DNA from: an uncultured Candidatus Bathyarchaeia archaeon
Lineage (GTDB): Archaea; Thermoproteota; Bathyarchaeia; Bathyarchaeales; Bathyarchaeaceae
Direction: 5' to 3'
Length of the DNA: 46,958 bases
Assembly: GCA_964347855.1 (NCBI GenBank)
Contig: CAYGAE010000002.1
Location: 1-46,958 of the forward strand
In this document: positions 1 to 46,958 of the stretch, piece by piece
How the letters are laid out: the number at the start of each line of letters is the position of its first letter
Numbering within the stretch: the stretch's first letter is position 1
The notes under the pieces: generated by a model
Databases searched by the model: none
What the model was told of the DNA's origin: nothing
What the model saw: the letters and a program-made list of their open reading frames with translations, nothing else
Made by a program: the position numbers and the translations under genes

Positions 1-53
1 TCAACACTTGCGAAAAGTGGAACACACCTGTCATTTGTTGAGATGAACAACAG

Positions 54-944
54 ATGAGTTTCAGCAAAATCTTTGTTCTGGGTGCAGGTGCAATAGGAAG
101 CTCTTACGGAGCCTTTCTCTCAAGAAAAAACGACGTGACTCTTATCGGGAGAAAAGCCCATGTAGACGCAATTAGCAACAAAGGCTTAACACTTTCGGAA
201 GGAGTTCAAGAAAGATTCTTCCTAAAGGCGGAAACAAAAATCAAAGAAATCTCCAAAAACACGCTTATACTCCTAGCGACCAAAGCACACGAATCAGCAA
301 CGACGATTAGGGAAATAGAAGACCTGCTCCAAGACGACACAGTAATTCTGATTCTCCAGAACGGCCTGGGAAACAAGGAACTAGTGAAAGGTATAGTCAG
401 AGATGAAGTCTCTGTTATCAGGGGGTTGGTTACAATAGCCGCTGAGTTCCTCGAAGCAGGGAGAATAATCTTTTGGAATGGGGAAACCATTCTAGAGCAT
501 ACGAAGACTGGCGAAGAAATCGCGGCGTTGCTTAATGAAAGTGGATTGAAAGCAAGAGTCTCAGATGAGATGGATAGAGAAATATGGAACAAGCTCGTCG
601 TGAACTGTGTGGCAAACCCTCTAACTGCTATTCTTCGGGTTAGAGACAATGAGATTGTAGTGGACAATCTAAGGCGAGTGAGGCATGGAATCGTCGAAGA
701 ATGTGTGGAGGTTGGAGAGTGTGAAGGAATAGCATTTCAACCCAACCTTCAGGAATCTATTGACAAAGAACTCTCGAGATTTACGAATTTCTCTTCTATG
801 TGCCAAGACATCATGAAGGGAAAGAGAACAGAGATCGATTATCTGAACGGAAAGATCGTAGAATTAGGGAGAAAACATAACACCCCAACCCCATTCAACG
901 AAGCAATGGTCTGCTTAATCAAGTTCCTGGAGAGAACCAAATGA
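54..944 (+). CDS. panE: 2-dehydropantoate 2-reductase (ketopantoate reductase)
   Basis: 296-aa ORF with N-terminal Rossmann motif VLGAGAIGS and ApbA/PanE-like length and layout. Its stop overlaps the panB start (ATGA), and it sits in a pantothenate/CoA gene cluster. Confidence 0.8.
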   Translation: MSFSKIFVLGAGAIGSSYGAFLSRKNDVTLIGRKAHVDAISNKGLTLSEGVQERFFLKAETKIKEISKNTLILLATKAHESATTIREIEDLLQDDTVILILQNGLGNKELVKGIVRDEVSVIRGLVTIAAEFLEAGRIIFWNGETILEHTKTGEEIAALLNESGLKARVSDEMDREIWNKLVVNCVANPLTAILRVRDNEIVVDNLRRVRHGIVEECVEVGECEGIAFQPNLQESIDKELSRFTNFSSMCQDIMKGKRTEIDYLNGKIVELGRKHNTPTPFNEAMVCLIKFLERTK

Positions 945-1696
945 AATTTGATTTTTCAAGGAAGAAGAAAATCGTTATGCTTACAGCCTACGATTATCAG
1001 ATGGCCAGGATATTGGATGAAACGGGAATAGACTTGATTCTGGTTGGAGATAGTTTGGGAATGACGGTGTTAGGGTATAGTAATACAAAGACCGTCACAA
1101 TGGAAGATATGATCCACCATGTCCGAGCCGTAGCAAGAGGAGCAAAGAAAACACCCATAATCGGAGATATGCCAATCAATAGCTGCAACAAGGTGGAGGA
1201 TGCAGTAGAGAACGCCAAGAGGTTTCTAGAGGCCGGAGCTCACGGAGTGAAGATCGAGGGGAACAGACCGGAAATTGCTGAGGCTTTGCTGAATGAGGGA
1301 ATTCCCGTGATGGGCCACGTGGGCCTGTTGCCTCAAACAGCTGAAAGATACCGCCTCCGGGGGAAAGAAAAGGTTGAGGCTGAGCAAATCTTCAGGGATG
1401 CTGTTGAATTGGACAAGATCGGGGTATTCGCAATTGTTTTGGAGTGTATTCCAGAAAGTCTCGCGAAGAGAATCACTGCAACTGTGGAAGCTTCAACAAT
1501 CGGTATTGGAGCGGGAAAATACTGTGATGGTCAGGTGCTGGTGATAAATGATATGCTTGGCTTCGATGAGAGCTTCAGTCCAAAATATCTGAAGAGGTAT
1601 GCCAGTCTAGGTCGAGAAATAAAGAGCGCGGTTACCAAGTTCAGAGATGAAGTTTTGAATGAGGCTTATCCAGATGAGGAGCACACGTATCACTGA
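941..1696 (+). CDS. panB: 3-methyl-2-oxobutanoate hydroxymethyltransferase
   Basis: 251 aa with PanB-typical motifs LTAYDY...LVGDSLGMTVLGY and VKIEG. Translationally coupled to panE. Confidence 0.9.
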   Translation: MKFDFSRKKKIVMLTAYDYQMARILDETGIDLILVGDSLGMTVLGYSNTKTVTMEDMIHHVRAVARGAKKTPIIGDMPINSCNKVEDAVENAKRFLEAGAHGVKIEGNRPEIAEALLNEGIPVMGHVGLLPQTAERYRLRGKEKVEAEQIFRDAVELDKIGVFAIVLECIPESLAKRITATVEASTIGIGAGKYCDGQVLVINDMLGFDESFSPKYLKRYASLGREIKSAVTKFRDEVLNEAYPDEEHTYH

Positions 1697-1701
1697 AATG
1701 G

Positions 1702-1980
1702 GTGATGAAAAGAATGTACGAGAAAGGTTTGCCAGAAAAAGCGGTTCAAAAGTCACTTGAGTCAAAACTCAAAGGGGATTTCACCTACGATTCCAGAAGG
1801 ATTTTGGGGGCGCGCAAAACCGATGTCAAGTCGATAGCTGAAGAGTTGAGAAGAAGCCGCTGGGCTATCTCCCTTTTTCCAGGGTACATTAGAGTTGTGA
1901 TCATGCCAGACGTCAGATCTTCGCCTATCGAACATTTTCCTAAAGATTTGAAGACAACTCCAGAGAAGCTAGGGGGATAA
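1702..1980 (+). pseudogene. internally deleted remnant of MfnA-type PLP-dependent (aspartate/tyrosine) decarboxylase, still in frame
   Basis: 92-aa ORF. The first ~33 aa (MYEKGLPEKAVQKSLESKLKGDFTYDSRRILG) resemble the MfnA N-terminus. The last ~50 aa (SIAEELRRSRWAIS...YIRVVIMPDVRSSPIEHF) resemble the MfnA C-terminus. About 300 central codons, including the PLP-lysine region, are absent. The junction carries GCGCGC (1810-1815). Confidence 0.55.
1810..1815. repeat. GCGCGC at the deletion junction of the decarboxylase remnant
   Basis: Read directly: ttggggGCGCGCaaaac. It lies between the N- and C-terminal homology blocks. Confidence 0.9.
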
Positions 1981-1995
1981 TCGGAGGACTATTGG

Positions 1996-3255
1996 TTGAG
2001 TAAACATCCTTCCAAAGACATCATTGGAACAGAAGGAGACGAACTGAGAGGGAAAAGAGTTGTCTTATGTATAACCGGAAGCGTAGCGGCCGTTCGTTGC
2101 TCTGAAATTGCCAGAGCATTGATGAGGCATGGTGCAGAGGTTTTTGCTGTCATGTCAGAGATGGCTCAAAAGATTATTCATCCGTATTTAATGGAGTGGG
2201 CGACAGGGAACCCTGTTCTAACAGAATTGACCGGCAAGGTTGAGCACGTAGCACTGGTAGGGATGCATCTGAAAAAAGCTGATTTAGTCCTTGCTGCTCC
2301 AGCTACTGCCAACACCATCAGCAAGATTGCGTGCGGGATTGATGATACGCCAGTAACCTCTGTTGTATCAACTGCTTTTGGATCGGAGATTCCGATAGTG
2401 ATTGTTCCAGCCATGCACGAATCTATGTACAGGCATCCGATTGTGGTTGAGAACATAGAGAAGCTCAGAGCGTTGGGTATCGAATTTGTTGGACCCAAGA
2501 TTGAGGAAGGGAAGGCTAAGATAGCCGAGGTCACAAAAATTCTGGAGGCTGTTATCAACAGACTGAGGATTAAGAGAGATTTCGCTGAAATGATGGTCTT
2601 GATCACTGCCGGTCCCACTTTGGAGCACATTGATCCAGTGAGGGTGATTACGAATAGAAGTTCTGGGAAGATGGGTATTGCCCTTGCAAAGGAGGCTTTA
2701 AATCGGGGGGCTGATGTGACTTTAATCTATGGTCCGGGAACCGCCGTTCCTCCCACTGAGGCAAAGGTTGTTTTAGTTGAAACTACTGAAGAAATGTATG
2801 ACACTGTAGTTTCTGAGTTGAAGTCGAAGAGATACGACATTGTTGTTGCAGCTGCGGCTGCCGCCGATTGGAGACCCGTGAAAACCCTTGATTACAAGGT
2901 TTCTACGAGTGATGTATCTGAGTTTTCAGTGAAGCTGAGGTCAACACAAAAGATCATTAGCGCTGTTAAGACGATCAATGCTGATGTTTTCTTGGTGCCT
3001 TTTAAGGCGGAGTTTAGCTTGTCTAATGAAGAGTTGGTTGAGCGTGGTTATAGGCGACTTGTGGACGCGGAAGCCGACTTGATTGTGGTGAATGATATTG
3101 GAAGAAATGGAGCTGGATTCGGGGTCGAAACAAACGAGGTCTTCATCGTCGATAGAGAAAAGAATGTTGTACATATCCCACTTATGCTGAAAAGCGACAT
3201 TGCGAGACAAGTTTTTGACTTGATTTCAGAAAGAATCAAGTTAAAACAGGTGTAA
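1996..3255 (+). CDS. coaBC: bifunctional phosphopantothenoylcysteine decarboxylase / phosphopantothenate-cysteine ligase
   Basis: 419 aa. N-terminal flavoprotein domain (VVLCITGSVAA, PAMH) plus C-terminal DFP/CoaB domain (ITAGPT.E.IDPVR.ITN.SSGKMG). TTG start. Confidence 0.9.
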   Translation: MSKHPSKDIIGTEGDELRGKRVVLCITGSVAAVRCSEIARALMRHGAEVFAVMSEMAQKIIHPYLMEWATGNPVLTELTGKVEHVALVGMHLKKADLVLAAPATANTISKIACGIDDTPVTSVVSTAFGSEIPIVIVPAMHESMYRHPIVVENIEKLRALGIEFVGPKIEEGKAKIAEVTKILEAVINRLRIKRDFAEMMVLITAGPTLEHIDPVRVITNRSSGKMGIALAKEALNRGADVTLIYGPGTAVPPTEAKVVLVETTEEMYDTVVSELKSKRYDIVVAAAAAADWRPVKTLDYKVSTSDVSEFSVKLRSTQKIISAVKTINADVFLVPFKAEFSLSNEELVERGYRRLVDAEADLIVVNDIGRNGAGFGVETNEVFIVDREKNVVHIPLMLKSDIARQVFDLISERIKLKQV

Positions 3256-3261
3256 TAATCC

Positions 3262-3729
3262 ATGAAGCAGTTTGAGACAGTAGCTGTTGGTGGAACCTTT
3301 GACGAGTTCCATAGAGGTCACCGAGCCTTGCTGAAGAAGGCTTTTGAAGTTGGAAATCATGTTCTTATCGGTCTATGTTCAGACGATTTCGTGAAAAAGT
3401 TGAAGAAACCGCATCGAATCGCGGCCTATGAAAAGCGTTTGGAAGAATTGAAGAATTTTTTGGGAAAACGTGGGGTCTTGGAGAGAGCGGAGATCGTTCC
3501 ATTGAATGACCCTTATGGTGTCACGGTTTCGAAAAACCGCCTCGATGCCATTGTTGTGAGTGAGGAAACAGAGCCAAGAGCTCGTGAAATTAATGACAAA
3601 CGAAAGAGGAACGGATTCCCAATCTTAAAGATTGTTGTCATAGACATGGTCCTCGCAGAAGACTATTTTCCCATCTCATCCACCAGAATTTGGCTAGAAG
3701 AAATTGATCGCGAAGGACACTTGCTCTAG
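3262..3729 (+). CDS. coaD: phosphopantetheine adenylyltransferase, archaeal/eukaryotic type (cytidylyltransferase fold)
   Basis: 155 aa with GGTFDEFHRGH nucleotidyltransferase motif. Immediately downstream of coaBC. Confidence 0.8.
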   Translation: MKQFETVAVGGTFDEFHRGHRALLKKAFEVGNHVLIGLCSDDFVKKLKKPHRIAAYEKRLEELKNFLGKRGVLERAEIVPLNDPYGVTVSKNRLDAIVVSEETEPRAREINDKRKRNGFPILKIVVIDMVLAEDYFPISSTRIWLEEIDREGHLL

Positions 3730-3818
3730 AGTCATTCCTCAGAAGGGCATGCTTAGAGGATTATTCTATCTACATTCCCTACTAGAACACGAGTGATGTC
3801 TTGAAGAGAACTGGTGTT

Positions 3819-3827
3819 GCGCGCGCG
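3819..3827. repeat. alternating (GC) tract, 9 nt
   Basis: ttGCGCGCGCGtgtgcg, a 15-nt Pu/Py alternation. It sits in a convergent gap, 11 nt past the stop of gene 3838-4248. Confidence 0.95.
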
Positions 3828-3837
3828 TGTGCGTTGT

Positions 3838-4248
3838 CTAGCGAGCTTCAGCCCATGCCCTATGTCTACTTATCTTACATATATCAGGGTGTGTGTGGGG
3901 GGTTTTGTATATGTGAAATTCGAATTGCAGTGATTTGCTTTCGTTGCTTGTTAAATAGATTCTCTGGGTTTCCATTCCATACATCCCTGGACTGGAGATT
4001 TCGCAATGAACGGTAACCTGACCCTCAGCACCATTATTCTCTACTGTGACATTAACTACATATGTACATGATTCAACTCCTTGGAAGGCCATATACCCAG
4101 TTACGAGCGTTATTTTGGGGTTAGGGGGGTGTACTGTGTTCATAACCAATGTCAAGCACCAAGCTACCAAAAAAGTGTAGAGTAACATTAAGAGAATTCT
4201 GCGCTTGCGCGCCTGTAGCCACGACCTCATCTCACTCATAGGTCTCAT
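3838..4248 (-). CDS. hypothetical membrane-anchored protein
   Basis: 136 aa: basic N-terminus, one hydrophobic helix (ILLMLLYTFLVAWCLTLV), then a beta-rich, N-x-S/T-rich domain. No family recognised. Confidence 0.5.
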   Translation of the reverse strand: MRPMSEMRSWLQARKRRILLMLLYTFLVAWCLTLVMNTVHPPNPKITLVTGYMAFQGVESCTYVVNVTVENNGAEGQVTVHCEISSPGMYGMETQRIYLTSNESKSLQFEFHIYKTPHTHPDICKISRHRAWAEAR

Positions 4249-4345
4249 CCAGAAGTGTCAGAGTTCATCGAATTGTCACGCGTTACAAGTCGCATTTGGA
4301 ATTTCACGCATATTTCAGGACCAGTTTTCTCTAGATCGATGTCTC

Positions 4346-5155
4346 TCAAGGTTGAGTGTTGGTTGTGGTGGATGTTATCGCTCGCTTTTCTTTGGTTGGT
4401 ACAAGAACGGATAAGAATAGCCAACCAACGAGGATTAACCCTAAGAAAGCGACAATCACAGTTCCAGTCCTGCCCGTAGATCGCATAAGCAAGTCTACTA
4501 CTGCAGTGTAGAAGTTACCCTCGATTGGGCGTATGAACAGCGCATAATAGTTAAAGAATGGACGTAAGACCCACGCCAGTTGGGTTCCAACAAACATAAG
4601 GATCACGCTTCCCAGTATAAACGCTGGCTTCCAGTTCTCTGAAGACCCACGGTACAAAGTTTCGGCACCTTTGACAAAATAGGTCAACGCAAAAAATCCG
4701 CCCAAAGCGAAAATCGCTATGTTGAGAAGAGCCATAAAGTCATGAGTTCCATGAGACCTGGGGGACGTAAGTATAAAAAACAGGTTTACTGGCACCAACG
4801 CTATGAGAACTGTTGACATCACGGTGAACCCAAGCAACAAAAGCATAACAGTTTGACCCAGAGTTCGTTTGCCGCCAAGAAGTGAATATAGCACATAATA
4901 GCTTGGAATGGAAACGTAAAGAGAAACTAGAAGGAGCATTGGAACTTTCATCGCACTGTAGAGAATCTGTAATCCGCTCCCATAGATTCCCATAGTCGCT
5001 CCATAGATCGCAGACAGTACCAGAATAGATAAGTTGGAGCTGACAAAATAGGATGGAATTTTTGTTTCATCAATCAAGTTCTTGAGAAATTGATCTCTCC
5101 GCTTGATAAATTCTTCCACAACAGAGAATACTTTCAATACGAACGCCGAAAACAT
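4346..5155 (-). CDS. polytopic integral membrane protein, family unassigned
   Basis: 269 aa with 5-6 hydrophobic segments. A TATA-like TTTAAATTTTT (5174-5184) lies ~20-25 nt upstream of the ATG, suggesting a leaderless transcript. Confidence 0.6.
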   Translation of the reverse strand: MFSAFVLKVFSVVEEFIKRRDQFLKNLIDETKIPSYFVSSNLSILVLSAIYGATMGIYGSGLQILYSAMKVPMLLLVSLYVSIPSYYVLYSLLGGKRTLGQTVMLLLLGFTVMSTVLIALVPVNLFFILTSPRSHGTHDFMALLNIAIFALGGFFALTYFVKGAETLYRGSSENWKPAFILGSVILMFVGTQLAWVLRPFFNYYALFIRPIEGNFYTAVVDLLMRSTGRTGTVIVAFLGLILVGWLFLSVLVPTKEKRAITSTTTNTQP

Positions 5156-5173
5156 AGTTGTGGGAAACTTCGC

Positions 5174-5184
5174 TTTAAATTTTT
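5174..5184 (-). promoter_or_regulatory. putative TATA box of membrane gene 4346-5155 (leaderless spacing)
   Basis: Minus strand reads AAAAATTTAAA ~20-29 nt upstream of ATG 5155, directly abutting the (GC)4 tract. Confidence 0.35.
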
Positions 5185-5185
5185 G

Positions 5186-5193
5186 GCGCGCGC
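5186..5193. repeat. alternating (GC)4 tract
   Basis: ttgGCGCGCGCaatag. Immediately upstream of the TATA-like box of the minus-strand membrane gene, and at the 5-prime edge of the HhH remnant. Confidence 0.95.
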
Positions 5194-5513
5194 AATAGAA
5201 AGCTGTGAAGCGGGCTACGAGTTTCAGCCGAGGAATTATGAGGAGTTGCTGGCTATCAGAGGAATTGGACCAGTAGCCGTTTGTGGGATCGCTTTGATAT
5301 CAGAACTTGTTTACGGCGAAACACTAAGTTGGAAGGATCCTGTGAAGTTTTCCCTTTGCGTATTGTGGTAAGGACGGCGTGTCGTTTCCATTGGATAGAG
5401 GGGCAGTGGATGAGTCCTTTGAGGTTTTAGAGACTGCCATCAAGAGGGCGCGGATAGGTGATCAAGAGCGGTTGAGGTCTTTGCAGAGGCTACGCCGATG
5501 TGTTCCTGTTTGA
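5194..5513 (+). pseudogene. 5-prime-truncated, frameshifted remnant of an HhH-containing (DUF763-like) gene
   Basis: One frame reads NYEELLAIRGIGPVAVCGIALISELVYGETLSWKDPVKF and stops at 5369-5371. The +1 frame continues FAYCGKDGVSFPLDRGAVDESFEVLETAIKRARIG... to TGA at 5511-5513. No N-terminal ~280 aa is present, and homology begins directly after the (GC)4 tract at 5186-5193. Confidence 0.45.
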
Positions 5514-5515
5514 AA

Positions 5516-6892
5516 TTATGGGCTTTTTAGCACTTTTTCTTCAGGTGGAGAGGGCGGGATAAGTCCTTTTTTCATTAGGATTTTCGTTGATTCTCTTGCA
5601 TTCTTTATAATTGAGACAGCTCTGTCCCAAAGCTCCTTCCTACTCGGCTTAACTCTGGCAACACCGTCCTTGATCGACTGTAGAGCGCAGGCAACTGCTT
5701 CTCGGGGGTAAACTTCCCATTCTTCCATTCTGGGTACTATGTCGCCTTCATGGATTCCTCTTTCGTCTGCGAATTTGGCTAGTTCCTTCCCTGCTGAGAT
5801 GCACATGTCATCGGTAACGGTTTTCGCCTTCACATCGAGAACGCCTCTAAAGATTCCTGGAAAGCCTAGAGAATTGTTGATCTGATTTTCGAAGTCCGAT
5901 CGCCCTGTCGCCACGATTTTAGCGCCGGCTTCCTTTGCTTCCCATGGCCAGATCTCCGGGATTGGGTTTGCACATGCGAAGACTATGGAGTTTGTCGCCA
6001 TCTTAGTTATCCATTCCTTGTTTATGGTGCCTGGACCCGGTTTTGACGCGGCTACGAGGGCATCTGAGTCCTTCAGCGCGGCTGCCATGTCTCCTGTTCT
6101 TCCTTCGGCGTTTGTTTTCAGGCAGAAGTCCCACTTCCATGGATTTTCCTCCTTCTCTGCTTCTACGTCTTTTCTGTTTGGGTGGAGAATTCCTCTGCTA
6201 TCGACCATTATGATGTTTCCAGGTTTTATGCCAGCTCTCATGAGGACTATCGCTGTGCGGGTGTTGGCGGAGCCTGCGCCGATCATGGTTATCAAGGCTT
6301 CATCCATCTTTCTGCCCGTGATTTTTAGGGCGTTTATTATCCCCGCCAATATAACTGTGGCTGTTCCTTGTTGATCGTCATGCCACACCGGAATGTTGAG
6401 CCGTTTTCTAGTTTCTTCAAGTATGTGGAAGCATTTTGGTTTGGATAGGTCTTCTAAGTTTATGCCGCCAAAGGTAGGTTCCAACCATTCGCAGGCGGTT
6501 ATGATCTCTTCTGGGTCCTTTGTGCCCAGGCAGATTGGGAAGGCGTCTACGCCGCCTAGGTATTTGAAGAGTAATGCCTTTCCTTCCATGACTGGTAGTC
6601 CTGCCTCCGGTCCTATGTCTCCTAATCCGAGGACTCTTGTCCCGTCGCTGACGACCGCTACGTAGTTCCACCGGTTTGTATAGCGGAAGACCTCCTCTGT
6701 TTTTTCTTTGATGACTCGACATGGAGCAGCGACGCCTGGTGTATACCAGATTCCGAAGTCTTTTGGGCTTTTTATGGAGCATTTGGGCATAACTTGGATT
6801 TTTCCCTCGTAAAAGGTGTGATAGGCTAGAGCGAGTTTGGCGGGTTTCTTGGCTTTTTCCAGTAGTTCGTCGACTGTGAGTTTCTTGGTCAT
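5516..6892 (-). CDS. NAD(P)-dependent malic enzyme (oxaloacetate-decarboxylating malate dehydrogenase)
   Basis: 458 aa with malic-enzyme motifs YTPGVA, VVSDGTRVLGLGDIG, PVMEGKALLFK, GINLEDL and GAGSA. Confidence 0.9.
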   Translation of the reverse strand: MTKKLTVDELLEKAKKPAKLALAYHTFYEGKIQVMPKCSIKSPKDFGIWYTPGVAAPCRVIKEKTEEVFRYTNRWNYVAVVSDGTRVLGLGDIGPEAGLPVMEGKALLFKYLGGVDAFPICLGTKDPEEIITACEWLEPTFGGINLEDLSKPKCFHILEETRKRLNIPVWHDDQQGTATVILAGIINALKITGRKMDEALITMIGAGSANTRTAIVLMRAGIKPGNIIMVDSRGILHPNRKDVEAEKEENPWKWDFCLKTNAEGRTGDMAAALKDSDALVAASKPGPGTINKEWITKMATNSIVFACANPIPEIWPWEAKEAGAKIVATGRSDFENQINNSLGFPGIFRGVLDVKAKTVTDDMCISAGKELAKFADERGIHEGDIVPRMEEWEVYPREAVACALQSIKDGVARVKPSRKELWDRAVSIIKNARESTKILMKKGLIPPSPPEEKVLKSP

Positions 6893-6986
6893 TATTGTCG
6901 TACCTCAATTGAGACGTGTGGTTGTGGGCCCGTTGGATTTAAGAGTTGCGTCTCTTGCGTCGACCTGGGTCAAGGCTTTCTGCTCA

Positions 6987-7538
6987 ATGAGGTGGAAAGG
7001 TTTTTATGATGTTGAAGGCTTGTGCATATTTCCGGGTCGGTGTGGTAGTTTGGTTGCTACTCAGGGTGATAGGGCTTTGGGTTTCTTTGCTTCAGGTTTC
7101 AATTGTGCTGAATCTGTGTTTTTAGTCTTGAGTGACAGGCTAAGCAAGCGAGGGAAGAGTTGTACGTGTGCCGTTCCATGTGTTGCGACTGGTTTTGGTG
7201 GCGGAATTGGAAGAAGCGGCTCGACTTGTGGAGCTCTGAGCGGCGTCGTCTTAGCTATCGGATTAGCCATCAACCATGATAAGGTTGTGGACGTGGAAAA
7301 GAAATACAAGGTTTATGACCTAGTCTCAAAGGTAGTTACTGATTTTGAGAGAAAATTCGGAAGTAGCCTTTGTGCGACTTTGACGGGATTCAATCTGAGG
7401 GAGAAGGAAGAGCGGCTGAGATACCGTTCTCAAAGAGTACAGGATAAGATGTGTTCGAAATTTGTCACGTGGTGCACCGACTACGGAGCACACCTTATAG
7501 ATAGCCTTAGAGAAGGTAAGAAAGTTTCGCGATCTTGA
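6987..7538 (+). CDS. C_GCAxxG_C_C family protein (putative redox-active)
   Basis: Contains GFNCAESV and STCGALSG motifs typical of the family. The track ORF starts at 6837 but overlaps the malic enzyme start. The ATG at 6987 or the TTG at 7050 is more plausible, so the start is uncertain. Confidence 0.65.
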   Translation: MRWKGFYDVEGLCIFPGRCGSLVATQGDRALGFFASGFNCAESVFLVLSDRLSKRGKSCTCAVPCVATGFGGGIGRSGSTCGALSGVVLAIGLAINHDKVVDVEKKYKVYDLVSKVVTDFERKFGSSLCATLTGFNLREKEERLRYRSQRVQDKMCSKFVTWCTDYGAHLIDSLREGKKVSRS

Positions 7539-7749
7539 CGTGCTTAACTTGTTTTGACGAGGACTCATTGTCATCCACGACCTAACGCGAGTATTAAGCC
7601 TCGCAATATAAGCTTCGTTTTAATCAAGAGGGCAAGCATCTTTCACATTCTTCTCCATTTCGCGACGTCCGTAGTAAAGGTTATATCGGGAAAACCTCTA
7701 CCTTCCAGAAGCAATCGTAGGCTAGGTTTCTTGGAAGTTTGGAGAATAG

Positions 7750-8316
7750 TTGAATTTCGGGACCGACATTAGAGAATACGTCTCGCGAAAGTTTCTCATT
7801 TCACTGCTGGTAGCTTTATTTTTGATTTCAGCTACTGTGATTCTCGGAGCCTGGCTAGGTACCTATGCTTCGGAAAGCGAAGCCCGGGAGCTTTGGGACG
7901 TTGTAGAGGAACAGGCCAGTGAAGCGACATGGCACAGCTTCTTTCTTCACAACCTGAGTTTATCCCTCTTGACTCTTATTCCCTTCATAGGCGTAGGATT
8001 CATGCTGTTTGTTATGTTTAACACTGGCTTCATTTTGGGAGCCGTCTCTGTTGTGATCTTTCCTGGAGATCGCCTAACTCGACTAGTTTTGGTCCTATTT
8101 GCAGTCTTTGTTTTCCCTGGAAGTGTTGTTGCCCTCTTTGAGTTCGGCGCCTACATCATTCTTCTGGGTGAGGTGCTCCATGTCACGTATCTCGCGCTCA
8201 CTAGGTCGGGAGCCAAACAGCGTTTGAGAAAGCATTTCTGGAAAACGATGCTGATTTATATTGGCATGTTATTGATTGGAGCGTTGGTAGAAACAGCATT
8301 GATAATGGACCAATAG
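7750..8316 (+). CDS. SpoIIM/DUF95-like integral membrane protein
   Basis: 188 aa with 4-5 TM segments. The pattern FLHNLSLSLLTLIPFIGVGF...FNTGFILGAV resembles the stage II sporulation protein M family. TTG start. Confidence 0.6.
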   Translation: MNFGTDIREYVSRKFLISLLVALFLISATVILGAWLGTYASESEARELWDVVEEQASEATWHSFFLHNLSLSLLTLIPFIGVGFMLFVMFNTGFILGAVSVVIFPGDRLTRLVLVLFAVFVFPGSVVALFEFGAYIILLGEVLHVTYLALTRSGAKQRLRKHFWKTMLIYIGMLLIGALVETALIMDQ

Positions 8317-8595
8317 TGCCGATTCTTTCGTAATTGATACAAGGATTCGCACGCGCAATGGCGGTCATTCACCGTCGATGACCTTGTCAGTGTCAAGGGG
8401 TACCTAGCAATCTTTCCAGATGTCAAAAGCAGGTGGCCATACTGAAGGCTCATGAGCTCTAGCGGAACAGTAGGATGACAGATTTTTAGAGGATTCTCAT
8501 GTAGTGGAACACAGCGATATTGATATAAGCGTGCAGCCTCAATCACATAATTCTCGGCGAAAAATCCTAGCAAAGCCAACCTCGGTGAAGACCGG

Positions 8596-9231
8596 ATGAA
8601 GGAAGCGATAATCCTGGCTGGTGGGGAAGGATGGAGACTTAAACCTGCCACTTGGGTTCCGAAACCTTTGGTGAAGATCAACAAAGAAACCCTAATAGAC
8701 CGGCAAATAATATGGCTACAAAATTACAGCTTCGAAAACATAGTCATAGCTTCAAACAGGGAAGACCTTACAAAATTACCCGTCAAGTATTCTCTAGAAA
8801 AGGATGCGCTTGGAACTGGTGGTGCAACTAAAGAGGCGTTCAAACAGATAAAGGGTAAAATAGCCTACGTGATGAACGTAGACGACATAGTCTTCTATGA
8901 CCCAAACATACTCTACGACTATGCAGCAAAAGGAGCAGGTGTACTGCTTGCCAAACCAACGTTACCCTTCGGAAGAGTAACCGTTCAAAATGGGATAGAA
9001 GTGACAAGATTCCAGCAGAGATCAACGCTTGATGCCTACGTAAACGCCGGTCACTATGTATTTAAGAAACCCGTGGTTGAAAGATACTTCCCTGAAAAGG
9101 GAGACTTGGAATTCACGACAATGCAGAGACTAGCAGATCAAAAGATGCTGAGAGGCTACACGTATCATGGAATGTGGATCACAATAAACACCATGAAGGA
9201 CCTCCTCCAAGCCAGAACGTTCTTCAAATAA
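8596..9231 (+). CDS. sugar-phosphate nucleotidyltransferase
   Basis: 211 aa with N-terminal AIILAGGEGWRLKP...PKPLV motif of the NTP_transferase family. Confidence 0.8.
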   Translation: MKEAIILAGGEGWRLKPATWVPKPLVKINKETLIDRQIIWLQNYSFENIVIASNREDLTKLPVKYSLEKDALGTGGATKEAFKQIKGKIAYVMNVDDIVFYDPNILYDYAAKGAGVLLAKPTLPFGRVTVQNGIEVTRFQQRSTLDAYVNAGHYVFKKPVVERYFPEKGDLEFTTMQRLADQKMLRGYTYHGMWITINTMKDLLQARTFFK

Positions 9232-9247
9232 TTCACGAGGGGTTGCC

Positions 9248-9430
9248 TTGGCAAAACTTGAGAAACTTGTTGTTTCAACCCTGGAAAATTCGGATGAAGC
9301 ACTAACCCTCGCAGAAATTGCTGAAAGGATTGGACAGTCTGAGAAGAAAGTTTTCAAAGCATTACGTAAGTTGTTTGAAAAGGAAATAATCCACTCTGAA
9401 GGGCGCCGCTATAGACTTGCGAATCGCTAG
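9248..9430 (+). CDS. small winged-helix DNA-binding protein
   Basis: 60 aa. LTLAEIAERIGQSEKKVFKALRKLFEKEII followed by a wing-like GRRYRL. TTG start 16 nt after the upstream stop. Confidence 0.5.
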   Translation: MAKLEKLVVSTLENSDEALTLAEIAERIGQSEKKVFKALRKLFEKEIIHSEGRRYRLANR

Positions 9431-9448
9431 TGCACGTGGTATCAGCGC

Positions 9449-10693
9449 TTAGATTTCTCTTACTTCAGGCTCTTTGACTGCCAAGAATACGATCAGACTC
9501 ACTATGACGCCCAAGACTATCGTGAACGCGAAGGGGTACGCTGGGTCAAGACCGTAAAGAACTCCCGCCAGAGCAGAGGCAGGAATCGTTGCCATAACAT
9601 TCAAAGTTCCAATAGTCCCCATAATTCTGCCCCGCTTTTTCCGCGGAATCATATCGGCCAGCAATGCATTGTACGCAGGCATGATTAGACAGCCTCCCAC
9701 AGCAAACAGTATGAAAACGAGAAGCAGTTGAACAAAATTCCTGCTAACTATAAAGAAAACACTAGAGGGCATAAAAATGACGTATGACAAGATCACAGCT
9801 TTTTTCCGCGCAATCTTGTCGACAAGTTTCCCCAGTGGAAAACCCAGAACAATCGTAACAGCAGTTGAAACCGTGTTTACGAACCCCCAATCAAGATCAC
9901 CTATTCCAATAATATCATTCACATAAAGCGCTGTAAACCAACGAAACATCGGTTCTTCGAAGGCACTCACCAAGAACGCTATCGTCAAAAACTTAAGACT
10001 CGTCGACATGGACCTCCAAGCTTCCGCAATAGCCCCCAAAGACTCCTTAAAGGCCCTCTTCAGCTCTCCCAGCCTCATCTTCTTGGGTTCATGAATCGTT
10101 TCCTTCAAGAAGAAAAGCCGTACTAGCGCCGCAGCCAAGAAACAGAAAAAGACGATGACGTAAACAATGCGCATTCCTGGAATTAACCCTTGAGTTTCCA
10201 CCAACACACCTGCTACTGCAGGAGCAAGTATAGTTGGTATCTGTGGCACAACATTAGAGGCAGCAAAACCCATCCCACGCTTTTCAGGCGGAATAGAGTC
10301 AGCATGTATGGCTTGGAGAGCCGGCTGATAGATCAAACTCAGGTTGGAAATAATCATCCCAATAAGCACAAACCTCCAATCAGGTGCAAAAATGTACAAA
10401 AGATACGAAAGCGCAATCGAGAACGTCATAGTTACGATTATCTGTTTTCTGCCGTACTTATCTGCAATGTAAGCCCCAGGAATCCTCACCAAGCTTAGCA
10501 TGGCGGCTCCAATAGATCCCATTAGGCCAATAACGACAGGAGGCGCCCCAAGCCCTTCAACAAACCGAGACTCAAAAGGCATGACCAAGGAAAACGTGAA
10601 ATACATAAAAACCCAACTAACGAGCAGAGTAAGCAAGTTACCACGCAAAAACGAGAATTCGCTCTTTATCCGTGCTAAAGCGTTCTTGGGCAT
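9449..10693 (-). CDS. MFS transporter
   Basis: 414 aa with ~12 TM segments and the MFS loop motif ADKYGRKQ. Confidence 0.8.
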   Translation of the reverse strand: MPKNALARIKSEFSFLRGNLLTLLVSWVFMYFTFSLVMPFESRFVEGLGAPPVVIGLMGSIGAAMLSLVRIPGAYIADKYGRKQIIVTMTFSIALSYLLYIFAPDWRFVLIGMIISNLSLIYQPALQAIHADSIPPEKRGMGFAASNVVPQIPTILAPAVAGVLVETQGLIPGMRIVYVIVFFCFLAAALVRLFFLKETIHEPKKMRLGELKRAFKESLGAIAEAWRSMSTSLKFLTIAFLVSAFEEPMFRWFTALYVNDIIGIGDLDWGFVNTVSTAVTIVLGFPLGKLVDKIARKKAVILSYVIFMPSSVFFIVSRNFVQLLLVFILFAVGGCLIMPAYNALLADMIPRKKRGRIMGTIGTLNVMATIPASALAGVLYGLDPAYPFAFTIVLGVIVSLIVFLAVKEPEVREI

Positions 10694-10783
10694 TTTCGAC
10701 TTCTACCACAATGCCATCCGATGTATTTAAAGTCTCACCGAATAGTCAGCGTGAGCATGTCTGCCCACACGATTTGGTGACGG

Positions 10784-11536
10784 TTACTGGATATGCTGAG
10801 CGGAATCCCACAGGTATTGAAAATAGTCCCTAGCAAGTTTAACCAGTCCCGTATGATTTGACCAAATAACCAATGACGGCTTATCCTCACCAAGGAGAAG
10901 CAGAGCCTCTTTGGCATCTACGATAACTCCTCCTCCAAACATAGTGTCCCGAACCCTTACTTCCCCGATGTTGGCTATCTTCTCAACATCCCACCTCTCA
11001 GACACCATAACCAGAACTTTAACTCCAGTGTCTCCAAGATGGGGCAATATAGGAATACTAACATCCAAGTAGCCCATGACAAAATCCGGCGCCGCAACCA
11101 TCAACTCCGTCTTAACCGCACTCAACATCTCCCGCAACTTCGCTAATATGCTAAACTCTCCACGCAGAATCCAGATATCCGGCTTCTCTCGCAACTCTCG
11201 ACGCTCATAGAGCGGCTGCAACTCATCCAAAACAATGCGCATCCATTCGCCAACCATGCCTTCTAAGCGTAGTCTTGCAGCATCCAGAGCCTCTGTAGGA
11301 GATTTGGGATAATAGCGACTCGGCCTTCCACGTTCTGCTTCGACCCAACCCTTCTTCTCCAAGGAGTTAAGAGTCTCGTAGACCTTCGAGTAGGGAATGC
11401 TCCCCTGTTCACTGATTTCTCTTGCTATCATGACTCCCCTCTTGAGTAGAGAAAAGTAAGCGCGGGATTCGTAGTCTGTTAGTCCCGCCTCCCGTAGAAC
11501 CCTCCTTGCTTCCTCGCTGATAGGCATCCCAGTCAA
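10784..11536 (-). CDS. TrmB family transcriptional regulator
   Basis: 250 aa. N-terminal wHTH GLTDYESRAYFSLLKRGVMIAREISEQGSIPYSKVYETLNSLEKKGWVE is typical of TrmB. Divergent from the radical SAM gene. Confidence 0.85.
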   Translation of the reverse strand: MTGMPISEEARRVLREAGLTDYESRAYFSLLKRGVMIAREISEQGSIPYSKVYETLNSLEKKGWVEAERGRPSRYYPKSPTEALDAARLRLEGMVGEWMRIVLDELQPLYERRELREKPDIWILRGEFSILAKLREMLSAVKTELMVAAPDFVMGYLDVSIPILPHLGDTGVKVLVMVSERWDVEKIANIGEVRVRDTMFGGGVIVDAKEALLLLGEDKPSLVIWSNHTGLVKLARDYFQYLWDSAQHIQ

Positions 11537-11625
11537 CCTTTTTCACCTTATGAAACGTTTGGAAATCTTATTATACCCCATTAGAAAGCCATAGTTATAT
11601 ATTTACAACCCTCAGTGGTGTCAAA

Positions 11626-13119
11626 TTGCAGTTTATAAAGGAAACAAAGAGCATATGTCCAGAGTGCCTCAAGGTTCTAGACGCTACAATCTTTGAAAAG
11701 GACAGCAAGGTTTACATAAAGAAGGAGTGCCCCGACCACGGAACGTTTCAGGATCTGTACTGGGGAGACTATGAGCAGTATCAACGAGCTGAACAGTTCA
11801 GACGCGACGGCGACGGACTGCATAACCCCCGAACCATGACAAAACTAGACTGCCCCTTCGACTGCGGCATATGCCCCCAACACAAATCGCACACAGGGTT
11901 AGCAATCATTGATGTGACCAACAGATGTAACTTGAGATGTCCAGTGTGCTTCGCCAACGCCGCAGTTGCGGGATACGTGTACGAACCGTCAAAAGAGGAG
12001 ATCATAGGGATGCTTGAAAATCTTGCCCGCAATGAACCCATACCACCCCCCGGACTGCAGTTCTCGGGAGGAGAGCCCACAATTCGGCAAGACCTCTTCG
12101 ACCTCATACGTGCAGCCAAGAACCTTGGCTTTCATCATATAGAGGTTAACACAAACGGCCTTCGACTCGCTCAAAGTGTAGACTATTGTAGAGGCTTGCG
12201 CGAGGTAGGAATGAGCACCTTATATCTGCAGTTTGATGGCTTGACTCCAGAGGTTTTTAAGTTCACACGAGGGGTTGACCTGCTTGATACAAAAATGAAG
12301 GCTGTCGAGAACTGCCGCAAAGCTGGATTGGAGAGCATCGTTCTGGTTGTCACGTTAGTTAAGGGGGTCAATGACCATCAACTGGGAGATATCATTCGAT
12401 TCGCAGTCGACAACTTCGATGTAGTTCGATGCGTAAATGTGCAACCCGTATCGCTCTGTGGCAGGCTTCCCGAGCAAGAGAGAGCAAAAATGCGAATCAC
12501 GATACCAGACTTCATGAAAGCAGTTGAGGAACAGACCGACGGAAAAATAAAGCCCACTGACTTCTATCCCGTGCCTTCAGTTGTTCCCATTTCGCGAGCG
12601 GTTGGTGCTCTCAAAAACAAGAGATACGTAGAATTCACCGCCCATCCCCACTGCGGCATGGCAACGTATGTATTCGTAGAAGATGGCGAGATGACTCCTA
12701 TCACTCGTTACGGCAATGTTGAAAAGTTCGTTGAAACAATGGACAAGGTTTACGAAGAGGCTAAGAAAGGACATTCGAAGAGGGCGAAATTACGTCTCAT
12801 GGGCGGCGCGTTGCGCCACATAAAACTAGGTTGGTTGAGGAAGTATCTGTTGCCTGTTTTGAGGACTGGAAGCTACGACTCGCTCGGCGATTTGCATCGA
12901 AAAATGTTGATGATATCCTCCATGCATTTCATGGATCCTTACAACTTCGACCTAGAAAGAATACAGCGATGTTGCATACACTACGCAGTGCCAGATGGCA
13001 AAATCATACCCTTTTGCACCATGAACTCTATCCACAGACCGAAGATAGAAGAACAACTCGGCATCCCCTTAGACGAGTGGCGAAGAACGCATAAGGCAGA
13101 AATTGGTGTAGTAGCCTAG
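11626..13119 (+). CDS. radical SAM enzyme, tetraether lipid synthase (Tes / GDGT-MAS)-like
   Basis: 497 aa: N-terminal zinc ribbon (CPEC...CPDHG), CPFDCGICPQH motif, then radical SAM CNLRCPVCF. This architecture matches the COG1964-type archaeal rSAM proteins to which Tes belongs. The family call is from memory, not a search. Confidence 0.6.
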   Translation: MQFIKETKSICPECLKVLDATIFEKDSKVYIKKECPDHGTFQDLYWGDYEQYQRAEQFRRDGDGLHNPRTMTKLDCPFDCGICPQHKSHTGLAIIDVTNRCNLRCPVCFANAAVAGYVYEPSKEEIIGMLENLARNEPIPPPGLQFSGGEPTIRQDLFDLIRAAKNLGFHHIEVNTNGLRLAQSVDYCRGLREVGMSTLYLQFDGLTPEVFKFTRGVDLLDTKMKAVENCRKAGLESIVLVVTLVKGVNDHQLGDIIRFAVDNFDVVRCVNVQPVSLCGRLPEQERAKMRITIPDFMKAVEEQTDGKIKPTDFYPVPSVVPISRAVGALKNKRYVEFTAHPHCGMATYVFVEDGEMTPITRYGNVEKFVETMDKVYEEAKKGHSKRAKLRLMGGALRHIKLGWLRKYLLPVLRTGSYDSLGDLHRKMLMISSMHFMDPYNFDLERIQRCCIHYAVPDGKIIPFCTMNSIHRPKIEEQLGIPLDEWRRTHKAEIGVVA

Positions 13120-13150
13120 TCTACTCTAGCTGCTTACTAGACTACTCAAA

Positions 13151-13732
13151 ATGGAGGCCATAGACAACGTGAACTCCTGTGTGAAGATTGAAATCAAGGA
13201 CATTGCAGAATTCAACTTAGGTGACATCCCCAAACCATGCAACGGCTGTTTGTACTGGGAGTTTCCAGAAGATTTCCAAAAGACAAGGGAGGACCCCGTG
13301 AAGGCAATGTCGGAACTGATAGAGAAGAAAAAGGAATGGTTCAGTCAGCGTATGAAAACCTTTGGGGTTTGTGGCAAGATTGTCTATTACAACAACTTGC
13401 CAGTTGGTTATGCTCAATATGCTCCCTCAAGACATCTTCCCAATGTTGTTAGCTACAAGTCCGAGGCGGTTGGACGAATAGAAGATGGCGCAGTTTTTCT
13501 TTCATGCCTTTTCATAGCTGACAAGTCTCTAAGAGGAAAGAGAATAGGCACCAAATTGCTCACTAGCATAATTGTGGATTTGAAGAAACGTGGGTTCAAA
13601 GCCTTAGAGACGTTTGCGTCGAGGGAGTCATCGAACAACCCGTCGGGACCAGTGGAATTGTACTTGAAGAGAGGATTTTCGATAAAGAATGAGGCAAATC
13701 CTATTTTTCCATTGATGAGGTTGGATCTCTGA
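13151..13732 (+). CDS. GNAT family N-acetyltransferase
   Basis: 193 aa with acetyl-CoA-binding-like segment LRGKRIGTKLLTSIIVDLKKRGFKALE. Confidence 0.7.
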   Translation: MEAIDNVNSCVKIEIKDIAEFNLGDIPKPCNGCLYWEFPEDFQKTREDPVKAMSELIEKKKEWFSQRMKTFGVCGKIVYYNNLPVGYAQYAPSRHLPNVVSYKSEAVGRIEDGAVFLSCLFIADKSLRGKRIGTKLLTSIIVDLKKRGFKALETFASRESSNNPSGPVELYLKRGFSIKNEANPIFPLMRLDL

Positions 13733-13789
13733 GCTCAGAAATCATTGCAATAGAATCTTTGTGTTGAAGTAGATATTCTCACTATCTTT

Positions 13790-13796
13790 GCGCGCG
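13790..13796. repeat. alternating (GC)3.5 tract
   Basis: tttGCGCGCGtatac, intergenic. Confidence 0.9.
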
Positions 13797-13801
13797 TATA
13801 C

Positions 13802-14017
13802 TCATCTAGGGGAGTATCTGCATTTCAGCATTTTCTTACAGATTAGACATTCTTCTGGGATGGGAACCTCGTTGTCAAGAATCGCTAAATATCCAAAACA
13901 ATGAGGGATGTTCAGAAAAAGAGGGCTTTCCTCCCTTGTATCCGGTTCAATAGGCAGGTTCCTGTTTGGCGGCTTAGTAGAAAACAGATTGCGAATCTTT
14001 CTGAAGAGCAAATCCAC
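13802..14017 (-). CDS. small Cys-containing hypothetical protein (possibly C-terminally truncated)
   Basis: 71-aa ORF with a GTG start and HC...CLIC..C residues. Its stop lies 5 nt from the (GC)3.5 tract at 13790-13796. A/T-rich TATA-like sequences lie upstream. Confidence 0.3.
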   Translation of the reverse strand: MDLLFRKIRNLFSTKPPNRNLPIEPDTREESPLFLNIPHCFGYLAILDNEVPIPEECLICKKMLKCRYSPR

Positions 14018-14167
14018 GTACGTTGCTAGAACACCCGTCTAACACAGATCAGCAAGCGTTAAAAGCAATATTCTTATAGCAAAATATTTCAAGAAATCTA
14101 ATAACCCGTACTCGTATTGTGATTGTATATCCGGTACCGTCAAAAATCTACCCTAATTCTCGGCTCT

Positions 14168-15097
14168 CTATTCGTCAAGTTTTGCAGAAAGTGTTGGGCG
14201 CCTGTGGGTTTTCCACTGTTTTCTTGCCTGGCAGAATAAATACTCTTGCGCATACCCAGCGTATTCTCCGAAATATTTTCTTCCAAAGGAGCTAATTTTC
14301 TTATATTCATTTGGTGTAATCGACTTCTTACTCAAAGCCTTCTCGACAAATGACCTCTTGAAATAGTCAGTGTAGAAGTCCAACATTATTCGTTTCATCC
14401 AGACATCCACTGGAAATGTCTCAAGCTTATCCAAGGAAAACAGAAGAACACAATCTGCAACCTTCTGTCCAACACCTGGTAACGATAACAATTCGCGTCT
14501 TGCTCTCTCGTAGCTCATCTCCTTTAAGGCTTCAAGCTCAAGGCATTTCTTGTGTATGGTTTTAGAAGCCTTCAAGACATGTATAGCCCGAAATCCAAGT
14601 TTGCATGCTCTTAGTTCTTCAAGGTTGGCGTTGGCTATGTCTTCCGGTTTTGGAAACGTATAAAAAGCATAGTCGTCAAAAGCTACCTTTCTTCCGAACC
14701 GTTTTGAAAGACTGAGAATCATTTCTCGGATGGCTGGAATGTTCTTGTACGTTGCACAAATGTATGAAATTAGGCATTCCCACGGCTCTTGCCTAATGAT
14801 TCTTAATCCTTGAAAATCCTGAATGGCCTTGCATATGTGTTCATCCTTATCCAACTTGGAAAGAATATACGGCAAATCGTCGTCCAACCGGAAGTGCTTC
14901 ACCACGAAACTAGCGCTTTCTATCGCGGGACAACTTTCAAAATCTAACCGGTTACCGATGTGTTTTATCTTCACAATCTTTTCTCCAATAACGCCATACC
15001 ACCACTGGTCATGTTTTTCCCAGCGAAAAGACTGCCCACACGTTAAAGTGTGTTCAAGGTTGAAAGGTGTGACTGCTAGATCGAATCTGATGTTCAC
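14168..15097 (-). CDS. ogg: 8-oxoguanine DNA glycosylase / AP lyase (HhH-GPD family)
   Basis: 309 aa with N-terminal LTCGQSFRW and the HhH-GPD segment LLSLPGVGQKVADCVLLFSL...FPVDVW. Confidence 0.85.
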   Translation of the reverse strand: MNIRFDLAVTPFNLEHTLTCGQSFRWEKHDQWWYGVIGEKIVKIKHIGNRLDFESCPAIESASFVVKHFRLDDDLPYILSKLDKDEHICKAIQDFQGLRIIRQEPWECLISYICATYKNIPAIREMILSLSKRFGRKVAFDDYAFYTFPKPEDIANANLEELRACKLGFRAIHVLKASKTIHKKCLELEALKEMSYERARRELLSLPGVGQKVADCVLLFSLDKLETFPVDVWMKRIMLDFYTDYFKRSFVEKALSKKSITPNEYKKISSFGRKYFGEYAGYAQEYLFCQARKQWKTHRRPTLSAKLDE

Positions 15098-15195
15098 CAG
15101 TGCATCATGTTCTTTGAGTGCCGCTTGCAGATAAGAGTTTCACAATACAGAAAGCTTTCAAAACACAGAAAGCTATGAGAGTTTTTCTACGAAGC

Positions 15196-15843
15196 TCAGA
15201 AGCCGAAGTTAAGATTCTGCAAAAATGGATTACGCTTCTTCTCTTCCCCTATCGTGGAGGCTGGACCATGACCAGGATACACTTTGTAATGATCGGGCAA
15301 CGTTGCGAGCCTCCTCAGAGAGCTTACCATTTCTCTAGATGATGAATGCGGGAAATCGTATCTTCCTATCGATCCTGCGAACAACGTGTCTCCAGTGAAA
15401 ACCGCATCTTGACCTAAAAGTGATATGCTACCTCTGCTGTGTCCAGGAGTGTGCAGAATCTTAAGCTTCACTTCTCCAACTTGAATGACATCCCCATCGT
15501 GAAGCATCTTATCGGCTGGAGGAGACACCACATGATAACCAAACATTGTTGATAGATTTCGGTTGGCGTCAGTCAACATTGGTGCGTCATATTCATGAAT
15601 CAAAATTGGAGCGCCTGTTGCGTCTTTGATTATTCCATTTCCAGCGATATGGTCAGGATGTCCATGCGTATCAACTATGTAGAGGATTTGTTGGTTGTGT
15701 TGACGAATCTCTTTGATGATTCGTTCAGCTTCGGCTTTTTCATTAAAGCCAGGATCGATGATCATGGCCTTTTTAGTTTCAGTGCAAACGGCAAGGTAGC
15801 AATTTATGTAGAGAAGCCCGACAGTGAATCTCTCAACAAGCAT
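15196..15843 (-). CDS. MBL-fold metallo-hydrolase (glyoxalase II-like)
   Basis: 215 aa with the HTHGHPDH metal motif and HTPGHS. Confidence 0.85.
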   Translation of the reverse strand: MLVERFTVGLLYINCYLAVCTETKKAMIIDPGFNEKAEAERIIKEIRQHNQQILYIVDTHGHPDHIAGNGIIKDATGAPILIHEYDAPMLTDANRNLSTMFGYHVVSPPADKMLHDGDVIQVGEVKLKILHTPGHSRGSISLLGQDAVFTGDTLFAGSIGRYDFPHSSSREMVSSLRRLATLPDHYKVYPGHGPASTIGEEKKRNPFLQNLNFGF

Positions 15844-15970
15844 CGAGCACCCATCAGGTCTAGTTTCGTGACTGTGTCTTTAAAGGTTTTCAACGTTCAA
15901 GGCAGGGTGCCCTTTTAGCAGGTATCTCTTGAGGAAATGAATAGGGAACTCGAAAGATGTCTTGAGCCTT

Positions 15971-17083
15971 TCAGAATCTCTTTTTAGATCTCTCTTCTTC
16001 TTTTCTTCTTGCAGTGAATAGGTAACCCCTTCTAGTTGATGATGAAGCAGCAAGGTTTGGAAGCGAAGGGTATTTGTCTTGTGTGCTTTGTTCTTTGCCG
16101 GATTGGCGCTGAAACTTGTTGGAGGGCAAGAGATGAGCGAACCCTTCTTCCACAGAAATTGCTCTAACCATGTTCTCAAACACGAGAAATGAGGATATGC
16201 CTAGGAGGATGCCTGCAATCGTCAAAATGATGAGAGCTACACTCCAGAAAACCGTTGTGATAAAGACCCAGTACGGAGCAGCGTACAAAGGACCTAACCA
16301 AGGGGACTTCCAAAGGATATTCCAAAGATTGAGTGTCAGGTAAAGCGTTCCAATGAACATGCTCATACCATATATCAAAGTAACGATGGGGAAGAAGAGA
16401 TGTGTCGAGGATTCTTCTCTCCGCCTCTTAACCACTAGGTCAGTAAATACAACGGCCGGAGCCAGTATCATAACGATTCCTTCGATGAAGTTCATTGACA
16501 TGAAAGGCCCGAGAAAAGGAACGTCCCATTCAGCAAGAGCCCCTCTTAAGATGGGGTAGTTGAATAAGACAGTGGCCAAAAGTATTCCTCCTGCGAGGGT
16601 CATGAAAGAACCCGTGAGTTTAAAGTCGAAAGCAGTAGACATGTATGCAGCGGCACCAACCATTAGAAACACGGCGCTGAGGATCAGCAACATGGACTCG
16701 ACACCCGGCTGAAGAAGGATGGATCCAATTCCTAAGAAGAGAAGATACAGCGAACCCAGCAAGACACCGAGGGACACTATTCCCTCTGGAGCACCCCATC
16801 TGTAAGAGTATAGTCCTCCCAAAATGAGGAATCCACCCAATATTACGAGTACAACTGAGGCCACTAGATATAGCACAGTACCGAACAATAGGGTAACTTG
16901 TGTTGAAGAGGAGATAAGAAACTGTGAGGCTTGATAAAAAAGGATGATGGACAAAGCTATGTTAGCCAAGATGAAACCGATACCCAAAACTGTAGTGGTC
17001 AAGAGTACCAGCTTTCGTGGATCCAACTCCCGAGGCCTCATTTCGGAGTATCGTTTAGATTGCATTTTAAACTTCTGAATCAT
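15971..17083 (-). CDS. polytopic membrane protein, family unassigned
   Basis: 370 aa with ~9 hydrophobic segments and a basic hydrophilic C-terminal tail. Confidence 0.6.
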   Translation of the reverse strand: MIQKFKMQSKRYSEMRPRELDPRKLVLLTTTVLGIGFILANIALSIILFYQASQFLISSSTQVTLLFGTVLYLVASVVLVILGGFLILGGLYSYRWGAPEGIVSLGVLLGSLYLLFLGIGSILLQPGVESMLLILSAVFLMVGAAAYMSTAFDFKLTGSFMTLAGGILLATVLFNYPILRGALAEWDVPFLGPFMSMNFIEGIVMILAPAVVFTDLVVKRRREESSTHLFFPIVTLIYGMSMFIGTLYLTLNLWNILWKSPWLGPLYAAPYWVFITTVFWSVALIILTIAGILLGISSFLVFENMVRAISVEEGFAHLLPSNKFQRQSGKEQSTQDKYPSLPNLAASSSTRRGYLFTARRKEEERSKKRF

Positions 17084-17374
17084 GAAGACATATTCAAGAT
17101 CAAGGGCATACTATGAGATTTTAATGATTTGGTGTAAGGTTAGCTTGGCTTTGTGACCAGCTTACCATGGACAAGCAATCTAGCCATCGTCGTGCACAGA
17201 ATATACTATATAACTGGACTTTAGCGACGGCTGGTTGAACCAGCAGTACCAGGAACACAGAGAACAGGAGAACCGATAAGAAGAGAAGTAACGATGAAAG
17301 TAGAACCTTGATTCCTTTTTTGGCGTTTTCCGATAAGGTTTTTAGACACGCACCGGTCACAGAAATACAACTCG

Positions 17375-18559
17375 ATGGTGAAGTCGATGTTAGATAATAA
17401 TGTGGACTCTACCGCGCAGAAATGGAAGTACGTCTCTCTGACACTAATGGTGTTAATAGTGATCAGCTCAGTCCTCTTCACCTATGCGTACTATAACATG
17501 AACTCACAACTCTCGGATCTACGGACTGAGTTCTCCGACGTGCAAAGCCAACTTAGAGGCTTAGACAACAAGATTAAGATTCTGGAATATTTGAACACAA
17601 CCGCCCAGCTGCCTTTGCCTCAAGTCTTCGAGACGATCGAAAATTCGGTGGTCTTGATCACTACGAACCTAGCTCAAGGCTCCGGCTTCGTCTACGACAA
17701 CGTTGGGCACATCATAACGAACTACCATGTAATTGAAGGTGCCACTACCATACAAGTTACGTTCGTAGATGGAAACGTAACCGAAGCCACTATAGAGGGC
17801 GAAGATCCCTACAGCGATCTAGCTGTCATCAAAGTAGATCAAGATATTACGACACTATATCCAGTAGTGCTCGGAAACTCTTCAGACCTTATTGTTGGAG
17901 AACCCATCGTTGCTGTTGGAAACCCCTTTGGGTTAAGTGACACTATGACGGCTGGTATTGTTAGCCAGCTTGGAAGGCAACTCAGCGCAGAAGGCGGATA
18001 CGTAATAATAGATGTGATTCAGGTAGACGCTGCAATAAACCCGGGAAATTCAGGTGGACCCCTCGTGAATATGAACGGCGAAGTTGTCGGAGTTAATACT
18101 GCTATAATAGCCGATCCTGGTACCCAAACCTTTGCTGGCATTGGGTTTGCAATCCCTTCTGACACTGTAAAGAGAGAAGTGCCTTCGCTTATCGAGAACC
18201 ATACATACAAGCATCCATGGATAGGCATCTCAGGCGTAGACGTCAATCTAGCCATTAAGGAAGCGATGCATCTCGAAAAGGTGCAAGGTTTCCTAATAGT
18301 TGAGGTTGTTCCAGATAGTCCTGCGGAGGCAGCGGGCTTGACGGGAGGTGAGACACCGCTCTCAATAGATGGACAAGAGATCATGATAGGTGGAGACGTG
18401 ATAGTGGGAGTGGACGAGTTGACGGTTAGAAATCTTAACGACCTCGTGGTATACATAGAAAGGAATAAGCGTCCTGGAGATACGATACAGCTCACGATAA
18501 TCAGAGACGGGGGGGAAATGCAAACGTCGTTAGTGTTGGGAGAGAGGCCCCCTCCGTAA
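17375..18559 (+). CDS. HtrA/DegP-type serine protease with PDZ domain
   Basis: 394 aa: signal anchor, catalytic triad context (TNYHV, DLAVIKV, GNSGGPL) and a C-terminal PDZ-like segment. Confidence 0.9.
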   Translation: MVKSMLDNNVDSTAQKWKYVSLTLMVLIVISSVLFTYAYYNMNSQLSDLRTEFSDVQSQLRGLDNKIKILEYLNTTAQLPLPQVFETIENSVVLITTNLAQGSGFVYDNVGHIITNYHVIEGATTIQVTFVDGNVTEATIEGEDPYSDLAVIKVDQDITTLYPVVLGNSSDLIVGEPIVAVGNPFGLSDTMTAGIVSQLGRQLSAEGGYVIIDVIQVDAAINPGNSGGPLVNMNGEVVGVNTAIIADPGTQTFAGIGFAIPSDTVKREVPSLIENHTYKHPWIGISGVDVNLAIKEAMHLEKVQGFLIVEVVPDSPAEAAGLTGGETPLSIDGQEIMIGGDVIVGVDELTVRNLNDLVVYIERNKRPGDTIQLTIIRDGGEMQTSLVLGERPPP

Positions 18560-18652
18560 TTCGCTTTTCTCCAAGGTATCGCACGCTCAAAGAGACCAAA
18601 ACCACTATTTCAAGATATAGACCGAGTAAAAGCTTCTGAGGGAAGGGGAAAT

Positions 18653-19954
18653 GTGCTGATGCGACGTGCAGAAGTCTACACCGCCAGTGTCATGGTTTTG
18701 TCTTTGGCATCCTTAATTCAGAATATAGCGGGTACTCTGCCTGCCTCATATTTTCCATACTATGCAACTTCCGTGGGCGCTGAAATATGGTTCATAGGCT
18801 CATTCACAGCTGCCTTTTTAATTACGAGTGCTCTCCTCTCTTCCCCCTTTGGAAGCCTATCTGATCGTATAGGCAGAAAGAAGCTGATTCAAGCTGGACT
18901 ACTCGCAGACGTCTTTCTAGGCACCCTGACGGGCTTGATTCAGAGGTGGCAGTTTCTGCTGATTATCCGAGCCTTAAACGGCATAGCCACCGCCGCCGTG
19001 CGTCCAGTAGCAGAGGCTTCATTGATCGATCAGGTCCCCAGAGATCGCAGAGGCGAAGCTCTGGGATTCTTCTTGACCGCCACTCTAGTAGGCTGGTTTA
19101 TAGGGCCCGTCTTTGGCGGAGCCATCCAGTTTTTCTCAGAAACAAGTTTAGGATTGACCTTGGAAAATAGCTACCGAGTTCCTTATTTTGTGGATTCAGG
19201 GTTCTCTGTGATCGCCATGGGTTTAGTAGCTTGGAAAGTCAAGGAGACGAGAGGGCATGGCTCGACCAAAGAGAGAAGGGACCGAGCTGATGGAGAGGGT
19301 GTGAAACTAGGCGGCTGGATCTTGCAGTCCATTAGAGTCTTGTATGTCACAACCTTGACCAACGGCTTCGCTGTAGGCTTTATCGCGCCAGTTAGTGTTC
19401 TCTTTCTAGGCGCCATGTTCGGAGCCATTCCATTTCAGATCGGAGTGATTTTGTCTGTCTCTGGACTTGTGGGGATATTCTGCAACTTCCTCGCCGGAAG
19501 ACTAGCAGATATGTGGGGAAGAAAGCCAGTGATAGCCATTGGAAGCATATCTTCTCGACTCGCTTCCTTGGGATTGCCCTTCACGTCGGATCTTTGGCAA
19601 GCGACTGGAGTTATGGCATTTCGATCCTTAGGCATTAATGTAAGTATGCCTGCTGGTCGAGCTTTAAGAGCGGACCTAGTTCCTGCGAAGATCAGGGGTA
19701 AATTATTCGGGAGATTCACAGCCTCCTTCTATGCGGGTATGGTTGCCGGGGCACTCTTAGGACCGTGGCTCTTCGACATGTTCCAGTTTGAAGAGTTCAG
19801 CATCAAATGTTTCAGAGGAAGCTTGACAGTAAAAGGGATGGGACTTCCCTTCTTTGTGAGCGGAATAATGGGACTGATAGCCCTAGCGCTTCTACTTGCT
19901 TTTGTGAAGGAGCCTCCAAGAAAGGCGCGTGCAAACATTCTTAAAAAGCAGTGA
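18653..19954 (+). CDS. MFS transporter
   Basis: 433 aa with ~12 TM segments and the SDRIGRKK loop motif. GTG start. Confidence 0.8.
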   Translation: MLMRRAEVYTASVMVLSLASLIQNIAGTLPASYFPYYATSVGAEIWFIGSFTAAFLITSALLSSPFGSLSDRIGRKKLIQAGLLADVFLGTLTGLIQRWQFLLIIRALNGIATAAVRPVAEASLIDQVPRDRRGEALGFFLTATLVGWFIGPVFGGAIQFFSETSLGLTLENSYRVPYFVDSGFSVIAMGLVAWKVKETRGHGSTKERRDRADGEGVKLGGWILQSIRVLYVTTLTNGFAVGFIAPVSVLFLGAMFGAIPFQIGVILSVSGLVGIFCNFLAGRLADMWGRKPVIAIGSISSRLASLGLPFTSDLWQATGVMAFRSLGINVSMPAGRALRADLVPAKIRGKLFGRFTASFYAGMVAGALLGPWLFDMFQFEEFSIKCFRGSLTVKGMGLPFFVSGIMGLIALALLLAFVKEPPRKARANILKKQ

Positions 19955-19997
19955 TGCTAGTTAAGACAGGAATTCCAGGCTTTCGGGAAGTGATAAA

Positions 19998-20459
19998 TTG
20001 AACGAAGGAAGTTGGAGCCCTCCCAAATGGATGTATCGAGACAAACGACCTCCCAATGACGACGGCTATTTTGAAAACATGAGTAGAGTTATCTTTCTGG
20101 CCGGGTTGAGTTGGAAAATGATTGGTGAAAAATGGCCTAGCTTCAGGAAGGCTTTCCGGAACTTCTCGGTGGAAGCGGTTGCCAGATTCAGCGAAGAGGA
20201 TATACAGCGACTTATGGGCGATGCAAGCATAGTGAGGAATCAGGCAAAGATAGTTGCGACAGTCAACAACGCGAAACAATTTCGTAACATAAAGAAGAAA
20301 CATGGATCCTTCCAGCGTTATCTCGAGAGTTTGGACAAATCCAGCAATTATGCTTTGGTTACAAAGGAACTCGGCAAGAGATTCAGTAGGATTGGTCCTT
20401 CTTCAGCGCGTCTCTTCTTGTACAGCGTGGGAGAAGACATAAGGCGACCTATGGAATAA
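19998..20459 (+). CDS. tag: DNA-3-methyladenine glycosylase I
   Basis: 153 aa. AGLSW, FRKAF, IVRNQAKI and NAKQF match the Tag family pattern. Confidence 0.8.
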   Translation: MNEGSWSPPKWMYRDKRPPNDDGYFENMSRVIFLAGLSWKMIGEKWPSFRKAFRNFSVEAVARFSEEDIQRLMGDASIVRNQAKIVATVNNAKQFRNIKKKHGSFQRYLESLDKSSNYALVTKELGKRFSRIGPSSARLFLYSVGEDIRRPME

Positions 20460-20476
20460 TGCAAGCTAAGTGTACA

Positions 20477-20483
20477 CGCGCGC
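20477..20483. repeat. alternating (CG)3.5 tract
   Basis: tgtacaCGCGCGCactt, a 15-nt Pu/Py alternation. Intergenic between tag and lrp. Confidence 0.9.
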
Positions 20484-20590
20484 ACTTCCTCAAGAAAAAG
20501 AAGCCAGAAACAGTCAAGGTTTTGGCAGTCTAGAAACGCTGGTCAGTTTATCAAGGGAGACGCCGCTCTAGGATGTACTAGATCAATAGA

Positions 20591-20600
20591 CTTTTAATCT
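20591..20600 (+). promoter_or_regulatory. putative TATA box of the lrp-like gene (leaderless spacing)
   Basis: CTTTTAATCT 21-30 nt upstream of ATG 20621. Confidence 0.35.
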
Positions 20601-20620
20601 ATTTCACCTAATTTTAGTTC

Positions 20621-21112
20621 ATGCGAAAAGAATTACCTCAACTATTGTTGCGGGAACTCCTCAAAAACTCAAAACGAAGCGACAGAGACCTCGCCAAGGT
20701 TCTTAAGGTTTCTCAGCCAACGATCACGAGAGCTCGCCACAAACTCGAAAAGAACGGTATAATCCAGGACTATACCATCATTCCGAATTTCAGAGCCATG
20801 GGTTTTGAAATATTGGCTATGACATTTGTCAAAATGCGTCCTGAAATCCTCACACCGAAGATTATGGAAGAAACCATGAAATATGCAGCAAAGTTTCCCA
20901 ATGTGCTGTTCGCCTCTTCCGGACAAGGTCTAGGTATGACCTGCGTGATCATCTCTTTCCACAAGAACTACACAGAATACTACAAACAGCTGACGGAGAT
21001 GCGGGTTGACTTCAAGGAGCTTGTTGAAGACATTCAAAGTTTCATTGTTAGCATTGGAGAAGGAGAATACAAGAGGTTGTCCACAACTTACTTGAAACAT
21101 GTACCTCTTTAG
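20621..21112 (+). CDS. Lrp/AsnC-type transcriptional regulator
   Basis: 163 aa. N-terminal HTH (SDRDLAKVLKVSQPTITRARHKLEKNGIIQ) plus a C-terminal RAM-like domain. A TATA-like CTTTTAATCT lies 21-30 nt upstream (leaderless). Confidence 0.75.
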   Translation: MRKELPQLLLRELLKNSKRSDRDLAKVLKVSQPTITRARHKLEKNGIIQDYTIIPNFRAMGFEILAMTFVKMRPEILTPKIMEETMKYAAKFPNVLFASSGQGLGMTCVIISFHKNYTEYYKQLTEMRVDFKELVEDIQSFIVSIGEGEYKRLSTTYLKHVPL

Positions 21113-21150
21113 CGACATATTTTCCGCGGGCAAGTGCATTGTAGAACGGT

Positions 21151-22497
21151 CTATTGAGCTTCGGCGCAAATATAGTTCCTTTTCTGGATGTCCAGTGGGC
21201 ATCCTCCTCCGCAGATTTGGAGGTGCGTACAGTCCTTGCACTTTGCTTCTACGTATTCTCTATTTCTTATCTGCACCGCAAGGGGGTGATCCCAGATTTC
21301 TTGCCAATCATCCTTGAGGATGTGACCAAGGCTCTCAAAGTAGCTTTGACAAGGATAAACGTCGCCATTTGGCCCAACGCACATGTTGATCTTTGCCGCT
21401 GTGCACGATTTGACGCCTAGACCTAATCTAACGGGATCGAAGTGGCAATATTGGGTTGGAGTGTACCATAGAAACTTTAGTCCCAGCTGGTTTGCTTTTT
21501 CATGAATTTTGGGCAAAAGCTCTTTCAGGGTCTCGAGGGGTAGGATGAACTCCTCGGTTATCTGGTTGGCTTTTCCTGAGTAGATGAGACTGTTGCAGCC
21601 AAAGGCGGCAACCCCGAGTTCCTTTAGGAAGTCTATGGTTTCCATGAAATCTTGGGCATTGTATCTGCTAAGAGTGGTATTTGTGGTGGCGTAGATCTGC
21701 GTTGGGATGATGTTCTTGATTCCAGCGACAGTTTCTTTCCAGCTTCCTTTGGTTGCTGTCATTAAGTCGTGGATTTTGGGCTTATGGGATTCCAGGGTCA
21801 CCTGAACAAAGTCTAATCCTGTCTTCTCAAGGAGGTCAACGTAGGTTTTGTCTTTCAATCTTCTGCCGTTGGTTATGAGCCCGGTGACCATGCCCTTCTT
21901 TTGTCCGTAGAGCAGGAGTTCTGGCAAGTCTTCACGGAGTGTTGGTTCGCCTCCGGTGAAGTCTAATATGAACACGCCAATCTGATGAAGGCGATCGATG
22001 ACTTCTTTCCATTGTTCTGTGGCAAGCTCGGAGGTTTCGTGGGGTCCGCCGGCGTAGCAGTGGATACAATTGTTCTGGCATCTGAAAGTGAGTGCCAAAT
22101 CCATGCGTAGCGGAGCTGACAGCTGCTGGGTGAAGGGGTCCACTTGCTTTACGTCGAGAAAGGATATTGGGCAGACTTCCTCAGTCTGTGCCAACGTGCT
22201 TACTGTGTAAATCAACCGCTCGTAGTCATTCGTCACCGTCTCCCTGTTCACTCGATACAGGCGCCTGATTTTATCGACGGCTTCGCGGGTCGTCATGCCT
22301 TGCATAAAGAAGAAGGCGTGTGCTGTGGCTGTCTCGTTTAAATACAGAACCGTATTGGCGTTAACCACTAATAAACCCTGACCATCTGGCTCCACACGAA
22401 GCTGAAGAGCCAAACCCTCGAAATCACCAGTTCCTCGATAAGTATATCGACCTCGAGGAATCTTAGATGCTCGAAACACCTTGCGCAGAAAGCTCAT
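21151..22497 (-). CDS. radical SAM/SPASM maturase with N-terminal PqqD-like RiPP recognition element
   Basis: 448 aa. Residues ~40-105 (LLVVNANTVLYLNETATAHAFFFMQGMTTREAVDKIRRLYRV...DYERLIY) match the PqqD/RRE pattern. rSAM motif CQNNCIHCY. C-terminal SPASM cysteines CTAAK..C...PC...CKDCTHLQICGGGCP. Confidence 0.9.
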   Translation of the reverse strand: MSFLRKVFRASKIPRGRYTYRGTGDFEGLALQLRVEPDGQGLLVVNANTVLYLNETATAHAFFFMQGMTTREAVDKIRRLYRVNRETVTNDYERLIYTVSTLAQTEEVCPISFLDVKQVDPFTQQLSAPLRMDLALTFRCQNNCIHCYAGGPHETSELATEQWKEVIDRLHQIGVFILDFTGGEPTLREDLPELLLYGQKKGMVTGLITNGRRLKDKTYVDLLEKTGLDFVQVTLESHKPKIHDLMTATKGSWKETVAGIKNIIPTQIYATTNTTLSRYNAQDFMETIDFLKELGVAAFGCNSLIYSGKANQITEEFILPLETLKELLPKIHEKANQLGLKFLWYTPTQYCHFDPVRLGLGVKSCTAAKINMCVGPNGDVYPCQSYFESLGHILKDDWQEIWDHPLAVQIRNREYVEAKCKDCTHLQICGGGCPLDIQKRNYICAEAQ

Positions 22498-22516
22498 AAC
22501 TACCGGCTACCTCCTC

Positions 22517-24145
22517 TCATCCCACCCCTCCACCAGCACAAGCGCAAGCACATGAGACACAAGCACAGGCGCACGCGCAAGCCGCGCACGCACAGACGCA
22601 GCCGGATCGATGGTGGGCGGGTTGTGTAGAGGATTTTGCCGCTGGTGTTCGCACAATGGCGCTAGCGAATTTTTCGAGGTTTGTAACAATTCTGTTTGAG
22701 GTGTTTTCTACTGCGGTTGCTATGTTGTTTGCGAAGTCTGCGCCAGGAATTGTGGGGGGTTTTGCCGCTTTGGTGGGTGCCGTTACGTTTGGTTCATACG
22801 TGGGTTTGGGGTGGTAGTGCCGATAGCTGTACCAGTACCACAGCCAAAAGGGGCTCGGCTCAAAAGCCAGGTCGCGGAACACTGTTCTAGTGCGCGACTG
22901 ATAGTTGGGGTCAAGGAAGAGCCACAGCAATTGTTCGTCATAGGCTTTCGAGGCTAATGCGGGTGTGCCCGCTTTCTCGACTTGTGCCCAAGCTTTCGCC
23001 ACGATCTTTCGGTAGTAGTCGGTTGTGTCGCGGCGGCAGTATCCACGCAGTTTTTCTTCAACTGTATGTCGGAGGAACCGCATTGTTTGTGCCAGCTTCT
23101 CTTCGTCGAGGGTTCCATCTGCCTTAATGGCGTGGAGAAAGTCGATTTCGTAGTAACGGAGGGATATCTCAGGCGTCCCAGTCTTGTTCTCGAATGCTTG
23201 CATGATTTTCAGTTTGAACTTGGGAGTGGTTGACTTGACCCATATGGCTCTCTTCTTCAAGAGACTGTACATGATTTCTGTGACTATTCTTGTTGGCTTT
23301 AAGTCGAGGAGGTATGATGCCTCGACGGCTGTAAAGCCGTGCCTGATTCCAAGGGTTTCCATGCTGAGTGTGGGCGTCAGATATGGTTTCTTGCGGATCA
23401 CATAGACAACGGCCCCGATTGCTCCGATGGATATTCCAAGTATCAAGAGGGCAGGTCCATATTGCTGAAAAAAGGCGACTATACCGGTGGGCTCTGTCTC
23501 GTAACTCTTTACATACTCCTTGGGAAAAGAAACTCCAAAAGTGTACCTCTGATTGGGCGAAAGCTCTCGTCTCTGCCAGAATACTGACAATCGGTCTTCC
23601 TCTGGATACGTGCCGTTCCAGAGCTCTTGTGTGGTCGTTACGTTTTCGGTGGTTACGCCAGGAGGCAACACAATCTGTACTTGAAGGTCGAGCACTCTTG
23701 CTTCTTCCCACCAAGTTGGTATGAACTCCATACCAACGTTGTCCGGTGTGTCTTCGTATATCATGCGGGAAACGTTTGTCGTAAGGTTGAATCTGACAGT
23801 CTGCCCTGCTACTAAAGGCTCGTAAAGGCGAACCTGCACCCTGTAATCGCTTCCAGAGCTCGCGTCGGTGGCCACAAGCATGTGGCCATACTGGTCCATA
23901 GCAGTTACTATTTCGAAGCCTCCCTTAGGTTGACCAACATAAACGAAATTTATGAGGTCGCCGGAATCGAGTGCTATACTGATGTCGTAAAGCAAATCGA
24001 TGGTTCCATCTTGGTTTATCCATATCTTCGCCCATTCATGTTCTAGATGATACTCTCCCTCCCACTGTGCTGCTGCAGTGCCCATAAATGTCAATGAAAG
24101 AACCATGGCCGACACTGCGACCAGCAAAATAGGGTGCTTCACCAT
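22517..24145 (-). CDS. DUF2207-like membrane protein with C-terminal (Cys-Ala)n tail
   Basis: 542 aa: signal peptide, extracytoplasmic beta-rich domain, one TM (ALLILGISIGAIGAVVYVI), a cytoplasmic helical region and an aromatic patch (PFWLWYWYSYRHYH). The terminal sequence is SGCVCACAACACACACVSCACACAGGGVG. The DUF2207 resemblance is from memory. Confidence 0.7.
   Translation of the reverse strand: MVKHPILLVAVSAMVLSLTFMGTAAAQWEGEYHLEHEWAKIWINQDGTIDLLYDISIALDSGDLINFVYVGQPKGGFEIVTAMDQYGHMLVATDASSGSDYRVQVRLYEPLVAGQTVRFNLTTNVSRMIYEDTPDNVGMEFIPTWWEEARVLDLQVQIVLPPGVTTENVTTTQELWNGTYPEEDRLSVFWQRRELSPNQRYTFGVSFPKEYVKSYETEPTGIVAFFQQYGPALLILGISIGAIGAVVYVIRKKPYLTPTLSMETLGIRHGFTAVEASYLLDLKPTRIVTEIMYSLLKKRAIWVKSTTPKFKLKIMQAFENKTGTPEISLRYYEIDFLHAIKADGTLDEEKLAQTMRFLRHTVEEKLRGYCRRDTTDYYRKIVAKAWAQVEKAGTPALASKAYDEQLLWLFLDPNYQSRTRTVFRDLAFEPSPFWLWYWYSYRHYHPKPTYEPNVTAPTKAAKPPTIPGADFANNIATAVENTSNRIVTNLEKFASAIVRTPAAKSSTQPAHHRSGCVCACAACACACACVSCACACAGGGVG
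22535..22600 (-). repeat. coding quasi-repeat (TGY-GCN)n encoding the Cys-Ala tail
   Basis: Codon-by-codon reading of the minus strand gives CVCACAACACACACVSCACACA. It is an imperfect hexanucleotide periodicity inside the CDS. Confidence 0.9.
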
Positions 24146-24477
24146 TTTGGTTCCTCGGCTACTTCAAATGTTTGTCCACAATAGGGACATGTAGCATACG
24201 GGACGCCAGAAACGATTTTGATCTGTTTGGCATCTATGGAAGCCGAACAGTTGGGACATTTGAGCGAAACAGCTTTCATCGGTCCTGATAGTTCCAACCT
24301 CTGGATTATCGTCTTCGGCTTTCTGGTTATATAGTAGACTATTCCAAACCCTACAGCAAACAATAAGGCGGCAACGATTAATCTTGTAGGTGCATAAACT
24401 GAAGCTAGAGCAAATATGATCCCGAAGAAGAAAAGAACGGCAACAGCAATTGCGCCTAGCACTATTTTGAGGTTCAC
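24139..24477 (-). CDS. two-TM membrane protein with C-terminal zinc ribbon
   Basis: 112 aa: two hydrophobic helices, then CPNC...(19)...CPYC. Its stop overlaps the next gene's start (ATGGTGA, 24139-24145). Confidence 0.65.
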   Translation of the reverse strand: MNLKIVLGAIAVAVLFFFGIIFALASVYAPTRLIVAALLFAVGFGIVYYITRKPKTIIQRLELSGPMKAVSLKCPNCSASIDAKQIKIVSGVPYATCPYCGQTFEVAEEPKW

Positions 24478-24614
24478 GGTACATCTGAAAGAGCCTCTGA
24501 TAATTTAACCTTACGTGCGCCGCATCTAATGAAATCACGCCCAAGCTTTTCTGAAGATCCTTGAACTAACATCTACACTAGCATAATAAAATCCCTTAAT
24601 AGTCAGAAATTTGC

Positions 24615-24623
24615 CTATTAATT
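24615..24623 (+). promoter_or_regulatory. putative TATA box of the SMC-like gene (leaderless spacing)
   Basis: CTATTAATT 25-33 nt upstream of ATG 24648. Confidence 0.35.
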
Positions 24624-24647
24624 CCGCACTATGAGGGTTTCGCACCG

Positions 24648-26690
24648 ATGTTGATCCGGGAGGTTATCCTAGAAAATTTCATGTCCTACGAATATGCTAG
24701 GATACCCTTTAAACCGGGAGTCAACATTATCTGCGGACCCAACGGCTCAGGCAAATCCTCCATGCTTCTCGGAATCTCTGTGGCACTAGGCCAATCTTAC
24801 ACAGAAAGATCGAAGAAACTGAGCGATCTCATCCGGTGGGGAAAGGACCAAGCGCGTGTTACGGTTGTCCTAGACAACTCCAATAGAAATGGGCATCGAC
24901 CAGTTAGAAGGATCAATAAAGACTACATTTATCTGACGCGAATTTTGAGGCGGGACGGAAAATACTGGTTCGAACTCGAAAACAGGGCTGCGACAAAGAG
25001 TGAGGTCAACAGACTTCTCTCAAAGTTTGGAGTAGATCCAGACAACATGCTTATTATCATGCACCAAAACATGGTTGAACAATTCACGGTACTCCCTTTT
25101 CAAGAAAAACTGAGAATGGTTGAAGCTGCTGTAGGACTGGAATCCTACCGCCAAAACGTACTCATGGCTCAACGCAAACTAACACGCATCTTAAGCCAAG
25201 AGGAATCCGTGAATAAGCTTCTAGAGTCTGCTGAGCAAACCCTAACATACTGGAGAGAACAGTACGACCGCTACCAAGAGAAAAAACAACTAAAAATGAA
25301 ACGCCGCTTTCTGGACAGAGAATTGGCATGGGCTGAAGCTGGAAAAGTCCAGAAAACGGTCAACACCCTCAAAGAACAGATCGGAAAGAGACAGAACGAA
25401 ATACAAGAAATCGAAAACAGCGTAGAAGCCACCAACGGCGAGTTAGACAAGCTTCAGACAAAGCTAGCGCAGTCAAAGACCGAGTGGAGAAAACTCCTCG
25501 AAGAACTGCTTACACTGGAACGCGCAAAGGGAAGACACGAGTCACACCTTTCGTTGGTTAATCAAACCCTGAAAGAAACGCAATCTTGGGCGGCGATTCA
25601 TCAAAAAGAAACCAAAGAACACCTAGAGAAGATAGAACTACTAAGAACCAGCCTCCCTGGCAGTAACCCATCCGGGCTCAAACCTCCCTTCACAGAGATC
25701 AAAACGGCCTACGAGAATCTTGAGAAATCGTGGACCCAACGGTTTAACCTTAAAACCCAAGACCTAGAAGAATCCATCAAAGACTCGCAGCAAAGACTCG
25801 GAAAACTGGAAGCCGGAACCTCAGAAGCCAGAGAGAAGACTGATCACCTAGACTCAGAGATAGAAGGAATAAACAGCAACCTGGTGAGCCACAAGATTAA
25901 CCTAGCCCTACTGGAGTATCGAAGAGAAAGCCTGACTAGAGCCGTGAAAAAACTAGACAAGGAACTTCAAGCCTCCCTAACCGACCTTGACGAGGCAATC
26001 AGAAGAGCCCAGGACACGGGACCACAATTAGTGCCCATGAAGAGCATAGCGGAGATTTTAGATGAGATTCGTGTAACTGACGGCCATCTCGCAGCCTTGG
26101 CAGACGTTTCCGAAGACATCGAACGCATGTACGAGAAATATTCCAAACTGTACTTGGAGCTAAAAGAGAAAGCTCGCCAAGTTGCTGAAAACCGAGAAAA
26201 AGCCTTAGAAGAAGTAAAAACAAGGATGAACGCCTGGAGAACAGTCATTCAAAACCTCCTAGACCACATCAACATCCAGTATCAAGGAATCCTCTGGAAC
26301 GCCCAAGCAGTCGGTGACGTTCGGTTACTAAACGGACATGACATCGAAGCGGCGGGCCTACAGATTTTTGTAGGCTTTAGAGGATCGAAACCCGTTCCCC
26401 TCAACGCCTACACGCAGAGTGGCGGAGAAAGAAGCACTGCAACCATGGCCTTTCTTCTGGCACTTCAGCAGCACGTTCAATCCCCCTTCAGAGCCGTTGA
26501 TGAATATGACATCCATATGGACCCAAGAAACAGGGAAATAATCGCCGATCTTCTTGTTTCTTCTGTTGAAGGGACAGTCGCCCAGTACCTAGCCATCACG
26601 CCGAGCCAGATAACCTTCTCTGGAAAGGACGTCCACATCATCACAGTACAAAACGTTGAAGGGACAGCGCTGGTAAAAGAGGTAGCATGA
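24648..26690 (+). CDS. SMC-like ABC ATPase, short-armed and hinge-less (SMC5/6-like / archaeal SMC-related protein)
   Basis: 680 aa. N-terminal LENFMSY...GPNGSGKSS (Walker A). ~500 aa of heptad-rich charged sequence is interrupted near the midpoint by PGSNPSGLKPP. C-terminal signature QSGGERS and Walker B FRAVDEYDIHMD. Confidence 0.85.
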   Translation: MLIREVILENFMSYEYARIPFKPGVNIICGPNGSGKSSMLLGISVALGQSYTERSKKLSDLIRWGKDQARVTVVLDNSNRNGHRPVRRINKDYIYLTRILRRDGKYWFELENRAATKSEVNRLLSKFGVDPDNMLIIMHQNMVEQFTVLPFQEKLRMVEAAVGLESYRQNVLMAQRKLTRILSQEESVNKLLESAEQTLTYWREQYDRYQEKKQLKMKRRFLDRELAWAEAGKVQKTVNTLKEQIGKRQNEIQEIENSVEATNGELDKLQTKLAQSKTEWRKLLEELLTLERAKGRHESHLSLVNQTLKETQSWAAIHQKETKEHLEKIELLRTSLPGSNPSGLKPPFTEIKTAYENLEKSWTQRFNLKTQDLEESIKDSQQRLGKLEAGTSEAREKTDHLDSEIEGINSNLVSHKINLALLEYRRESLTRAVKKLDKELQASLTDLDEAIRRAQDTGPQLVPMKSIAEILDEIRVTDGHLAALADVSEDIERMYEKYSKLYLELKEKARQVAENREKALEEVKTRMNAWRTVIQNLLDHINIQYQGILWNAQAVGDVRLLNGHDIEAAGLQIFVGFRGSKPVPLNAYTQSGGERSTATMAFLLALQQHVQSPFRAVDEYDIHMDPRNREIIADLLVSSVEGTVAQYLAITPSQITFSGKDVHIITVQNVEGTALVKEVA

Positions 26691-27509
26691 TTGGCTTCCA
26701 AGAAACAGAGAAAAATACTCGGCAGTGAACATCTCAAACGCATCATCGATCTATGTAAGTCCGTTGAGGAGAGAGGTCTTGACCCCTTCCTAGTAGAGGT
26801 TGATGACATAATCGCTGTTATTCGAGAGTATTTTTCTGATTGGAAGTCGCCTGAAGAGCTTTGTTTAGACGCTGAAACCGTCCACAAGCTGGCGTCTGTT
26901 ATTAAACTTCAAAGTGACTGGGTCAAGCACAGATCGACTTCCCTCTACACAGATCCCTTTCTTCTCGAGGAGAAGACACAAAAACTAAGCAGGGAAGCCT
27001 TTACCACACTGTTTCTTAAATGTTGGCATCCAATCATCGAATTAGAGCAAATATCCTCTCACAGTCTCGCTCAGGCTATCAAATACTGGCAAGACCTCCT
27101 CCCGTTGAAAGAACGATGGTTGAATTTCTCCGCTCAAGAGATAGAAACTGGAGCCACAACTCGTGACGAGCTTATCAAGTTGGGAATTATTGGGGCGAGG
27201 GCTTTTTCGGAGGATTTAGAAGTCCTTTGGGAGGAGTTGAAGCACAGGGTCGGCGAGGAAGGTAAAATTCGATACTGGGACTTTGTTGGGGCCGACACTT
27301 ATTCCAGCACGATAAGACGGGCTTTCCTGACAAGCTTTCTAATAACATACGGGTATGCCACCTTGGAAGTACATCGGCTAGAAGAGGAGACCTTTATCAA
27401 ACCCTTCGAAAAGCCGGTATCCTTTCAACAGAAAAAACAAGTGATCTCCATTCCCGTCTCCATAAGCCTTGAAGACTGGATGAGATGGAAGGAGGATAAG
27501 CAGAATTGA
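26691..27509 (+). CDS. kleisin-like (ScpA-like) partner of the SMC-like ATPase
   Basis: 272 aa with a TTG start directly after the SMC stop. The N-terminal GLDPFLVEVDDIIAVIREYF resembles the ScpA N-terminal helix region. The C-terminal RRAFLTSFLITYGYATLEVHRLEEETFIKPF resembles the kleisin C-terminal winged helix. Confidence 0.55.
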   Translation: MASKKQRKILGSEHLKRIIDLCKSVEERGLDPFLVEVDDIIAVIREYFSDWKSPEELCLDAETVHKLASVIKLQSDWVKHRSTSLYTDPFLLEEKTQKLSREAFTTLFLKCWHPIIELEQISSHSLAQAIKYWQDLLPLKERWLNFSAQEIETGATTRDELIKLGIIGARAFSEDLEVLWEELKHRVGEEGKIRYWDFVGADTYSSTIRRAFLTSFLITYGYATLEVHRLEEETFIKPFEKPVSFQQKKQVISIPVSISLEDWMRWKEDKQN

Positions 27510-27734
27510 AGAGGCAAGCCTTCCTCATAGTAGGCTTTTAGCGTCAGTCGATAGAGAAAGTTGCAGCCAAGAACGACAATTTTGGAAAGGCATGATATAA
27601 CACCTTTACTCACAGCAATTATTTTACGGGATAGAAAACATCAAATTTAACCATTTTGTCTCTCGTTAGATTTTCTTTTTTCAAGAAAGCTTGAACAACT
27701 CTGACATCAAAACCAACCTTGTAGCGATTCCCCT

Positions 27735-27745
27735 GCGCGCGCGCG
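27735..27745. repeat. alternating (GC)5.5 tract
   Basis: cctGCGCGCGCGCGatg. 22 nt upstream of TTTTAATATT (27768-27777), the putative hdrC1 TATA box. Confidence 0.95.
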
Positions 27746-27767
27746 ATGCGTCTTGTGGAAACAAAAG

Positions 27768-27777
27768 TTTTAATATT
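27768..27777 (+). promoter_or_regulatory. putative TATA box of the plus-strand hdr operon
   Basis: TTTTAATATT ~41 nt upstream of ATG 27818, preceded by the (GC)5.5 tract. Confidence 0.4.
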
Positions 27778-27817
27778 ACCATAATTATGATTGCTTACAT
27801 CAAATTCGGGATCCACA

Positions 27818-28285
27818 ATGCGCGAATGTTCTCCCAATGAAACTAATGAGAAACACAATGTAGATAATCTCTATCTCTGTTATCAGTGTGGAACCTGCAG
27901 TGGTGGATGTCCAGTCACCAGATTGGTCCCTGAATACAATATCAGAAAGATTGTCAAACTCAGAAAAGAAAACAGGATCGATGTTAGAAGTAGATTTCTT
28001 TGGTACTGCCTGACTTGTTATATATGTTATGAGCGATGTCCTCAAGGGGTCAAACCAATCGAAGTCATCCATTCTGTCACAAATTTTGTATCGAGAAATG
28101 GATTTGCCCCCTCATCTCTGAAGGAAGGTAATAAGAAAATCCTAGCTGTAGGTCGCAGTAGTGACCTCACCAAATTCACTGAACAAAAACGAGGAAAATT
28201 GGGGCTGCCAGAATTGAAAATAGATGTATCAAAGGACTTTAAAGAAATTTCTAAAATGACAGGGTTGGCAGAGATGATTCAATGA
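27818..28285 (+). CDS. hdrC: heterodisulfide reductase subunit C-like (2x[4Fe-4S])
   Basis: CYQCGTCSGGCP and CLTCYICYERCP ferredoxin motifs. The ATG at 27818 is preferred over the track start at 27791. ATGA overlap with hdrB. Confidence 0.8.
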   Translation: MRECSPNETNEKHNVDNLYLCYQCGTCSGGCPVTRLVPEYNIRKIVKLRKENRIDVRSRFLWYCLTCYICYERCPQGVKPIEVIHSVTNFVSRNGFAPSSLKEGNKKILAVGRSSDLTKFTEQKRGKLGLPELKIDVSKDFKEISKMTGLAEMIQ

Positions 28286-29157
28286 ACCTTACATTATTCC
28301 TTGGATGCAATATTCCAACCCAAGTCTTCAACTATGAAGCCTCAGTCAGGAGAATTGCAGCCGCCTTTGGGATCAAGCTCAAAGATAACGTGGAGTTTGG
28401 TTGTTGCGGTGAGCTTACAGAAGCCATAGATTATTACACATCTCTCGTTTTTTCTGCAAGGAATATTGCCCTGGCAGAGAAGGAAGAGCAAGACATCTTA
28501 ACCTTGTGTAACGGATGTTTCTCTTCATTGAACAAAGCGATTTTCGCGCTAAATGATCCTCACTTGAGAAGCAGAGTCAACGAAGCCCTAAAAAAAATAG
28601 ATCTCTCCTACAAGGGGAAATCGCGCGTGTTTCACTTTCACCAACTGATGTACGATATCGTTGGACCTTCAAAGATTAAGGAAAAGATAGTTTTAAATTT
28701 GAACAATGTATCAGTTTCCTGCCATAACGGCTGCCACATCCTCAGACCAAGCGATGTTCTTGGATTCGACGATCCCCAAAATCCGAAGAAACTCGAAGAA
28801 CTTGTGGGATTGACAGGAGCTAAAATCGTTAAGCCAATAGGAATCGAACAATGCTGCGGATCGGTTCTGTCACTCTGTGATCTAGACGCCGCCCAATCAC
28901 TGGCAATAGAGTCTATTGAAAGAAAAGGCGAAGTGGATGCAATAGTGGTCGGTTGCCCTTTTTGTTTCAAACAATTTGATATGGGGCAAGTCGTCGCCAG
29001 AAAGAAATTCAACAAAGAATTAAGCATTCCCATACTCTTTTACGCCGAACTTCTTGGGCTGGCTCTCGGACTTAGACCAGAAGATCTTGGACTTAACATT
29101 GTCCATAAGATACGCACAGACGGGTTCTTGGAGAAGTTGGGGGTTTCTAATGGGTAG
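28282..29157 (+). CDS. hdrB: heterodisulfide reductase subunit B-like (two CCG domains)
   Basis: 291 aa. FGCCGE and EQCCGS with the associated CxxC/CPFC cysteines are typical of CCG domains. Confidence 0.85.
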   Translation: MNLTLFLGCNIPTQVFNYEASVRRIAAAFGIKLKDNVEFGCCGELTEAIDYYTSLVFSARNIALAEKEEQDILTLCNGCFSSLNKAIFALNDPHLRSRVNEALKKIDLSYKGKSRVFHFHQLMYDIVGPSKIKEKIVLNLNNVSVSCHNGCHILRPSDVLGFDDPQNPKKLEELVGLTGAKIVKPIGIEQCCGSVLSLCDLDAAQSLAIESIERKGEVDAIVVGCPFCFKQFDMGQVVARKKFNKELSIPILFYAELLGLALGLRPEDLGLNIVHKIRTDGFLEKLGVSNG

Positions 29158-30178
29158 AGTGTTGGTAGTGGGCGGTGGCATCGCTGGAATGCAGTCCTCG
29201 TTGGACTTAGCTGATATGGACCACCGGGTATATTTGGTCGAGAAGGAAAGAGAGTTGGGAGGCAATCTTAGGAATCTTTATAAAACCTTTCCTACAGACG
29301 AGATAACAGAGGAGTTTCTCTCCAACTTCACGGAGAAGGCAAAAGCACACACTAACATATCAGTTCTAACAGATTCAACTATCTGCAAATTTGAGGAAAA
29401 GACTCAGGCTTTCGAAGTCACAATTGACGTCGCAGGCAAGCCTGACACCATCAACGTCAACGCCATAGTTCTTGCAACAGGCTTTATTCCTTATGATCCA
29501 ACAGAAAAGACGGAGTATGGATACAACAGGTATAGGGATGTTATAACTTCAATAGACCTAGAAAGAATGATGAAAGAAGGAAAGTTAGCAAGACCCTCGA
29601 ACTCTGAGAAGCCCAAATCAGTAACATTTGTTCAGTGCGTCGGATGCAGAGATTCCAAAGCATATAGATACTGTTCCTACTTTTGCTGCACCTTAACCGT
29701 GAAAGATGCGCTTCTCATCAAAAGAGAATCTCCTGGCATAGATGTAACGGTCATGTACATGGACATTCGAACCCCTTACGTCTATGAGAATCTATATTTC
29801 GACGCTAGAAACATCGGCGTGAAATTTATCAGAGCCAGACCGGCTGAGATTTTTGAAAGGGGTGATAGGCTAGTTCTAAATTTCGAAGATACGTTAACGA
29901 GCGAAACACACAGCATTGAATCTGACTTAGTTGTTCTATCCGTTGGGGGAATACCTCCTCCAGAAGCAAAGGAGTTAGGCCAAATGATGAAGGTATCATT
30001 GGATGATACCGGTTTTTTCAAGGTTCACAACAGACCTTCAGGAACAGACGCAAATCGGATCTTTGTTGTAGGCGCAGCATGTGGTCCAAAAGATATAGAC
30101 TATTCTCTATCACAGGCAGGCGCTGCTGCCTCTCAGATAAACAAGCTTTTGAGGGGAACACATGCCGCTAATAAATAA
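29150..30178 (+). CDS. hdrA: short HdrA-like FAD-dependent oxidoreductase (~342 aa)
   Basis: MGRVLVVGGGIAGMQSSLD dinucleotide motif and the HdrA cysteine cluster VQCVGCRD...YCSYFCC. It lacks the ferredoxin and MvhD-binding domains of canonical HdrA. The start at 29150 overlaps the hdrB stop. Confidence 0.8.
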   Translation: MGRVLVVGGGIAGMQSSLDLADMDHRVYLVEKERELGGNLRNLYKTFPTDEITEEFLSNFTEKAKAHTNISVLTDSTICKFEEKTQAFEVTIDVAGKPDTINVNAIVLATGFIPYDPTEKTEYGYNRYRDVITSIDLERMMKEGKLARPSNSEKPKSVTFVQCVGCRDSKAYRYCSYFCCTLTVKDALLIKRESPGIDVTVMYMDIRTPYVYENLYFDARNIGVKFIRARPAEIFERGDRLVLNFEDTLTSETHSIESDLVVLSVGGIPPPEAKELGQMMKVSLDDTGFFKVHNRPSGTDANRIFVVGAACGPKDIDYSLSQAGAAASQINKLLRGTHAANK

Positions 30179-31223
30179 TTGCTACCAATGTGGATTATGT
30201 ACAGGAATTTGCCCAAAGAGGCGGATTTCTAAGTATTCCCCTCGCTTTAGAATTAACAAGTTTTTGTTAGAGAATGAAAGAAAGGTCACGTGGGAATGTC
30301 TTACCTGCGGACTTTGTTCGCAGTACTGCCCACAAGAGGTCAACTACATAGACTTCGTTCGAGACCTGAGAAAGCAAGACGTTGATGAAGAGGTGGTCGC
30401 TCATAAATCAATTTTTTCACTTATCTGTGAGATCATGACTAAATATCCTAGCGCTCGGGGGGTACCTACAGACTTCAAAGGGGAGATAGATCAAAACAGT
30501 GGCGTTGGCTATTTCCCTGGCTGTCTCGACTTTTTTGACTGCTTTTTGGATGTTGGCGTAGATTTCCATGAGATCGGCGAGTCAAGCATTAAGCTGCTAA
30601 ACCGGATTGATATTAAACCTAGAATTCTATCGTTAAAATGCTGCGGGCACGACGCACTCTGGCAAGGCTATGGCGCTGCCTTCGATGCACTAAGAAAATA
30701 CAACGAAAACCAAATAGAGAAAAGTGGAATCAAATCGCTCGTCACCTCTTGCGCAGAATGTTTTAGGACATTTTCGAAAGATTACGAACTTGACCTAGAG
30801 ATAACGCACATATCCCAAATACTTGAGAAAAATGGGGACAAATTGGACATTGAAACCAACGGCACCATAGCTACATACCATGACCCCTGTCGACTTGGCA
30901 GACACATGGAAGTATACGATGCGCCTAGAAACGTGCTGTCAAAAGTGAAAGGTCTCACGTTCAAAGAACTTGATGATGCTCGCGAAGATGCCCAGTGCTG
31001 TGGCGTATCTGCGTGGATTTCATGCAGTCCAGAGACCAAATTTCTAGTGATGGAAAAACTGGAAAAGGCAATGGATACAAATTCAAAGACTCTAATCACG
31101 GCGTGCCCAAAATGTTGTGCGCATTTGAATTGTATAAAGAATGAAAAGCCGCCGGTAAGAGATTTCAACATCGACGTTGAGGATCTAGCGGTTTTCTTAT
31201 CAAAATTGATTGACAAAAAGTGA
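30162..31223 (+). CDS. hdrD: HdrD-like fused HdrC/HdrB protein
   Basis: 353 aa: N-terminal CYQCGLCTGICP and CLTCGLCSQYCP, then two CCG domains (LKCCGHD, AQCCGVS). Confidence 0.8.
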   Translation: MPLINNCYQCGLCTGICPKRRISKYSPRFRINKFLLENERKVTWECLTCGLCSQYCPQEVNYIDFVRDLRKQDVDEEVVAHKSIFSLICEIMTKYPSARGVPTDFKGEIDQNSGVGYFPGCLDFFDCFLDVGVDFHEIGESSIKLLNRIDIKPRILSLKCCGHDALWQGYGAAFDALRKYNENQIEKSGIKSLVTSCAECFRTFSKDYELDLEITHISQILEKNGDKLDIETNGTIATYHDPCRLGRHMEVYDAPRNVLSKVKGLTFKELDDAREDAQCCGVSAWISCSPETKFLVMEKLEKAMDTNSKTLITACPKCCAHLNCIKNEKPPVRDFNIDVEDLAVFLSKLIDKK

Positions 31224-31226
31224 GCA

Positions 31227-31667
31227 ATGATGCCTGAGAATGAATTTGAACCGAGAATTGTGGTTTTCGCGTGCAACTGGTGTTCTTACGCGGGCGCAGA
31301 CTTGGCGGGGGTTGGTAGAATTCAATATCCTCCCACGGTAAGGATAATACGGATGATGTGTTCAAGTCGAGTTGATCCAGCCTTCATTTTGAAAGCTTTT
31401 CTCAGAGGAGCGGACGGAATCCTCGTTGCAGGCTGCCATCTTGGTGACTGCCATTATATCGAAGGCAACTACAATACTGAAAAGAGAATAAAGGAGACGA
31501 TGAAAGCCTTAGAATATGTGGGGTTTGAAGCCAAAAGATTAAGATTGGAGTGGATATCTGCGTCTGAAGGACCGAAATTTGCAAGCGTGATCAGAGAATT
31601 TACAGACGAGTTGAAAGAGTTGGGACCTAACCCTATACGAAAGACCGGTGGTGATATGAATGGATAG
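31227..31667 (+). CDS. mvhD: MvhD/FlpD-like [2Fe-2S] protein
   Basis: 146 aa. IVVFACNWCSYAGADLAG...MCSSRVDP...GCHLGDCHY is typical of the methyl-viologen-reducing hydrogenase delta subunit. Confidence 0.85.
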   Translation: MMPENEFEPRIVVFACNWCSYAGADLAGVGRIQYPPTVRIIRMMCSSRVDPAFILKAFLRGADGILVAGCHLGDCHYIEGNYNTEKRIKETMKALEYVGFEAKRLRLEWISASEGPKFASVIREFTDELKELGPNPIRKTGGDMNG

Positions 31668-32682
31668 CGTATTGGTAGTTGGTTCTGGAGTTGCTGGTCT
31701 CCAAGCTTCACTGGACGTCGCAGACTTTGGATACCATGTTTTTCTGGTCGAGAGAGAGCGTGAACTTGGAGGAAACCTGAAGAAGTTAGGTGAACTTTTC
31801 CCGACCGGTGAGAATGCTCCGGATTTACTTTCAAGTCTTTTGAGCAAGATTGAGGACAAGAAAAACATCACGGTCATGAAAGACTTTGAAATTCTAGATG
31901 TTAGGGGAGAATTTCCAGAGTTCAAGGTTAAAGTGAATGGTTCAAATGAAGAAAGGAGTTTAAATGTCAACGCCGTTATCTTAGCTACTGGGTTCAAGCC
32001 TTTTGACCCGTCGCCATTAAGGCAGTATGGATACGGCAGATATGAAGATGTGATCACTTCTTTAGAGTTAGAGGAAATGCTTAGGAAGGGAAACCTTGTA
32101 AGACCTTCGAGTTTGAAAAAACCAAACTCCATATCCATAATCCAGTGTGTTGGTTCGAGGGACAACAATACTAATACCTACTGCTCATCCTTTTGCTGCA
32201 GGTATGCCATTAAGTTCGCACAGCAGATCAAGAAAATGCATCCAGAAATGATGATAACCATACTATATATGGACATAAGAACTCCCTATGAAAGCGAGTT
32301 TGACTATAATAATGCTAGACTGTTGGGCGTCCAATTTCTCAGAGGAAAACCTGCAAGAGTTAGGAAAGCTAAGGATACTCTTGTAGTTCAGGTTGAAGAT
32401 ACATTAGAAAATGATTTAGTCTTCCTCGAGTCTGACCTCGTAGTGCTTTCTATCGGAGGAGTTCCCGATCCAACCACTACCTTTTTCAAGAATAAGTTGA
32501 ATCTCGAGATATCGGATTCAGGATTTTTCCATATAACAGAAAGGCCCGTCAGCACAAACGTACAAGGTGTTTTTGTCGCAGGTGCAGCAAGCGGGTTAAA
32601 AGACATCGCCTACTCGATGGCACAGGGAAGCTGTGCAGCAGCCAAAGTTGACATAATCCTAAAGCCCGCAGAAACCACGTAA
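31660..32682 (+). CDS. hdrA: short HdrA-like FAD-dependent oxidoreductase (~340 aa), second copy
   Basis: VLVVGSGVAGLQASLD and IQCVGSRD...YCSSFCC. Its start overlaps the mvhD stop. Confidence 0.8.
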   Translation: MDSVLVVGSGVAGLQASLDVADFGYHVFLVERERELGGNLKKLGELFPTGENAPDLLSSLLSKIEDKKNITVMKDFEILDVRGEFPEFKVKVNGSNEERSLNVNAVILATGFKPFDPSPLRQYGYGRYEDVITSLELEEMLRKGNLVRPSSLKKPNSISIIQCVGSRDNNTNTYCSSFCCRYAIKFAQQIKKMHPEMMITILYMDIRTPYESEFDYNNARLLGVQFLRGKPARVRKAKDTLVVQVEDTLENDLVFLESDLVVLSIGGVPDPTTTFFKNKLNLEISDSGFFHITERPVSTNVQGVFVAGAASGLKDIAYSMAQGSCAAAKVDIILKPAETT

Positions 32683-32697
32683 ACTTAGAAACGACCA

Positions 32698-35600
32698 CTA
32701 ACTACCTGAACGTTTCTGAGATTTTACGACCACTGGTATGGGGAGTAAATCCGCTGTCTCTTGAGGTTTGATGATGGCTGCTTGTAAGCTTGCCTCAATT
32801 TGTTGTTTTGAGAAGTGCTGAGGAGTTATTGCTCCGACAGGGCATGCCACGGCACATGATCCACAGCCTTTGCATATTATGGGGTTGATATGAGCCTTCC
32901 TTGTTAGGAACACAACTTTCTCCATGATCATTTCCTCGGGTTGAAGTTCTATTGCTCTGAAAGGACACACCTCAACACAAACACCACAGCCCTTACATTT
33001 CTCCTCATCGACCACGCTTATGGCACCTTCAGATTCTATATAATCCTTCGACAATATCACACAGGCACGCGACGCTGCTGCGCTCGCCTGTGCTATGCTC
33101 TCGTAGATCATCTTTGGATAGTGGGCGGTTCCGCATACAAATACTCCATCCGTTGCAAAATCAACGGGCCTAAGCTTCACGTGGGCCTCCAAGAAGAAAC
33201 CATTGGCATCACGGGGAACTTTGAACATTTTGCTTAGCTTATCATAATCGTCTCTCGGTAGTATTGCGCTACTCAGAACTATGAGGTCTGGCCTCAATCT
33301 CAATTTTGAATCGAACATCGGATCATATATTTCAACTGTCAAATTCTTTGGATCAACTGATGGTTTCTGTTCATTCGTATAGCTCAAAAAGACTACTCCG
33401 AGGTCTCTTGCCTCTCTGTATAATGCTTCCCACAGCCCATAAGCACGTATGTCCCGGTAAAGTATGTACACTTCCGTATCGGGGTTTTGCTTCTTAATTC
33501 TGATCGCGTTTTTTATTGCCTCTGTACAACAAACCCTGGAACAGTACGGTCTATTTTCGTCTCTGGAACCTACACATTGGATCATGACAACAGTCTTTAC
33601 GGCCTTCTTGTCATCCCACAGCCATTTTCCAGTGATCATAGGTTCCAGAATTTTCTGAGTAATGATCTTGTTACTTTCTCCATAGTGAAAGAGACCCCGG
33701 GGTTCTAGCATCTCCGCACCAACTGCAATTATCGCTGCTCCAAATTCCGCTTCTTCAACTTTTCCTTCCGTGTCGATTTTCGCTCTAAAGTTTCCGACGA
33801 AACCATCGACTTCCATGACTTCTGAATTTCTAAATACTGTGATTTTTTGGTGATTTTCAACCTTCTTTATTATTTCATCAAGGATTTCAATTGTCTTTGT
33901 TCCATCCTGTATCTCTTCTATACTGCGCATAAATCCGCCAAGTCGGTCGCGCTTTTCTACAAGATAGACTTCAAAGCCCTGATCTGCAATGTCCAAGCTC
34001 GCTGTCATCCCTGAAATGCCGCCACCGATGACCAGAGCACTCTTCTTTACAGGAACTAATTTAGTTTCAAGAGGCTTCAGAAATCTAGCCCTTGCAACAG
34101 CCATCCTGAGGAGATCTTTAGCTTTTTCTGTGGCACTTTTCTTGTCCCTCATATGAACCCATGAACACTGCTCTCTAATATTGCAGAACTCAAAGAGGTA
34201 TTGGTTTAAGCCGGCTTCTCTGCAAGTGTTTCTGAAGATGGATTCGTGGGTTCTTGGCGTACAAGAGGCGACTATAACCCTGTTCAAATCTCTCTCTTTT
34301 ATGACCTGCTTTATTCTTTCTTGGGTGTCCTGAGAACATGTGTATAGGTTTCTCTCTGCATGAACAACATGCGGTAATTCTTTCACGTATTCGACCACTT
34401 GTTGAACATTCACAATCCCTCCGATGTTTATGCCGCAGTGACAAACGAAGACGCCAATCCTTGGCTCTTCTGGAATTGCCTTCTCTTCCGGATACTCCTT
34501 CGTTGAAATCAGCTGATTCCTTGCAGAAGACAGAAGGACCTCTGCCTTCGCAGCTGCCGCGCTCGCCTGTGCAACTGAGTCAGGAATATCCTTGGGTCCT
34601 TGGGATGAGCCACAAACATAGACCCCTCGAATGTTGGTTTCCACAGGGGTTGTTAGTCTTGTGTACACGTAGCCGAAGTCGTTTAGTTCTAGACCCATGA
34701 TTTCTTTGAGCGAGAGAAGAGTGCTGGGCGGGGTCAATCCCACCGAGAGGACGAGTAGATCTAAATCCATGCTCTTGAGTTCGTGAGTGACAGGGTCCTC
34801 GAAAAAAACTGTGAGACCACTCTTGTCTTTGTTGAGAGATACCGCCGGAACCTCGCATCTTATGTATTTTATTCCATATTCTTTCACTGCCCGCTCGGTA
34901 AATTCTTCGAATCCCTTCCCAAAAGCACGTAAATCTATGTAGAAGATTGTTATGTCTAATTCTGGGTCGTGTTCTTTTGCGACTATGGCTTCTTTTGTCG
35001 CGTACATGCAGCAGACGGCGGAGCACAATTCCCTCCCTATGCTGGGGTTCCTCGAGCCAACGCACTGAATAAACCCAATGTTTTTAGGTCTTTTTCCGTC
35101 TGAAGGACGAAGGACGACACCTCCGTAAGGGCCGCTGGCACTTAGAATTCTTTCAAACTCAGCACTTGTAATCACGTCGGGATAATGATATCCATATTTT
35201 TTCATGGTCGACGGGTCGAAAAGCCCTGCACCTGTGGCGAGAATAACTGCTCCAACATTTAATTCGGTTGGGCTGATCTGCTGGTCGTAATCTATGGCTT
35301 TTCTCTTGCAAACCTTCTCACAAAGTCCGCATCCAATGCATGCGTTTCTATCGATGGAGTAAACGAGGGGAACAGCCTGGGGATACATCACTGAGATAGC
35401 GTTTTTCTTACTGAGGTTTCTGTTGAAAGCATCGAGAGCTCGAACCGGGCAAGATCTGGCGCAATCTCCGCAACCGTTGCATTTTTCAGGGTCGACATAT
35501 CTCGGTCTTTTCAACAGTTTTACCTTAAAATCCCCTGCAACACCACCGAAATCAACGATATCAGCGTTACCTATTATCTCTATGTTGGGATGTCTGTAAG

Positions 35601-35793
35601 TGCCAACAAGCTTCGGTGACAAAATGCACATGGCACAGTCGTTTGTTGGAAACGTCTTGTCCAGTTGAGGCATGGTTCCTCCTATACTCGGTTTTTGATC
35701 GACAAGGTAGACTTTGAAACCTGAATTTGCGAGATCCAAAGACGCTTGAATCCCGGCTATTCCCCCTCCTACGACCATCACAGAACCTTTCAT
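32698..35793 (-). CDS. hdrA: large double HdrA-like protein (1031 aa)
   Basis: Two FAD/Rossmann motifs (VVGGGIAGIQASLD near the N-terminus, VIGGGISGMTASLD near aa 590). Two CVGSR...CS..CC clusters and four ferredoxin-type CxxCxxCxxxCP motifs. Confidence 0.85.
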   Translation of the reverse strand: MKGSVMVVGGGIAGIQASLDLANSGFKVYLVDQKPSIGGTMPQLDKTFPTNDCAMCILSPKLVGTYRHPNIEIIGNADIVDFGGVAGDFKVKLLKRPRYVDPEKCNGCGDCARSCPVRALDAFNRNLSKKNAISVMYPQAVPLVYSIDRNACIGCGLCEKVCKRKAIDYDQQISPTELNVGAVILATGAGLFDPSTMKKYGYHYPDVITSAEFERILSASGPYGGVVLRPSDGKRPKNIGFIQCVGSRNPSIGRELCSAVCCMYATKEAIVAKEHDPELDITIFYIDLRAFGKGFEEFTERAVKEYGIKYIRCEVPAVSLNKDKSGLTVFFEDPVTHELKSMDLDLLVLSVGLTPPSTLLSLKEIMGLELNDFGYVYTRLTTPVETNIRGVYVCGSSQGPKDIPDSVAQASAAAAKAEVLLSSARNQLISTKEYPEEKAIPEEPRIGVFVCHCGINIGGIVNVQQVVEYVKELPHVVHAERNLYTCSQDTQERIKQVIKERDLNRVIVASCTPRTHESIFRNTCREAGLNQYLFEFCNIREQCSWVHMRDKKSATEKAKDLLRMAVARARFLKPLETKLVPVKKSALVIGGGISGMTASLDIADQGFEVYLVEKRDRLGGFMRSIEEIQDGTKTIEILDEIIKKVENHQKITVFRNSEVMEVDGFVGNFRAKIDTEGKVEEAEFGAAIIAVGAEMLEPRGLFHYGESNKIITQKILEPMITGKWLWDDKKAVKTVVMIQCVGSRDENRPYCSRVCCTEAIKNAIRIKKQNPDTEVYILYRDIRAYGLWEALYREARDLGVVFLSYTNEQKPSVDPKNLTVEIYDPMFDSKLRLRPDLIVLSSAILPRDDYDKLSKMFKVPRDANGFFLEAHVKLRPVDFATDGVFVCGTAHYPKMIYESIAQASAAASRACVILSKDYIESEGAISVVDEEKCKGCGVCVEVCPFRAIELQPEEMIMEKVVFLTRKAHINPIICKGCGSCAVACPVGAITPQHFSKQQIEASLQAAIIKPQETADLLPIPVVVKSQKRSGS
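33071..33204. repeat. near-identical patch A, copy 1 (large hdrA paralogs)
   Basis: 134 nt with 3 mismatches versus 36865-36998, aligned by eye base by base. Flanks are clearly diverged. Confidence 0.9.
34955..35079. repeat. near-identical patch B, copy 1 (large hdrA paralogs)
   Basis: 125 nt with 3 mismatches versus 38734-38858. Confidence 0.9.
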
Positions 35794-35802
35794 ATCAATA
35801 AT

Positions 35803-36588
35803 TCAACCTATTACTTGAAAAACGGGATAATCCTCTTTGAAACCAACTATACTGACAGAACCTTCGTTTTTCAACTGCATTAGGCAATCGAAAATCTCTG
35901 TATGGTCAATTTCTAGTTTTTCTGATAGATCGACAACTGAAAGCGGCGAATCCTTAAGCAACCTCAGAATTAGAAATTTTAGATATTTTGTATCTAGAAC
36001 CTCATTGACTATCGTCGTCAAGTGATCGGGGTCGAGTTTTTCTCCGTAGACATTTCCTTCATCTAAAAGTACTTTCTCTTTACCTATCATCCACCTCACC
36101 GTGAACTCTAGGAACTCATTTTCAGCTGCAACTATCTTATCCATGGTAGGAACGCCATCTATGATTTCTTTGGAAATGGGTCCTAGTTTCTTCAGTTCGT
36201 CAGTAAACTCTGCAACAGTCTGTGCGAAGAGCTTTCCTTCTGATGCGGAGATCCATTGGTATTTAAATCGTTGTGGAGGGATCTTGCTTCTTTCTACCAC
36301 CCTAGCAACATGTTTCATCTTCTGCTGGGCCTCGACGTTGCCTGCTATGTAATGGCAGTCTCCAGGGTGACACCCAGCTACCAGAACACCATCGGCGCCT
36401 TCGCGAAAGGCCTCGAAAATCAGGAAAGGATCAACTCTACCGCTGCACATCACTTTGATGATTCTTAGGCTTGTGGGATACTGATACCTTGAGACTCCGG
36501 CAAAGTCTGCACCTGCGTAAGAACACCAGTTGCATAGGAACGCAATCACCAAAGGTTCAAAATCCTCTTCATTATCCTCTTCTTTCAT
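35803..36588 (-). CDS. mvhD: MvhD-like protein fused to a C-terminal winged-helix-like domain
   Basis: 261 aa. Residues 1-140 are MvhD (LVIAFLCNWCSYAGADFAG...GCHPGDCHY). The C-terminal ~70 aa (KFLILRLLKDSPLSVVDLSEKLEIDHTEIFDCLMQLKNEGSVSIVGF) has a wHTH pattern. Confidence 0.8.
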   Translation of the reverse strand: MKEEDNEEDFEPLVIAFLCNWCSYAGADFAGVSRYQYPTSLRIIKVMCSGRVDPFLIFEAFREGADGVLVAGCHPGDCHYIAGNVEAQQKMKHVARVVERSKIPPQRFKYQWISASEGKLFAQTVAEFTDELKKLGPISKEIIDGVPTMDKIVAAENEFLEFTVRWMIGKEKVLLDEGNVYGEKLDPDHLTTIVNEVLDTKYLKFLILRLLKDSPLSVVDLSEKLEIDHTEIFDCLMQLKNEGSVSIVGFKEDYPVFQVIG

Positions 36589-39500
36589 GCAATCACCTTT
36601 GCCGCTCTTATCTGCGATATGAGTTGTTGATCAGTGAAATGTGTAATGCTAATTGCTCTTTCGGGGCATGACGCGGCACAAACACCGCAACCTTTGCACG
36701 CCGCCAAAATGACTTCTGCTTTTCCATCATCACCAATTTCAACAGCGTTGAATGGGCATAGGAACACACAAAGTTCGCACCCTACACATTTTTCTTTGTC
36801 TGTTATACGACTAACGATCACCTCGCTTTCAATGTAGTCCTTTGAAAGAATTGTCGTAGCTCTTGACGCTGCTGCGCTCGCCTGTGCTATGCTCTCGTAG
36901 ATCATCTTCGGGTAATGGGCGGTTCCGCATACAAATACTCCATCCGTTGCAAAATCAACGGGCCTAAGCTTCACGTGGGCCTCCAAGAAGAAACCATTTG
37001 GATCTAAAGGCACCTTAAATAGTCTGCTAATCTTTTCGTAATCCTTGTGTGGAGTTATTGCACTGCTCAGCACCACATAATCGGCGTGGAGGACCAACTT
37101 TTCCTTCAACAGGAGTTCGTCAACCGTAACAGATAGGTTTTCAGGGTCCACAACTGGTTTGTGTTCATCTGTATATCTAATGAAAACTACACCCATACTT
37201 CTTGCAACGTTGTAGATGGTCTCCCAGATTCCATATGCCCTAACATCCCTGTATAATATGTACACCTCCGTTTCCAAGCTCATCTTCTTGATGTTTATCG
37301 CGTTCTTTATGGCTTCACTGCAACAAACCCTTGAGCAGTAGGTTCTACCTTCATTTTCTCTGGAACCGACGCACTGGATCATAACAACAGTCTTTGCGTT
37401 GAACCCTTTCTTAAGCATCTGTTCCAAGTCTTCTTGGGTAATTATTCGTTCGTTTTCTCCGTAATAGTAGTAGCCCGCAGGTTCCAGTACACTGGCCCCA
37501 ACAGCGATAATTGCAGCTCCGAATTCGATTTCCTTAGAACCTTCCGGAGTTGTTATTATTGCCTTGAAGTCACCGAGGTGGCCAGTTACTGCCTCTACTT
37601 CTGATTCAAGAAATATCTTTATCCGCGGATCGCTTTTCACTTTGTGAACAATTTCCTTCAGGAGGTCATATGTCTTGGTCCCATCTTGGATTTTCCATAT
37701 GTTCTTGATAAACCCGCCTAGGGTGCTATTCTTTTCAACAAGGTAGACCTCGAATCCTTGATTTGCAATATCTAGGCTGGCAGTGATTCCGGCTATTCCT
37801 CCACCTAGCACCAACGCCTTCTGCGTAACCGGGATCATTCGTCTTTTCAGTGGCTTCAACAGTCTTGCTTTTGCAACCGCTATATCTATGAGATTCTTAG
37901 CCTTCGCTGTAGCTCTCTCTTTTTGATTCATGTGTACCCAAGAGCACTGTTCGCGGACGTTACAGAACTCAAAAAGATATGGGTTCAAACCGGCTTCCTT
38001 CAATGTGTTTTGGAAGAGGTGTTCGTGAGTTCTGGGGGTGCACGATGCAACTACAATTCTGTTCAAGTCCTTTTCTTCTATCACCTCTTTTATTCTCTCT
38101 AGAGTTTCTTGGGAGCATGTGTAGAGGTTTTCTTCACAGTGAATAACATTGTCCAGTGTGCCAACATATTTGACCACTTCGGGTACATTTATGACACCCC
38201 CAATGTTGATGCCGCAGTTACAGACAAACACACCAACCCGAGGTTCTTCCTCAATCTGGCGTTCTTCCGGAAATTCCTTTTCGATGGTCAACTGGTTCTT
38301 AGCAGATGAAAGTAGGGCCTTAGCCTTAGCAGCGGCTCCGCATGCCTGTGCTACACAATCTGGTATGTCTTTTGGACCTTGAGCTGTTCCACAAACGTAT
38401 ACACCTTCTATATTGGTCTCCAGTGGCTTGTTAAGTCTTGTTTTGACGTAACCATATTCATTCAGCTCTAGATTCAACATTTTCGCTAATTTTTCCAGCG
38501 ATTTTGGTGGCTTCAACCCAACTGAAAGGACCACAAGATCAAGGTCTATAGTCTTGAATTCGTTGTCTTTCGGGTCCTCATAGTAGATTGTGAGAAGATC
38601 ACTGTTTACGTTTCCTTTCACCTCAACATCTTTGCACCTGATGTATTTGATATTATATTCATCCTCAGCTCTTTTTGTAAACTCCTCAAACCCTTTTCCA
38701 TAAGCTCTCAAATCTATGAAAAATATGTGCACGTCTAGTTCTGGGTCGTGTTCTTTTGCGACTATGGCTTCTTTTGTCGCGTACATGCAGCAGACGGCGG
38801 AGCACAATTCCCTCCCTATGCTGGGGTCCCTCGACCCAACGCACTGAATAAACCCAATCTTCTTTGGTTTTGTCCCGTCTGAAGGCTTGATTATAGATCC
38901 CTTTGTGGGTCCACTTGCGCTCAGAAACCTCTCAAATTCCGTAGATGTAACTACATTCTCGTGCTTGTAGTTCAATACGGCTTCAAGTGCTGGATCATAA
39001 GGTTCTGCGCCAGTAGAAACGATAATGCCCCCAACCTTCAAACTCACATTTTCATCTTTTTGGGCAAAGTTCACGGCCTTGGCTTCACAAATCTTCTCGC
39101 ATATCCGACAAACATCTTTGGTGAAGTAAAGACAGTGTTTCTTATCGATTAAGGCGACAAGAGGGACCGCTTGAGGGAGAGGAACCCTTATGCTCTTAGT
39201 AAGACCGATGTTCTCATTCATCACATCTGGAATTTTTACTGGACATTTCGAAGAACATGTTCCACACCCTGTACACCTTTGCTCGTCCACAAACCTCGCT
39301 TTCTTACGCAACTCGATTTCGAAATCTCCTGCCTTCCCGGTAATAGACAGCAATTCACAGTATGTGAGCAACTCTATGTTTGGATGCCGCGAAACCTCGG
39401 CCAATTTGGGAGCCAGAATGCAGATGGCGCAATCATTTGTTGGAAACGTTTTGTCAAGCTGGAGCATCCTTCCCCCAATGGTGGGGCTGTCCTCAATGAG

Positions 39501-39629
39501 GTACACTTTAAAACCTGACTCTGCAAGTTCGAGAGATGCATATATCCCTGATATTCCCCCACCGATTATAGCAACAGCTCCCACAAGTCCCACGAGTGTC
39601 ACCAATTTTGATTTACTTGACGAAGTCAA
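36585..39629 (-). CDS. hdrA: large double HdrA-like protein (1014 aa), paralog
   Basis: Same architecture as 32698-35793 (IIGGGISGIYASLE, VLGGGIAGITASLD, two CVGSR clusters, ferredoxin motifs). TTG start; a GTG a few codons in is an alternative. Confidence 0.85.
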   Translation of the reverse strand: MTSSSKSKLVTLVGLVGAVAIIGGGISGIYASLELAESGFKVYLIEDSPTIGGRMLQLDKTFPTNDCAICILAPKLAEVSRHPNIELLTYCELLSITGKAGDFEIELRKKARFVDEQRCTGCGTCSSKCPVKIPDVMNENIGLTKSIRVPLPQAVPLVALIDKKHCLYFTKDVCRICEKICEAKAVNFAQKDENVSLKVGGIIVSTGAEPYDPALEAVLNYKHENVVTSTEFERFLSASGPTKGSIIKPSDGTKPKKIGFIQCVGSRDPSIGRELCSAVCCMYATKEAIVAKEHDPELDVHIFFIDLRAYGKGFEEFTKRAEDEYNIKYIRCKDVEVKGNVNSDLLTIYYEDPKDNEFKTIDLDLVVLSVGLKPPKSLEKLAKMLNLELNEYGYVKTRLNKPLETNIEGVYVCGTAQGPKDIPDCVAQACGAAAKAKALLSSAKNQLTIEKEFPEERQIEEEPRVGVFVCNCGINIGGVINVPEVVKYVGTLDNVIHCEENLYTCSQETLERIKEVIEEKDLNRIVVASCTPRTHEHLFQNTLKEAGLNPYLFEFCNVREQCSWVHMNQKERATAKAKNLIDIAVAKARLLKPLKRRMIPVTQKALVLGGGIAGITASLDIANQGFEVYLVEKNSTLGGFIKNIWKIQDGTKTYDLLKEIVHKVKSDPRIKIFLESEVEAVTGHLGDFKAIITTPEGSKEIEFGAAIIAVGASVLEPAGYYYYGENERIITQEDLEQMLKKGFNAKTVVMIQCVGSRENEGRTYCSRVCCSEAIKNAINIKKMSLETEVYILYRDVRAYGIWETIYNVARSMGVVFIRYTDEHKPVVDPENLSVTVDELLLKEKLVLHADYVVLSSAITPHKDYEKISRLFKVPLDPNGFFLEAHVKLRPVDFATDGVFVCGTAHYPKMIYESIAQASAAASRATTILSKDYIESEVIVSRITDKEKCVGCELCVFLCPFNAVEIGDDGKAEVILAACKGCGVCAASCPERAISITHFTDQQLISQIRAAKVIA
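36865..36998. repeat. near-identical patch A, copy 2
   Basis: Partner of 33071-33204. Encodes FFLEAHVKLRPVDFATDGVFVCGTAHYPKMIYESIAQASAAASRA in both proteins. Confidence 0.9.
38734..38858. repeat. near-identical patch B, copy 2
   Basis: Partner of 34955-35079. Encodes IGFIQCVGSR(N/D)PSIGRELCSAVCCMYATKEAIVAKEHDPELD. Confidence 0.9.
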
Positions 39630-40497
39630 TTACTGAGTTCGTGGGAATCATGTTTTTGTGAAGACCAAGCTCCTTTGGAGGGATGCCGAACGAAAGCCCC
39701 ATGAGTTGGGTAAAATAGAGGATGGGAATTTCGCGTTTGCTATCCATTTTTGCCATGATCTTATTTTGTAAGGTTTCAAGTGCCATATGGCAAAGGGGGC
39801 ACGTAACGATGATACACTGTGCTCCACGTTCCTCTGCCTCAACGACGATCTCTTTTGTTAACTCAAACGCCATGTTCTGGTGTGTCATGAGTAAGCCGCC
39901 GCCGCAACATTTTGTTTTGCCAAAGAACTCGAGGGGGTCTCCACCTAGGTTTGAGACGAGCTTATCGAGTGACTCTGGGTCATCTGGGTCATCAAAATTA
40001 AGGATTTTGGATGGCCTAACTATTAGACAACCGTAATAAGAAACAGTTTTTAACCCTTTGAGCGGTCTTTGTACATGCTCCTTTACTTTCTCCAAACCTA
40101 TATCGTTCAAAATCAAATCTAGAAGATGCTTTATTTCGATTTCACGAAAATCATAATTCAAAAGCTGATTTATCTTGTTCTTGAGCTCTCCGTTCCTAGA
40201 AAGCCTCCACTGAACCTTAACAAGATTGTTCAAACACGCATTGCATGTTACTACCAGCTTGTCTGACTCTTCGGATGCAATTTTCAAATTTCTTGCTGGT
40301 AAAGCCAACGAAAGCAATGGGTTCAGCGAACTAACCTCTAGTGCACCGCAACAATTCCAATCTTGAATTTCTACAAGGTCTACTCCAAGTCTCTGGCAAA
40401 CTGCGTTTGTGGATGATTGGTACTCTTTTGCAGAAGATTCAAGTGAGCACCCTGGATAATAAGAAATCTCCACTTCACACCACCTGAGTTTCTGCAT
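39613..40497 (-). CDS. hdrB: heterodisulfide reductase subunit B-like
   Basis: 294 aa with CCG motifs NCCGALE and KCCGGG. Overlaps neighbours on both sides. Confidence 0.85.
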   Translation of the reverse strand: MQKLRWCEVEISYYPGCSLESSAKEYQSSTNAVCQRLGVDLVEIQDWNCCGALEVSSLNPLLSLALPARNLKIASEESDKLVVTCNACLNNLVKVQWRLSRNGELKNKINQLLNYDFREIEIKHLLDLILNDIGLEKVKEHVQRPLKGLKTVSYYGCLIVRPSKILNFDDPDDPESLDKLVSNLGGDPLEFFGKTKCCGGGLLMTHQNMAFELTKEIVVEAEERGAQCIIVTCPLCHMALETLQNKIMAKMDSKREIPILYFTQLMGLSFGIPPKELGLHKNMIPTNSVIDFVK

Positions 40498-41059
40498 ATA
40501 GCCTTTCTATTTCCTTGAGACCTTTGATTTTACTCGGAAACAGGCTCAATTTTCGTTTTCGTGCCATCTTCAGTCCCAAGGGAAAATATGATAGCGTAAA
40601 TTTCAGGTTCTTTCGTTTCAACATGTATCTCATAATCAGAGCCGTCTCAAATACGCGCCCATAATGCTTTATGCTATCTGCGAAGGTTGAGTCAAACAAA
40701 AACTTTGGGCCTTTGATCTGGATGTTCCCTTTTTCTGATTCTTTCACTGCAAGAATCTTTAATGCCTCAACGACCTCAGCAAACTTCACATTCTGAGGAC
40801 ATCGTTCGTAGCAGGTATGGCAGTGGACGCATTTCCAGATGGTCTCACTGGAGAGTAGCTCGTTCTTCATCCCGTATAGAATCATTCTAATTATCTTTCT
40901 TGGGTTATAGTCATCGTCGATTCTCCTCACGGGACATGAAACGGCACAAATACCACAGTGAAAGCATTGCTTTACATTTTCACCCCCTGGTTGATTGGAA
41001 ACCTCATATTTAAAATACGGATCGAGATCACCAAAATCAATTACCTGTTCTTTCTCCAT
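40475..41059 (-). CDS. hdrC: heterodisulfide reductase subunit C-like
   Basis: 194 aa with CFHCGICAVSCP and CVHCHTCYERCP. First gene of the minus-strand hdr operon. Confidence 0.8.
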   Translation of the reverse strand: MEKEQVIDFGDLDPYFKYEVSNQPGGENVKQCFHCGICAVSCPVRRIDDDYNPRKIIRMILYGMKNELLSSETIWKCVHCHTCYERCPQNVKFAEVVEALKILAVKESEKGNIQIKGPKFLFDSTFADSIKHYGRVFETALIMRYMLKRKNLKFTLSYFPLGLKMARKRKLSLFPSKIKGLKEIERLYAETQVV

Positions 41060-41107
41060 CCCAAACCACTCGAAGTCTATCAGAGATTTCTATCAAAGAA
41101 ATAATAT

Positions 41108-41115
41108 TATTTATA
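41108..41115 (-). promoter_or_regulatory. putative TATA box of the minus-strand hdr operon
   Basis: Minus strand reads TATAAATA ~49 nt upstream of ATG 41059. A (GC)4 tract lies 12 nt further upstream. Confidence 0.4.
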
Positions 41116-41127
41116 CATTTTGCAATT

Positions 41128-41135
41128 GCGCGCGC
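41128..41135. repeat. alternating (GC)4 tract
   Basis: aattGCGCGCGCtgcc. On the minus strand it lies 12 nt upstream of TATAAATA, the putative hdrC2 TATA box. Confidence 0.95.
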
Positions 41136-41537
41136 TGCCTCTTACCTTCAAGACCCATTGGCCTCACCCTTTGTTCGCGGTTGGCTCCCAGAAAGCTAAG
41201 ATTCAGTTAGGCAGAAGGAGCAGCCTTCGACCTCAATCAGCGGGTCCGAACGCTTGCAGAGTTCGCACATCATTCCCTTTTGTCTTATAATTGTGCAGGC
41301 GCTACAGAAGGCTTTCAGAATCTCACATCGGGAGGCTTTTCCATTCGCTAGCGAAGTTGCGATCTTCTTATTATGCGCTGAATCTCCCTCTCATCCTCAA
41401 TGGCTAGAACACTGCCTCGCACGTGTCGAGGGTATTTATAGATTGTGTAAGTGGTAACTCATGTTTTCAATTTTGTGTAAGAGAGAAAGATTTAAATTGA
41501 GAGGTCAATTACAAATTATGTAATACGAAATACGCAA

Positions 41538-41891
41538 ATGAGAGAGCACAAACATGTGCGTAGGACAGAGGTTAAGGAGGTGAGTGAAATGAAAAGGAAA
41601 GGAGAAGAGGAAATCCACCTGGACAAGGCGTTGGCTGGTGTGCGCCCAATTGAGATGAAAGAAATAAAGCCACGAAGAAAAGTCTCTTTGAAAGGAAGAG
41701 TGCTTCGATTAATGGGGATGAATGGAGGCTTTGAGGAGCTTTCAAGCGATCAAAAACAAATGGGCCACGCCGGTAATTCAGAGAACAACTATTACAAATA
41801 TCAGAGGGAAGTGGAAACTACTTTGTTGGAAGCAGAACGCAAAAAAGCTGAGGCATTGATGGAATGGCAAAAACGTCTCTTCACTTGCTAA
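41538..41891 (+). CDS. hypothetical charged protein
   Basis: 117-aa Lys/Glu-rich ORF, no family recognised. A TATA-like GATTTAAATTG lies ~45 nt upstream and a T5 run (41908-41912) lies downstream. Confidence 0.4.
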   Translation: MREHKHVRRTEVKEVSEMKRKGEEEIHLDKALAGVRPIEMKEIKPRRKVSLKGRVLRLMGMNGGFEELSSDQKQMGHAGNSENNYYKYQREVETTLLEAERKKAEALMEWQKRLFTC

Positions 41892-41966
41892 AAAACCCCT
41901 AATCCTCTTTTTGTGTTAAGCAATGGTGTCCGCAGGCGCATTGAAATCAATGAACCTAGGAACAGG

Positions 41967-41976
41967 GCGCGCGCGC
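41967..41976. repeat. alternating (GC)5 tract
   Basis: ggGCGCGCGCGCcgcgctAAAATATATAT. 6 nt upstream of the TATA-like box of the CxxCH gene. Confidence 0.95.
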
Positions 41977-41982
41977 CGCGCT

Positions 41983-41993
41983 AAAATATATAT
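41983..41993 (+). promoter_or_regulatory. putative TATA box of the CxxCH/PEF-CTERM gene
   Basis: AAAATATATAT ~51 nt upstream of ATG 42044. Confidence 0.4.
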
Positions 41994-42043
41994 GGCAGAA
42001 ACATGCATACATAGAACGACGATGAGCACAGAGGGAGATTGCG

Positions 42044-42631
42044 ATGAACAAGGAACTGAAGTTGATTCTAGTTGGCATTTCGACATTAATCTTCGTTGGG
42101 GCCTTTTTCAGCGTCACGAATATCTATTCATACCCACAAGGAATAGATAACAAATCTGATGGATGCGGGGGGTGTCATGGCGGCAGCCCTAGCAGTGGAA
42201 CAAGCGTCACCATCAACGGGCTACCTGGGATGTACGAACCTAGTAAAGACTACTCGCTGACTGTCACGGTGACAAGCACCGACGTGCCTGGAAACGATGG
42301 TGGCTTCGACCTCTCAGTAACTGCCGGGACGCTGGTAGTTACAAATGGTACGAACACCCAGTTAATGAGCGGAGAACTTACCCACACAGATGCTGGATGG
42401 CATCAAAGAAGCTGGGCTTTCAACTGGACTGCACCGACAGGAGGTGATGTTACCTTTAACGTTGCCGGATTAGCTGCAGACGGTGGTGGCGACGCTGGCG
42501 GTGACGCGTGGGCCACGTATAACTTCACAATATCTATCATCCCTGAGTTTCCCGGCCTCACACTTTTCCTAGTGCTAGCAGCAGTCACAGTGTTTGTTCT
42601 CTTCTTCACTAGAAGAAGGTCTGCTGGGTAA
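42044..42631 (+). CDS. secreted CxxCH (putative monoheme c-type) protein with PEF-CTERM archaeosortase signal
   Basis: 195 aa: N-terminal signal anchor, a single CGGCH motif, a beta-rich Thr/Gly/Asp-rich domain, and the C-terminal PEFPGLTLFLVLAAVTVFVLFFTRRRS (PEF motif + TM + basic tail). Confidence 0.7.
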   Translation: MNKELKLILVGISTLIFVGAFFSVTNIYSYPQGIDNKSDGCGGCHGGSPSSGTSVTINGLPGMYEPSKDYSLTVTVTSTDVPGNDGGFDLSVTAGTLVVTNGTNTQLMSGELTHTDAGWHQRSWAFNWTAPTGGDVTFNVAGLAADGGGDAGGDAWATYNFTISIIPEFPGLTLFLVLAAVTVFVLFFTRRRSAG

Positions 42632-42653
42632 CAGTGACAAGAAGACACTCTAA

Positions 42654-42661
42654 GCGCGCGC
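42654..42661. repeat. alternating (GC)4 tract
   Basis: taaGCGCGCGCacatt. 23 nt past the stop of the CxxCH gene. Confidence 0.95.
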
Positions 42662-42811
42662 ACATTGTCGCAAGCAACCTAGTATGACACTTTGATTTTG
42701 ACATGTTCTGCAGCTATGATCACGAGCCCTTTTCAAGGCAACGGGAGTTTCAATAGCTTTGCCCGTGCGCACTCGTGTTCCTTTTTGTGCACAGTGGTTG
42801 TCTTCAGGGAG

Positions 42812-43660
42812 TTACAGGCCGGTTATGTAACCTGTAATCACATATGCTGTGCACAGCAGTAGACCAGTCAACAGGTGTATCAGAACTGTAGCTGCATTCG
42901 CTGGAATAAGCTTGGATGGATCTTCATAATTCCTTCTGGCGACAAATACAGCTCTTATGGCCATGGGAGCCGTCAGAAATGAAAGCAACGTGACCACTGG
43001 CATCAGCGACAAAGAGACTCCTAACATTATCACAGCGTATGTGGAAAACATAAGTATGCCATAAATGTCTGCAGCCCTTTTTCTTCCAATCCTAGTTACG
43101 AGCGTCCTTTTTCCCGCTTTAGCATCTGCATAATAGTCTGGAATCTCGTTTATCCAAAGCACTTCTAGAATCAACATCCCTAGAGGAATGGATGCTATTA
43201 TTGGTTCTAATGCAATGGTCTGTGTTTGTACGTAATAACTCCCTATAACTGCGAGTGGCCCGCAATTTAGACCTACAATAAACTCCCCAACGCCTCGAGT
43301 GGCTAATTGAGTCGTGTAGAAATACCCTGAAAAGACGCCTGTAAGACCAAGAACGACAATAACCCATCCCCGAGTTACAGCAAGGAATACCCCAATGAGG
43401 CCGGCAAAAATAAAGGAAACCAGAGATGCTATGTAAACCTCTCTCGGGTTCAGAACACCCTTGGGAAGCAAGCCACTTCCCCCACTGAATGGCGAGCTGA
43501 AATCTGTATTGATCGAATCGCATCCGCTCTTATAGTCAAAATAATCGTTTGCAAGATTTGTTCCAGCATTTATACACACCGCACCTATCAGACTTAGCAC
43601 AAAATATGTTGGGCTGAAGGCTCTAGTGGATAACCAAGCCACCGCCGTGCCGAGAAACAC
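42812..43660 (-). CDS. menA: UbiA-superfamily prenyltransferase, MenA-like (5-prime end unresolved)
   Basis: NLANDYFDYKSGCD and DYYADAKAGKRT Asp-rich motifs and ~8 TM segments. The coordinates use the first canonical start (GTG 43660), but conserved-looking N-terminal coding continues upstream to 43762 without any ATG/GTG/TTG. Confidence 0.8.
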   Translation of the reverse strand: MFLGTAVAWLSTRAFSPTYFVLSLIGAVCINAGTNLANDYFDYKSGCDSINTDFSSPFSGGSGLLPKGVLNPREVYIASLVSFIFAGLIGVFLAVTRGWVIVVLGLTGVFSGYFYTTQLATRGVGEFIVGLNCGPLAVIGSYYVQTQTIALEPIIASIPLGMLILEVLWINEIPDYYADAKAGKRTLVTRIGRKRAADIYGILMFSTYAVIMLGVSLSLMPVVTLLSFLTAPMAIRAVFVARRNYEDPSKLIPANAATVLIHLLTGLLLCTAYVITGYITGL

Positions 43661-43843
43661 AGGAATAAAAACCGCAGTAAAGAAGGGGGCTCTTAACGCC
43701 CTAATCCATACAAGAATTCTAACTGCCTTCTTTTCAGAGTTCTCTGACAGTTTCTTTCCCTCTTAAATATCATGCTTCACATCTAGTGTGTTGGATCAAG
43801 ACATATAAAGTGTTGTTTGGCAAACGAGAACTTCCAATAAAAT

Positions 43844-43851
43844 GCGCGCGC
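43844..43851. repeat. alternating (GC)4 tract
   Basis: aaatGCGCGCGCacct. On the minus strand it is directly followed by ATTTTATTGG, upstream of the menA-like gene. Confidence 0.95.
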
Positions 43852-44045
43852 ACCTGGTTTTTTGCAAAAGCTCTCGAGAAAAAAGAAGCTCAAAACGGGG
43901 TAGTCTTATTACGGTAGTAAATTAATAATGACAATAGGGAGTCTTCTAAACTGACTGTTCTGCACAGACAAACAGAGTTTAACGACGCACCGCTCAGGCC
44001 CTACGGCGGCACCAAACGAGCTGTCAACAACTACTACGGTGACGA

Positions 44046-44055
44046 GCGCGCGCGC
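44046..44055. repeat. alternating (GC)5 tract
   Basis: acgaGCGCGCGCGCtgaa, in the 560-nt unassigned spacer between menA-like and lysK. Confidence 0.95.
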
Positions 44056-44224
44056 TGAAACTTCCAATTCACCCATTTCGGAACAGATCCAATCTCTCAA
44101 TGTTTGTGGGGTTATCTCACTTCCAATTCTCTTGTTGATTTCGGTGTATCTTCTCCTGAGGTAAACCTCTGTTACTGGAAATACGCGTGCGCCCGGACCC
44201 GAAATGACAACTATAAACCTCGGG

Positions 44225-45838
44225 TCAAAGGGTTTTCTCTGCTTGCGCTTGGATAGCTCTTCTCAATGCATTGATTACGTTTTTGGTTCCCATGGCAATC
44301 ACGTATGGGCCTAGTCGTGGGCCTTCAGGCACTCCCAAAAGAATAGCATAAAGAGCCTTGAAGAGCTTTCTAGGAGGAACTTCATGCTTCCTTGAGACGT
44401 CGAAGATGGCGCTTTGTATCTTGTTTTGGTCCCTTTCCTCTTGGAGGACTTGAATCAGTTCTTCGACAGCCGCCGTTTCTTGACTGCTCAATTTTACGGA
44501 TTTTTCTTTGATTTCAATGAAGTCTCTCACCCAATTTAACGCGAATTCAATTCTCTGTTTCAACCTCTCCGGAGTTTCATCTTTTACGTATCCATATTCT
44601 CGGAGTTTCTCTGTGATATATTCTGTTTCAGCATCTTTTGGAGCAACCTTGGCGAGATATGTGAGTAGATTGTAGGACACATGAATTGTAGGTTCGGTTG
44701 GCGGTTTCAATGACCAGCAGTATTCATAAAGACCTGTGATTTTAGCTAGTTCTTTTTCATCGGCGATAGGTTTTTCTCCAAAGTAGATGCTCTCAAGTTC
44801 GTCCAGTTCGTCCACGTATTGAGGTATGTCAGTAGCAGAGACAGCCCGGGTTCCCACAAAACGTTTCAGAGTAAGCAGAACCAACGACTGGGGTGACCCA
44901 TATCGGAACCACACTTGAGGGGTGAACACGTTTCCCACAGACATGGAAATTCTCCTTCCACTCTTGTCTAGAAACATTTCGTACTGGGCATGCATGGGCG
45001 GCTCATAACCCAGAATCTCTCGGCTGATTCGGTCGTTTACTCTGACAGAATCAGCGATGTCTTTTCCGTATGCTTCAAAGCGTATGTCTAAGGCTTTCCA
45101 TCGAGCGGCGAATTCAGCTTTCCAGCTGAGTTTTCCTTCTCCTTTTCTGTAGTCAACTTCGTCTTGGTGTCCACATCCTTTGAGCCATTTTCCCTTTATT
45201 TCCATTCCTTTGCAGGTGTAGAGGACTTTATTTTCTTTTGGAAGAAACTCGTAGGCCTTTGTCGTGTAAATGCGACCGCAGTTGGAACACACCGGAAAAT
45301 ATGGAAGGGCTTCCTCGTATTTCTCTTGTCCAACTTCTTCTCGAATAATCTGACCTACTCGCTTAGCGTTTATTAGCAATGTTTTGATTTCCTCATTTAG
45401 GATGCCGTCTCTGTAGACTTCTGTTCCCGAGAATAATCTATATTCAATTCTACACTTGTCAAAAGCTTCTTGAAGAAGCCCTATCACATGGGCTCCGAAA
45501 CTCTTATGGCACTTATACGGATCCGGAACGGAAGTAACTGGAAAACCCAAATACTTCTGCAACCAACGTGGAAATCCAGCAGGGACCCTTCTCAGTCCGT
45601 CTTTGTCATCCGAAAAGGCGATTAGTTCCGAACGGAATCCTTGTTCTTGAACAGCCAATGTCACCGCATATGATCTTGCACCGTCTGAGAAACTGCCAAT
45701 GTGGGGAAGACCCGAAGCGCCAATTCCCATCTCAGTCCTGATCAAGTCGAGGCTTCTACCTAGCTTTCGCTCCCTCTCTATGATCTCAACGGCGGTTTTA
45801 TCGTACCAAGTGCCACGCCCAATGATCTCATCAGTCAT
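44225..45838 (-). CDS. lysK: lysine--tRNA ligase, class I
   Basis: 537 aa with an N-terminal Rossmann segment MGIGASGLPHIGSF (HIGH-like). The overall pattern matches archaeal class I LysRS. Confidence 0.9.
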   Translation of the reverse strand: MTDEIIGRGTWYDKTAVEIIERERKLGRSLDLIRTEMGIGASGLPHIGSFSDGARSYAVTLAVQEQGFRSELIAFSDDKDGLRRVPAGFPRWLQKYLGFPVTSVPDPYKCHKSFGAHVIGLLQEAFDKCRIEYRLFSGTEVYRDGILNEEIKTLLINAKRVGQIIREEVGQEKYEEALPYFPVCSNCGRIYTTKAYEFLPKENKVLYTCKGMEIKGKWLKGCGHQDEVDYRKGEGKLSWKAEFAARWKALDIRFEAYGKDIADSVRVNDRISREILGYEPPMHAQYEMFLDKSGRRISMSVGNVFTPQVWFRYGSPQSLVLLTLKRFVGTRAVSATDIPQYVDELDELESIYFGEKPIADEKELAKITGLYEYCWSLKPPTEPTIHVSYNLLTYLAKVAPKDAETEYITEKLREYGYVKDETPERLKQRIEFALNWVRDFIEIKEKSVKLSSQETAAVEELIQVLQEERDQNKIQSAIFDVSRKHEVPPRKLFKALYAILLGVPEGPRLGPYVIAMGTKNVINALRRAIQAQAEKTL

Positions 45839-45967
45839 GAACGGAAGTTTCCTTCGACTGTCTAAGTTAATAGTCCATGTAGTTTAATAAAAATCGTGTC
45901 ACTTGTCTATTTGGAAATCTATGGAGCATGGGTTCGCTTAAACCTAACTCTCTTCCAAATTAAGGAT

Positions 45968-45975
45968 GCGCGCGC
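45968..45975. repeat. alternating (GC)4 tract inside a 14-nt palindrome
   Basis: GATGCGCGCGCATC (45965-45978), between the ccmB stop and the lysK start. Confidence 0.95.
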
Positions 45976-46090
45976 ATCGTATTCCACGGTTGTATGGGGG
46001 CAGACGCGAACTATTGGTCTCAGATGTGGTTATTGGAGCGAATTCAAACCCAAGATCTCTCTTGTCTGAAGTAAAACTTGAATAGGGAGC

Positions 46091-46777
46091 CTATTCTTCC
46101 AACACAAATTTAAACGTTAGATTCGCTACAGCTGCAACAGATACAAGGAAGGCAATGAGCAATCTTAATTCTGACATAACATCAACTGCGGCGACACTGT
46201 TCAAAATCTTGACAGTGGCCAGAACCGACGGAACAAGCACCGGCACACAAACGGGAAAAAGCAGAAAGGATAGAAGGAGGGTTTTTCCCTCTGAAAACAT
46301 GACGAGACCAGAAACAAACGATCCAGCAATTGAAAGGTCAATAATCCCCAGTAGGAAGACAAGCAGAAAATCCAACAATCTCGCAGGTATTCTAAGGTTT
46401 AGGAATACAAAGGAGAAGGGAAGCATTACACATTCCACAAGGAGAAGCAGCACCGTGGCATACAGGGTTTTTCCAAAGAGTATTGATGCGGGTGAGCATG
46501 GAAGGGTTTTGAGGCCTCCAAGGGTTCCTCGATCCATCTCCCTAGTGAACGATGTTGTGAAGGTCAAAACGCTGGTGAAGAAAAGTATAATCCACAAAGC
46601 TGCTGAGGTCACCTCTGGACTAGCGGCTATAGCACCACCCCAAGCAAAACTGCAAATGAGAATCGAACTCACTGAGAAGGTGAGAATGGACAGAATTTCA
46701 TAAGCTCTCTTAAACTCTACCTTAAGATCCTTCGCAGCTATCCCAATCGAGGCTGAGAAAAATCCCATGGGTGTCAC
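46091..46777 (-). CDS. ccmB: heme exporter protein B (cytochrome c maturation system I)
   Basis: 228 aa with 6 TM segments. KDLKVEFKR..., FTREMDRGTLGGLKTLP and GKTLLLSFLLFPVCVPVLV align with the CcmB pattern. The GTG start overlaps the upstream stop (GTGA). Confidence 0.75.
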   Translation of the reverse strand: MTPMGFFSASIGIAAKDLKVEFKRAYEILSILTFSVSSILICSFAWGGAIAASPEVTSAALWIILFFTSVLTFTTSFTREMDRGTLGGLKTLPCSPASILFGKTLYATVLLLLVECVMLPFSFVFLNLRIPARLLDFLLVFLLGIIDLSIAGSFVSGLVMFSEGKTLLLSFLLFPVCVPVLVPSVLATVKILNSVAAVDVMSELRLLIAFLVSVAAVANLTFKFVLEE

Positions 46778-46958
46778 CCAGAGAAGGTGTCCTGAATTAG
46801 GTTTCCTTTATCAAAAAGAAGACTTCTTCTGCAAAGTTGTTCTGCCCAGTTTCTCGAATGAGATGACACTAACAGAGTTTTTCCCTGTAGGGTTTTGAAG
46901 TTGTCCACAAGGAAGTTTCGAGTCTCTTCATCCAATCCGGCGAAAAGTTCGTCAAGCA
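46774..46958 (-). CDS. ccmA: ABC transporter ATPase, CcmA-like, C-terminal fragment (runs off the window)
   Basis: Manual translation of the minus strand gives LDELFAGLDEETRNFLVDNFKTLQGKTLLVSSHS...GNLIQDTFSG* (Walker B plus H-loop). The stop at 46774-46776 overlaps the ccmB start. Not in the ORF track because its start is outside the window. Confidence 0.7.
   Translation of the reverse strand, partial: LDELFAGLDEETRNFLVDNFKTLQGKTLLVSSHSRNWAEQLCRRSLLFDKGNLIQDTFSG

Follow-up and report, generated by a model that had tools for sequence, protein, structure and literature searches.

Why do short alternating G/C tracts recur between the genes of this Bathyarchaeia contig, and do they serve the adjoining promoters or record how the DNA was put together? 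In the window, i.e., the whole stretch of 46,958 nucleotides that was analysed, all 14 alternating G/C runs listed by the initial annotation were found exactly in place when the letters were rechecked.

Over-representation and identity of the tracts

Less than one tract of at least 8 nt had been estimated to occur by chance, with nine present. This estimate held, since order 1–3 Markov models built on the window predicted 0.26–0.49 tracts against the nine seen, corresponding to a 20- to 30-fold excess. The non-genic location was likewise upheld: all 11 tracts of at least 7 nt fall outside ORFs of 90 aa or more and, the window being 87% coding, the probability of this is 1.8e-10. The 6-nt versions that had been counted with them were at chance level (three seen, about five expected) and were left out of the element:

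1810–1815: GCGCGC, 6 nt, within a 92-aa ORF
4207–4212 and 28622–28627: 6-nt runs

The deletion junction proposed at 1810–1815 was not confirmed, a weak match to the MfnA N-terminus (E 0.08) being all that was obtained. Other tracts of the window are the following:

13790–13796: 7-nt tract within a 13-nt alternating purine-pyrimidine run, in the convergent gap between GNAT and OGG genes
20470–20485: 16-nt alternating run GTGTACACGCGCGCAC containing the 7-nt tract 20477–20483, 18 nt past the stop of a methyladenine glycosylase gene
27735–27745: 11-nt tract upstream of the second hdrC-like gene

The run at 20470–20485 looks like a longer tract after decay by transitions.

Across loci, 35 intergenic 8-mers were observed against 1.1 expected, with a 30- to 140-fold intergenic excess, while coding DNA held 4 against 9.4 expected. 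Tract lengths showed a sharp mode at 8 nt with no steady fall-off, a distribution compatible with a fixed 8-mer plus chance extension (p = 0.43), and GCGCGCGC was preferred over CGCGCGCG by about 3:1. This phase preference, together with the 8-nt mode, indicates a specific word rather than a structural tract. Hence, the tracts are copies of a single self-complementary 8-bp palindrome, GCGCGCGC, and the 9- to 11-nt copies are best explained as the same octamer lengthened by chance through neighbouring G/C bases. It is restricted to non-coding DNA, appears through indels and is patchy among related species, some sister species being tract-free; no conserved flanks were found around the octamers.

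Next to negligible is the explanation that the tracts arose by chance, by compositional bias, by slippage as in microsatellites or through faulty assembly. In its favour, the 6-nt runs are at chance level, and an order-5 Markov model recovers a large part of the excess, although it does so solely by having learnt the tracts. Against it stand the many-fold excess in the window and across loci, the 8-nt mode and the orthologous tracts in several species. Moreover, an 8.6-kb stretch with six tracts was 99.8–99.97% identical and gapless in two NCBI metagenome assemblies, the Logan assemblies of runs ERR2564001 and ERR2564004 matched at 100% over the tracts covered, and no tract length polymorphism was seen between independent assemblies. 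An assembly artefact was thereby ruled out.

Joints at the DUF763 and hdr loci

At the DUF763 locus, a segment of DNA lies between two tracts:

3819–3827: tract GCGCGCGCG, left seam of the segment replacing the N-terminal part of DUF763
3828–5185, minus strand: inserted segment with two membrane-protein genes (3838–4248 and 4346–5155)
5173–5185, minus strand: promoter of the second membrane-protein gene, CAAAAATTTAAAG, carried on the inserted segment
5186–5193: tract GCGCGCGC, right seam of the inserted segment
5195–5371, plus strand: C-terminal remnant of the DUF763 gene (Pfam PF05559, profile 254–308 of 319, E 4e-14)

Relatives L141 and L137 carry full-length DUF763 genes (371–378 aa) at the same position, in the conserved order coaD, DUF763, malic enzyme. 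In the window, about 1.4 kb (3821–5199) stands in place of 782 bp present in L141, both joints being at tract edges. On the left, recipient-type homology (L141, L137) stops at 3820 and donor-type homology (L142) begins at about 3827–3830; the tract is absent from this position in all three. On the right, donor-type homology stops at 5186 and recipient-type (DUF763) homology begins at 5194–5200, and the octamer is absent in L141, L137, L140, L142 and L143. Over bases 5186–4359, identity is 88% with L142 and 83% with L143, two relatives in which the gene stands in other contexts, and this identity begins at the base adjoining the tract. Compared with L142, the second gene of the segment runs in the opposite direction. 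Neither joint shows a target-site duplication. The proposal that remnant homology begins at 5186–5193 was thus not only confirmed, the DUF763 start being at most 2 nt from the tract, but also extended. As far as relatives can stand for the parents, the octamer is shown at both joints to derive from neither parental block.

A further seam was found at the hdr operon:

41108–41127, minus strand: hdrC promoter, BRE/TATA-like, AATTGCAAAATGTATAAATA, intact beside the seam and conserved in four species
41128–41135: tract GCGCGCGC, forming the seam on the upstream side of the hdrCBA promoter

Homology of the operon to L144 and L145 (84%) stops 0–4 nt from this tract, at GCAAAATGTATAAATA, and the tract is absent from the corresponding position in L144, L147 and L148. 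At the three window joints, alignment with relatives thus shows the octamer between a pair of blocks that trace back to separate sets of relatives, the hdr joint being comparable on its retained side only.

Gene order between 41 and 46 kb

The gene order from 41 to 46 kb is a permutation of that of the relatives, with an octamer in every gap, so that the initial statement of a tract in each gap from 41.1 to 46.0 kb was borne out throughout:

41967–41976: tract (GC)5 between a 117-aa gene and the 195-aa CxxCH gene
42654–42661: tract GCGCGCGC, 22 nt past the stop of the 195-aa gene, which converges with menA across this gap
42765–42778: decayed older tract, ACACGAGTGCGCAC on the minus strand, 34–47 nt past the menA stop
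43844–43851: tract upstream of menA
44046–44055: tract (GC)5 in the gap without genes between lysS and menA
44181–44200, minus strand: GGGTCC, the first bases of a tRNA-Arg gene, then a degenerate alternating run GCGCACGCGTAT
44225–45902, minus strand: lysS together with the conserved 64 nt upstream of it, a transplant flanked by ccmB and menA, with tracts on either side
45968–45975: tract between ccmB and lysS

Relatives carry the homologue of the 195-aa gene beside ccmB, from which it follows that this gene moved in the window lineage. The decayed run at 42765–42778 aligns with an intact (GC)5 of L144 and L145, and menA-side homology to L144 can be traced to 27 nt from the tract at 43844, possibly up to it. 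In relatives, a tRNA-Arg gene follows lysS, and the lysS spacer aligns to L059, L060 and L068 up to the tRNA start; at the corresponding position, L009 reads GGGTCC and then GCGCGCGC. In L147, menA comes directly after ccmB, and in L144 and L146 other genes occupy the ccmB–menA gap; none of the relatives has lysS at this locus. The tract at 45968 lies 66 nt past the end of lysS-side homology and 115 nt past ccmB-side homology.

Joints, losses and decay in relatives

Similar situations were encountered elsewhere. Homology between L009 and L015 stops exactly at a tract, where the tRNA-Arg gene is truncated after 6 nt. In L093, a tract lies about 10 nt from the joint of a protease-gene deletion of about 900 bp. 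Two gene fragments, one prismane and one radical-SAM activase, terminate no more than 20 nt from a tract. Between identical flanks, L094 has (GC)5 and L093 TCAGTA; these two share one of three tracts at 95% identity. Decay by transitions was seen in L064, L069 and L074, and downstream of menA between the window and L144.

For three or more of the roughly eight junctions in the window to fall 7 nt or less from a tract, the chance probability is 0.003. As a control, 13 tract-free sister pairs were compared, and their 17 breaks were all without a tract. When alignment ends were counted automatically, 6 of the 82 lay no more than 15 nt from a tract, which does not exceed the roughly 7% of the intergenic null. 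Tracts are missing from the joints of integrase-type insertions at tRNA genes (L111, L118/L121).

Origin and meaning of the octamer

These comparisons suggest, tentatively and with a confidence just short of even, that the octamer marks the seams of DNA joined in insertion, replacement, deletion and translocation, and that it is added, and sometimes re-used, at end joining. The marking of seams in this Bathyarchaeia lineage and in scattered relatives is the best explanation of the tracts. The octamer would be inserted as filler or linker during end joining and, because GCGCGCGC pairs with itself, any two octamer-bearing ends could anneal in either orientation. Existing copies may later become favoured sites for further breaks and joins, and would afterwards be neutral and erode by transitions. 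Their placement after stops or upstream of BRE/TATA elements, never in genes, would then reflect joints that survived selection, with no regulatory role. Comparison of orthologous loci, as the initial annotation had proposed, placed tracts at joints, resolved to the base, where DNA had been inserted, replaced or deleted. Its reading as a footprint or hotspot of recombination or excision is therefore supported for the joints but not for a process of loss only, insertions and translocations being marked as well. The base-resolved joints number only about five overall (three in the window, almost to the base), and their parental states come from relatives at 76–88% nucleotide identity rather than from true ancestors, so that a tract could have pre-existed at a joint just before the event. 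No end-joining process is known to add one constant sequence, no candidate enzyme (integrase, transposase, Ku, LigD or PolX) turned up among the window ORFs scanned, and several window seams (43844, 45968) lie 27–115 nt from where homology can last be traced, all of which counts against this reading. The seam location points to an undescribed DNA-joining route rather than to a promoter signal.

A recognition or crossover site of a sequence-specific enzyme (restriction-like nuclease, recombinase or minimal-end transposase) is conceivable but rather doubtful. Gene-sized, octamer-bounded cassettes would be excised, inverted and moved, the site being regenerated at each seam. A dimeric site-specific protein would read just such a sequence: a fixed, perfect palindrome of 8 bp, preferred in one phase and lacking conserved flanks. 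The patchy occurrence among sister species suggests a mobile determinant. The permuted order at 41–46 kb, with its octamer per gap, and the inverted gene of the 3828–5185 segment, an inversion that a palindromic site permits, also agree with it. In L147, one joint abuts the edge of a tract older than the joint itself, common to L148 and L146, which a recombination site fits equally well as filler. Against this, the unrearranged relatives have no site at the three joints, the tract-only indel of L094 would require de novo site creation, no tract-bearing segment was seen in a second copy or a second context, and the DUF763 joints lack a target-site duplication. Besides, 8 bp is short compared with known recombinase sites, and no recombinase or nuclease gene was found among the window ORFs scanned.

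The distribution of tracts relative to genes bears on two further readings. Tract positions track gene 3' ends, not promoters: their density is 0.56 per kb in convergent gaps, 0.26 in tandem and 0.10 in divergent ones, and a stop codon lies within 40 nt of 22 of 63 tracts, a start within 40 nt of only 5. A functional extragenic palindrome at transcript ends (REP-like, acting as terminator aid, mRNA 3' protector or protein roadblock), for which the link to rearrangement would be secondary, the octamer travelling with transcription units or acting as microhomology, is nonetheless unlikely. Densities do follow the number of 3' ends per gap (tract counts in tandem/divergent/convergent gaps: 31/6/24 observed, 35/0/26 predicted), some tracts occur in short same-strand gaps, and TGAAATTGCGCGCGC lies 4–5 nt past the menA stop in L147 and L148, with one change in L146. 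In L001, two tracts separated by 13 nt fold into a hairpin of 8 bp with T-rich sequence behind it, but no better than dinucleotide-preserving shuffles (z = -1.3); a lone perfect 8-nt palindrome is unable to make a useful hairpin, and T-runs follow only about one third of tracts. Tracts are lost or decayed between the close relatives named above, sister species manage without them, and octamers exactly filling the gap between two parental sequences are left unexplained. A promoter-proximal operator or Z-DNA boundary element regulating the hdr genes and their neighbours, as initially envisaged, is very improbable and largely refuted. The claimed TATA proximity, scored as an A/T-rich TATA-like 8-mer within 25 nt of the tract, concerned 64% of window tracts and 56% of random intergenic positions (69% and 67% over all loci), and divergent gaps, with their two promoters, hold the fewest tracts. 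The tracts at 5186, 41128 and 41967 do have BRE/TATA-like elements 0–12 nt downstream; at 5186 and 41128 this is because the rearrangement joint sits directly upstream of a retained promoter, and in L144, L147 and L148 the orthologous hdrC promoters do without a tract. An alternating purine-pyrimidine run at least 4 nt longer than the tract was found for 29% of tracts and 9% of controls, but phase preference and length mode denote a word, not a structure, and a stretch of 8 bp is short for switching from B- to Z-DNA at physiological supercoiling.

Comparison with known systems

No precedent was found for an octamer at seams, the closest cases being HIP1, REP elements and junctional filler nucleotides. 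Junctional fillers (V(D)J N/P nucleotides, NHEJ/MMEJ filler DNA) are likewise non-parental bases exactly between parental sequences, often with 1–2 nt of ambiguity or microhomology per side. Known fillers vary in sequence and length or are copied from nearby DNA, whereas the identical octamer recurs at joints across many species. REP/BIME elements of bacteria are, like the octamer, extragenic, palindromic and lineage-specific, found after genes and in intra-operon gaps and sometimes paired. REPs are imperfect palindromes of 20–40 nt with stem-loops and conserved heads, tied to RAYT transposases; the octamer, with its mere 8 nt, lacks both a loop and conserved flanks, and no transposase was seen.

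Integron cassette arrays resemble the tract loci in that small genes or fragments are separated by a recurring palindromic site (attC), and L009, L007 and the menA–hdrC gap show variable content downstream of a conserved anchor. Known attC sites are structured, span 57–141 bp and lie beside an intI integrase, with cassettes mostly promoterless and co-oriented, whereas the tract segments have an 8-bp site, their own promoters, both orientations and no integrase nearby. Alternating CG sequence is also shared with (CG)n Z-DNA fragile sites and the MauBI site (CGCGCGCG). CG repeats provoke breaks and deletions in model systems, and Type II enzymes recognising alternating CG 8-bp palindromes are known. 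Most tracts fall below the length needed for Z-DNA, and one phase is preferred. The octamer is enriched, while a host genome normally avoids restriction sites, and the ORFs scanned included no restriction-modification gene.

HIP1 (GCGATCGC) of cyanobacteria is similarly a perfect, G+C-rich 8-bp palindrome, many-fold over-represented and lineage-specific. Gupta et al. reportedly described, in 1993, a HIP1-bounded deletion at the smt locus of Synechococcus. The origin of HIP1 is unexplained, and a role as a site of recombination or insertion has been discussed; it is enriched and conserved within genes in all three reading frames, apparently selected and thought to spread by substitution (PMC5861425). 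The octamer, instead, is depleted in coding DNA, arises by indel and decays between relatives, and it is about fivefold rarer and located at seams.

A single octamer underlies the alternating G/C tracts

The 14 alternating G/C runs that the initial annotation lists were all found exactly at their reported positions. In the window, which has a G+C content of 45.4% and a CpG odds ratio of 0.83, nine tracts of at least 8 nt were counted for 0.26–0.49 expected under Markov models of order 1–3, confirming the reported over-representation; the order-5 model gave a higher expected count because it learns the tracts themselves. The confinement to intergenic DNA was also verified, since all 11 tracts of at least 7 nt lay outside ORFs of at least 90 aa in a window that is 87% coding (P = 1.8e-10). 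The three 6-nt runs inside ORFs correspond to chance frequency and were not counted as part of the element.

An assembly artefact had been envisaged, and the tracts withstood this check. Contigs of the NCBI metagenome assemblies GCA_012975005.1 and GCA_012974985.1 code for a LysRS protein identical to that of the window, as do Logan assemblies of the runs ERR2564001 and ERR2564004. The NCBI contigs were 99.8–99.97% identical to the window and aligned ungapped over 8.6 kb containing six tracts, and two Logan contigs matched it at 100% across the tracts covered by each. Slippage of a dinucleotide microsatellite was rejected on the absence of any indel over six tracts among these 99.8–100% identical assemblies, and on the length mode of 8 nt.

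The analysis was then extended to 136 LysRS-centred loci plus the window, minus near-duplicates and three outgroup loci (about 1.56 Mb, 84% coding). These pooled loci contained 70 tracts of at least 8 nt, 61 being intergenic and 9 in called ORFs, several of the latter at ORF ends. Alternating G/C runs were about twofold depleted in coding DNA (4 8-mers for 9.4 expected, 99 6-mers for 200 expected), and the lengths of the intergenic runs were distributed as follows.

Observed and expected numbers of intergenic alternating G/C runs in the pooled loci, by run length
6 nt: 37 observed, 23 expected
7 nt: 21 observed, 4.2 expected
8 nt: 35 observed, 1.1 expected
9 nt: 17 observed, 0.12 expected
10 nt: 7 observed, 0.07 expected
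11 nt: 2 observed, 0 expected

The length mode of the intergenic tracts was sharp, at 8 nt, and the exact 8-mers showed a phase bias of 30:9 in favor of GCGCGCGC (G-phase) over CGCGCGCG (C-phase). The length spectrum was compatible with a fixed 8-mer extended wherever the neighboring base chances to continue the alternation (p = 0.43). Neither k-mer enrichment nor an outward flank logo revealed conserved flanks, only a mild A/T preference being seen at +1. Hence, the tracts are one specific word, and neither a structural tract nor a slippage-driven microsatellite. An extended motif or a MITE around the tracts was likewise discarded, as there was no conserved flank and the TTGGAAG found beside a few tracts was not general. 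For LysRS and the other window proteins tested, the nearest relatives were without exception Candidatus Bathyarchaeia; tract-bearing species were scattered over the LysRS tree, with sister species lacking tracts.

The octamer at joints between unrelated DNA blocks

At the DUF763 locus, the ancestral order is found in L141 and L137, two malic-enzyme relatives of the recipient type, and consists of coaBC, coaD, a full-length DUF763 gene (371–378 aa) and the malic enzyme gene on the opposite strand. Homology of the window to these loci covers 3260–3820 and resumes from 5200, the 782 bp encoding the DUF763 N-terminus being replaced by 3821–5199 in the window. At base level, the left joint reads GGTG(T/C)TGC followed by GCGCGCG, and the right joint GCGCGCGC followed by AAT(A/T)G.AAGC; no tract is present at either position in L141 and L137. 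The inserted block carries a membrane-protein gene widespread in Bathyarchaeia and is 88% identical to L142 and 83% identical to L143, donor-type relatives in which this gene lies in other neighborhoods. Relative to L142, the second gene of the segment is inverted, the one inversion among the rearrangements seen. Homology to L142 and L143 starts at the very base adjoining tract 5186–5193, at the gene's own BRE/TATA CCAAAAATTTAAAG, and both carry unrelated sequence at the octamer position. Thus, at both joints the octamer bridges two parental sequences that can be identified and is absent from each of them. A cut-and-paste transposon or MITE, which would have terminal inverted repeats, a target-site duplication and multiple copies, was rejected: no target-site duplication was found at these joints, where a 782-bp deletion was observed instead, and no segment is repeated elsewhere.

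The hdr/menA/lysS locus offered a second view of such joints. In five menA relatives (L144–L148), the order is ccmB, variable genes, menA, variable genes and hdrCBA, ccmB being immediately beside menA in L147 and menA immediately beside hdrC in L148. The window instead reads ccmB, tract, lysS, decayed tract, tract, tract, menA, tract, 195-aa gene, tract, 117-aa gene, tract and hdrCBA. Homology in the hdr region (84%) stops 0–4 nt from tract 41128–41135, at the upstream edge of the conserved BRE/TATA GCAAAATGTATAAATA, and L144, L147 and L148 have no tract at this position; at this joint, the comparison with relatives covers the retained (hdr) side only. As for lysS, the conserved leader of 64 nt and the downstream spacer of 31 nt arrived along with it, as did GGGTCC. 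In many relatives, lysS precedes a tRNA-Arg gene that starts with these six bases; in the window, they are followed by GCGCACGCGTAT, an alternating run that is degenerate. In the relatives, ccmB has the homologue of the 195-aa CxxCH gene as its neighbor. For three or more of about eight window junctions to fall within 7 nt of a tract, the chance is 0.003.

Similar seams were found in the relatives themselves. The homology between L009 and L015 (81%) stops exactly at the tract at L009 12903, where L015 has tRNA-Arg and L009 has GGGTCC, then GCGCGCGC, then an N-terminal fragment of a radical-SAM activase. Also in L009, the segment at 14556–14777, flanked by tracts on both sides, codes for the C-terminal 70 residues of a Prismane-family protein (E 3e-23). 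About 900 bp of an HtrA-like protease gene that L094 and L071 possess are missing from L093, where a tract lies about 10 nt from the left joint of the deletion and a 12-nt alternating run at the right joint. L137 has 3.8 kb inserted between DUF763 and the malic enzyme gene, with a 7-nt tract at one of the joints.

As a control, 17 rearrangement breaks were inspected in 13 tract-free pairs of sister genomes, and none carried a GC tract. No tract was found either at the joint of a tyrosine-integrase insertion at tRNA-Arg (L111) or at the joint where variable DNA starts right after tRNA-Arg (L118/L121), as would be given by a different joining mechanism. A blind automated count placed 6 of 82 alignment ends within 15 nt of a tract, a share that does not exceed the intergenic null, most of these ends being alignment fade-outs in spacers; the analysis was therefore restricted to joints with real synteny breaks. 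Tract-bounded segments did not recur elsewhere, no second copy of any of them being found in about 1.8 Mb of loci, and repeated or mobile cassettes were rejected on this basis. Sequence comparison places the octamer on base-resolved joints of unrelated blocks, and relatives with the unrearranged sequence lack it there. This supports the recombination footprint that the initial annotation had put forward as its alternative reading.

Placement relative to genes and fate of the tracts

The density of tracts per kb of gap decreased from convergent (0.56) to tandem (0.26) and divergent gaps (0.10; chi-square p 4.5e-5), and the counts per gap type agreed with a model where density tracks the number of gene 3' ends. 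Of 63 tracts, 22 lay within 40 nt of a stop codon and five within 40 nt of a start (p = 0.0015). A TATA-like A/T-rich 8-mer was present within 25 nt of 64% of the window tracts vs. 56% of random intergenic positions, and of 69% vs. 67% over all loci. Proximity to TATA boxes, from which a promoter operator had been proposed, is therefore at the intergenic background level and, together with the 3'-end bias, leaves both the TATA-adjacent pattern and the operator reading unsupported; there was also no fixed spacing to TATA or start, and no enrichment in promoter-bearing gaps. An intrinsic terminator would consist of a G+C-rich hairpin and a T-run behind it; a run of at least four T was found within 50 nt downstream of roughly a third of the stop-proximal tracts. 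A single tract is incapable of forming a hairpin, and a terminator fold was rejected for the double tract of L001, a contig near-identical to the window and the only folding case (–19 kcal/mol, but z = –1.3). Rfam and ARAGORN detected no RNA gene in the window, and none was found at tracts in relatives.

Tracts turn over between relatives. One orthologous site reads CGCGCGCG in L064, GCGCGCACG in L069 and GCGCGTGTA in L074. On the downstream side of menA, L147 and L148 have an intact TGAAATTGCGCGCGC, L146 a copy with one transition, and L144 and the window degraded versions. A second tract, (GC)5 in L144, aligns to ACACGAGTGCGCAC in the window. Between flanks that are identical, L094 carries (GC)5 and L093 TCAGTA, which amounts to a pure indel 3 nt past a stop codon, and other tracts were lost between relatives at 89–95% identity. 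Given this loss and stepwise degradation, the tracts appear to behave as roughly neutral sequence once present, and the excess of intergenic 6- and 7-mers fits one-hit decay products. Purine-pyrimidine alternation exceeding the tract itself by 4 nt or more surrounded 29% of the tracts vs. 9% of controls (p = 3e-6). In L147, DNA unalignable to other species starts where the old menA tract ends on its 3' side, which suggests that existing tracts are also re-used as joints. A flip to Z-DNA would take an alternating purine-pyrimidine run of about 12 bp or more, independently of phase; about 29% of the tracts extended to at least 12 nt as such a run, the mode being 8 nt and the G-phase preferred. 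Altogether, the tracts are one octamer, confined to non-coding DNA and gained or lost by indel, in scattered lineages only.

Possible origin of the octamer

The reading we favor, tentatively and at a little under an even chance, is that the joining of DNA ends adds the octamer, which then becomes a preferred spot for further breaks. Its self-complementarity would allow any two octamer-bearing ends to anneal in either orientation, which matches the observed mix of insertions, deletions, translocations and one inversion. Joints would abut BRE/TATA elements or stop codons because only those sparing whole transcription units survive. The number of joints is small, parental states were deduced from relatives at 76–88% identity, the blind count of alignment ends is not significant, the window scans yielded no enzyme, and we know of no end-joining pathway that adds one constant sequence. 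A stronger version, in which a dedicated DNA-joining pathway of some Bathyarchaeia puts the fixed self-complementary GCGCGCGC at every illegitimate joint, is doubtful. If it existed, GCGCGCGC would be a natural linker or tail annealing any two ends in either orientation, driving transcription-unit shuffling and foreign DNA integration and leaving a datable scar per event.

A site-specific cut-and-rejoin or cassette system reading the octamer would account for the fixed word and its re-use; it leaves the de novo appearance of the octamer unexplained and is, in our opinion, rather unlikely. A REP-like element at transcript ends would account for the 3' bias, but explains neither the exact filling of joints nor the rapid turnover; we consider it improbable. 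A promoter operator or Z-DNA element is very unlikely, TATA proximity being that of the background, and chance or artefact can be practically dismissed since independent assemblies agree.

Scans of the window with Pfam, NCBIfam and PADLOC revealed no integrase, transposase, restriction-modification or end-joining gene. In particular, no RAYT (IS200/IS605-like) transposase was found among the window ORFs, and no Ku, LigD, PolX or AEP polymerase was present in the window.

Comparison with known systems and significance

At the word level, the nearest analogue is HIP1 of cyanobacteria, a hyper-abundant, G+C-rich 8-bp palindrome whose origin is unexplained; the octamer is likewise an 8-bp palindrome many-fold above expectation. 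HIP1 is enriched and conserved inside genes, in all frames and apparently under selection (PMC5861425), whereas the octamer is depleted in coding DNA. Words of the HIP1 type also have cognate DNA methyltransferases. It resembles REP/BIME elements in being extragenic and biased to gene 3' ends. These are imperfect palindromes of 20–40 nt forming a stem-loop, with conserved flanking bases and an associated RAYT transposase, whereas the tracts span 8–11 nt, with no loop and no conserved flanks. At 3819–3827 and 5186–5193, non-parental bases lie exactly between parental sequences, as N/P or filler nucleotides do; however, known fillers vary in sequence and length or copy adjacent DNA, while the octamer is constant across many species. 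Finally, L009, L007 and the menA-hdrC gap have an array-like look reminiscent of integrons. Integron arrays involve an intI integrase, structured attC sites of 57–141 bp and promoterless co-oriented cassettes; here, in contrast, the site is 8 bp, no integrase is found in the window, and the segments have their own BRE/TATA and occur in both orientations. No published description was found of GCGCGCGC, or of alternating GC tracts, for intergenic sites or rearrangement joints in archaea. The octamer was therefore rated outside the known kinds, with a mechanism inferred from a small number of joints.

If the octamer is laid down at joints, it would be a sequence-specific signature of illegitimate recombination, for which we know of no precedent in prokaryotes, and would reveal that a major group of uncultured archaea has a new activity for joining DNA or moving cassettes. 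Each intact or decayed GCGCGCGC would then flag and roughly date a past rearrangement or gene transfer, making genome mosaicism readable directly from the octamers in metagenome-assembled genomes, with a bearing on break repair and foreign DNA uptake in archaea without obvious Ku/LigD. Under the conservative reading, a REP- or HIP-like word attracting breaks, it would still be a previously undescribed repeat family, explaining the differing gene order around lysS, menA and hdr among close relatives.

Additional observations

A second, independent DUF763 remnant (58 aa) was found at the same locus in another species (L138 6337–6513), with no tract nearby; DUF763 seems dispensable and repeatedly lost. 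Within the inserted segment of the window, a (GT)n-like run, ggtgtgtgtgggggg, occurs at 3893–3907 and is partly conserved in L142 (about 8950–8964).

The element integrated at tRNA-Arg in L111 (3110–6795, 3.7 kb) has a 24-bp overlap at its ends, encodes a tyrosine integrase (5847–6755) and an HNH-motif protein (5063–5782), and is missing from L115 despite 93% identity. In about 45 Bathyarchaeia loci (L005–L136), class I lysS is followed by tRNA-Arg(GCG) or tRNA-Gly(CCC) within 28–120 nt, and strain-variable DNA starts directly past this tRNA, of which the window retains the initial six bases only (44195–44200). About 64 nt upstream of the lysS start (window 45839–45902) are around 78% conserved across many Bathyarchaeia, above spacer expectation, and may form a leader or have a regulatory role. 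Between menA and lysS, a gene-free gap of 565 nt contains ACTTCCAAT(TC) as three direct copies (43829–43838, 44059–44070 and 44118–44129), the last two 59 nt apart and each followed by ATTTCGG. These copies could represent a protein-binding array or a small duplicated unit. A target-site duplication by this 10-nt repeat at 43844/44046 was rejected, because the third copy nearby means that there is no clean duplication. The secreted 195-aa CxxCH protein (42044–42631) has a PEF-CTERM-like tail; its gene lies beyond menA in the window lineage, and its homologues directly after ccmB in L144 (7065–7736) and L146 (7795–8421).

The 92-aa ORF at 1702–1980 lies between panB and coaBC, where L137 has no called gene, and may be a gene remnant. 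Its similarity to the N-terminus of an MfnA-type decarboxylase is weak (E 0.08), and the GCGCGC deletion junction assigned to it was not retained, as it could not be placed. Around 38236–38341, in the region of the hdrA paralogues, about 100 nt of the window are unalignable with the otherwise near-identical L001 and L002, and two hdrA copies of roughly 1000 aa may have been collapsed or recombined in one assembly. A short SMC/Rad50-like ATPase (24648–26690, 680 aa) gave hits to SMC, Rad50, LmuB and an SMC-related protein specific to archaea, none of which reached the family cut-off. The protein after it (272 aa; region 24648–27509) shows a faint kleisin-like match, to Nse4_C, and two unannotated genes lie upstream on the opposite strand.

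Follow-up and report, generated by a model that had tools for sequence, protein, structure and literature searches.

The short open reading frame (ORF) at positions 1714 to 1980 on the plus strand of the window, the 46,958-nucleotide stretch of Bathyarchaeia DNA that we analyzed, is very probably a relic, fixed in its lineage, of mfnA, the gene for the archaeal PLP-dependent tyrosine/aspartate decarboxylase; it represents one of repeated losses of this gene within the order. Our analysis establishes the homology of both ends of the ORF, the position of the breakpoints, the synteny of the locus, a joint inherited in common and a genome with neither a second mfnA nor a panD, and we infer from these that one deletion event made the relic.

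A probable mfnA relic in the coenzyme A precursor operon

The window opens with 3.7 kb of a coenzyme A (CoA) precursor operon, encoded throughout on the plus strand. Its first gene in the window, panE (ketopantoate reductase; 54 to 944), matches PF02558 and PF08546 (E values of 1e-29 to 1e-30) and is followed by panB (ketopantoate hydroxymethyltransferase; 941 to 1696; PF02548, E value of 4e-95), the start of which overlaps the panE stop. The relic ORF, comprising 88 codons and a TAA stop, separates panB from coaBC (phosphopantothenoylcysteine synthetase/decarboxylase; 1996 to 3255; PF02441 and PF04127), and the gene for an archaeal-type phosphopantetheine adenylyltransferase (PPAT; 3262 to 3729; PF01467, E value of 1e-16) completes the operon. 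An in-frame GTG at 1702 extends the relic ORF upstream to 92 codons (1702 to 1980); an earlier note on this DNA had reported this 92-codon form between panB and coaBC, its ends joined by ARK, and it is present exactly as described. Public gene calls give 88- or 91-codon forms, and the start is likely to be the ATG at 1714, which stands behind a GGTGA Shine-Dalgarno (SD)-like motif. A further SD-like motif, GGAGGA (1983 to 1988), read from the sequence 2 nt past the relic stop and 7 nt short of the TTG that starts coaBC, is conserved in L028, L044 and G070.

Both ends of the relic resemble MfnA well above chance, as the earlier note had claimed. The NCBIfam MfnA model TIGR03812 matches the ORF in two stretches (E value of 1.1e-6), a weak N-terminal one covering model positions ~2 to 37 and a C-terminal one covering positions 321/323 to 373 of 375, with a score of 27.8 bits against a curated cutoff of 299.4 bits, so that the ORF falls below the family threshold. 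Searches with phmmer against the full-length MfnA proteins of relatives returned E values of 6e-25 to 1e-17, and every such match consisted of one N-terminal and one C-terminal domain. In a profile built from 12 full-length proteins of relatives, with residue numbering counted from MKRM, residues 2 to 39 of the relic align with profile positions 4 to 41 and residues 39 to 88 with positions 340 to 389. The intervening 298 positions (42 to 339) are absent, and among them is the DPHKMG motif, the lysine of which binds PLP in group II decarboxylases; the proposal that about 300 codons including the PLP site had been lost in frame is thus borne out, and the breakpoints that an alignment with MfnA orthologs was expected to define lie at profile positions 41 and 340. 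A Pfam search of the short ORF gave no match up to an E value of 10, PF00282 included, because the surviving ends lie at or beyond the edges of that domain model, and a sequence search of the PDB gave only weak MfnA matches (E values of 0.08 to 0.5) mixed with chance matches to LHC proteins. In comparison with the MfnA/TK1814-type archaeal PLP-dependent L-tyrosine/L-aspartate decarboxylases (TIGR03812; structures 3F9T, 6JY1 and 6LDR), the relic is homologous over the N-terminal 32 and C-terminal 52 residues and occupies the slot of mfnA in the panB-mfnA-coaBC operon of relatives but lacks ~298 residues together with the PLP-lysine motif; it cannot be an enzyme of the MfnA family or a decarboxylase.

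Structure of the joint

The N-terminal piece, M1 to G32 (MYEKGLPEKAVQKSLESKLKGDFTYDSRRILG; 1714 to 1809), is homologous to MfnA residues ~4 to 38 in both phmmer and profile alignments, and the C-terminal piece (DVKSIAEELRRSRWAISLFPGYIRVVIMPDVRSSPIEHFPKDLKTTPEKLGG; 1822 to 1977) is homologous to the last ~52 residues and ends at the ancestral stop position. Between them lies a joint (1810 to 1821) that is common to all alleles and consists of GCGCGCAAA, encoding Ala-Arg-Lys (1810 to 1818) and containing GCGCGC at 1810 to 1815, followed by ACC, a Thr codon that can be aligned with either side. A single internal deletion of ~894 bp (~298 codons) would have taken the whole PLP-binding large domain, DPHKMG included, and would have fused the first 32 and last 52 codons of mfnA in frame, leaving an ORF bounded by the original start and stop codons. 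The ARK codons stand where full-length genes read Ser-Met-Cys, with eight of the nine bases differing, and these bases are most plausibly part of the junction event itself. As an alternative, the deletion may have occurred by microhomology between in-phase Ile-Leu/Val-Gly codons (I-[LV]-G), which lie 297 to 298 codons apart in all full-length genes; this requires an extra two-codon gap, and an ungapped alignment at the joint leaves ARK without explanation.

Inheritance of the deletion

The identical joint was found in seven assemblies that carry three sequence-distinct alleles, 2.3 to 9.5% apart. The same ORF and joint occur in the public contigs JABAOC010009453 (L029/L042) and JABAOH010007687 (L043) and in the Logan assemblies ERR2564004 (L138), SRR34261233 (L028), SRR24270831 (L136) and SRR34261245 (L137), and the alleles fall into three groups, one comprising the window, L043 and L138, one comprising L029 and one comprising L028, L136 and L137; the L028-type allele differs from the window at 25 of 264 bases. 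One further contig, L044, was left out of the allele comparisons as a poor scaffold: it has a gap of ~41 nt in the relic marked NN, seven private changes, six of them within 46 nt of the gap, and a 5-nt insertion in coaBC, and its frame break looks like the product of scaffold-end errors. All alleles except L044 keep the relic ORF open and retain the SD motif and the ATG.

One joint carried by three diverged alleles across seven assemblies shows that the deletion has been inherited and is not a product of assembly collapse. The suggestion that the short ORF was an assembly or population variant, the organism truly possessing a full-length mfnA, would draw on the nature of the genome, a 164-contig MAG with 6% contamination; it is extremely improbable, as the seven assemblies come from different runs and projects, no full-length mfnA was found anywhere in the genome of the window, and protein and contig searches found no close full-length relative. 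A scan of the genome contigs with the short protein as the query gave no match. The mfnA deletion has very probably become fixed in a genus-level lineage, and it predates the separation of at least two sublineages.

Two local differences between the window and L029 were also observed. The two sequences differ by six bases within 17 nt (1896 to 1912; VIMPDV versus VIKPHI) and are otherwise 99.8 to 100% identical across panE, panB and coaBC; the window version of this segment is real, since it recurs in ERR2564004, and the difference looks like a small multibase replacement or recombination patch. In JABAOC010009453 (L029, 2435 to 4057), short segments of coaBC and PPAT present in the window are missing, and both genes are called as truncated there, probably through an assembly defect.

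Loss of mfnA in related genomes

We sampled 401 genomes of the same order, 66 of which have panB, and inspected the DNA downstream of panB in ~60. A full mfnA of ~390 codons followed directly by coaBC was present at ~50 of these 60 loci, and panB-mfnA-coaBC is for this reason taken as the ancestral order, which places the relic in the position of mfnA. Descent of the relic from mfnA is indicated both by this orthologous position between panB and coaBC and by the phmmer match of its N- and C-terminal domains (E value of 6e-25). A class-wide search for further relics found none, as panB never precedes mfnA or coaBC outside this order, and no further genomes of family f6 were found in which relics could be sought.

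The remaining loci document all stages from the full gene to nothing, and of the three alternatives put forward in the earlier note, a decaying locus is the one that fits best. G108 has an in-frame ORF of ~122 codons, annotated by NCBI as a hypothetical protein, that joins N-terminal residues 1 to 50 to C-terminal residues 305 to 391; no other alleles of it were found. In G068, a 21-codon in-frame ORF consists of 16 N-terminal codons, the last four codons and the native stop, and four genomes of the same genus have a full mfnA. The remnant in G093 is out of frame, those in G138 and G070 are degenerate (~115 and ~170 nt, respectively), with an ORF that still spans nearly to the native stop, and in G020 and G039 no mfnA remnant is left. 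Full-length mfnA with two frameshifts was found in G141 (L071); in G368 (L082), a full-length mfnA is frameshifted and coaBC is frameshifted too. These two genes are either early pseudogenes or the result of assembly indel errors. No second mfnA was detected in any of the relic or loss genomes examined. In a coaBC tree, G068, G108 and G138 branch successively around G014, which has the full-length gene; G093 is the sister of the full-length G144; and the window groups with G020 and G070, beside the full-length G010 and G023. These placements imply at least five independent losses of mfnA. We considered a single old deletion behind both the window relic and the g5 remnants and judged it unlikely, given that synonymous sites between the genera concerned are saturated, yet the relic keeps 15 to 16 of 18 invariant residues.

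The arrangement of mfnA varies among genera that retain it. In genus g15, the operon reads PPS-panE-panB-mfnA-coaBC-PPAT-mfnB (PPS being phosphopantothenate synthetase), joining CoA and methanofuran biosynthesis around a shared decarboxylase, and in other genera mfnA lies beside mfnB or PPS without panB. These arrangements were seen at G014 C19 9739 to 15182, G068 C134, G019 C1 912273 to 914059 and G006/G021 (L019 and L020).

Of the relics, three are in frame, one is out of frame and two are ambiguous; the 3:1 ratio, set against an expectation of one in three, gives a P value of ~0.11, and the recurrence of in-frame relics is a hint only. A library of representative proteins contained another N- plus C-terminal fusion, P0014 (81 amino acids), together with C-terminal fragments, but it is unfit for frame statistics, since out-of-frame relics are not called as proteins. 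Such recurrence raises a rather unlikely explanation in which the relic has been held open by a need for translation and not for the sequence that it encodes, only in-frame or ORF-preserving deletions surviving at this site. Ribosomes reading the relic would guard the operon mRNA against premature termination of the polarity type; alternatively, initiation at the essential coaBC-PPAT genes would be coupled to translation of the relic. Polarity exists in archaea, and coupling works at distances of <30 nt in Haloferax (both reviewed in PMC12548453); the 15 nt that separate the relic stop from the coaBC start fall inside this range. In three independent lineages (the window, G108 and G068), the clear relics preserve the reading frame down to the native stop, the ORFs of G070 and G138 span the scrambled remnant to within 0 to 7 nt of that stop, and the SD motif and ATG of the relic are retained, with a stronger SD in the L028 allele. 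Against this, coaBC has a good SD of its own, G093 leaves a stretch of ~60 nt untranslated, G020 and G039 manage without any remnant, the frame count yields only the P value given above, and a requirement for translation predicts no amino acid constraint, so that a dN/dS of 0.3 is left unexplained. On this reading, the relic would resemble translated upstream ORFs that act in coupling or against polarity (PMC12548453) in that it ends 15 nt before an essential gene in a tight operon and in that in-frame relics recur; it departs from them in the SD of coaBC and in the one out-of-frame counterexample.

Possible selection on the relic

The relic differs more between the two sublineages than any other part of the operon, by 9.5% compared with 6.0% for coaBC, 4.1% for panB, 3.7% for panE and 3.7% for PPAT; intergenic differences amount to 7 of 94 and 0 of 59 bases (0 to 7%). 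Its total divergence is about twice that of the flanks and close to the dS of the flanks, and its dN of 0.061 exceeds that of the neighboring genes two- to fivefold. Eighteen residues are near invariant (at least 90% conserved in 53 full-length MfnA proteins), and the relic lacks two or three of them: a Gly and a His are replaced, and single alleles lose a further His or Met. A single-sequence AlphaFold model of the relic had a pLDDT of 47.6 and no confident fold.

The pattern of substitution nevertheless appears to depart from that of a fully neutral relic, of which an omega of 0.30 is not expected. In the deepest allele pair, the 25 differences fall in 11 synonymous and 11 nonsynonymous codons, against ~6 and 17 expected under neutrality; a GY94 likelihood ratio test on this one deep lineage pair gave an omega of 0.30 (P value of 0.008), another allele pair gave an omega of 0.38 (P value of 0.049), and simulations of neutral mutation gave P values of 0.004 to 0.016. 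Codon position counts of 7:6:12 (P value of ~0.09) are not significant alone. A reading of the relic as neutral, based on a flat codon spectrum of 9:12:12, was withdrawn, as the spectrum becomes 7:7:12 without L044 and the dN/dS tests reject neutrality. Constraint that is relaxed yet present would be compatible with a peptide of slight benefit, or with one that is produced regardless and in which harmful changes are selected against.

The significantly depressed omega could be taken as a sign that purifying selection maintains the 88-amino-acid N- plus C-terminal fusion as a small protein with a function, for instance as a module for binding or regulation. Nonsynonymous changes are confined to the joint, the C-terminal tail and one cluster, residues 15 to 34 and 38 to 63 having only synonymous changes; G108 independently retains N- and C-terminal pieces in frame, and P0014 has the same kind of structure. 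We consider such a function unlikely: the omega value comes from one lineage pair with 25 differences and the codon position periodicity is weak, the raised dN, the replaced Gly and His and the low-confidence fold described above point the other way, the breakpoints vary between lineages, the remnants in sister genomes are scrambled or gone, and no homologous family of short proteins was found beyond sporadic relics and fragments. On the question of whether the 88-amino-acid product has any function of its own, we lean modestly toward none.

The relic is catalytically dead and, in that respect, an object of an ordinary kind. Like unitary pseudogenes and the relics of reductive evolution, it has no catalytic core, its divergence is raised, invariant residues have been lost and its relatives form a decay series down to clean absence; unlike typical unitary pseudogenes, it is a clean ORF with a start, an SD motif and the native stop, and its dN/dS is ~0.3 rather than 1. 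As a separate observation, panE and panB have dN/dS values of 0.29 to 0.40 (window versus L137 and L028), compared with 0.11 to 0.22 for coaBC and PPAT, and constraint on the pantoate branch may have loosened once mfnA was lost.

(GC)n tracts and breakpoints

The GCGCGC within the joint belongs to a class of (GC)n tracts that is abundant in this genome, in which GCGCGCGC occurs in 341 copies compared with ~16 expected from base composition (~21-fold). The enrichment is limited to this family, with 15 to 442 copies per genome, as opposed to 0 to 28 in the other families of the order. Under a crude ORF mask, tracts of at least 8 nt are ~15 times denser outside ORFs and those of 6 to 7 nt ~5 times denser; most of the (GC)n tracts in the window are intergenic, often beside TATA-like boxes. 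A tract of this kind lies at three breakpoints in the window: at 1810 (the mfnA joint), at 3819 (where synteny with the sister lineage ends) and at 5186 (in a truncated DUF763-like gene). The probability of a tract falling by chance on the 9-nt mfnA joint is ~0.003 at coding density and 0.02 at noncoding density. The earlier note had called an in-frame joint bearing the GC motif unusual; the tract is indeed a notable coincidence and in-frame relics do recur, but the count is small (3:1:2).

Other (GC)n tracts of the window include those at 3819 to 3827, 5186 to 5193, 27735 to 27745, 41128 to 41135 and 41967 to 41976, and contig ends are ~2.7-fold enriched for such tracts within 100 to 200 nt. 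Comparison of window positions 3726 to 3830 with the sister lineage L136 (2194 to 2330) revealed collinearity for 94 nt past the PPAT stop that breaks off right at the (GC)n tract of 3819 to 3827; beyond it, the window and L136 carry unrelated genes, and in L136 a GGGCGCGCGCGG tract follows after another 23 nt. At 5090 to 5371 (plus strand), the window contains a fragment of a DUF763-like gene that matches the C-terminal part of a 455-amino-acid ORF located after panB in G018 (L037). Homology to the DUF763-like protein starts just after GCGCGCGC (Leu-Ala-Arg-Ala, 5186 to 5193), which is itself just upstream of the TATA-like box of a divergent gene (4346 to 5155, minus strand), and breaks off before the end.

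It is tempting to suppose that the (GC)n tracts mark the sites of a process specific to this lineage (recombination, repair or mobile DNA) that deletes and swaps blocks of DNA and of which the mfnA deletion is one product, but we regard this as quite doubtful; no (GC)n tract lies at the joint of the other independent mfnA deletions in relatives. The closest parallel is HIP1, the highly iterated palindrome of cyanobacteria (GCGATCGC), which has been reported to flank spontaneous deletions. In both cases a short GC palindrome is strongly overrepresented in a single lineage, the one described here coinciding with a deletion joint and two further breakpoints; in contrast to HIP1, the motif is (GC)n, mostly intergenic and beside TATA-like boxes, and no undeleted allele was seen with a motif on each side.

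Supply of beta-alanine and methanofuran precursors

The genome of the window, which is 94% complete, was searched for an intact mfnA, panD or pantothenate transporter gene, as had been proposed. No intact mfnA was found elsewhere, the best other match to TIGR03812 scoring 102 bits against the cutoff of 299, and neither PanD, the pantothenate transporter PanF nor MfnB was detected in this genome. The CoA genes that it keeps are panE, panB, coaBC and the PPAT gene, with those for pantoate kinase and PPS on contig C88. Archaeal CoA synthesis joins beta-alanine to 4-phosphopantoate, and the only recognized archaeal source of beta-alanine is a GAD/MfnA-type decarboxylase (Tomita 2014), both according to PMC6650551. 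With the CoA pathway kept and mfnA and panD absent, beta-alanine should come either from the surroundings or from another, unrecognized enzyme. The earlier suggestion of another beta-alanine source therefore holds to the extent that the retained pathway requires one.

One candidate source, unproven, is a paralogue on contig C6 of the same genome (L001, 1162 to 2664), a 500-amino-acid group II PLP decarboxylase (PF00282, 211 bits), the gene for which adjoins a branched-chain amino acid ABC permease gene. It scores far below the cutoffs for PanP and diaminobutyrate decarboxylase and is nearest to aromatic amino acid decarboxylases and also to diaminobutyrate decarboxylases. Similar paralogues occur in G068, G108, G014, G011 and G022. 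The paralogue is not a consistent substitute for MfnA, because it is absent from five genomes that lack mfnA (G020, G004, G138, G093 and G039) and present in G014, which has mfnA.

Two genes for Ftr (formylmethanofuran:H4MPT formyltransferase) were found on contigs C121 and C132 of this genome, with no MfnB and no MfnA; methanofuran-bound C1 units are therefore used, and the organism seems to use methanofuran without the ability to make its tyramine and furan parts. If the organism does make methanofuran, tyramine would likewise have to come from another enzyme or from the surroundings. In the family to which the genome of the window belongs, panB is present in 12 of 60 genomes and PPS in 13 of 60, and MfnB is confined to five genera; loss of cofactor precursor genes is common in this group.

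The series from full gene to in-frame miniature, scrambled remnant and finally nothing is a natural record of the removal of a gene from the middle of an essential operon, and it offers a testable case of whether polarity or coupling shapes the deletions that survive in archaea. This organism and several of its relatives have independently given up the only recognized archaeal route to beta-alanine and, with it, to the tyramine used in methanofuran. Loss of mfnA with the pantoate branch, pantoate kinase, PPS, coaBC and PPAT kept points to cross-feeding or to an unrecognized source of beta-alanine in Bathyarchaeia and cautions against scoring the CoA pathway by gene presence alone.

Follow-up and report, generated by a model that had tools for sequence, protein, structure and literature searches.

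Can a repetitive Cys-Ala tail at the end of a full-size membrane protein serve as the substrate of a radical SAM (rSAM) enzyme encoded next door? This question is raised by three minus-strand genes, arranged in the order gene 1, gene 2, gene 3 (Table 1), in a window of 46,958 nucleotides, the whole stretch of DNA analysed here, from an uncultured Candidatus Bathyarchaeia archaeon. The initial annotation had described these genes as tightly coupled, and re-reading of the sequence confirmed the ORFs as well as both junctions. Specifically, the start of gene 2 overlaps the stop of gene 1 within the 7 nt ATGGTGA (24145-24139), which are read as AAA-TGG-TGA at the end of gene 1 and as ATG-GTG-AAG at the beginning of gene 2, and a GGAGG-bearing spacer precedes gene 3. 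The observation that the locus lacks a free-standing short precursor ORF was upheld as well: the locus in the window and each of 80 genome loci have just one CA motif. The operon is neighboured by housekeeping genes, and its position is conserved lineage-wide.

Table 1. Coordinates of the features of the three-gene locus in the window
Feature	Position	Strand	Basis or remark
Gene 1, membrane Zn-ribbon protein, 112 aa, GTG start	24139..24477	(-)	ORF; weak zinc-ribbon Pfam/NCBIfam matches
Gene 2, type-I membrane protein, 542 aa, (Cys-Ala)n tail	22517..24145	(-)	ORF; AF2 mean pLDDT 82.5
Signal peptide or N-terminal anchor, residues 1-26	24068..24145	(-)	Hydrophobic, ends AAA|Q; AF2 helix 5-23
Extracellular beta-sandwich, residues 31-208, DUF2207-N-like, ribophorin-I/Ost1-like	23522..24055	(-)	pLDDT >90, Foldseek
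Single TM helix, residues 222-250, then RKKPY	23396..23482	(-)	Hydrophobicity, AF2
Cytoplasmic helical/winged-helix-like domain, residues 273-422	22880..23329	(-)	AF2 pLDDT mostly 88-97
Conserved pre-tail segment PGADFANNIATAVENTSNRIVTNLEKFASAIV, residues 467-498	22652..22747	(-)	AF2 helices 468-486, 490-497
Tail CVCACAACACACACVSCACACAGGGVG, residues 516-542, putative modification site	22520..22600	(-)	Disordered in AF2, pLDDT <50
19-nt intergenic spacer gaggaggtagccggtagtt	22498..22516	(-)	GAGGAGG, RBS-like, between gene 2 stop codon and gene 3 ATG 22497
Gene 3, RRE-radical SAM-SPASM enzyme, 448 aa	21151..22497	(-)	Pfam Radical_SAM 9e-24, SPASM 4e-10
N-terminal RRE, PqqD-like winged helix, residues ~16-104	22186..22452	(-)	Family profile, AF2
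CX3CX2C radical-SAM cluster motif, C140QNNC144IHC147Y	22057..22080	(-)	Invariant in 63/63 orthologs
SPASM domain, seven Cys 351, 365, 383, 420, 423, 429, 433	21199..21447	(-)	Pfam; 98-100% conserved, 63 orthologs

The protein encoded by gene 2 belongs to a family of more than 1500 members (567 representatives at 50% clustering). Foldseek matched its beta-sandwich to RPN1 (8pn9_E, 4e-11) and also to the N-domains of M1 aminopeptidases and LTA4H (rmsd 3.5-5.8 Å, ~205 columns). The DUF2207 label suggested for this protein was not recovered by hmmscan, which did not detect DUF2207 in the gene 2 product. In some relatives the match was sub-threshold, as in the Methanooceanicella ortholog with 23.9 bits over the full PF09972 profile, just below the threshold of 24.4, and the label is only weakly supported by sequence. 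Because the TM helix is followed by RKKPY, the positive-inside rule places the C-terminal half of the protein in the cytoplasm. Conserved columns in its cytoplasmic domain include Y332/E333, T374, Y378, W386 and W408, and the pre-tail segment follows the consensus lPGadFAa.ivtgve.fs.nivgnv..Ft..vt in 76 proteins from both domains of life. We infer that this segment is a candidate 'leader-like' recognition sequence for the RRE of gene 3. Between this segment and the tail lies a variable polar linker (residues 499-515), and the predicted topology and AF2 models place both the tail and the rSAM enzyme in the cytoplasm.

The tail itself reads exactly as it was first quoted. All of its 10 Cys are kept in 118 of 120 close homologs, and distant homologs carry a version with 7-10 Cys. 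Loss of the tail, named beforehand as an argument against a functional link, was not seen: every complete protein in the set of the 150 best representatives ends in a CACACACAGCACACAGGGR-type tail, even at ~28% identity. The CA motif is kept to ~25-30% protein identity in Bathyarchaeia, other Thermoproteota, Methanocellales, Chloroflexota, Zixibacteria and Cloacimonadota, a conservation that, on these alignments, is far beyond chance. At the 80 genome loci, which were collected by a scan seeded with the tail motif that covers tail-bearing loci and cannot show tail-less homologs, each tail Cys and Ala column is identical in 79-80 of the 80 species, with mixed TGC/TGT and GCN codons. Pairwise codon differences in the tail amounted to 32254 synonymous versus 5961 non-synonymous ones, the latter being concentrated at three variable positions. 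The tail, which is under purifying selection at the codon level, is the most conserved part of the gene 2 protein.

For gene 3, Pfam recovered both the radical SAM motif and the C-terminal SPASM Cys cluster that had been read from the sequence, and the seven SPASM Cys are enough for two auxiliary [4Fe-4S] clusters, as is generally known for SPASM domains. The PqqD-type RRE proposed for the N-terminus stood at the family level, where PqqD was matched by 24 of 25 N-terminal domains (best 1.6e-7), whereas the window protein alone reached 16.9 bits, below the Pfam threshold of 23.4. In the AF2 model, residues 30-104 adopt an RRE fold of three strands and three helices. The N-domain profile also matched two RRE proteins of lasso-peptide systems, TfuB1 at 4.7e-5 and TbiB1 weakly (E 0.2). 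In Chloroflexota, a catalytically dead rSAM paralog that lost all cluster Cys and kept the RRE is still present in the cassette, which argues that the N-domain binds something encoded there. The best PDB sequence match of gene 3 was SkfB (3e-20, residues 19-412), which also led the Foldseek matches (1.5e-16), followed by SuiB, PqqE and CteB. Gene 3 scored below every NCBIfam equivalog cut-off.

The rSAM gene lies directly downstream of the tail gene, on the same strand, in 70 of the 80 GTDB loci, which include both Archaea and Bacteria, and these orthologs score 370-870 bits, six copies being truncated or split. Loss of this neighbour is rare, with only 1-3 real exceptions: at one locus (L049) the 3-6 kb that flank the tail gene on each side contain no rSAM, and two (L067, L077) have none by the tail gene on a shorter view of the flanks. 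At three others (L062, L064, L080) only an inactive rSAM paralog adjoins the tail gene. Pairwise identities of the tail protein, with the tail removed, and of the rSAM enzyme correlated with r = 0.94 over 58 loci. An rSAM gene beside a different short peptide, another arrangement considered in the initial annotation, was not found: in each of four look-ups seeded with the rSAM profile, the genes upstream were the Zn-ribbon and tail genes. Conservation around the locus is limited to three gene families, and in the neighbourhoods of the genome loci no protease or exporter/transporter is conserved with the module.

A motif-only metagenome scan, for DNA encoding CACACAGGG, revealed two further layouts, one contig being from a human-gut metagenome. 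The first involves shorter motif-bearing membrane proteins of 330-425 aa (class II, n=30), in which the motif is followed by AGCS.KDFY; an rSAM/SPASM gene lies upstream on the same strand in all 19 cases with a visible upstream flank, and immediately upstream in most. In the other, an rSAM gene and an rSAM-like gene are followed by genes for one or two tail proteins. In class II, as in two further proteins (P0266, P0308), the motif is followed by 15-90 more residues. The scan yielded no convincing free-standing peptide with the motif, and wherever at least 2.5 kb was available on both sides of a motif gene, an rSAM gene was present. In terms of gene content, the pairing of motif and rSAM survives both changes in gene order and a change of carrier protein, encompassing three gene orders and two carrier architectures.

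The gene 1 product had been suggested as a third component. It has two TM helices (residues 1-52 are hydrophobic and followed by RKPK). Its zinc ribbon, CxxC...CxYC, is cytoplasmic, and the protein ends in an invariant EEP[KT]W; positions C74, C77, C97, Y99, C100, E108, E109, P110 and W112 are invariant in 15 orthologs. The suggestion holds in so far as the gene is common, 67 of the 80 loci having it right upstream of the tail gene, but it is not universal: Methanooceanicella has another two-TM protein in that position. By this distribution, the Zn-ribbon protein is a frequent accessory outside the universal core, and it may act as a membrane-tethered partner or electron-transfer adaptor.

All comparative tests run support the idea that the rSAM enzyme has its partner, and probable substrate, in a Cys-Ala tail carried by a full-size membrane protein. 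We consider it probable that the two represent a conserved enzyme-substrate module, in which the RRE-rSAM enzyme modifies the cytoplasmic (Cys-Ala)n-Gly3 tail and the tail stays on the protein. The RRE would bind the conserved segment 467-498, ~20-45 residues upstream of the tail, and the flexible linker would bring the Cys-Ala repeat to the rSAM active site, where 5'-deoxyadenosyl-radical chemistry would modify it iteratively. Thioether cross-links would be the most likely chemistry. The product would comprise several intramolecular bridges that join Cys sulfur to the invariant Ala at C-alpha or C-beta (sactionine or ranthionine type), making either a rigid knot that resists proteases and redox changes or a cage that binds metal. 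Rather than being released as a natural product, the modified tail would remain on the membrane protein as a protein-borne modification. If true, this would be a modification on a full-size membrane protein instead of a small peptide.

The same enzyme-substrate pairing could also involve a non-thioether chemistry, which we regard as unlikely. Candidates are Cys-to-formylglycine or dehydro-residue oxidation (anSME-like), Ala/Cys C-alpha epimerisation (YydG/EpeE/PoyD-like), C-C cross-links, or conversion of the thiols to a new protein-derived cofactor. Indeed, the core fold of gene 3 also resembles anSME (4k37, 9e-11) and EpeE (8ai1, 1e-8), its sequence is, by NCBIfam scores, equally distant from the heme-modifying NirJ/Ahb enzymes, PqqE and MftC, and a strict alternation of two residues would fit epimerisation or per-unit modification. 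However, the anSME motif C/S-x-P/A-x-R is absent, we know of no anSME with an RRE, the best full-length match of gene 3 is a sactisynthase, SkfB, and the characterised RRE-bearing SPASM enzymes acting on Cys-rich cores mostly make thioethers.

It is quite improbable that the tail binds metal or Fe-S without being modified, as a metallothionein-like CXC cluster would, and that the rSAM is linked to it for another reason. In variants of this idea, the tail would dock the rSAM at the membrane, donate clusters or sulfur to it, or regulate it, the rSAM itself acting on a lipid or small molecule. CXC repeats bind metals and are a classic metal-thiolate motif, and alternation in an extended strand would put all thiols on one face, but the X in metal-binding CXC motifs normally varies while the tail Ala is invariant. 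This invariance does not point specifically to Ala as cross-link acceptor, because a flat beta-sheet face with silk-like (X-Ala)n packing needs Ala too. The resemblance of the rSAM core to the archaeal lipid enzyme GDGT-MAS (7tol) and the few loci without an active rSAM beside the tail favour this reading; a peptide-binding RRE that is retained even in the dead paralog, and a pairing maintained through rearrangements in the manner typical of enzyme-substrate pairs, speak against it. Least probable of all is a released RiPP with the tail as its core, the 510-residue membrane protein being a giant leader or scaffold from which the peptide would be cleaved and then either exported or retained as a small cofactor: the C-terminal motif, flexible linker and conserved upstream segment do mimic leader-core logic, NHLP/Nif11 leaders and borosins fused to their methyltransferase provide precedents for large leaders or carriers, and one locus (L087) has an M28 peptidase in the cassette, but the carrier is strongly conserved and co-evolves with the enzyme, residues follow the motif in class II, P0266 and P0308, and the absence of a conserved protease or exporter, together with the housekeeping setting, argues against a secreted natural product.

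Hundreds of archaeal and bacterial species encode an rSAM beside a membrane protein with a strictly conserved Cys-Ala tail, a pairing that suggests a modification, so far undescribed, on a full-size protein. The system as such has no Pfam or NCBIfam model, and no description of it was found in the literature searched, most subscription journals being outside the reach of that search. Like the sactisynthases and related RRE-rSAM/SPASM or twitch peptide maturases (SkfB, AlbA, CteB; also SuiB, PqqE), gene 3 has an RRE followed by radical SAM and then SPASM, and the gene for a Cys-rich partner adjoins it. In sactipeptides, Ala is a known acceptor of sactionine links. In contrast to these systems, gene 3 lies far below the equivalog cut-offs (SkfB 88 vs 300, AlbA 79 vs 850), the partner is a 542-aa membrane protein and not a 30-60 aa peptide, and the module comes without leader protease or exporter. 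It is also conserved lineage-wide in two domains of life in a housekeeping-like manner, whereas bacteriocin clusters are patchy. The ACGX-repeat system (TIGR04340, rSAM_ACGX; gene 3 match 4.2e-21, score 75.5, far below the cut-off of 400), and likewise the His-Xaa-Ser, PapB CX3D and three-residue cyclophane systems, combine an rSAM/SPASM enzyme with a short Cys-containing repeat substrate, which implies iterative modification. Their substrates, however, are free-standing peptides of ~50 aa, and the repeat unit is ACGX as opposed to CA.

On the side of the carrier, DUF2207/ribophorin-I-like type-I membrane proteins share the ectodomain fold and overall topology of gene 2, with sub-threshold sequence matches; as annotation names only, the Methanooceanicella ortholog is called 'oligosaccharyltransferase subunit 1' in RefSeq and DUF2207 in UniRef. 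The juxtamembrane region weakly matches TIGR04222 (E 0.23), and TIGR04222-type membrane proteins presumably end in Gly/Cys-rich low-complexity tails. For DUF2207, our literature search retrieved no described rSAM partner or fixed Cys-Ala motif. Borosins and NHLP/Nif11 precursors share the short C-terminal core on a large folded protein or leader, but their enzymes are a methyltransferase or various others instead of an rSAM and their cores are cleaved and released; to our knowledge, none of these precursors is a membrane protein with an rSAM partner. A precedent for thioethers that remain in a functional protein is the rSAM/SPASM enzyme QhpD, which installs Cys-to-Asp/Glu thioethers in QhpC, the small subunit of quinohemoprotein amine dehydrogenase. 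Set side by side by description, QhpC is a soluble periplasmic subunit of ~80-110 aa in which the cross-links build the active site, whereas in the present case the putative substrate is the repetitive end of a large membrane protein.

The three genes on the minus strand of the window were found exactly at the positions that the initial annotation had assigned to them (see the table). Two further details of that annotation were also reproduced. The stop codon of gene 1, encoding a zinc-ribbon membrane protein, overlaps the start codon of gene 2, encoding the tail protein, in the sequence ATGGTGA (...AAA TGG TGA over ATG GTG AAG), and a spacer of 19 nt (gaggaggtagccggtagtt) separates gene 2 from gene 3, which encodes the radical SAM/SPASM enzyme. 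The G+C content of the window is ∼45%, and the source names attached to identical and near-identical proteins mark it as Bathyarchaeota DNA. Below the operon we found a convergent Lrp/MarR-type regulator, a methyladenine glycosylase, an MFS transporter and an HtrA-like protease. The 272-aa protein on the other side gave no Pfam match and, like the genes for the SMC/Rad50-type ATPase, the dicluster protein and the HdrB-like protein, it is not conserved with the triad in other lineages. Since the flanking genes are of an unrelated, housekeeping type, we consider the three genes to form a self-contained operon.

Features of the operon, its flanks, the gene 2 protein and related loci (L-numbers denote genome or metagenome loci)
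Feature	Location	Strand	Remarks
Gene 1	window 24139-24477	minus	112 aa ORF
Gene 2	window 22517-24145	minus	542 aa ORF, ends in SGCVCACAACACACACVSCACACAGGGVG
Gene 3	window 21151-22497	minus	448 aa ORF
SMC/Rad50-type ATPase (680 aa), then 272-aa protein	window 24648-27509		divergent from operon
4Fe-4S dicluster protein and CCG-domain (HdrB-like) protein	window 27791-29157		beyond the 272-aa protein
Signal peptide	gene 2, N-terminus		AF2 model
Beta-sandwich ectodomain	gene 2, residues 31-208		AF2, confident
Single TM helix, then RKKPY	gene 2, residues 222-250		AF2
Cytoplasmic helical/winged-helix-like domain	gene 2, residues 273-422		AF2, confident
Two helices	gene 2, residues 468-497		AF2
Disordered end	gene 2, residues 503-542		AF2
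Third layout, one or two tandem tail proteins (586-724 aa)	L157:248-8968; L114:4365-10207; L141:1-4561; L094, L105, L108		ending CACACAGCACACACAGGGR; 3+4 split, not 4+3
Class II examples	L165:2839-5447; L144:9733-12143; L135:258-2648; L162		motif ...CACACACACAGGG[RG]AGCS.K[DN][FL]Y; ∼30 loci among L088-L167
Paralog catalytically dead by motif loss	L052:10671-11855; L073:7599-8849; L062:7584-8837; L080:5804-6958; L086:6461-7618
340-aa protein with C-terminal TM helix	L086:5430-6452; L082:5531-6568; L087:6826-7857		between active and dead radical SAM genes in Anaerolineae cassettes

All ten Cys residues of the (Cys-Ala)n-Gly3 tail were kept in 118 of the 120 best homologs of the gene 2 protein (67-100% identity), which share the pattern CVCACAxCACxCACVSCACACA[GS]GGVG. 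An exhaustive search of 50%-identity representatives yielded 567 matches. In the best 150 of these, a Cys-Ala block with GGG behind it closes all complete proteins, including those of only 28-35% identity. The tail-less sequences in this set were contig-end fragments or proteins sharing only the N-terminal ectodomain. Retention of the tail by gene 2 homologs, a point on which the initial annotation had made its proposal depend, was thus observed in all complete proteins among these 150. The 10-Cys form is that of the Thermoproteota, while the bacterial form reads ...GGGG-CACACACAGCACACAGGGR and the Methanocellales form CACACACVSCACACACAGGGGCT. In P0073, one of the two exceptions among the best homologs, and in L069:5884-7611, the reading frame is lost through the Cys-Ala block (...AYALAHPAPVYARAYRALALV and ...RMRVRLRGMCLRLCGRR, respectively); these are probably assembly or sequencing frameshifts in a GC-rich, repeat-like stretch, or else pseudogenes. 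Two further representatives, P0266 and P0308, carry an additional domain of ∼90 residues after the block (...GGGFCFRLRKGMK...), so that the motif is not necessarily located at the extreme C-terminus.

The constraint on the tail was also evident at the codon level. We compared the 19 codons of the common tail core between 80 species. Every Cys and every Ala position agreed in 79-80 of the 80 sequences, while codon usage there switched freely between TGC and TGT for Cys and among the four GCN codons for Ala. Between pairs of sequences, 32254 synonymous codon differences were counted versus 5961 non-synonymous ones, the latter concentrated at three variable positions. Both residue types are under protein-level purifying selection. 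A DNA-repeat or microsatellite artefact was ruled out by the heterogeneous codons and the saturated synonymous changes. A function as a transmembrane anchor was likewise rejected: the tail is hydrophobic on the Kyte-Doolittle scale, but the bacterial Cys-Ala block comprises only 15 residues, with Gly/Ser/Arg-rich flanks and predicted disorder.

Linkage was assessed in a forward scan with one genome per GTDB species, which gave more than 237 relatives, the best 80 loci being analysed. These belong to Bathyarchaeia, other Thermoproteota, Methanocella, a 'Thermococci' MAG, many Anaerolineae and Chloroflexia, Herpetosiphon, Zixibacteria, Cloacimonadota, one deltaproteobacterium and Edwardsbacteria. 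A radical SAM gene matching the window enzyme is located directly downstream of the tail gene, on the same strand, in 70 of the best 80 loci (orthologs at 370-870 bits; six of these copies are cut by a contig end or split). An inactive paralog adjoins the tail gene in four loci, the enzyme is encoded nearby but elsewhere in two, and none was seen in four, one of these contigs ending right after the tail gene. The zinc-ribbon gene directly precedes the tail gene in 67 of the same best 80 loci. All-against-all clustering showed that the triad families alone are conserved across the 80 loci, and neither a leader peptidase nor an exporter is conserved with the module. The zinc-ribbon gene is missing in non-Bathyarchaeal Thermoproteota and Methanocella. 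In Methanooceanicella nereidis, a different two-TM protein is encoded in its position, and the tail gene overlaps the start of the enzyme gene by 4 nt. Pairwise identities of the carrier, with the tail removed, and of the enzyme correlated with r = 0.94, a value to which shared phylogeny contributes and which fits inheritance of the two as a unit.

The reverse test started from a profile of the enzyme orthologs, irrespective of the tail, and yielded 120 proteins, four of which were looked up on their contigs. This gave six loci, including three near-duplicates; all four proteins come from an Anaerolineae-type clade, so the test is a narrow one. In all six loci a tail gene ending in CACACAGCACACAGGGR lies upstream of the enzyme gene, and in five a gene ending in EEPKW lies further upstream, the sixth contig beginning inside the tail gene. 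In two of the loci, from an Anaerolineae lineage (L082:3487-4017 and L083:317-847), an IS200-like (Y1_Tnp) transposase gene separates tail and enzyme genes. The initial annotation had considered that the enzyme might elsewhere neighbour a different short peptide; in these loci, all of the Anaerolineae type, its upstream neighbour is the tail gene.

A metagenome scan for the motif alone, that is for DNA encoding CACACAGGG, returned 80 loci with 85 motif matches, four of which were chance matches in GC-rich frames. In 40 ORFs of the window type, a terminal tail is present on a protein of 540-720 aa, and the enzyme is encoded downstream within 3 kb in 32 of them, the other eight having a truncated flank. 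Ten ORFs, often tandem paralogs, carry the variant tail CACACA-G-CACACACA-GGGR. Where their upstream region is visible, the gene order is zinc-ribbon gene (in L114 only), radical SAM gene, radical SAM-like gene and tail protein gene(s). The loci of this third layout are listed in the table. The 30 ORFs of class II are shorter (330-425 aa). Their ectodomain, which is DUF2207-N-like and scores 17-38 bits against the window protein, lies between a signal peptide and a single TM helix; a Gly-rich linker then leads to the motif ...C[AV]SSCACACACACAGGG[RG]AGC[ST].K[DN][FL]Y and another 15-30 residues. They are devoid of the cytoplasmic helical domain, and no zinc-ribbon gene was seen near them. A radical SAM/SPASM gene is nevertheless found upstream on the same strand in 19 of the 19 class II loci with a visible upstream flank, directly adjoining in most. 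Neither the class II carrier nor its enzyme falls within a curated family, and one class II contig (L162) stems from a human-gut metagenome.

None of the motif genes with both flanks of at least 2.5 kb was without a radical SAM gene. Six metagenome loci (L090, L092, L121, L133, L140 and L164) were discarded as exceptions when the gene was found 0.56-1.8 kb downstream, past an intervening stretch located where L082 and L083 carry the transposase gene. Each locus has one Cys-Ala motif, always on a protein of 330-770 aa, bar a 19-aa ORF in L127 that has no radical SAM gene nearby and is probably a chance occurrence. The scan thus revealed no convincing free-standing short peptide with the motif, in agreement with the absence of a short precursor remarked on for the window. 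What is constant across all layouts is a block of at least three Cys-Ala units plus Gly3 on the cytoplasmic end, as predicted, of a type-I membrane protein, together with a radical SAM/SPASM enzyme. No other comparative evidence available here argues as strongly for a direct functional link as the persistence of this pairing through both an inversion of the gene order and a change of carrier. The split of the Cys-Ala units varies by layout (4+3, 3+4, contiguous or 3+4+3), ruling out a fixed 4+3 hairpin as the defining feature, and this variation in number and interruption implies that the recognition unit is probably the Cys-Ala repeat beside GGG. A gramicidin-like alternating D/L beta-helix in one register is not favoured either, because the Cys/Ala register is displaced at the Gly or Val-Ser interruption and because class II is interrupted in a different pattern.

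The assignment of gene 3 to the radical SAM/SPASM enzymes was confirmed by matches to PF04055 (Radical_SAM; 9e-24) and PF13186 (SPASM; 4e-10). In the motif C140QNNCIHC147, residues C140, C144 and C147 are shared by all 63 orthologs, and the SPASM Cys residues 351, 365, 383, 420, 423, 429 and 433 are kept in 98-100% of the 63. The PqqD-like RiPP recognition element (RRE) proposed for the N-terminus is sub-threshold in the window protein alone (16.9 bits), but PF05402 (PqqD) was matched by 24 of 25 N-domains of the family. In addition, the family profile matches the lasso-peptide RRE protein TfuB1 (4.7e-5) and, weakly, TbiB1 (E 0.2), and the AF2 model displays the three strands and three helices of the RRE fold. 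By sequence and fold, the nearest solved relatives are SkfB, SuiB, PqqE and CteB, all of them RRE-bearing peptide cross-linkers. Scores of the window, bacterial and class II enzymes against the curated maturase families in NCBIfam (SkfB, AlbA, StsB, PapB, SCIFF and others) were 3-10 times below the cut-offs. An anti-phage defence system was rejected, since PADLOC matched residues 134-289 of gene 3 only to the generic radical SAM core of the viperin (pVip) models and returned nothing for the other two proteins.

The gene 2 protein (542 aa) matched nothing in Pfam, NCBIfam or a PDB sequence search, and the bacterial, Methanocella-type and class II carriers matched nothing in NCBIfam; no curated family for tail-bearing carriers exists in Pfam or NCBIfam. 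An AF2 model was built on an alignment of 38 sequences (mean pLDDT 82.5). Its orientation, according to hydrophobicity and the positive-inside rule, would place the tail in the cytoplasm. In Foldseek, the ectodomain matched ribophorin I/Ost1 as well as M1 aminopeptidases, the latter in their N-domain. The DUF2207 models (PF09972 for the N-domain, PF20990 for the C-domain) did not match the window protein at E ≤0.1, and among the 38 relatives they were matched by two and four, respectively, all weakly. The Methanooceanicella ortholog reached 23.9 bits across the full PF09972 profile, against a cut-off of 24.4. Together, the ectodomain fold, which is compatible with DUF2207, and this near-threshold score suggest that the carrier is a divergent DUF2207/ribophorin-like type-I membrane protein. 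In RefSeq, the same ortholog (L208:5001-6692, M. nereidis CWC-04, GCA_021023085.1, contig PGCK01000005.1 at ∼88.9-100.6 kb; judging from the strain-style name, it appears to be a cultured strain) is named 'dolichyl-diphosphooligosaccharide--protein glycosyltransferase subunit 1'. Its sequence matches Ribophorin_I only weakly (E = 0.083), but the fold search puts ribophorin I/Ost1 first; a link between DUF2207 proteins and OST subunit 1 is possible. Furthermore, a pre-tail segment (residues 467-498 of gene 2) located 20-45 residues ahead of the tail is conserved in Archaea and Bacteria, with the consensus lPGadFAa.ivtgve.fs.nivgnv..Ft..vt, and between it and the Cys block lies a linker of variable sequence, either Gly/Ser/Arg or polar. 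Going by these sequences, the arrangement is that expected of a recognition sequence plus core.

The gene 1 product has two TM helices, a cytoplasmic ribbon with four Cys residues and, at its C-terminus, the sequence EEP[KT]W. This carboxyl end (window 24139-24165) is invariant in archaeal and bacterial proteins alike and resembles a short docking motif. Chloroflexota cassettes usually hold, in addition, a second radical SAM-like gene (380-420 aa) in whose product the RRE, as judged by a PqqD match, and a portion of the barrel are retained, but neither CX3CX2C nor any of the SPASM Cys residues is left. This paralog is encoded 1.3-3 kb downstream, and in four loci it occupies the position of the active enzyme directly behind the tail gene. 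Retention of the binding domain on an inactive enzyme suggests that it may serve as a chaperone or regulator for the same target. It is often preceded by the 340-aa membrane protein, whose precomputed Pfam label (PF27233, MJ0711_N) was not reproduced in our own Pfam search. A UbiE-type methyltransferase is frequent in the cassettes (23 loci), and near one tail gene a 541-aa active radical SAM/SPASM protein (L073:9924-11549, minus strand) has a C-terminal Gly/Cys-rich extension of its own (...GGGCSGCSGSCGTGG...).

In our preferred reading, the RRE would bind the conserved pre-tail segment, and the linker would deliver the Cys-Ala repeat into the active site. Radical chemistry would then work iteratively on the Cys-Ala units, and the modified product would remain on the protein, tail and enzyme both being predicted to be cytoplasmic. 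As the product we favour multiple Cys-S to Ala-C thioethers, at somewhat below an even chance, because thioether links are the usual product of those RRE-SPASM enzymes that have been characterised on Cys-rich cores, because the best full-length match is a sactisynthase, and because Ala is as constrained as Cys. Different chemistry on the same substrate, such as oxidation, epimerisation, C-C bond formation or the formation of a cofactor, is a serious alternative to thioethers. Equally to be taken seriously is the alternative that the tail is not a substrate, but a metal site or a dock. In metallothionein-like CXC tails, the Cys spacing is conserved, the intervening residues vary and there is no dedicated modifying enzyme; here, in contrast, Ala is as invariant as Cys and a dedicated radical SAM enzyme is linked to the tail.

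To our knowledge, work on RRE-radical SAM/SPASM enzymes has dealt almost exclusively with their part in producing small secreted peptides, whereas here such machinery appears dedicated to a large membrane protein conserved lineage-wide. Genome-mining tools, which seek short precursors, would miss it. The carriers occur in uncultured, globally abundant sediment lineages (Bathyarchaeia and Anaerolineae) and in methanogens, and the shorter variant was also found in a human-gut metagenome. Should the tail be modified, this would be a new class of protein-borne radical SAM modification, with few precedents, among them QhpC and the sulfatases. It would also provide a first functional handle on the large DUF2207-like protein family and a minimal, highly repetitive substrate (CACACAGGG) for studies of iterative radical cross-linking. 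At its broadest, the proposal would be a widespread, probably ancient system in Archaea and Bacteria, including the human-gut variant, in which a RiPP-type maturase was recruited for housekeeping membrane-protein maturation and in which the cytoplasmic tail of ribophorin/DUF2207-like proteins would become either a ladder of many thioether cross-links or a novel cofactor derived from the protein, with metal or redox activity; we regard this as possible, though rather unlikely.

The initial annotation knew of no described system with this architecture, and we likewise found neither a Pfam or NCBIfam model nor a literature description, in a search that covered few subscription journals, so that an earlier description is possible. 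The system appears to operate in the manner of a sactipeptide- or ranthipeptide-type maturase. It differs from RiPP systems in that two of their defining features, a short free precursor (under ∼100 aa) and a release/export apparatus, are absent. The anSME enzymes, which have a SPASM domain without an RRE, modify folded proteins at a C/S-x-P/A-x-R motif. That motif is absent from the tail, and gene 3 includes an RRE; the similarity is confined to the core fold (4k37). In our assessment, the enzyme class is known, and what is new about the system is the type of substrate and the biological context. Its nearest conceptual precedents are QhpD/QhpC and anSME/sulfatase, both of which modify proteins, along with the ACGX, HXS and PapB repeat-substrate systems.

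Follow-up and report, generated by a model that had tools for sequence, protein, structure and literature searches.

A conserved Cys-Ala tail on an archaeal membrane protein as a candidate substrate of the adjacent radical SAM/SPASM enzyme

Genes and features of the locus

The window, i.e., the whole 46,958-nucleotide stretch of DNA from an uncultured Candidatus Bathyarchaeia archaeon that was analyzed, carries a cassette of three genes on its minus strand. In the direction of transcription these encode a zinc-ribbon membrane protein, a membrane protein with a Cys-Ala tail, and a radical SAM/SPASM enzyme with an RRE (Table 1). The gene 1 stop codon and the gene 2 start share the sequence ATGGTGA. 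Since the genes overlap or lie 19 nt apart, an additional gene for a precursor peptide would not fit between them in the window cassette. The 170-nt intergenic region upstream contains only Cys-free ORFs of 30–36 aa, and the ORFs in the flanking intergenic regions lack the Cys motif. Searches of Pfam and NCBIfam with the gene 1 product returned only sub-threshold zinc-ribbon matches. A scan for sigma-70 promoters and terminators gave counts equal to the shuffled expectation; the host is an archaeon.

Table 1. Positions of the cassette genes and their features in the window.
Feature	Position (nt)	Strand	Description and basis
Gene 1	24139..24477	−	112-aa small membrane protein, N-terminal hydrophobic region, C-terminal CPNC...CPYC zinc ribbon (ORF, hydropathy)
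Gene 2	22517..24145 (including stop)	−	542-aa type-I membrane protein with Cys-Ala tail (AF2 mean pLDDT 82)
Signal or anchor helix		−	Gene 2, residues 5–24
Ectodomain	23480..24067	−	Gene 2, residues 27–222, beta-sandwich, acidic, Cys-free
Transmembrane helix	23396..23479	−	Gene 2, residues 223–250, single, followed by RKK (hydropathy and AF2)
Cytoplasmic part (predicted)	22601..23395	−	Gene 2, residues 251–515, basic; winged-helix-like and helical domain, Pro-rich linker
Cys-Ala tail	22520..22600	−	Gene 2, C516–G542, 27 residues, CVCAC-AA-CACACAC-VS-CACAC-AGGGVG, 3+4+3 Cys
Spacer	22498..22516	−	19 nt with GAGGAGG, from tail-gene stop to radical SAM start
Gene 3	21151..22497	−	448-aa radical SAM/SPASM enzyme with N-terminal RRE (PqqD-like) (Pfam, AF2 pLDDT 89)
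RRE	22186–22452	−	Gene 3, about residues 16–104 (AF2 strands 16–53, helices 55–104)
SPASM Cys region	21199–21447	−	Gene 3, seven Cys at 351–433

Translation of 22517–24145 on the minus strand gives CVCACAACACACACVSCACACAGGGVG as the C-terminus of the 542-aa protein, which ends in ...HHRSG-CVCACAACACACACVSCACACA-GGGVG and the stop. The earlier note had described 10 Cys within 22 residues in a C-x-C register that is broken by AA and by VS and followed by GGGVG and the stop. All of this was confirmed: the 22 residues are C516–A537, the stop is TGA, and nucleotides 22520–22606 encode residues S514–G542. The remaining 515 residues contain one Cys only, and the three occurrences of a degenerate CxCxC DNA pattern in the 1.74-Mb genome all lie inside the tail, with zero occurrences of the reversed pattern used as a control; the tail is thus not a product of chance. 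In the AF2 model the tail is disordered (pLDDT 32–41) and no helix is predicted there.

The ectodomain is modeled with confidence (strands at residues 31–208, pLDDT >94) and carries 13 Lys and Arg versus 30 Asp and Glu residues. Its Foldseek matches are ribophorin I/OST1 and the N-domain of M1 aminopeptidases. Behind the membrane helix, the winged-helix-like/helical domain includes a conserved GLTAVEAxxLL motif, and the helices at residues 468–498 might serve as a leader-like docking segment. The signal peptide, the acidic ectodomain, the one transmembrane helix followed by RKK, and the basic C-terminal part together predict that the tail is cytoplasmic, i.e., on the same side of the membrane as the enzyme. 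This predicted topology fits the previously proposed cytoplasmic Cys array that could be crosslinked or bind metal.

Conservation of the tail within an unnamed protein family

The tail marks a protein family of 567 clusters at 50% identity that has no name. Bacterial members have a 7-Cys form of the tail, CACACACAGCACACAGGGR, and the window protein represents the archaeal 10-Cys form. Although the protein bodies show a mean column identity of only 27%, the tail is the best conserved block of the family, with a consensus frequency of 0.87 compared to at most 0.67 elsewhere. In the tails from genome loci, 28 archaeal and 44 bacterial, all Cys and all intervening and flanking Ala residues are invariant. 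Cys number changes only between deep clades and then by whole blocks, with 7 Cys in bacteria and 9–10 in archaea.

In a set of 120 independently assembled homologues sharing 67–82% identity, 119 have 10 Cys in the same C-x-C register, and the Ala residues beside them are unchanged as well. This excludes that the tail is an assembly artefact. The codons behave differently from the residues that they specify: TGC and TGT as well as all four GCN codons occur among orthologues at each tail position. Invariant Cys and Ala together with free synonymous variation argue for selection on the peptide and not on a DNA repeat. Judged by these alignments, purifying selection acts on the tail peptide, and with all synonymous sites varying freely among orthologues we found no sign of constraint on the tail at the DNA level.

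In its arrangement of a signal peptide, a beta-sandwich ectodomain, a transmembrane helix, and a cytoplasmic part, the protein resembles DUF2207 proteins, and one NCBI record calls a homologue DUF2207. However, the window protein matched neither the N-domain (PF09972) nor the C-domain (PF20990) model of Pfam even at E ≤10, and a six-frame profile search of the whole genome found no DUF2207 match. Few relatives match, and weakly: 3 of 71 reached E ≤0.01 with PF09972 and 4 of 71 with PF20990, and the best PF09972 score among them, 23.9 bits, compares to a gathering cut-off of 24.4, both checked relatives lying below the cut-off. Bacterial members have a Gly/Ser-rich linker ahead of the Cys-Ala motif, in the order Gly-rich linker, hydrophobic stretch, and GGGR. 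The idea that Cys-Ala alternation replaces the Gly-rich tail of a DUF2207 protein is therefore inaccurate on two counts, as there is no DUF2207 match and the bacterial linker stands before the motif and is not replaced by it. Similarly, the window protein had no match to NCBIfam TIGR04222 (cut-off 43 bits); one of ten relatives (P0204) scored 31.4 bits, and this sub-threshold match falls in the cytoplasmic domain behind the transmembrane helix. The family is now annotated as 'hypothetical' or wrongly as DUF2207 and merits a model of its own.

The radical SAM/SPASM enzyme and its association with the tail gene

Gene 3 encodes a CX3CX2C radical SAM cluster motif (C140/C144/C147) that is invariant in 48 orthologues (PF04055, 84.9 bits). 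The SPASM residues C351, C365, C383, C420, C423, C429, and C433 are also invariant (PF13186, 40.3 bits), seven conserved Cys being expected of a SPASM domain with two auxiliary clusters. A PqqD/RRE match was obtained for 41 of the 48 orthologues (best E 4.4e-9); the score of the window enzyme itself, 16.9 bits, is below the Pfam cut-off of 23.4 and counts against the substrate explanation given below. The AF2 model had full-length Foldseek matches, N-domain included, to SkfB, SuiB, and CteB, which are RiPP maturases with an RRE, and phmmer against the PDB found SkfB at 3e-20. In its sequence and predicted structure, gene 3 has the radical SAM, SPASM, and RRE features of an RRE-dependent radical SAM/SPASM peptide maturase of the sacti-/ranthisynthase-like kind.

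The enzyme lies far below the cut-off of every curated radical SAM family, including MftC, PqqE, and NirJ/AhbD. It scores 37.8 bits with TIGR04463 (rSAM_vs_C_rich, the CrpC family; cut-off 525), 75.5 bits with TIGR04340 (rSAM_ACGX of the ACGX-repeat peptide system; cut-off 400), where the candidate substrate motif here is (CA)n and not ACGX, and 74 bits with NF045574 (the StsB family sactipeptide maturase; cut-off 625). The best NCBIfam scores, 141 and 130 bits, were to NirJ2/AhbD-type tetrapyrrole enzymes, which are not thioether synthases; like the distance from all curated families, this counts against the substrate explanation.

In about 74 of 80 loci, which come from two domains and at least six phyla, the tail gene is immediately followed by the radical SAM gene in the same orientation; in 67 of the 80, a homologue of the zinc-ribbon gene immediately precedes the tail gene. 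Carriers of the cassette include Bathyarchaeia, other Thermoproteota, Methanocella, Chloroflexota, Zixibacteria, and Cloacimonadota. Three loci without a radical SAM gene in the flank analyzed have an orthologue elsewhere in the genome (418–446 bits), and in a fourth the gene is adjacent but split. The 151 Bathyarchaeia genomes divide into 30 with both genes, in each case next to each other, 118 with neither, and 3 with a fragment of one, namely of the tail protein in two and of the radical SAM enzyme in one. One further observation concerns genome G013, which has stop codons in both genes. Operons of Chloroflexota additionally hold a RiPP-like tailoring set that consists of a second RRE-radical SAM gene, a methyltransferase gene, and a peptidase-like gene. 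Since taxonomy, too, is followed by both gene adjacency and tail type, the loci are not independent observations, which weakens the case for a functional link; in a tree of the enzymes labeled by tail type, tail type follows the enzyme clade and also taxonomy and does not provide independent evidence either. The earlier note drew no link from the tail to the gene 19 nt downstream, which we regard as the key to the tail.

The tail as a candidate enzyme substrate

As the most conserved part of its family, encoded almost always just before a peptide-modifying radical SAM enzyme, the tail is probably the substrate of this enzyme. We favor, with moderate confidence, the explanation that the tail is a disordered cytoplasmic 'core peptide' of a full-size membrane protein that is modified post-translationally by the adjacent enzyme. 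Selection on the peptide, synteny and co-occurrence of the cassette genes, the enzyme class, the predicted cytoplasmic access, the lack of room for a precursor peptide, the tailoring set of Chloroflexota, and the published precedents discussed below all support this explanation. The N-terminal RRE would dock to the tail protein on its cytoplasmic side and the radical SAM cluster would produce 5'-deoxyadenosyl radicals. The C-x-C blocks would then most probably be converted into intramolecular thioether crosslinks of the sactionine or ranthionine type, which would join Cys sulfurs to the invariant small neighbors (Ala/Gly). The choice of thioethers, although probable, is speculative. The possible acceptors in the tail are only Ala, Val, Ser, and Gly, and the Asp, Glu, and Asn residues typical of ranthipeptides are absent, which counts against the explanation. 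Crosslinking would yield a rigid, sulfur-rich module that is tethered to the membrane and may bind metal afterwards, and the zinc-ribbon membrane protein, as the third fixed component, possibly keeps the complex at the membrane. Any physiological role of such a module is speculation.

The strongest competitor, which we consider unlikely though not implausible, is an unmodified metal- or iron-sulfur-binding site on the cytoplasmic membrane face, comparable to the CxC arrays of metallothioneins or CopY. The radical SAM enzyme would then be coupled otherwise, e.g., by drawing clusters or sulfur from the tail or using it as a scaffold, or would have another substrate. CxC repeats are the classic metal-thiolate motif, and a literature search returned metallothionein papers and a CopY paper on a CxCxxxxCxC motif; unmodified metal binding by the tail is therefore conceivable and counts against the substrate explanation. 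Moreover, the hosts are strictly anaerobic and have many Fe-S proteins, the AF2 model in which the tail has no fold is ligand-free, and modification is itself still a proposal. The clustering of CxC is as in a metallothionein-like array, but the x positions are Ala residues as invariant as the Cys, suggesting recognition by an enzyme or a part for Ala in the chemistry. In metal-binding CxC arrays, the x positions are usually variable. The partner enzyme with its RRE and full-length peptide-maturase architecture likewise disfavors an unmodified site, and the near-perfect co-occurrence of tail and radical SAM enzyme would require another explanation. Modification and metal binding are compatible, with modification coming first and metal binding next.

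It is highly improbable that the hydrophobic Cys/Ala/Val stretch anchors the C-terminus in the membrane, directs sorting, or is S-lipidated, in the manner of a cysteine string or a GlyGly-CTERM-type signal. The Kyte-Doolittle mean of residues 516–534 is 2.25, as high as that of a transmembrane helix, and the bacterial succession of Gly-rich linker, hydrophobic stretch, and GGGR superficially resembles a tripartite sorting signal. However, the bacterial stretch comprises just 15 residues and is interrupted by Gly, AF2 predicts no helix in the tail, and the tail is invariant at each residue, whereas the helices of sorting signals are variable in sequence. Furthermore, the three conserved cassette families include no sortase- or acyltransferase-type enzyme, the conserved partner being a radical SAM enzyme.

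Virtually no credence is left for the proposal of a slippage-prone, Z-DNA-prone hexanucleotide quasi-repeat, i.e., a simple-sequence contingency locus that varies Cys number between strains: the DNA is formally an imperfect (TGY GCN)n run with short alternating purine/pyrimidine stretches, but the run is forced by the Cys and Ala codons, the longest strict alternation of 12 nt makes the Z-DNA part weak, the units differ synonymously within and between genomes and leave no repeat-unit identity to slip on, and the constant Cys count and register of the homologues refute the proposal at the between-strain level.

Returning to the tail as an enzyme substrate, a wider interpretation is possible but doubtful as a whole. 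The cassette would represent a three-gene system that is widespread, has passed between Archaea and Bacteria, and is undescribed in print, in which RiPP-type radical SAM chemistry acts on the cytoplasmic tail of a full-size, sensor-like membrane protein and turns (Cys-Ala)n into a membrane-tethered thioether ladder or Cys-derived metal-binding cofactor. Literature searches on DUF2207, 'ACGX', or the combination of Chloroflexi and SPASM returned nothing relevant. If true, anaerobes would possess a novel class of protein-derived cofactor or modification. Most known radical SAM/SPASM maturases act on short peptides, and there are few examples of enzymatic thioether crosslinking of whole proteins (QhpC; CrpA, 2026). 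The cassette would add a large family from many phyla in which an ectodomain-bearing membrane protein provides its tail as the substrate, which suggests a modified sulfur-rich cytoplasmic module coupled to something sensed or handled extracellularly. The cassette is abundant in uncultured sediment anaerobes (Bathyarchaeia, Anaerolineae) of poorly known physiology.

Several published systems resemble the cassette in part. In Streptomyces sparsogenes, StsB installs three Cys-Gly sactionines on the CxCxCx4GxGxG core of StsA, which are nested and form a hairpin (PMC10288494). StsA/StsB/StsC and the related BlaA/BlaB (PMC10288494) share with the cassette a CxCxC block that has small Gly residues behind it and an RRE-dependent enzyme, whose closest characterized relative is MftC (PMC10288494). 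The window enzyme scores 122 bits with the MftC model and, as noted, far less with that of StsB, to whose family it does not belong. The precursor StsA is a short, free peptide and has 3 Cys, whereas here 7–10 Cys with Ala neighbors form the tail of a membrane protein (542 aa in the window); the RRE of the Sts system is the separate StsC, whereas here it is fused to the enzyme. The radical SAM enzyme QhpD makes several crosslinks within QhpC during biogenesis of quinohemoprotein amine dehydrogenase (PMC7876137). Unlike the tail protein, QhpC has no repeat motif and is not a membrane protein. The crosslinks made by QhpD are Cys thioethers that run from Cys to Asp/Glu; QhpC itself is a small, soluble subunit and serves a quinone cofactor.

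TIGR04222 membrane proteins have Cys-containing, Gly/Ser-rich C-terminal tails and are proposed substrates of adjacent MNIO (DUF692) enzymes (PMC12452194). They are similar in combining a membrane protein, a low-complexity Cys-bearing C-terminal tail, and an adjacent RiPP-type enzyme. However, MNIO enzymes are oxygen-dependent whereas the cassette encodes a radical SAM enzyme, and the TIGR04222 tails are predicted to be periplasmic, are variable, and are loosely associated with MNIO, which is absent from a third of the genomes (PMC12452194), whereas the tail described here is predicted to be cytoplasmic, is invariant, and is almost obligatorily associated with its enzyme. In Methanococcus voltae, the large Cys-rich protein CrpA receives thioether crosslinks from CrpC, a SPASM radical SAM enzyme of TIGR04463 that has an RRE and three [4Fe-4S] clusters (PMC13692751, 2026). 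CrpA/CrpB/CrpC are thus alike in having an archaeal RRE-containing SPASM enzyme and a protein-sized, repeat-containing, Cys-rich substrate encoded next door. The two enzymes belong to different families, and CrpA is soluble and has ten copies of a 17-residue repeat with C-x-x-Q/D motifs, its crosslinks being ranthionines (PMC13692751), in contrast to the single invariant tail on a membrane protein. In a pyrite proteomics paper on M. voltae, the radical SAM genes treated are other ones.

Conservation and forms of the Cys-Ala tail

On translation, residues S514-G542 of the membrane protein that ends in the Cys-Ala tail (the tail protein; 22520-22606) contain 10 Cys in 22 residues, interrupted by AA and VS and followed by the terminal GGGVG, exactly as an earlier note had read them, whereas the remaining 515 residues contain a single Cys. 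When the 1.74-Mb genome was scanned with a degenerate DNA pattern for CxCxC, the only matches were three overlapping ones in the tail, and the reversed-pattern control gave 0 matches. The (TGY GCN)n run described in the earlier note is present, but it reflects nothing beyond the coding sequence, because Cys and Ala codons are of that form; strict purine/pyrimidine alternation extends over 12 nt at most.

A word-indexed search returned more than 1,500 relatives, chiefly from Bathyarchaeota MAGs. The best 120 of these, 67-100% identical and from independent assemblies, include 119 with the same 10-Cys ending, C[VI]CACA[AST]CAC[AV]CACVSCACACA[GS]GGVG, identical in Cys number and register. The sole tail-less homologue, P0073 (539 aa, NCBI source), has about 35 unrelated, Cys-free final residues, consistent with a frameshift due to sequencing error or pseudogene formation. 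In a codon table of 28 archaeal and 44 bacterial tails drawn from genome loci, all Cys and all intervening Ala are invariant, whereas at each tail position every synonymous codon is in use, two for Cys and four for Ala. Since the residues are invariant and synonymous codons vary freely, conservation acts on the peptide and not on the DNA. No conserved DNA repeat unit open to slippage was found among these 72 tails. Together with the fixed 10-Cys string, this refutes the proposal that slippage makes the Cys number vary between strains.

An exhaustive search against 50%-identity representatives yielded 567 clusters at E <= 1e-3, and the Cys-Ala motif ends nearly all full-length members; judged from these sequences, it is a hallmark of the family. 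The commonest form has 7 Cys (a Gly/Ser-rich linker, then CACACACA-G-CACACA-GGGR), a second has 9 Cys (CACACACVSCACACACAGGGGCT), and the archaeal form, as in the window, has 10 Cys in three blocks of 3+4+3. In a 71-sequence alignment, the mean column identity of the bodies is 27%, and the tail is the best-conserved 20-residue block (0.87 vs <=0.67 for all others), with C527, C532, C534, A535, C536, A537, and G539 among the invariant columns.

The three-gene cassette and its distribution

The tail gene is the middle one of three tightly packed genes, preceded by a zinc-ribbon membrane protein gene and followed by a radical SAM/SPASM gene.

Features of the cassette, its downstream neighbours and the AF2 layout of the tail protein
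Feature	Position	Strand	Description
Zinc-ribbon membrane protein gene	24139-24477		112 aa, CPNC...CPYC; stop overlaps tail-gene start
Tail gene	22517-24145	minus	ORF, 542 aa, C-terminus ...HHRSG-CVCACAACACACACVSCACACA-GGGVG*
Spacer, tail gene to radical SAM gene			19 nt, contains GAGGAGG
Radical SAM/SPASM gene	21151-22497		448 aa
Methyladenine glycosylase-like gene	within 19998-21112	+	PF03352
Winged-helix gene	within 19998-21112	+	163 aa; Lrp/AsnC/MarR-type HTH matches
Predicted signal or anchor helix	N-terminal part of tail protein		
Predicted beta-sandwich	residues 31-208		confident
Predicted single TM helix	residues 223-250		followed by RKK
Predicted winged-helix-like and helical domain	residues 273-423		
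Predicted helices	residues 468-498		
Predicted disordered tail	residues 503-542		pLDDT 32-41

Scanning one genome per species gave 236 relatives, of which the best 80 loci were analysed. Their sources are archaeal (Bathyarchaeia, other Thermoproteota, Methanocella, and a Thermococci-labelled MAG) and bacterial (many Anaerolineae/Chloroflexota, Zixibacteria, Cloacimonadota, and one deltaproteobacterial MAG). In about 74 of the 80 loci the tail gene is immediately followed, on the same strand, by a radical SAM gene, whose product is in most cases 42-79% identical to the window enzyme; the zinc-ribbon gene immediately precedes the tail gene in 67 of the 80. At least two exceptions (L036 and L045) sit on contigs that stop just past the tail gene. 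Three loci without a flanking radical SAM gene carry the orthologue at another site in the genome (418-446 bits), and at a fourth the gene is adjacent but split.

Among 151 evenly drawn Bathyarchaeia genomes, the tail protein occurs in 32 and the radical SAM orthologue in 31; in 30 the two occur together, in every case as neighbours on one contig, 118 have neither, and partial matches alone account for the rest (tail protein in two, radical SAM in one). Because related genomes are not independent, we use this co-occurrence as a pattern rather than a statistic; it identifies the cassette as a patchily distributed accessory unit, gained or lost whole. No genome in this sample carries more than one copy. 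The cassette is present in 10/10 sampled genomes of one Bathyarchaeia family (f25), and in the window's own family one of five other genomes has a partial tail-gene match, with no radical SAM orthologue.

In G013, a genome of the same order as that of the window (C55:49920-51866), the tail gene carries one internal TAG, and the radical SAM gene carries TGA and TAG and is split, a pattern suggestive of the two genes decaying together. Bathyarchaeal-type 10-Cys cassettes in loci labelled Candidatus Acidoferrum (L018) and Nanoarchaeia (L030) suggest mis-binned contigs or recent transfer; the L030 enzyme falls within a Bathyarchaeal clade of the radical SAM tree, from which L018 is absent. In the window, the two downstream genes converge on the cassette, and in L002 and L003 the flanking genes are unlike those of the window.

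The radical SAM enzyme and the tail as candidate substrate

In 48 orthologues of the radical SAM enzyme, CX3CX2C (C140/144/147) and seven SPASM Cys are invariant. The PqqD model, which represents the RiPP recognition element (RRE) fold, scores 16.9 bits with the window enzyme, below cut-off, and matches 41 of the 48 orthologues (best E 4.4e-9). The AF2 model (pLDDT 89, pTM 0.89) begins with a domain of strands plus helices, and its best full-length Foldseek matches are SkfB, SuiB, and CteB, the three RRE-containing RiPP maturases with solved structures. A phmmer search of PDB also points to SkfB (3e-20). Membership in a curated radical SAM family is ruled out, every score being far below cut-off: NirJ2 141, AhbD 130, MftC 122, PqqE 116, ACGX 75.5, StsB 74, and TIGR04463 (CrpC) 37.8 bits, the last vs a cut-off of 525.

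The AF2 model of the tail protein has a pLDDT of 82. Its ectodomain is acidic and Cys-free and its C-terminal part basic, and therefore the tail should be cytoplasmic, in the compartment where an oxygen-sensitive radical SAM enzyme works.

On balance, we lean towards the tail being the substrate of the adjoining RRE-radical SAM/SPASM enzyme, because both Cys and Ala are invariant, adjacency and co-occurrence are near-obligatory, the tail is predicted to be cytoplasmic and disordered, the cassette has no space for a separate precursor gene, and Chloroflexota operons contain RiPP-like extras (a second RRE-radical SAM enzyme, a methyltransferase, and a peptidase-like gene). These longer operons, seen in a Chloroflexia MAG (L052:8982-13469) and many other Chloroflexota loci, encode a 113-aa PAS-like protein, the second RRE-radical SAM enzyme, which is 382 aa long and has no SPASM match, a weakly zinc-metallopeptidase-like protein, a class I SAM methyltransferase, and a signal peptidase; all of these are missing from the Bathyarchaeal cassette.

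The chemistry would most likely be thioether crosslinking. Among published precedents, StsB builds three nested Cys-Gly sactionines on a CxCxCx4GxGxG core (PMC10288494), CrpA, a large Cys-rich protein, is crosslinked by CrpC (PMC13692751), and QhpC is crosslinked by QhpD (PMC7876137). The one-residue phase shift between blocks (C-x-C-x-C-x-C-x-x-C-x-C-x-C) may allow each Cys to sit opposite an Ala or Gly across a hairpin, as in StsA. The searchable literature yielded no description of the three-gene cassette; the closest ideas in print are the MNIO/TIGR04222 proposal (PMC12452194) and CrpA/CrpC.

The main rival, in which the tail is a CxC array that binds metal or Fe-S without being modified, we regard as less likely: the invariant Ala speaks against it but is not decisive, and modification could precede metal binding. 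It is unlikely that the tail serves as a membrane anchor or lipidation site.

Comparison with DUF2207 and ribophorin I

The earlier note had the Cys-Ala tail replacing the Gly-rich tail of DUF2207-like proteins; instead, a Gly-rich stretch stands before the motif in the bacterial branch. Neither Pfam nor NCBIfam yields a match to the window protein even at E <= 10, which rules out DUF2207 membership, and PF09972 has no match in the entire genome. At E <= 0.01, the DUF2207 N-domain model matches 3/71 relatives and the C-domain model 4/71; the two N-domain matches compared with the cut-off both fall below it. TIGR04222 gave a sub-threshold match in one relative.

Foldseek links the ectodomain with ribophorin I/OST1 and with the M1 aminopeptidase N-domain. 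For the ectodomain, TM helix, and cytosolic helices (23396-24067, residues 27-250), the top matches include ribophorin I/OST1 of the eukaryotic oligosaccharyltransferase (8pn9_E, E 6e-11), and a deep link of DUF2207-like prokaryotic proteins to ribophorin I is possible.

What the first reader, a model, noticed from the sequence alone, without database searches (positions are those of the whole stretch)
24648..27509. Short hinge-less SMC5/6-like ATPase with a kleisin-like partner, divergent from the rSAM operon
Seen: the 680-aa protein has SMC head halves (ENFMSY...GPNGSGKSS; QSGGERS; FRAVDEYDIHMD). They are separated by about 500 aa of coiled-coil-like sequence. At the midpoint it has only a Pro/Gly loop (PGSNPSGLKPP, about 25654-25695) instead of a hinge domain or a Rad50 CxxC zinc hook. 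The next gene starts right after its stop. It has ScpA-like N-terminal (GLDPFLVEVDDIIAVIREYF) and C-terminal winged-helix-like (AFLTSFLITYGYATLEVHRLEEETFIKPF) signatures. From memory, the NFM motif and the FR.vDE.D..MD Walker B resemble eukaryotic SMC5/SMC6 more than canonical SMC, as reported for archaea-specific SMC-related proteins. Inference: this is a minimal two-component SMC-kleisin module. Its role is open: chromosome organisation, or plasmid or virus restriction in the manner of Wadjet or SMC5/6. No KITE/ScpB or nuclease partner is adjacent.
Basis: partly seen in the sequence, partly recalled or inferred. Interest (0 to 1): 0.6.

Follow-up and report, generated by a model that had tools for sequence, protein, structure and literature searches.

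The report
Hinge-less archaeal SMC5/6-like module, kite missing
These two genes are a Bathyarchaeia copy of the already published archaeal relative of the eukaryotic SMC5/6 genome-maintenance complex, with a half-length ATPase that has no hinge and an Nse4-type kleisin, and this genome has lost, or its assembly has dropped, the third (kite) gene that nearly all surveyed relatives carry.

Summary
ORFs 24648-26690 (680 aa) and 26691-27509 (272 aa) exist, abut each other and carry the quoted motifs.

- **ATPase:** it is an SMC-superfamily protein closest to eukaryotic SMC6 and SMC5. It is not closest to canonical Smc, Rad50 or ASRP.
- **Arm:** the model is one antiparallel coiled coil closed by a 9-residue loop, with no hinge domain and no zinc hook.
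- **Partner:** it is a kleisin of the Nse4 type by profile and by fold.
- **Conservation:** the pair is adjacent in 77 of 80 Bathyarchaeia loci. The kleisin family occurs in 198 of 401 sampled genomes of the phylum.
- **Not a two-gene system:** an Nse1/Nse3 (MAGE)-like kite gene follows the kleisin in about 125 surveyed relatives.
- **Kite loss here:** homology to a 95.6%-identical relative stops at base 27521, five codons into that gene. No kite was found in the 94%-complete genome.
- **Other complexes:** the genome also has canonical SMC-ScpA-ScpB and Mre11-Rad50.
- **Novelty:** the operon type is published (Yoshinaga and Inagaki 2021; van Hooff et al. 2025). The hinge-less form is not mentioned in the parts of those papers I read or word-searched. 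This scan already noted it in at least 30 genomes.

It is a new member of a known kind, of moderate interest.

The parts
24648..26690 (+). Short SMC5/6-related ATPase, 680 aa (stop codon at 26688-26690)
   Evidence: ORF. Pfam SMC_N E 7.6e-36. Best PDB sequence matches are Smc5 and SMC6. Foldseek's top matches are Smc6 and Smc5.
24648..25142 (+). N-terminal half of the ATPase head (residues 1-165): ENFMSY, Walker A GPNGSGKSS, Q-loop MHQNM
   Evidence: AF2 secondary structure. These columns are invariant in family alignments A2 and A4.
25140..25652 (+). Outward arm helix (residues 165-335)
   Evidence: A single helix in the AF2 model, with pLDDT about 80-93.
25653..25679 (+). Apex loop (residues 336-344, PGSNPSGLK), where a hinge or hook would sit
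   Evidence: AF2 gives a 9-residue loop with low pLDDT. The region is rich in indels and not conserved across the family, and carries no Cys.
25680..26300 (+). Return arm (residues 345-551), with two helix breaks at 458-466 and 484-489 around near-invariant G458 and E492; possibly the equivalent of the SMC 'joint'
   Evidence: AF2 secondary structure and conservation in A4. Foldseek matches the P. yayanosii Smc head plus joint, 5xei. The joint assignment is inference.
26301..26687 (+). C-terminal half of the ATPase head (residues 552-680): signature QSGGER, Walker B and D-loop PFRAVDEYDIHMD, and QYLAITP in place of the H-loop
   Evidence: The printed alignment to yeast and human Smc5 shares QSGGER, PFRxVDExxxxMD and QYxxITP. 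The genome's canonical SMC reads SSGERS, FYLFDEIDAHLD and QFLVVTL instead.
26691..27509 (+). Nse4-type kleisin, 272 aa, TTG start abutting the ATPase stop
   Evidence: Pfam Nse4_C E 0.0016 for this protein alone, and 39 of 95 family members match it, best 7e-9. The family profile hits human NSE4/EID3 at 2e-7 and yeast Nse4 at 2.4e-7. The AF2 model has pLDDT 88. Foldseek's top matches are Nse4 chains 7qcd_F (5e-6) and 7tve_G.
26700..26945 (+). N-terminal helical domain of the kleisin (residues 4-85), the expected SMC-neck binder
   Evidence: Helices 4-28, 37-48 and 54-85 with pLDDT above 90. Profile positions 4-75 match the ScpA N-terminal domain 6ivh_A at E 0.005. Neck binding is inferred from known kleisins.
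27204..27404 (+). C-terminal winged-helix domain of the kleisin (residues 172-238), the expected SMC-cap binder
   Evidence: It aligns to the Nse4 C-terminal domain. Foldseek matches the ScpA C-terminal winged helix 4i99_C with TM 0.78 and Scc1-C 1w1w_E.
27506..27541 (+). Remnant of the kite gene: TTG start overlapping the kleisin stop, then LKRQA, then unrelated sequence and a stop. The homology breakpoint is at 27521/27522.
   Evidence: blastn to L141 gives 95.6% identity up to 27521 and nothing after it. L141 continues with a 185-aa kite that starts LKRKAYYS.
24478..24647 (.). 170-bp divergent intergenic region between the module and the minus-strand rSAM-linked operon; presumed promoter region
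   Evidence: ORF layout. No promoter analysis was done, because the tools cover only bacterial sigma-70 sites. This is inference.

Best explanation
The two genes encode the ATPase and kleisin subunits of the archaeal 'SMC5/6-related' SMC complex. This is a second SMC machine that many TACK archaea carry beside canonical Smc-ScpAB.

Shown:
- The ATPase head is of the SMC5/6 type, with every ATP-binding and hydrolysis motif checked here intact (Walker A, Q-loop, signature, Walker B, D-loop).
- Its arm is a single antiparallel coiled coil, about half the usual length, closed by a bare and non-conserved loop.
- The partner has the kleisin fold and sequence of Nse4.
- Relatives add an Nse1/3-like kite as a third, overlapping gene.

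Inferred from known SMC complexes:
- Two ATPase protomers engage their heads around two ATP molecules.
- The kleisin's N-terminal helices bind the neck of one protomer and its C-terminal winged helix binds the cap of the other. A kite dimer normally sits on the kleisin's middle region.
- Together these form an ATP-gated DNA clamp or compartment on top of the heads, as in the DNA-bound yeast Smc5/6 core.
- There is no hinge, so the arms cannot close a large ring in the canonical way. Any arm-to-arm contact would have to be coiled-coil zippering or a weak tip contact.
- The likely role is chromosomal DNA maintenance or repair, not bulk condensation, which Smc-ScpAB covers.

In this genome the kite gene is gone beyond its fifth codon. 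Either the complex works without it, or borrows another kite, or is recently crippled, or the contig is mis-joined there.
For: - SMC5/6 affinity by profile: family profile A4 scores human SMC6 at 238 bits, yeast Smc6 at 234, yeast Smc5 at 218 and human SMC5 at 187. Pyrococcus Smc scores 172, SMC2 143, SMC3 132, SMC1 115, SMC4 110 and Rad50 48.
- Control: the genome's own 1182-aa SMC hits Pyrococcus Smc at 367 bits and SMC1-4 at 92-176 bits, and hits no SMC5 or SMC6 chain at E 1e-10.
- Foldseek ranks Smc6 and Smc5 chains first.
- The motifs QSGGER, PFRxVDExxxxMD and QYxxITP are shared with yeast and human Smc5 in a printed alignment.
- Kleisin identity.
- Adjacency: 77 of 80 Bathyarchaeia loci and 17 of 20 diverse loci, where the ATPase is 581-661 aa.
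- Kite: it follows the kleisin in 20 of 20, 76 of 80 and 29 of 30 loci. It weakly matches the MAGE/Nse3 chain 7dg2_C at E 0.007. Six of 21 members match Pfam SMC_Nse1 and 5 of 21 match MAGE.
- No hinge.
- Coexisting complexes: SMC-ScpA-ScpB on C30 and Mre11-Rad50 with a CPLC hook on C27.
- Literature: SMC5/6-related aSMC in TACK archaea including Bathyarchaeota (10.1101/2021.05.15.444277), and operons of an SMC5/6-related SMC, an Nse4-related kleisin and an Nse1/3-related kite (10.1101/2024.01.07.573240).
- Both genes look functional. The ORFs are intact, the kleisin's pN/pS against its 96% relative is 0.19, and its 12 substitutions fall in variable columns.
Against: - There is no experimental datum for any member of this family, so the function is inferred by homology.
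- No tree with eukaryotic sequences was built here. The affinity rests on score ranking, fold ranking, motifs and the published trees.
- The AF2 ATPase model is only moderately confident. pLDDT is below 50 at the P-loop (residues 24-35) and the C-terminal tail, and 53-58 at the apex.
- Subunit contacts were not modelled.
- Without a hinge it is unclear how, or whether, the protein dimerises other than through its heads. 'Works like SMC5/6' may therefore fail for ring formation and loop extrusion.
- The kite is missing here. If kites are obligatory, this copy may be non-functional despite its intact ORFs.
- About half of the sampled genomes of the phylum lack the kleisin, so the complex is dispensable.
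Confidence: 0.85

Rival explanations
1. The missing kite is an assembly artefact. The MAG contig is mis-joined at about 27521, and the real organism carries the usual three-gene operon.
For: - The genome is a 164-contig MAG with 6% contamination.
- Homology to a 95.6%-identical relative stops abruptly inside a gene.
- All 29 other loci sampled across the phylum have the kite, as do 76 of 80 Bathyarchaeia loci.
- In the same-family genome G429 the Hdr cluster to the right of the junction is not next to an SMC module.
- The kleisin shows no sign of decay.
Against: - No other contig of the assembly carries the rest of the kite or the gene that follows it in L141. A simple mis-join should leave them on a contig end.
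- About 237 bp of unique sequence lie between the breakpoint and the start of homology to G429. That looks like an ordinary intergenic region, not a join at a repeat.
Confidence: 0.35
2. The module is mainly an anti-plasmid or anti-virus defence system of the Wadjet or Lamassu kind. It would be an SMC-like sensor that recognises foreign DNA.
For: - The ATPase gives PADLOC matches to mad3 (5.5e-28), LmuB (6.7e-21), AriA and JetC.
- The complex is dispensable and patchily distributed: 198 of 401 genomes, and 4 of 6 in the window's own family.
- It sits in variable surroundings.
- From general knowledge, human SMC5/6 restricts episomal viral DNA.
Against: - The PADLOC matches are generic SMC/ABC ATPase similarity and score far below the SMC5/6 matches.
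- The kleisin has no PADLOC match.
- No nuclease or other effector gene is conserved next to the operon.
- There is one match, hence one apparent copy, in most genomes, and sequence identity falls with taxonomic distance, as for a vertically inherited housekeeping gene.
- In 8 of 20 diverse loci the conserved neighbour is an Lhr-type repair helicase, not a defence gene.
Confidence: 0.1
3. The ATPase belongs to a hook-type family, either Rad50/SbcC or the archaea-specific SMC-related proteins (coalescin ClsN, Sph), and not to the SMC5/6 lineage.
For: - Its length (680 aa) and short coiled coil resemble ASRPs and short archaeal Rad50.
- NCBIfam gives sub-threshold matches to ASRP (84 bits) and Rad50 (87 bits).
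Against: - The ASRP cut-off is 300 bits and the Rad50 cut-offs are 700 bits or more. SMC_prok_A scores higher, at 189 bits.
- The family profile gives Rad50 only 48 bits, against 238 for SMC6.
- There is no CxxC motif; the protein has one Cys. ASRPs and Rad50 carry a zinc hook (PMC9389158).
- The genome has its own Mre11-Rad50 pair with a CPLC hook.
- The partner is a kleisin, which Rad50 and ASRPs are not known to use.
Confidence: 0.02

Closest known systems
Archaeal 'SMC5/6-related' SMC complexes of TACK and Asgard archaea (Yoshinaga and Inagaki 2021, bioRxiv 10.1101/2021.05.15.444277, also PMC8665677; van Hooff et al. 2025, bioRxiv 10.1101/2024.01.07.573240)
   Same: An SMC-superfamily ATPase closest to SMC5/6, followed by an Nse4-related kleisin and, in relatives, an Nse1/3-related kite. 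It coexists with a canonical SMC-ScpA-ScpB operon. Bathyarchaeia are among the listed lineages.
   Different: In the text I read or word-searched, those papers treat the family by phylogeny and gene order and say nothing about arm length or hinge. 'Hinge' appears only in general descriptions and reference titles, and 'shorter' does not appear. Their Bathyarchaeia table is patchy: many rows show a kite, or a kleisin and a kite, but no SMC5/6-related ATPase. Here the ATPase sits next to the kleisin in 77 of 80 loci. This window also lacks the kite.
Eukaryotic Smc5/6 core (Smc5-Smc6-Nse4-Nse1-Nse3; for example PDB 7qcd, 7tve, 9lwi)
   Same: The head motifs match (QSGGER, PFRxVDExxxxMD, QYxxITP). 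These are the best sequence and fold matches for both the ATPase and the kleisin. The kite of relatives resembles MAGE/Nse1.
   Different: There is one ATPase gene, so presumably a homodimer, where eukaryotes have a heterodimer. The protein is 680 aa against about 1100. It has no hinge domain. The arm is about 170 residues per strand. The eukaryotic accessory subunits Nse2, Nse5 and Nse6 were not looked for here.
Canonical prokaryotic Smc-ScpAB (present in this genome on contig C30)
   Same: The general plan of an SMC ATPase, a kleisin and a kite encoded as consecutive genes, presumably with a homodimeric ATPase.
   Different: The canonical protein is 1182 aa with a PF06470 hinge and pairs with ScpA and ScpB. 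Its PDB matches exclude SMC5/6. The window's ATPase has no hinge, half the length and an Nse4-type kleisin.
Hinge-less SMC variants of marine Actinobacteria (Environ Microbiome 2025, PMC12153180)
   Same: SMC-like heads on a coiled coil with no hinge and no CxxC hook.
   Different: That is a bacterial clade annotated as COG1196 SMC. It was not reported with an Nse4-type kleisin or a kite, and it is not of the SMC5/6 type. No relationship was tested here.
Archaea-specific SMC-related proteins (ASRP: coalescin ClsN, Sph1/2; PMC9389158)
   Same: Archaeal proteins of about 600 aa with an SMC-like head and a short antiparallel coiled coil.
   Different: ASRPs carry a zinc hook and form their own clade. 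This protein scores 84 bits against the ASRP model's cut-off of 300, has no hook and has a kleisin partner.

Membership tests
Archaeal SMC5/6-related complex | The ATPase is closer to eukaryotic SMC5/SMC6 than to canonical Smc or SMC1-4 | tested here: met
   Profile scores are SMC6 238 and SMC5 218, against Smc 172 and SMC1-4 at 110-143. The control with the genome's canonical SMC gives the opposite ranking. Foldseek agrees, and the motifs are shared.
Archaeal SMC5/6-related complex | Placement inside the SMC5/6 clade in a phylogeny that includes eukaryotic sequences | not tested
   No full eukaryotic SMC sequences could be obtained. I rely on the published trees and the rankings above.
Archaeal SMC5/6-related complex | An adjacent Nse4-related kleisin | tested here: met
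   The family profile hits NSE4/EID3 at 2e-7 and yeast Nse4 at 2.4e-7. Pfam Nse4_C matches 39 of 95 members. Foldseek's top matches are Nse4. The pair is adjacent in 77 of 80 loci.
Archaeal SMC5/6-related complex | An Nse1/3-related kite gene in the same operon | tested here: not met
   Absent from the window and from the whole 94%-complete genome. Only its first five codons remain, at 27506-27520. It is present in about 125 relatives, so the family has it and this copy does not.
Archaeal SMC5/6-related complex | Coexistence with a separate condensin-type SMC-kleisin-kite operon | tested here: met
   Contig C30 carries SMC (1182 aa), ScpA (235 aa) and ScpB (193 aa).
Canonical SMC (Smc-ScpAB, SMC1-4) | A globular hinge dimerisation domain (PF06470) at the arm tip | tested here: not met
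   No Pfam hinge match. The genome-wide PF06470 search hits only C30. AF2 shows a 9-residue loop at the apex. The shortest relatives have only about 290 residues between the two head halves.
Canonical SMC (Smc-ScpAB, SMC1-4) | ScpA-type kleisin and ScpB-type kite partners | tested here: not met
   The genome-wide PF02616 (ScpA) and PF04079 (ScpB) searches hit the C30 operon and not the window; the only other match is a sub-threshold PF04079 hit on C57. The partner's best matches are Nse4.
Rad50/SbcC | A CxxC zinc hook at the coiled-coil apex and an Mre11/SbcD partner | tested here: not met
   The protein has a single Cys, C29. Rad50 scores 48 bits against the family profile. The genome's Mre11-Rad50 pair is on C27 and has a CPLC hook.
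ASRP (coalescin/Sph) | A score above the NCBIfam NF045487 cut-off, and a zinc hook | tested here: not met
   84 bits against a cut-off of 300. There is no hook. The ASRP definition comes from PMC9389158.
Wadjet/Lamassu-type SMC defence systems | A dedicated nuclease or effector partner (JetD, LmuA) and family-specific ATPase models | tested here: not met
   PADLOC gives only generic head matches for the ATPase and nothing for the kleisin. No effector gene is conserved in the neighbourhood.

The most novel reading that the evidence does not exclude
The short-armed, hinge-less architecture is the normal form of the whole TACK SMC5/6-related family, so an SMC-kleisin machine can work with no hinge at all. 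In addition, this genome would be a natural kite-less version that still functions as a two-subunit ATPase-kleisin DNA clamp. If both hold, the closest sampled prokaryotic relatives of SMC5/6 act as head-proximal clamps rather than large rings. The long arms and hinge of eukaryotic SMC5/6 would then be either retained from a form not seen here or regained.
Probability: 0.2. Interest if true: 0.65.

Novelty: new member of a known kind. Interest (0 to 1): 0.35.

Why it matters
The archaeal SMC5/6-related complex is the closest prokaryotic relative of a eukaryotic genome-maintenance machine whose mechanism is still debated. A small version, with a 580-680 aa ATPase, a 270 aa kleisin and a 190 aa kite, no hinge and short arms, would suit structural and single-molecule work. 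It directly tests which SMC activities (DNA clamping, entrapment, loop extrusion) need a hinge and long arms. This window adds a possible natural loss of the kite, which bears on whether kites are obligatory. It only matters if the junction is real. As a catalogue entry it is another example of a published operon type.

Tried and rejected
- **Independent assemblies:** exact look-ups of the window's own ATPase and kleisin found nothing on record. A 24-base pattern just right of the breakpoint found nothing in metagenome contigs.
- **Link to the divergent rSAM operon:** rejected, because none of the window's flanking genes is conserved next to the pair in 80 loci.
- **Hdr cluster as the partner region:** rejected. 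In same-family genome G429 the Hdr cluster is homologous from window base 27759 onward and has no SMC module beside it.
- **The 79-aa minus-strand ORF (27619-27858) as a partner:** it has no Pfam match and no relative in the 80 loci, so it was not pursued.
- **Rad50 and ASRP readings:** rejected.
- **Phylogeny:** a tree with eukaryotic SMCs was not built, because only short aligned fragments of PDB chains were available. Score and fold rankings with a reciprocal control were used instead.
- **Asgard homologues:** I could not check whether they are long and hinged.


Full report
**1. The observation**

The ORF list shows two abutting plus-strand ORFs. The first runs 24648-26690 (680 aa, ATG start). 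The second runs 26691-27509 (272 aa, TTG start).

The 680-aa protein matches Pfam SMC_N from residue 3 to 664 at E 7.6e-36, and has no SMC_hinge match. The genes upstream on the opposite strand are a zinc-ribbon membrane protein, a 542-aa membrane protein with a Cys-Ala tail and an rSAM/SPASM enzyme. The window comes from a Bathyarchaeia MAG. The named close homologues are all Bathyarchaeota or Bathyarchaeia. The genome has 1.74 Mb in 164 contigs, is 94% complete and 6% contaminated.

**2. What the ATPase is**

Three independent comparisons place it with SMC5/6.

- Against all PDB sequences, the single protein hits yeast Smc5 best (E 2.6e-33), then human SMC6, then Pyrococcus Smc heads. Rad50 and RecF lie far below.
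- A profile of 30 diverse family members (alignment A4) widens the gap. Human SMC6 scores 238 bits, yeast Smc6 234, yeast Smc5 218 and human SMC5 187. Pyrococcus Smc scores 172, SMC2 143, SMC3 132, SMC1 115, SMC4 110 and Rad50 48.
- As a control, the genome's canonical 1182-aa SMC gives the opposite picture. It hits Pyrococcus Smc at 367 bits and SMC1-4 at 92-176 bits, and hits no SMC5 or SMC6 chain at E 1e-10.

Foldseek with the AF2 model also ranks Smc6 and Smc5 chains first.

In the printed alignment yeast and human Smc5 share QSGGER, PFRVVDEINQGMD (the window has PFRAVDEYDIHMD) and QYF(L/F)ITP (the window has QYLAITP). The genome's canonical SMC reads SSGERS, FYLFDEIDAHLD and QFLVVTL at those places.

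NCBIfam scores rule out membership of ASRP (84 bits, cut-off 300) and of Rad50 (87 bits, cut-off 700).

**3. The arm and the missing hinge**

The AF2 model was built from a 70-sequence alignment and has mean pLDDT 78.8. Its layout is:

| Residues | Element |
|---|---|
| 1-162 | N-terminal half of the head |
| 165-335 | one continuous helix |
| 336-344 | nine-residue loop |
| 345-457 | helix |
| 458-466 and 484-489 | two short breaks |
| 490-551 | helix |
| 552-680 | C-terminal half of the head |

There is no globular domain at the tip.

- Across the family the head halves are nearly invariant. The middle of the arm is full of insertions and deletions, and total lengths range from 581 to 680 aa. 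No residue is conserved at the apex.
- The protein has a single cysteine, C29, so a Rad50 or ASRP-type zinc hook is excluded.
- In the whole genome only the canonical SMC matches the hinge model PF06470.
- The breaks at 458-489, around near-invariant G458 and E492, may correspond to the SMC 'joint'. That is inference, with some support from the Foldseek match to the P. yayanosii head plus joint structure 5xei.

**4. What the partner is**

On its own it gives only a sub-threshold Pfam Nse4_C match (E 0.0016) and a weak PDB match to yeast Nse4 (E 0.19).

A search of 1.84 billion cluster representatives found 244 relatives. I made a profile from 95 of them (alignment A1).

- The profile hits the C-terminal domain of human NSE4/EID3 at E 2e-7 and of yeast Nse4 at E 2.4e-7.
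- It hits the N-terminal domain of ScpA at E 0.005 and the ScpA C-terminal winged helix at about 0.2.
- Thirty-nine of the 95 members match Pfam Nse4_C individually, best 7e-9.
- The AF2 model (pLDDT 88) has an N-terminal helical domain, a helical middle and a C-terminal winged helix.
- Foldseek's two significant matches are Nse4 chains (7qcd_F at 5e-6, 7tve_G at 7e-5). The next matches include the C-terminal winged helices of ScpA and Scc1, and further down of Brn1.

It is a kleisin of the Nse4 type.

**5.

A scan of GTDB species representatives confirmed 562 relatives of the ATPase. The best 80 are all Bathyarchaeia.

- In 77 of these 80 loci the kleisin starts within a few bases of the ATPase stop. 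None of the window's other neighbours is conserved.
- The kleisin profile finds a match in 198 of 401 sampled genomes of the phylum. Some families are always positive and some large families always negative.
- I fetched twenty diverse loci from that sample. In 17 the kleisin is adjacent to a short ATPase of 581-661 aa; in two more the ATPase lies 0.4-1.4 kb away, and one showed none.
- In all 20 a third gene of 178-209 aa lies just downstream on the same strand, overlapping or abutting the kleisin in 19.
- An HMM of this third gene finds it after the kleisin in 76 of the 80 Bathyarchaeia loci. It also finds it in 29 of 30 further loci from the phylum sample. The one exception is the window's own genome.
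- A profile of the third gene weakly matches a MAGE-domain protein chain from PDB entry 7dg2 at E 0.007. Six of 21 members match Pfam SMC_Nse1 and five match MAGE.

It is therefore the Nse1/3-like kite described by van Hooff et al..

**6. The kite is missing here**

A six-frame HMM search of the whole genome finds no kite.

The closest relative on record has a kleisin that is 96% identical (contig JABAHO010009748, locus L141). It carries a 185-aa kite overlapping the kleisin stop. Window and L141 are 95.6% identical over 1166 bases, up to window position 27521, and unrelated after that.

The window still has the kite's TTG start and its first codons: LKRQA, against LKRKA in L141. It then runs into a stop at 27539-27541.

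Neither the rest of the kite nor the next gene of L141 is anywhere in the assembly. To the right, the Hdr-like cluster is homologous to same-family genome G429 from window base 27759 onward. G429 has no SMC module there.

This is either a real deletion or rearrangement, or a mis-join in the MAG. I could not decide between them:

- Exact-sequence look-ups found no independent assembly.
- A junction-side pattern found nothing in metagenome contigs.

The two remaining genes look healthy. The kleisin's pN/pS against L141 is 0.19, and its 12 substitutions fall in variable columns.

**7. Genomic setting**

The same genome encodes SMC (1182 aa, with hinge), ScpA and ScpB as consecutive genes on contig C30. 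It also encodes Mre11 with a 695-aa Rad50 carrying a CPLC hook on contig C27. The window's module is therefore a third, separate SMC-superfamily machine, as the published scheme for TACK archaea describes.

**8. How it probably works**

Shown:

- SMC5/6-type head motifs, with every ATP-binding and hydrolysis motif checked here intact.
- A short hairpin arm.
- An Nse4-type kleisin with both terminal domains.
- A kite in relatives.

Inferred from solved SMC complexes, named in section 9:

- Two ATPase protomers sandwich two ATP molecules between their heads.
- The kleisin's N-terminal helices bundle with the neck of one protomer. Its C-terminal winged helix binds the cap of the other.
- A kite dimer binds the kleisin's middle region. 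DNA is then clamped on top of the engaged heads.

Without a hinge, a large tripartite ring cannot form in the canonical way. The arms may lie side by side as a rod or meet weakly at the tips.

A role in DNA maintenance or repair is the best guess. Smc-ScpAB is available for bulk chromosome organisation, and an Lhr-type repair helicase is the conserved convergent neighbour in 8 of 20 diverse loci.

A defence role is a weaker rival. PADLOC gives only generic head matches, the kleisin has no match there, and no effector gene is conserved nearby.

**9. Comparison with what is known**

The operon type is published.

- Yoshinaga and Inagaki (2021) defined 'SMC5/6-related aSMC'. It occurs mostly in TACK archaea, including Bathyarchaeota.
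- The ASRP paper recovers the same sub-clade with full support.
- van Hooff et al. (2025) describe operons of an SMC5/6-related SMC, an Nse4-related kleisin and an Nse1/3-related kite in TACK and Asgard archaea.

Their Bathyarchaeia table is patchy. Many rows list a kite, or a kleisin and a kite, but no SMC5/6-related ATPase. The survey here finds the ATPase almost everywhere the kleisin is.

Neither paper mentions arm length or loss of the hinge in the parts I read or word-searched. A 2025 paper describes hinge-less SMCs in marine Actinobacteria, which is a different group.

This scan's own notes hold at least 30 earlier findings of the same hinge-less archaeal SMC5/6-like operon in other genomes. 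I read them only after reaching my own reading, and they agree with it.

**10. Verdict**

- It is wrong in treating the pair as a complete two-component system.
- This is a new member of a known kind. The one local peculiarity is the missing kite, whose reality is unproven.
- Interest is moderate (0.35). The hinge-less mini-SMC5/6 is a useful experimental object, but the family is published and the scan has seen it many times.

Noticed in passing
L121:4576-7443 and the equivalent genes in L122, L123, L125, L127, L129, L132 and L140: In 8 of 20 diverse loci of the phylum, a roughly 955-aa Lhr-type helicase (Pfam DEAD, DEAD_assoc, WH_Lhr) lies convergent just downstream of the kite gene of the SMC5/6-like operon. 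This could reflect a DNA-repair link or simply shared ancestry of those genomes.
   Followed up: partly
window 27619-27858 (minus strand): A 79-aa ORF sits in the unique stretch between the kite breakpoint and the Hdr-like cluster. It has no Pfam match and no relative in the 80 related loci. Its 5' part overlaps the region homologous to genome G429.
   Followed up: partly
own genome, contig C27:12267-15552 (minus strand): An Mre11 (402 aa) and Rad50 (695 aa) gene pair. This Rad50 is unusually short and has a CPLC zinc hook, so the genome carries three separate SMC-superfamily machines.
   Followed up: partly
supplementary table 3 of 10.1101/2024.01.07.573240 (Bathyarchaeia rows): The published census lists many Bathyarchaeia with an Nse1/3-like kite, or a kite and a kleisin, but no SMC5/6-related ATPase. 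Here the short ATPase is adjacent to the kleisin in 77 of 80 Bathyarchaeia loci. The census probably under-detects the short ATPases.
   Followed up: partly
genomes G162 and G176 (same family as the window), and 7 of the 44 other sampled genomes of its order: These genomes are 92-97% complete but have no match to the kleisin profile at all. The whole module seems to be lost repeatedly within close relatives.
   Followed up: no
window 27791-32682: A plus-strand Hdr-like cluster starts right after the junction. It has an HdrC-like ferredoxin, an HdrB-like CCG protein, two short HdrA-like flavoproteins, a fused HdrC/B-like protein and MvhD. Other notes of this scan already cover it.
   Followed up: no
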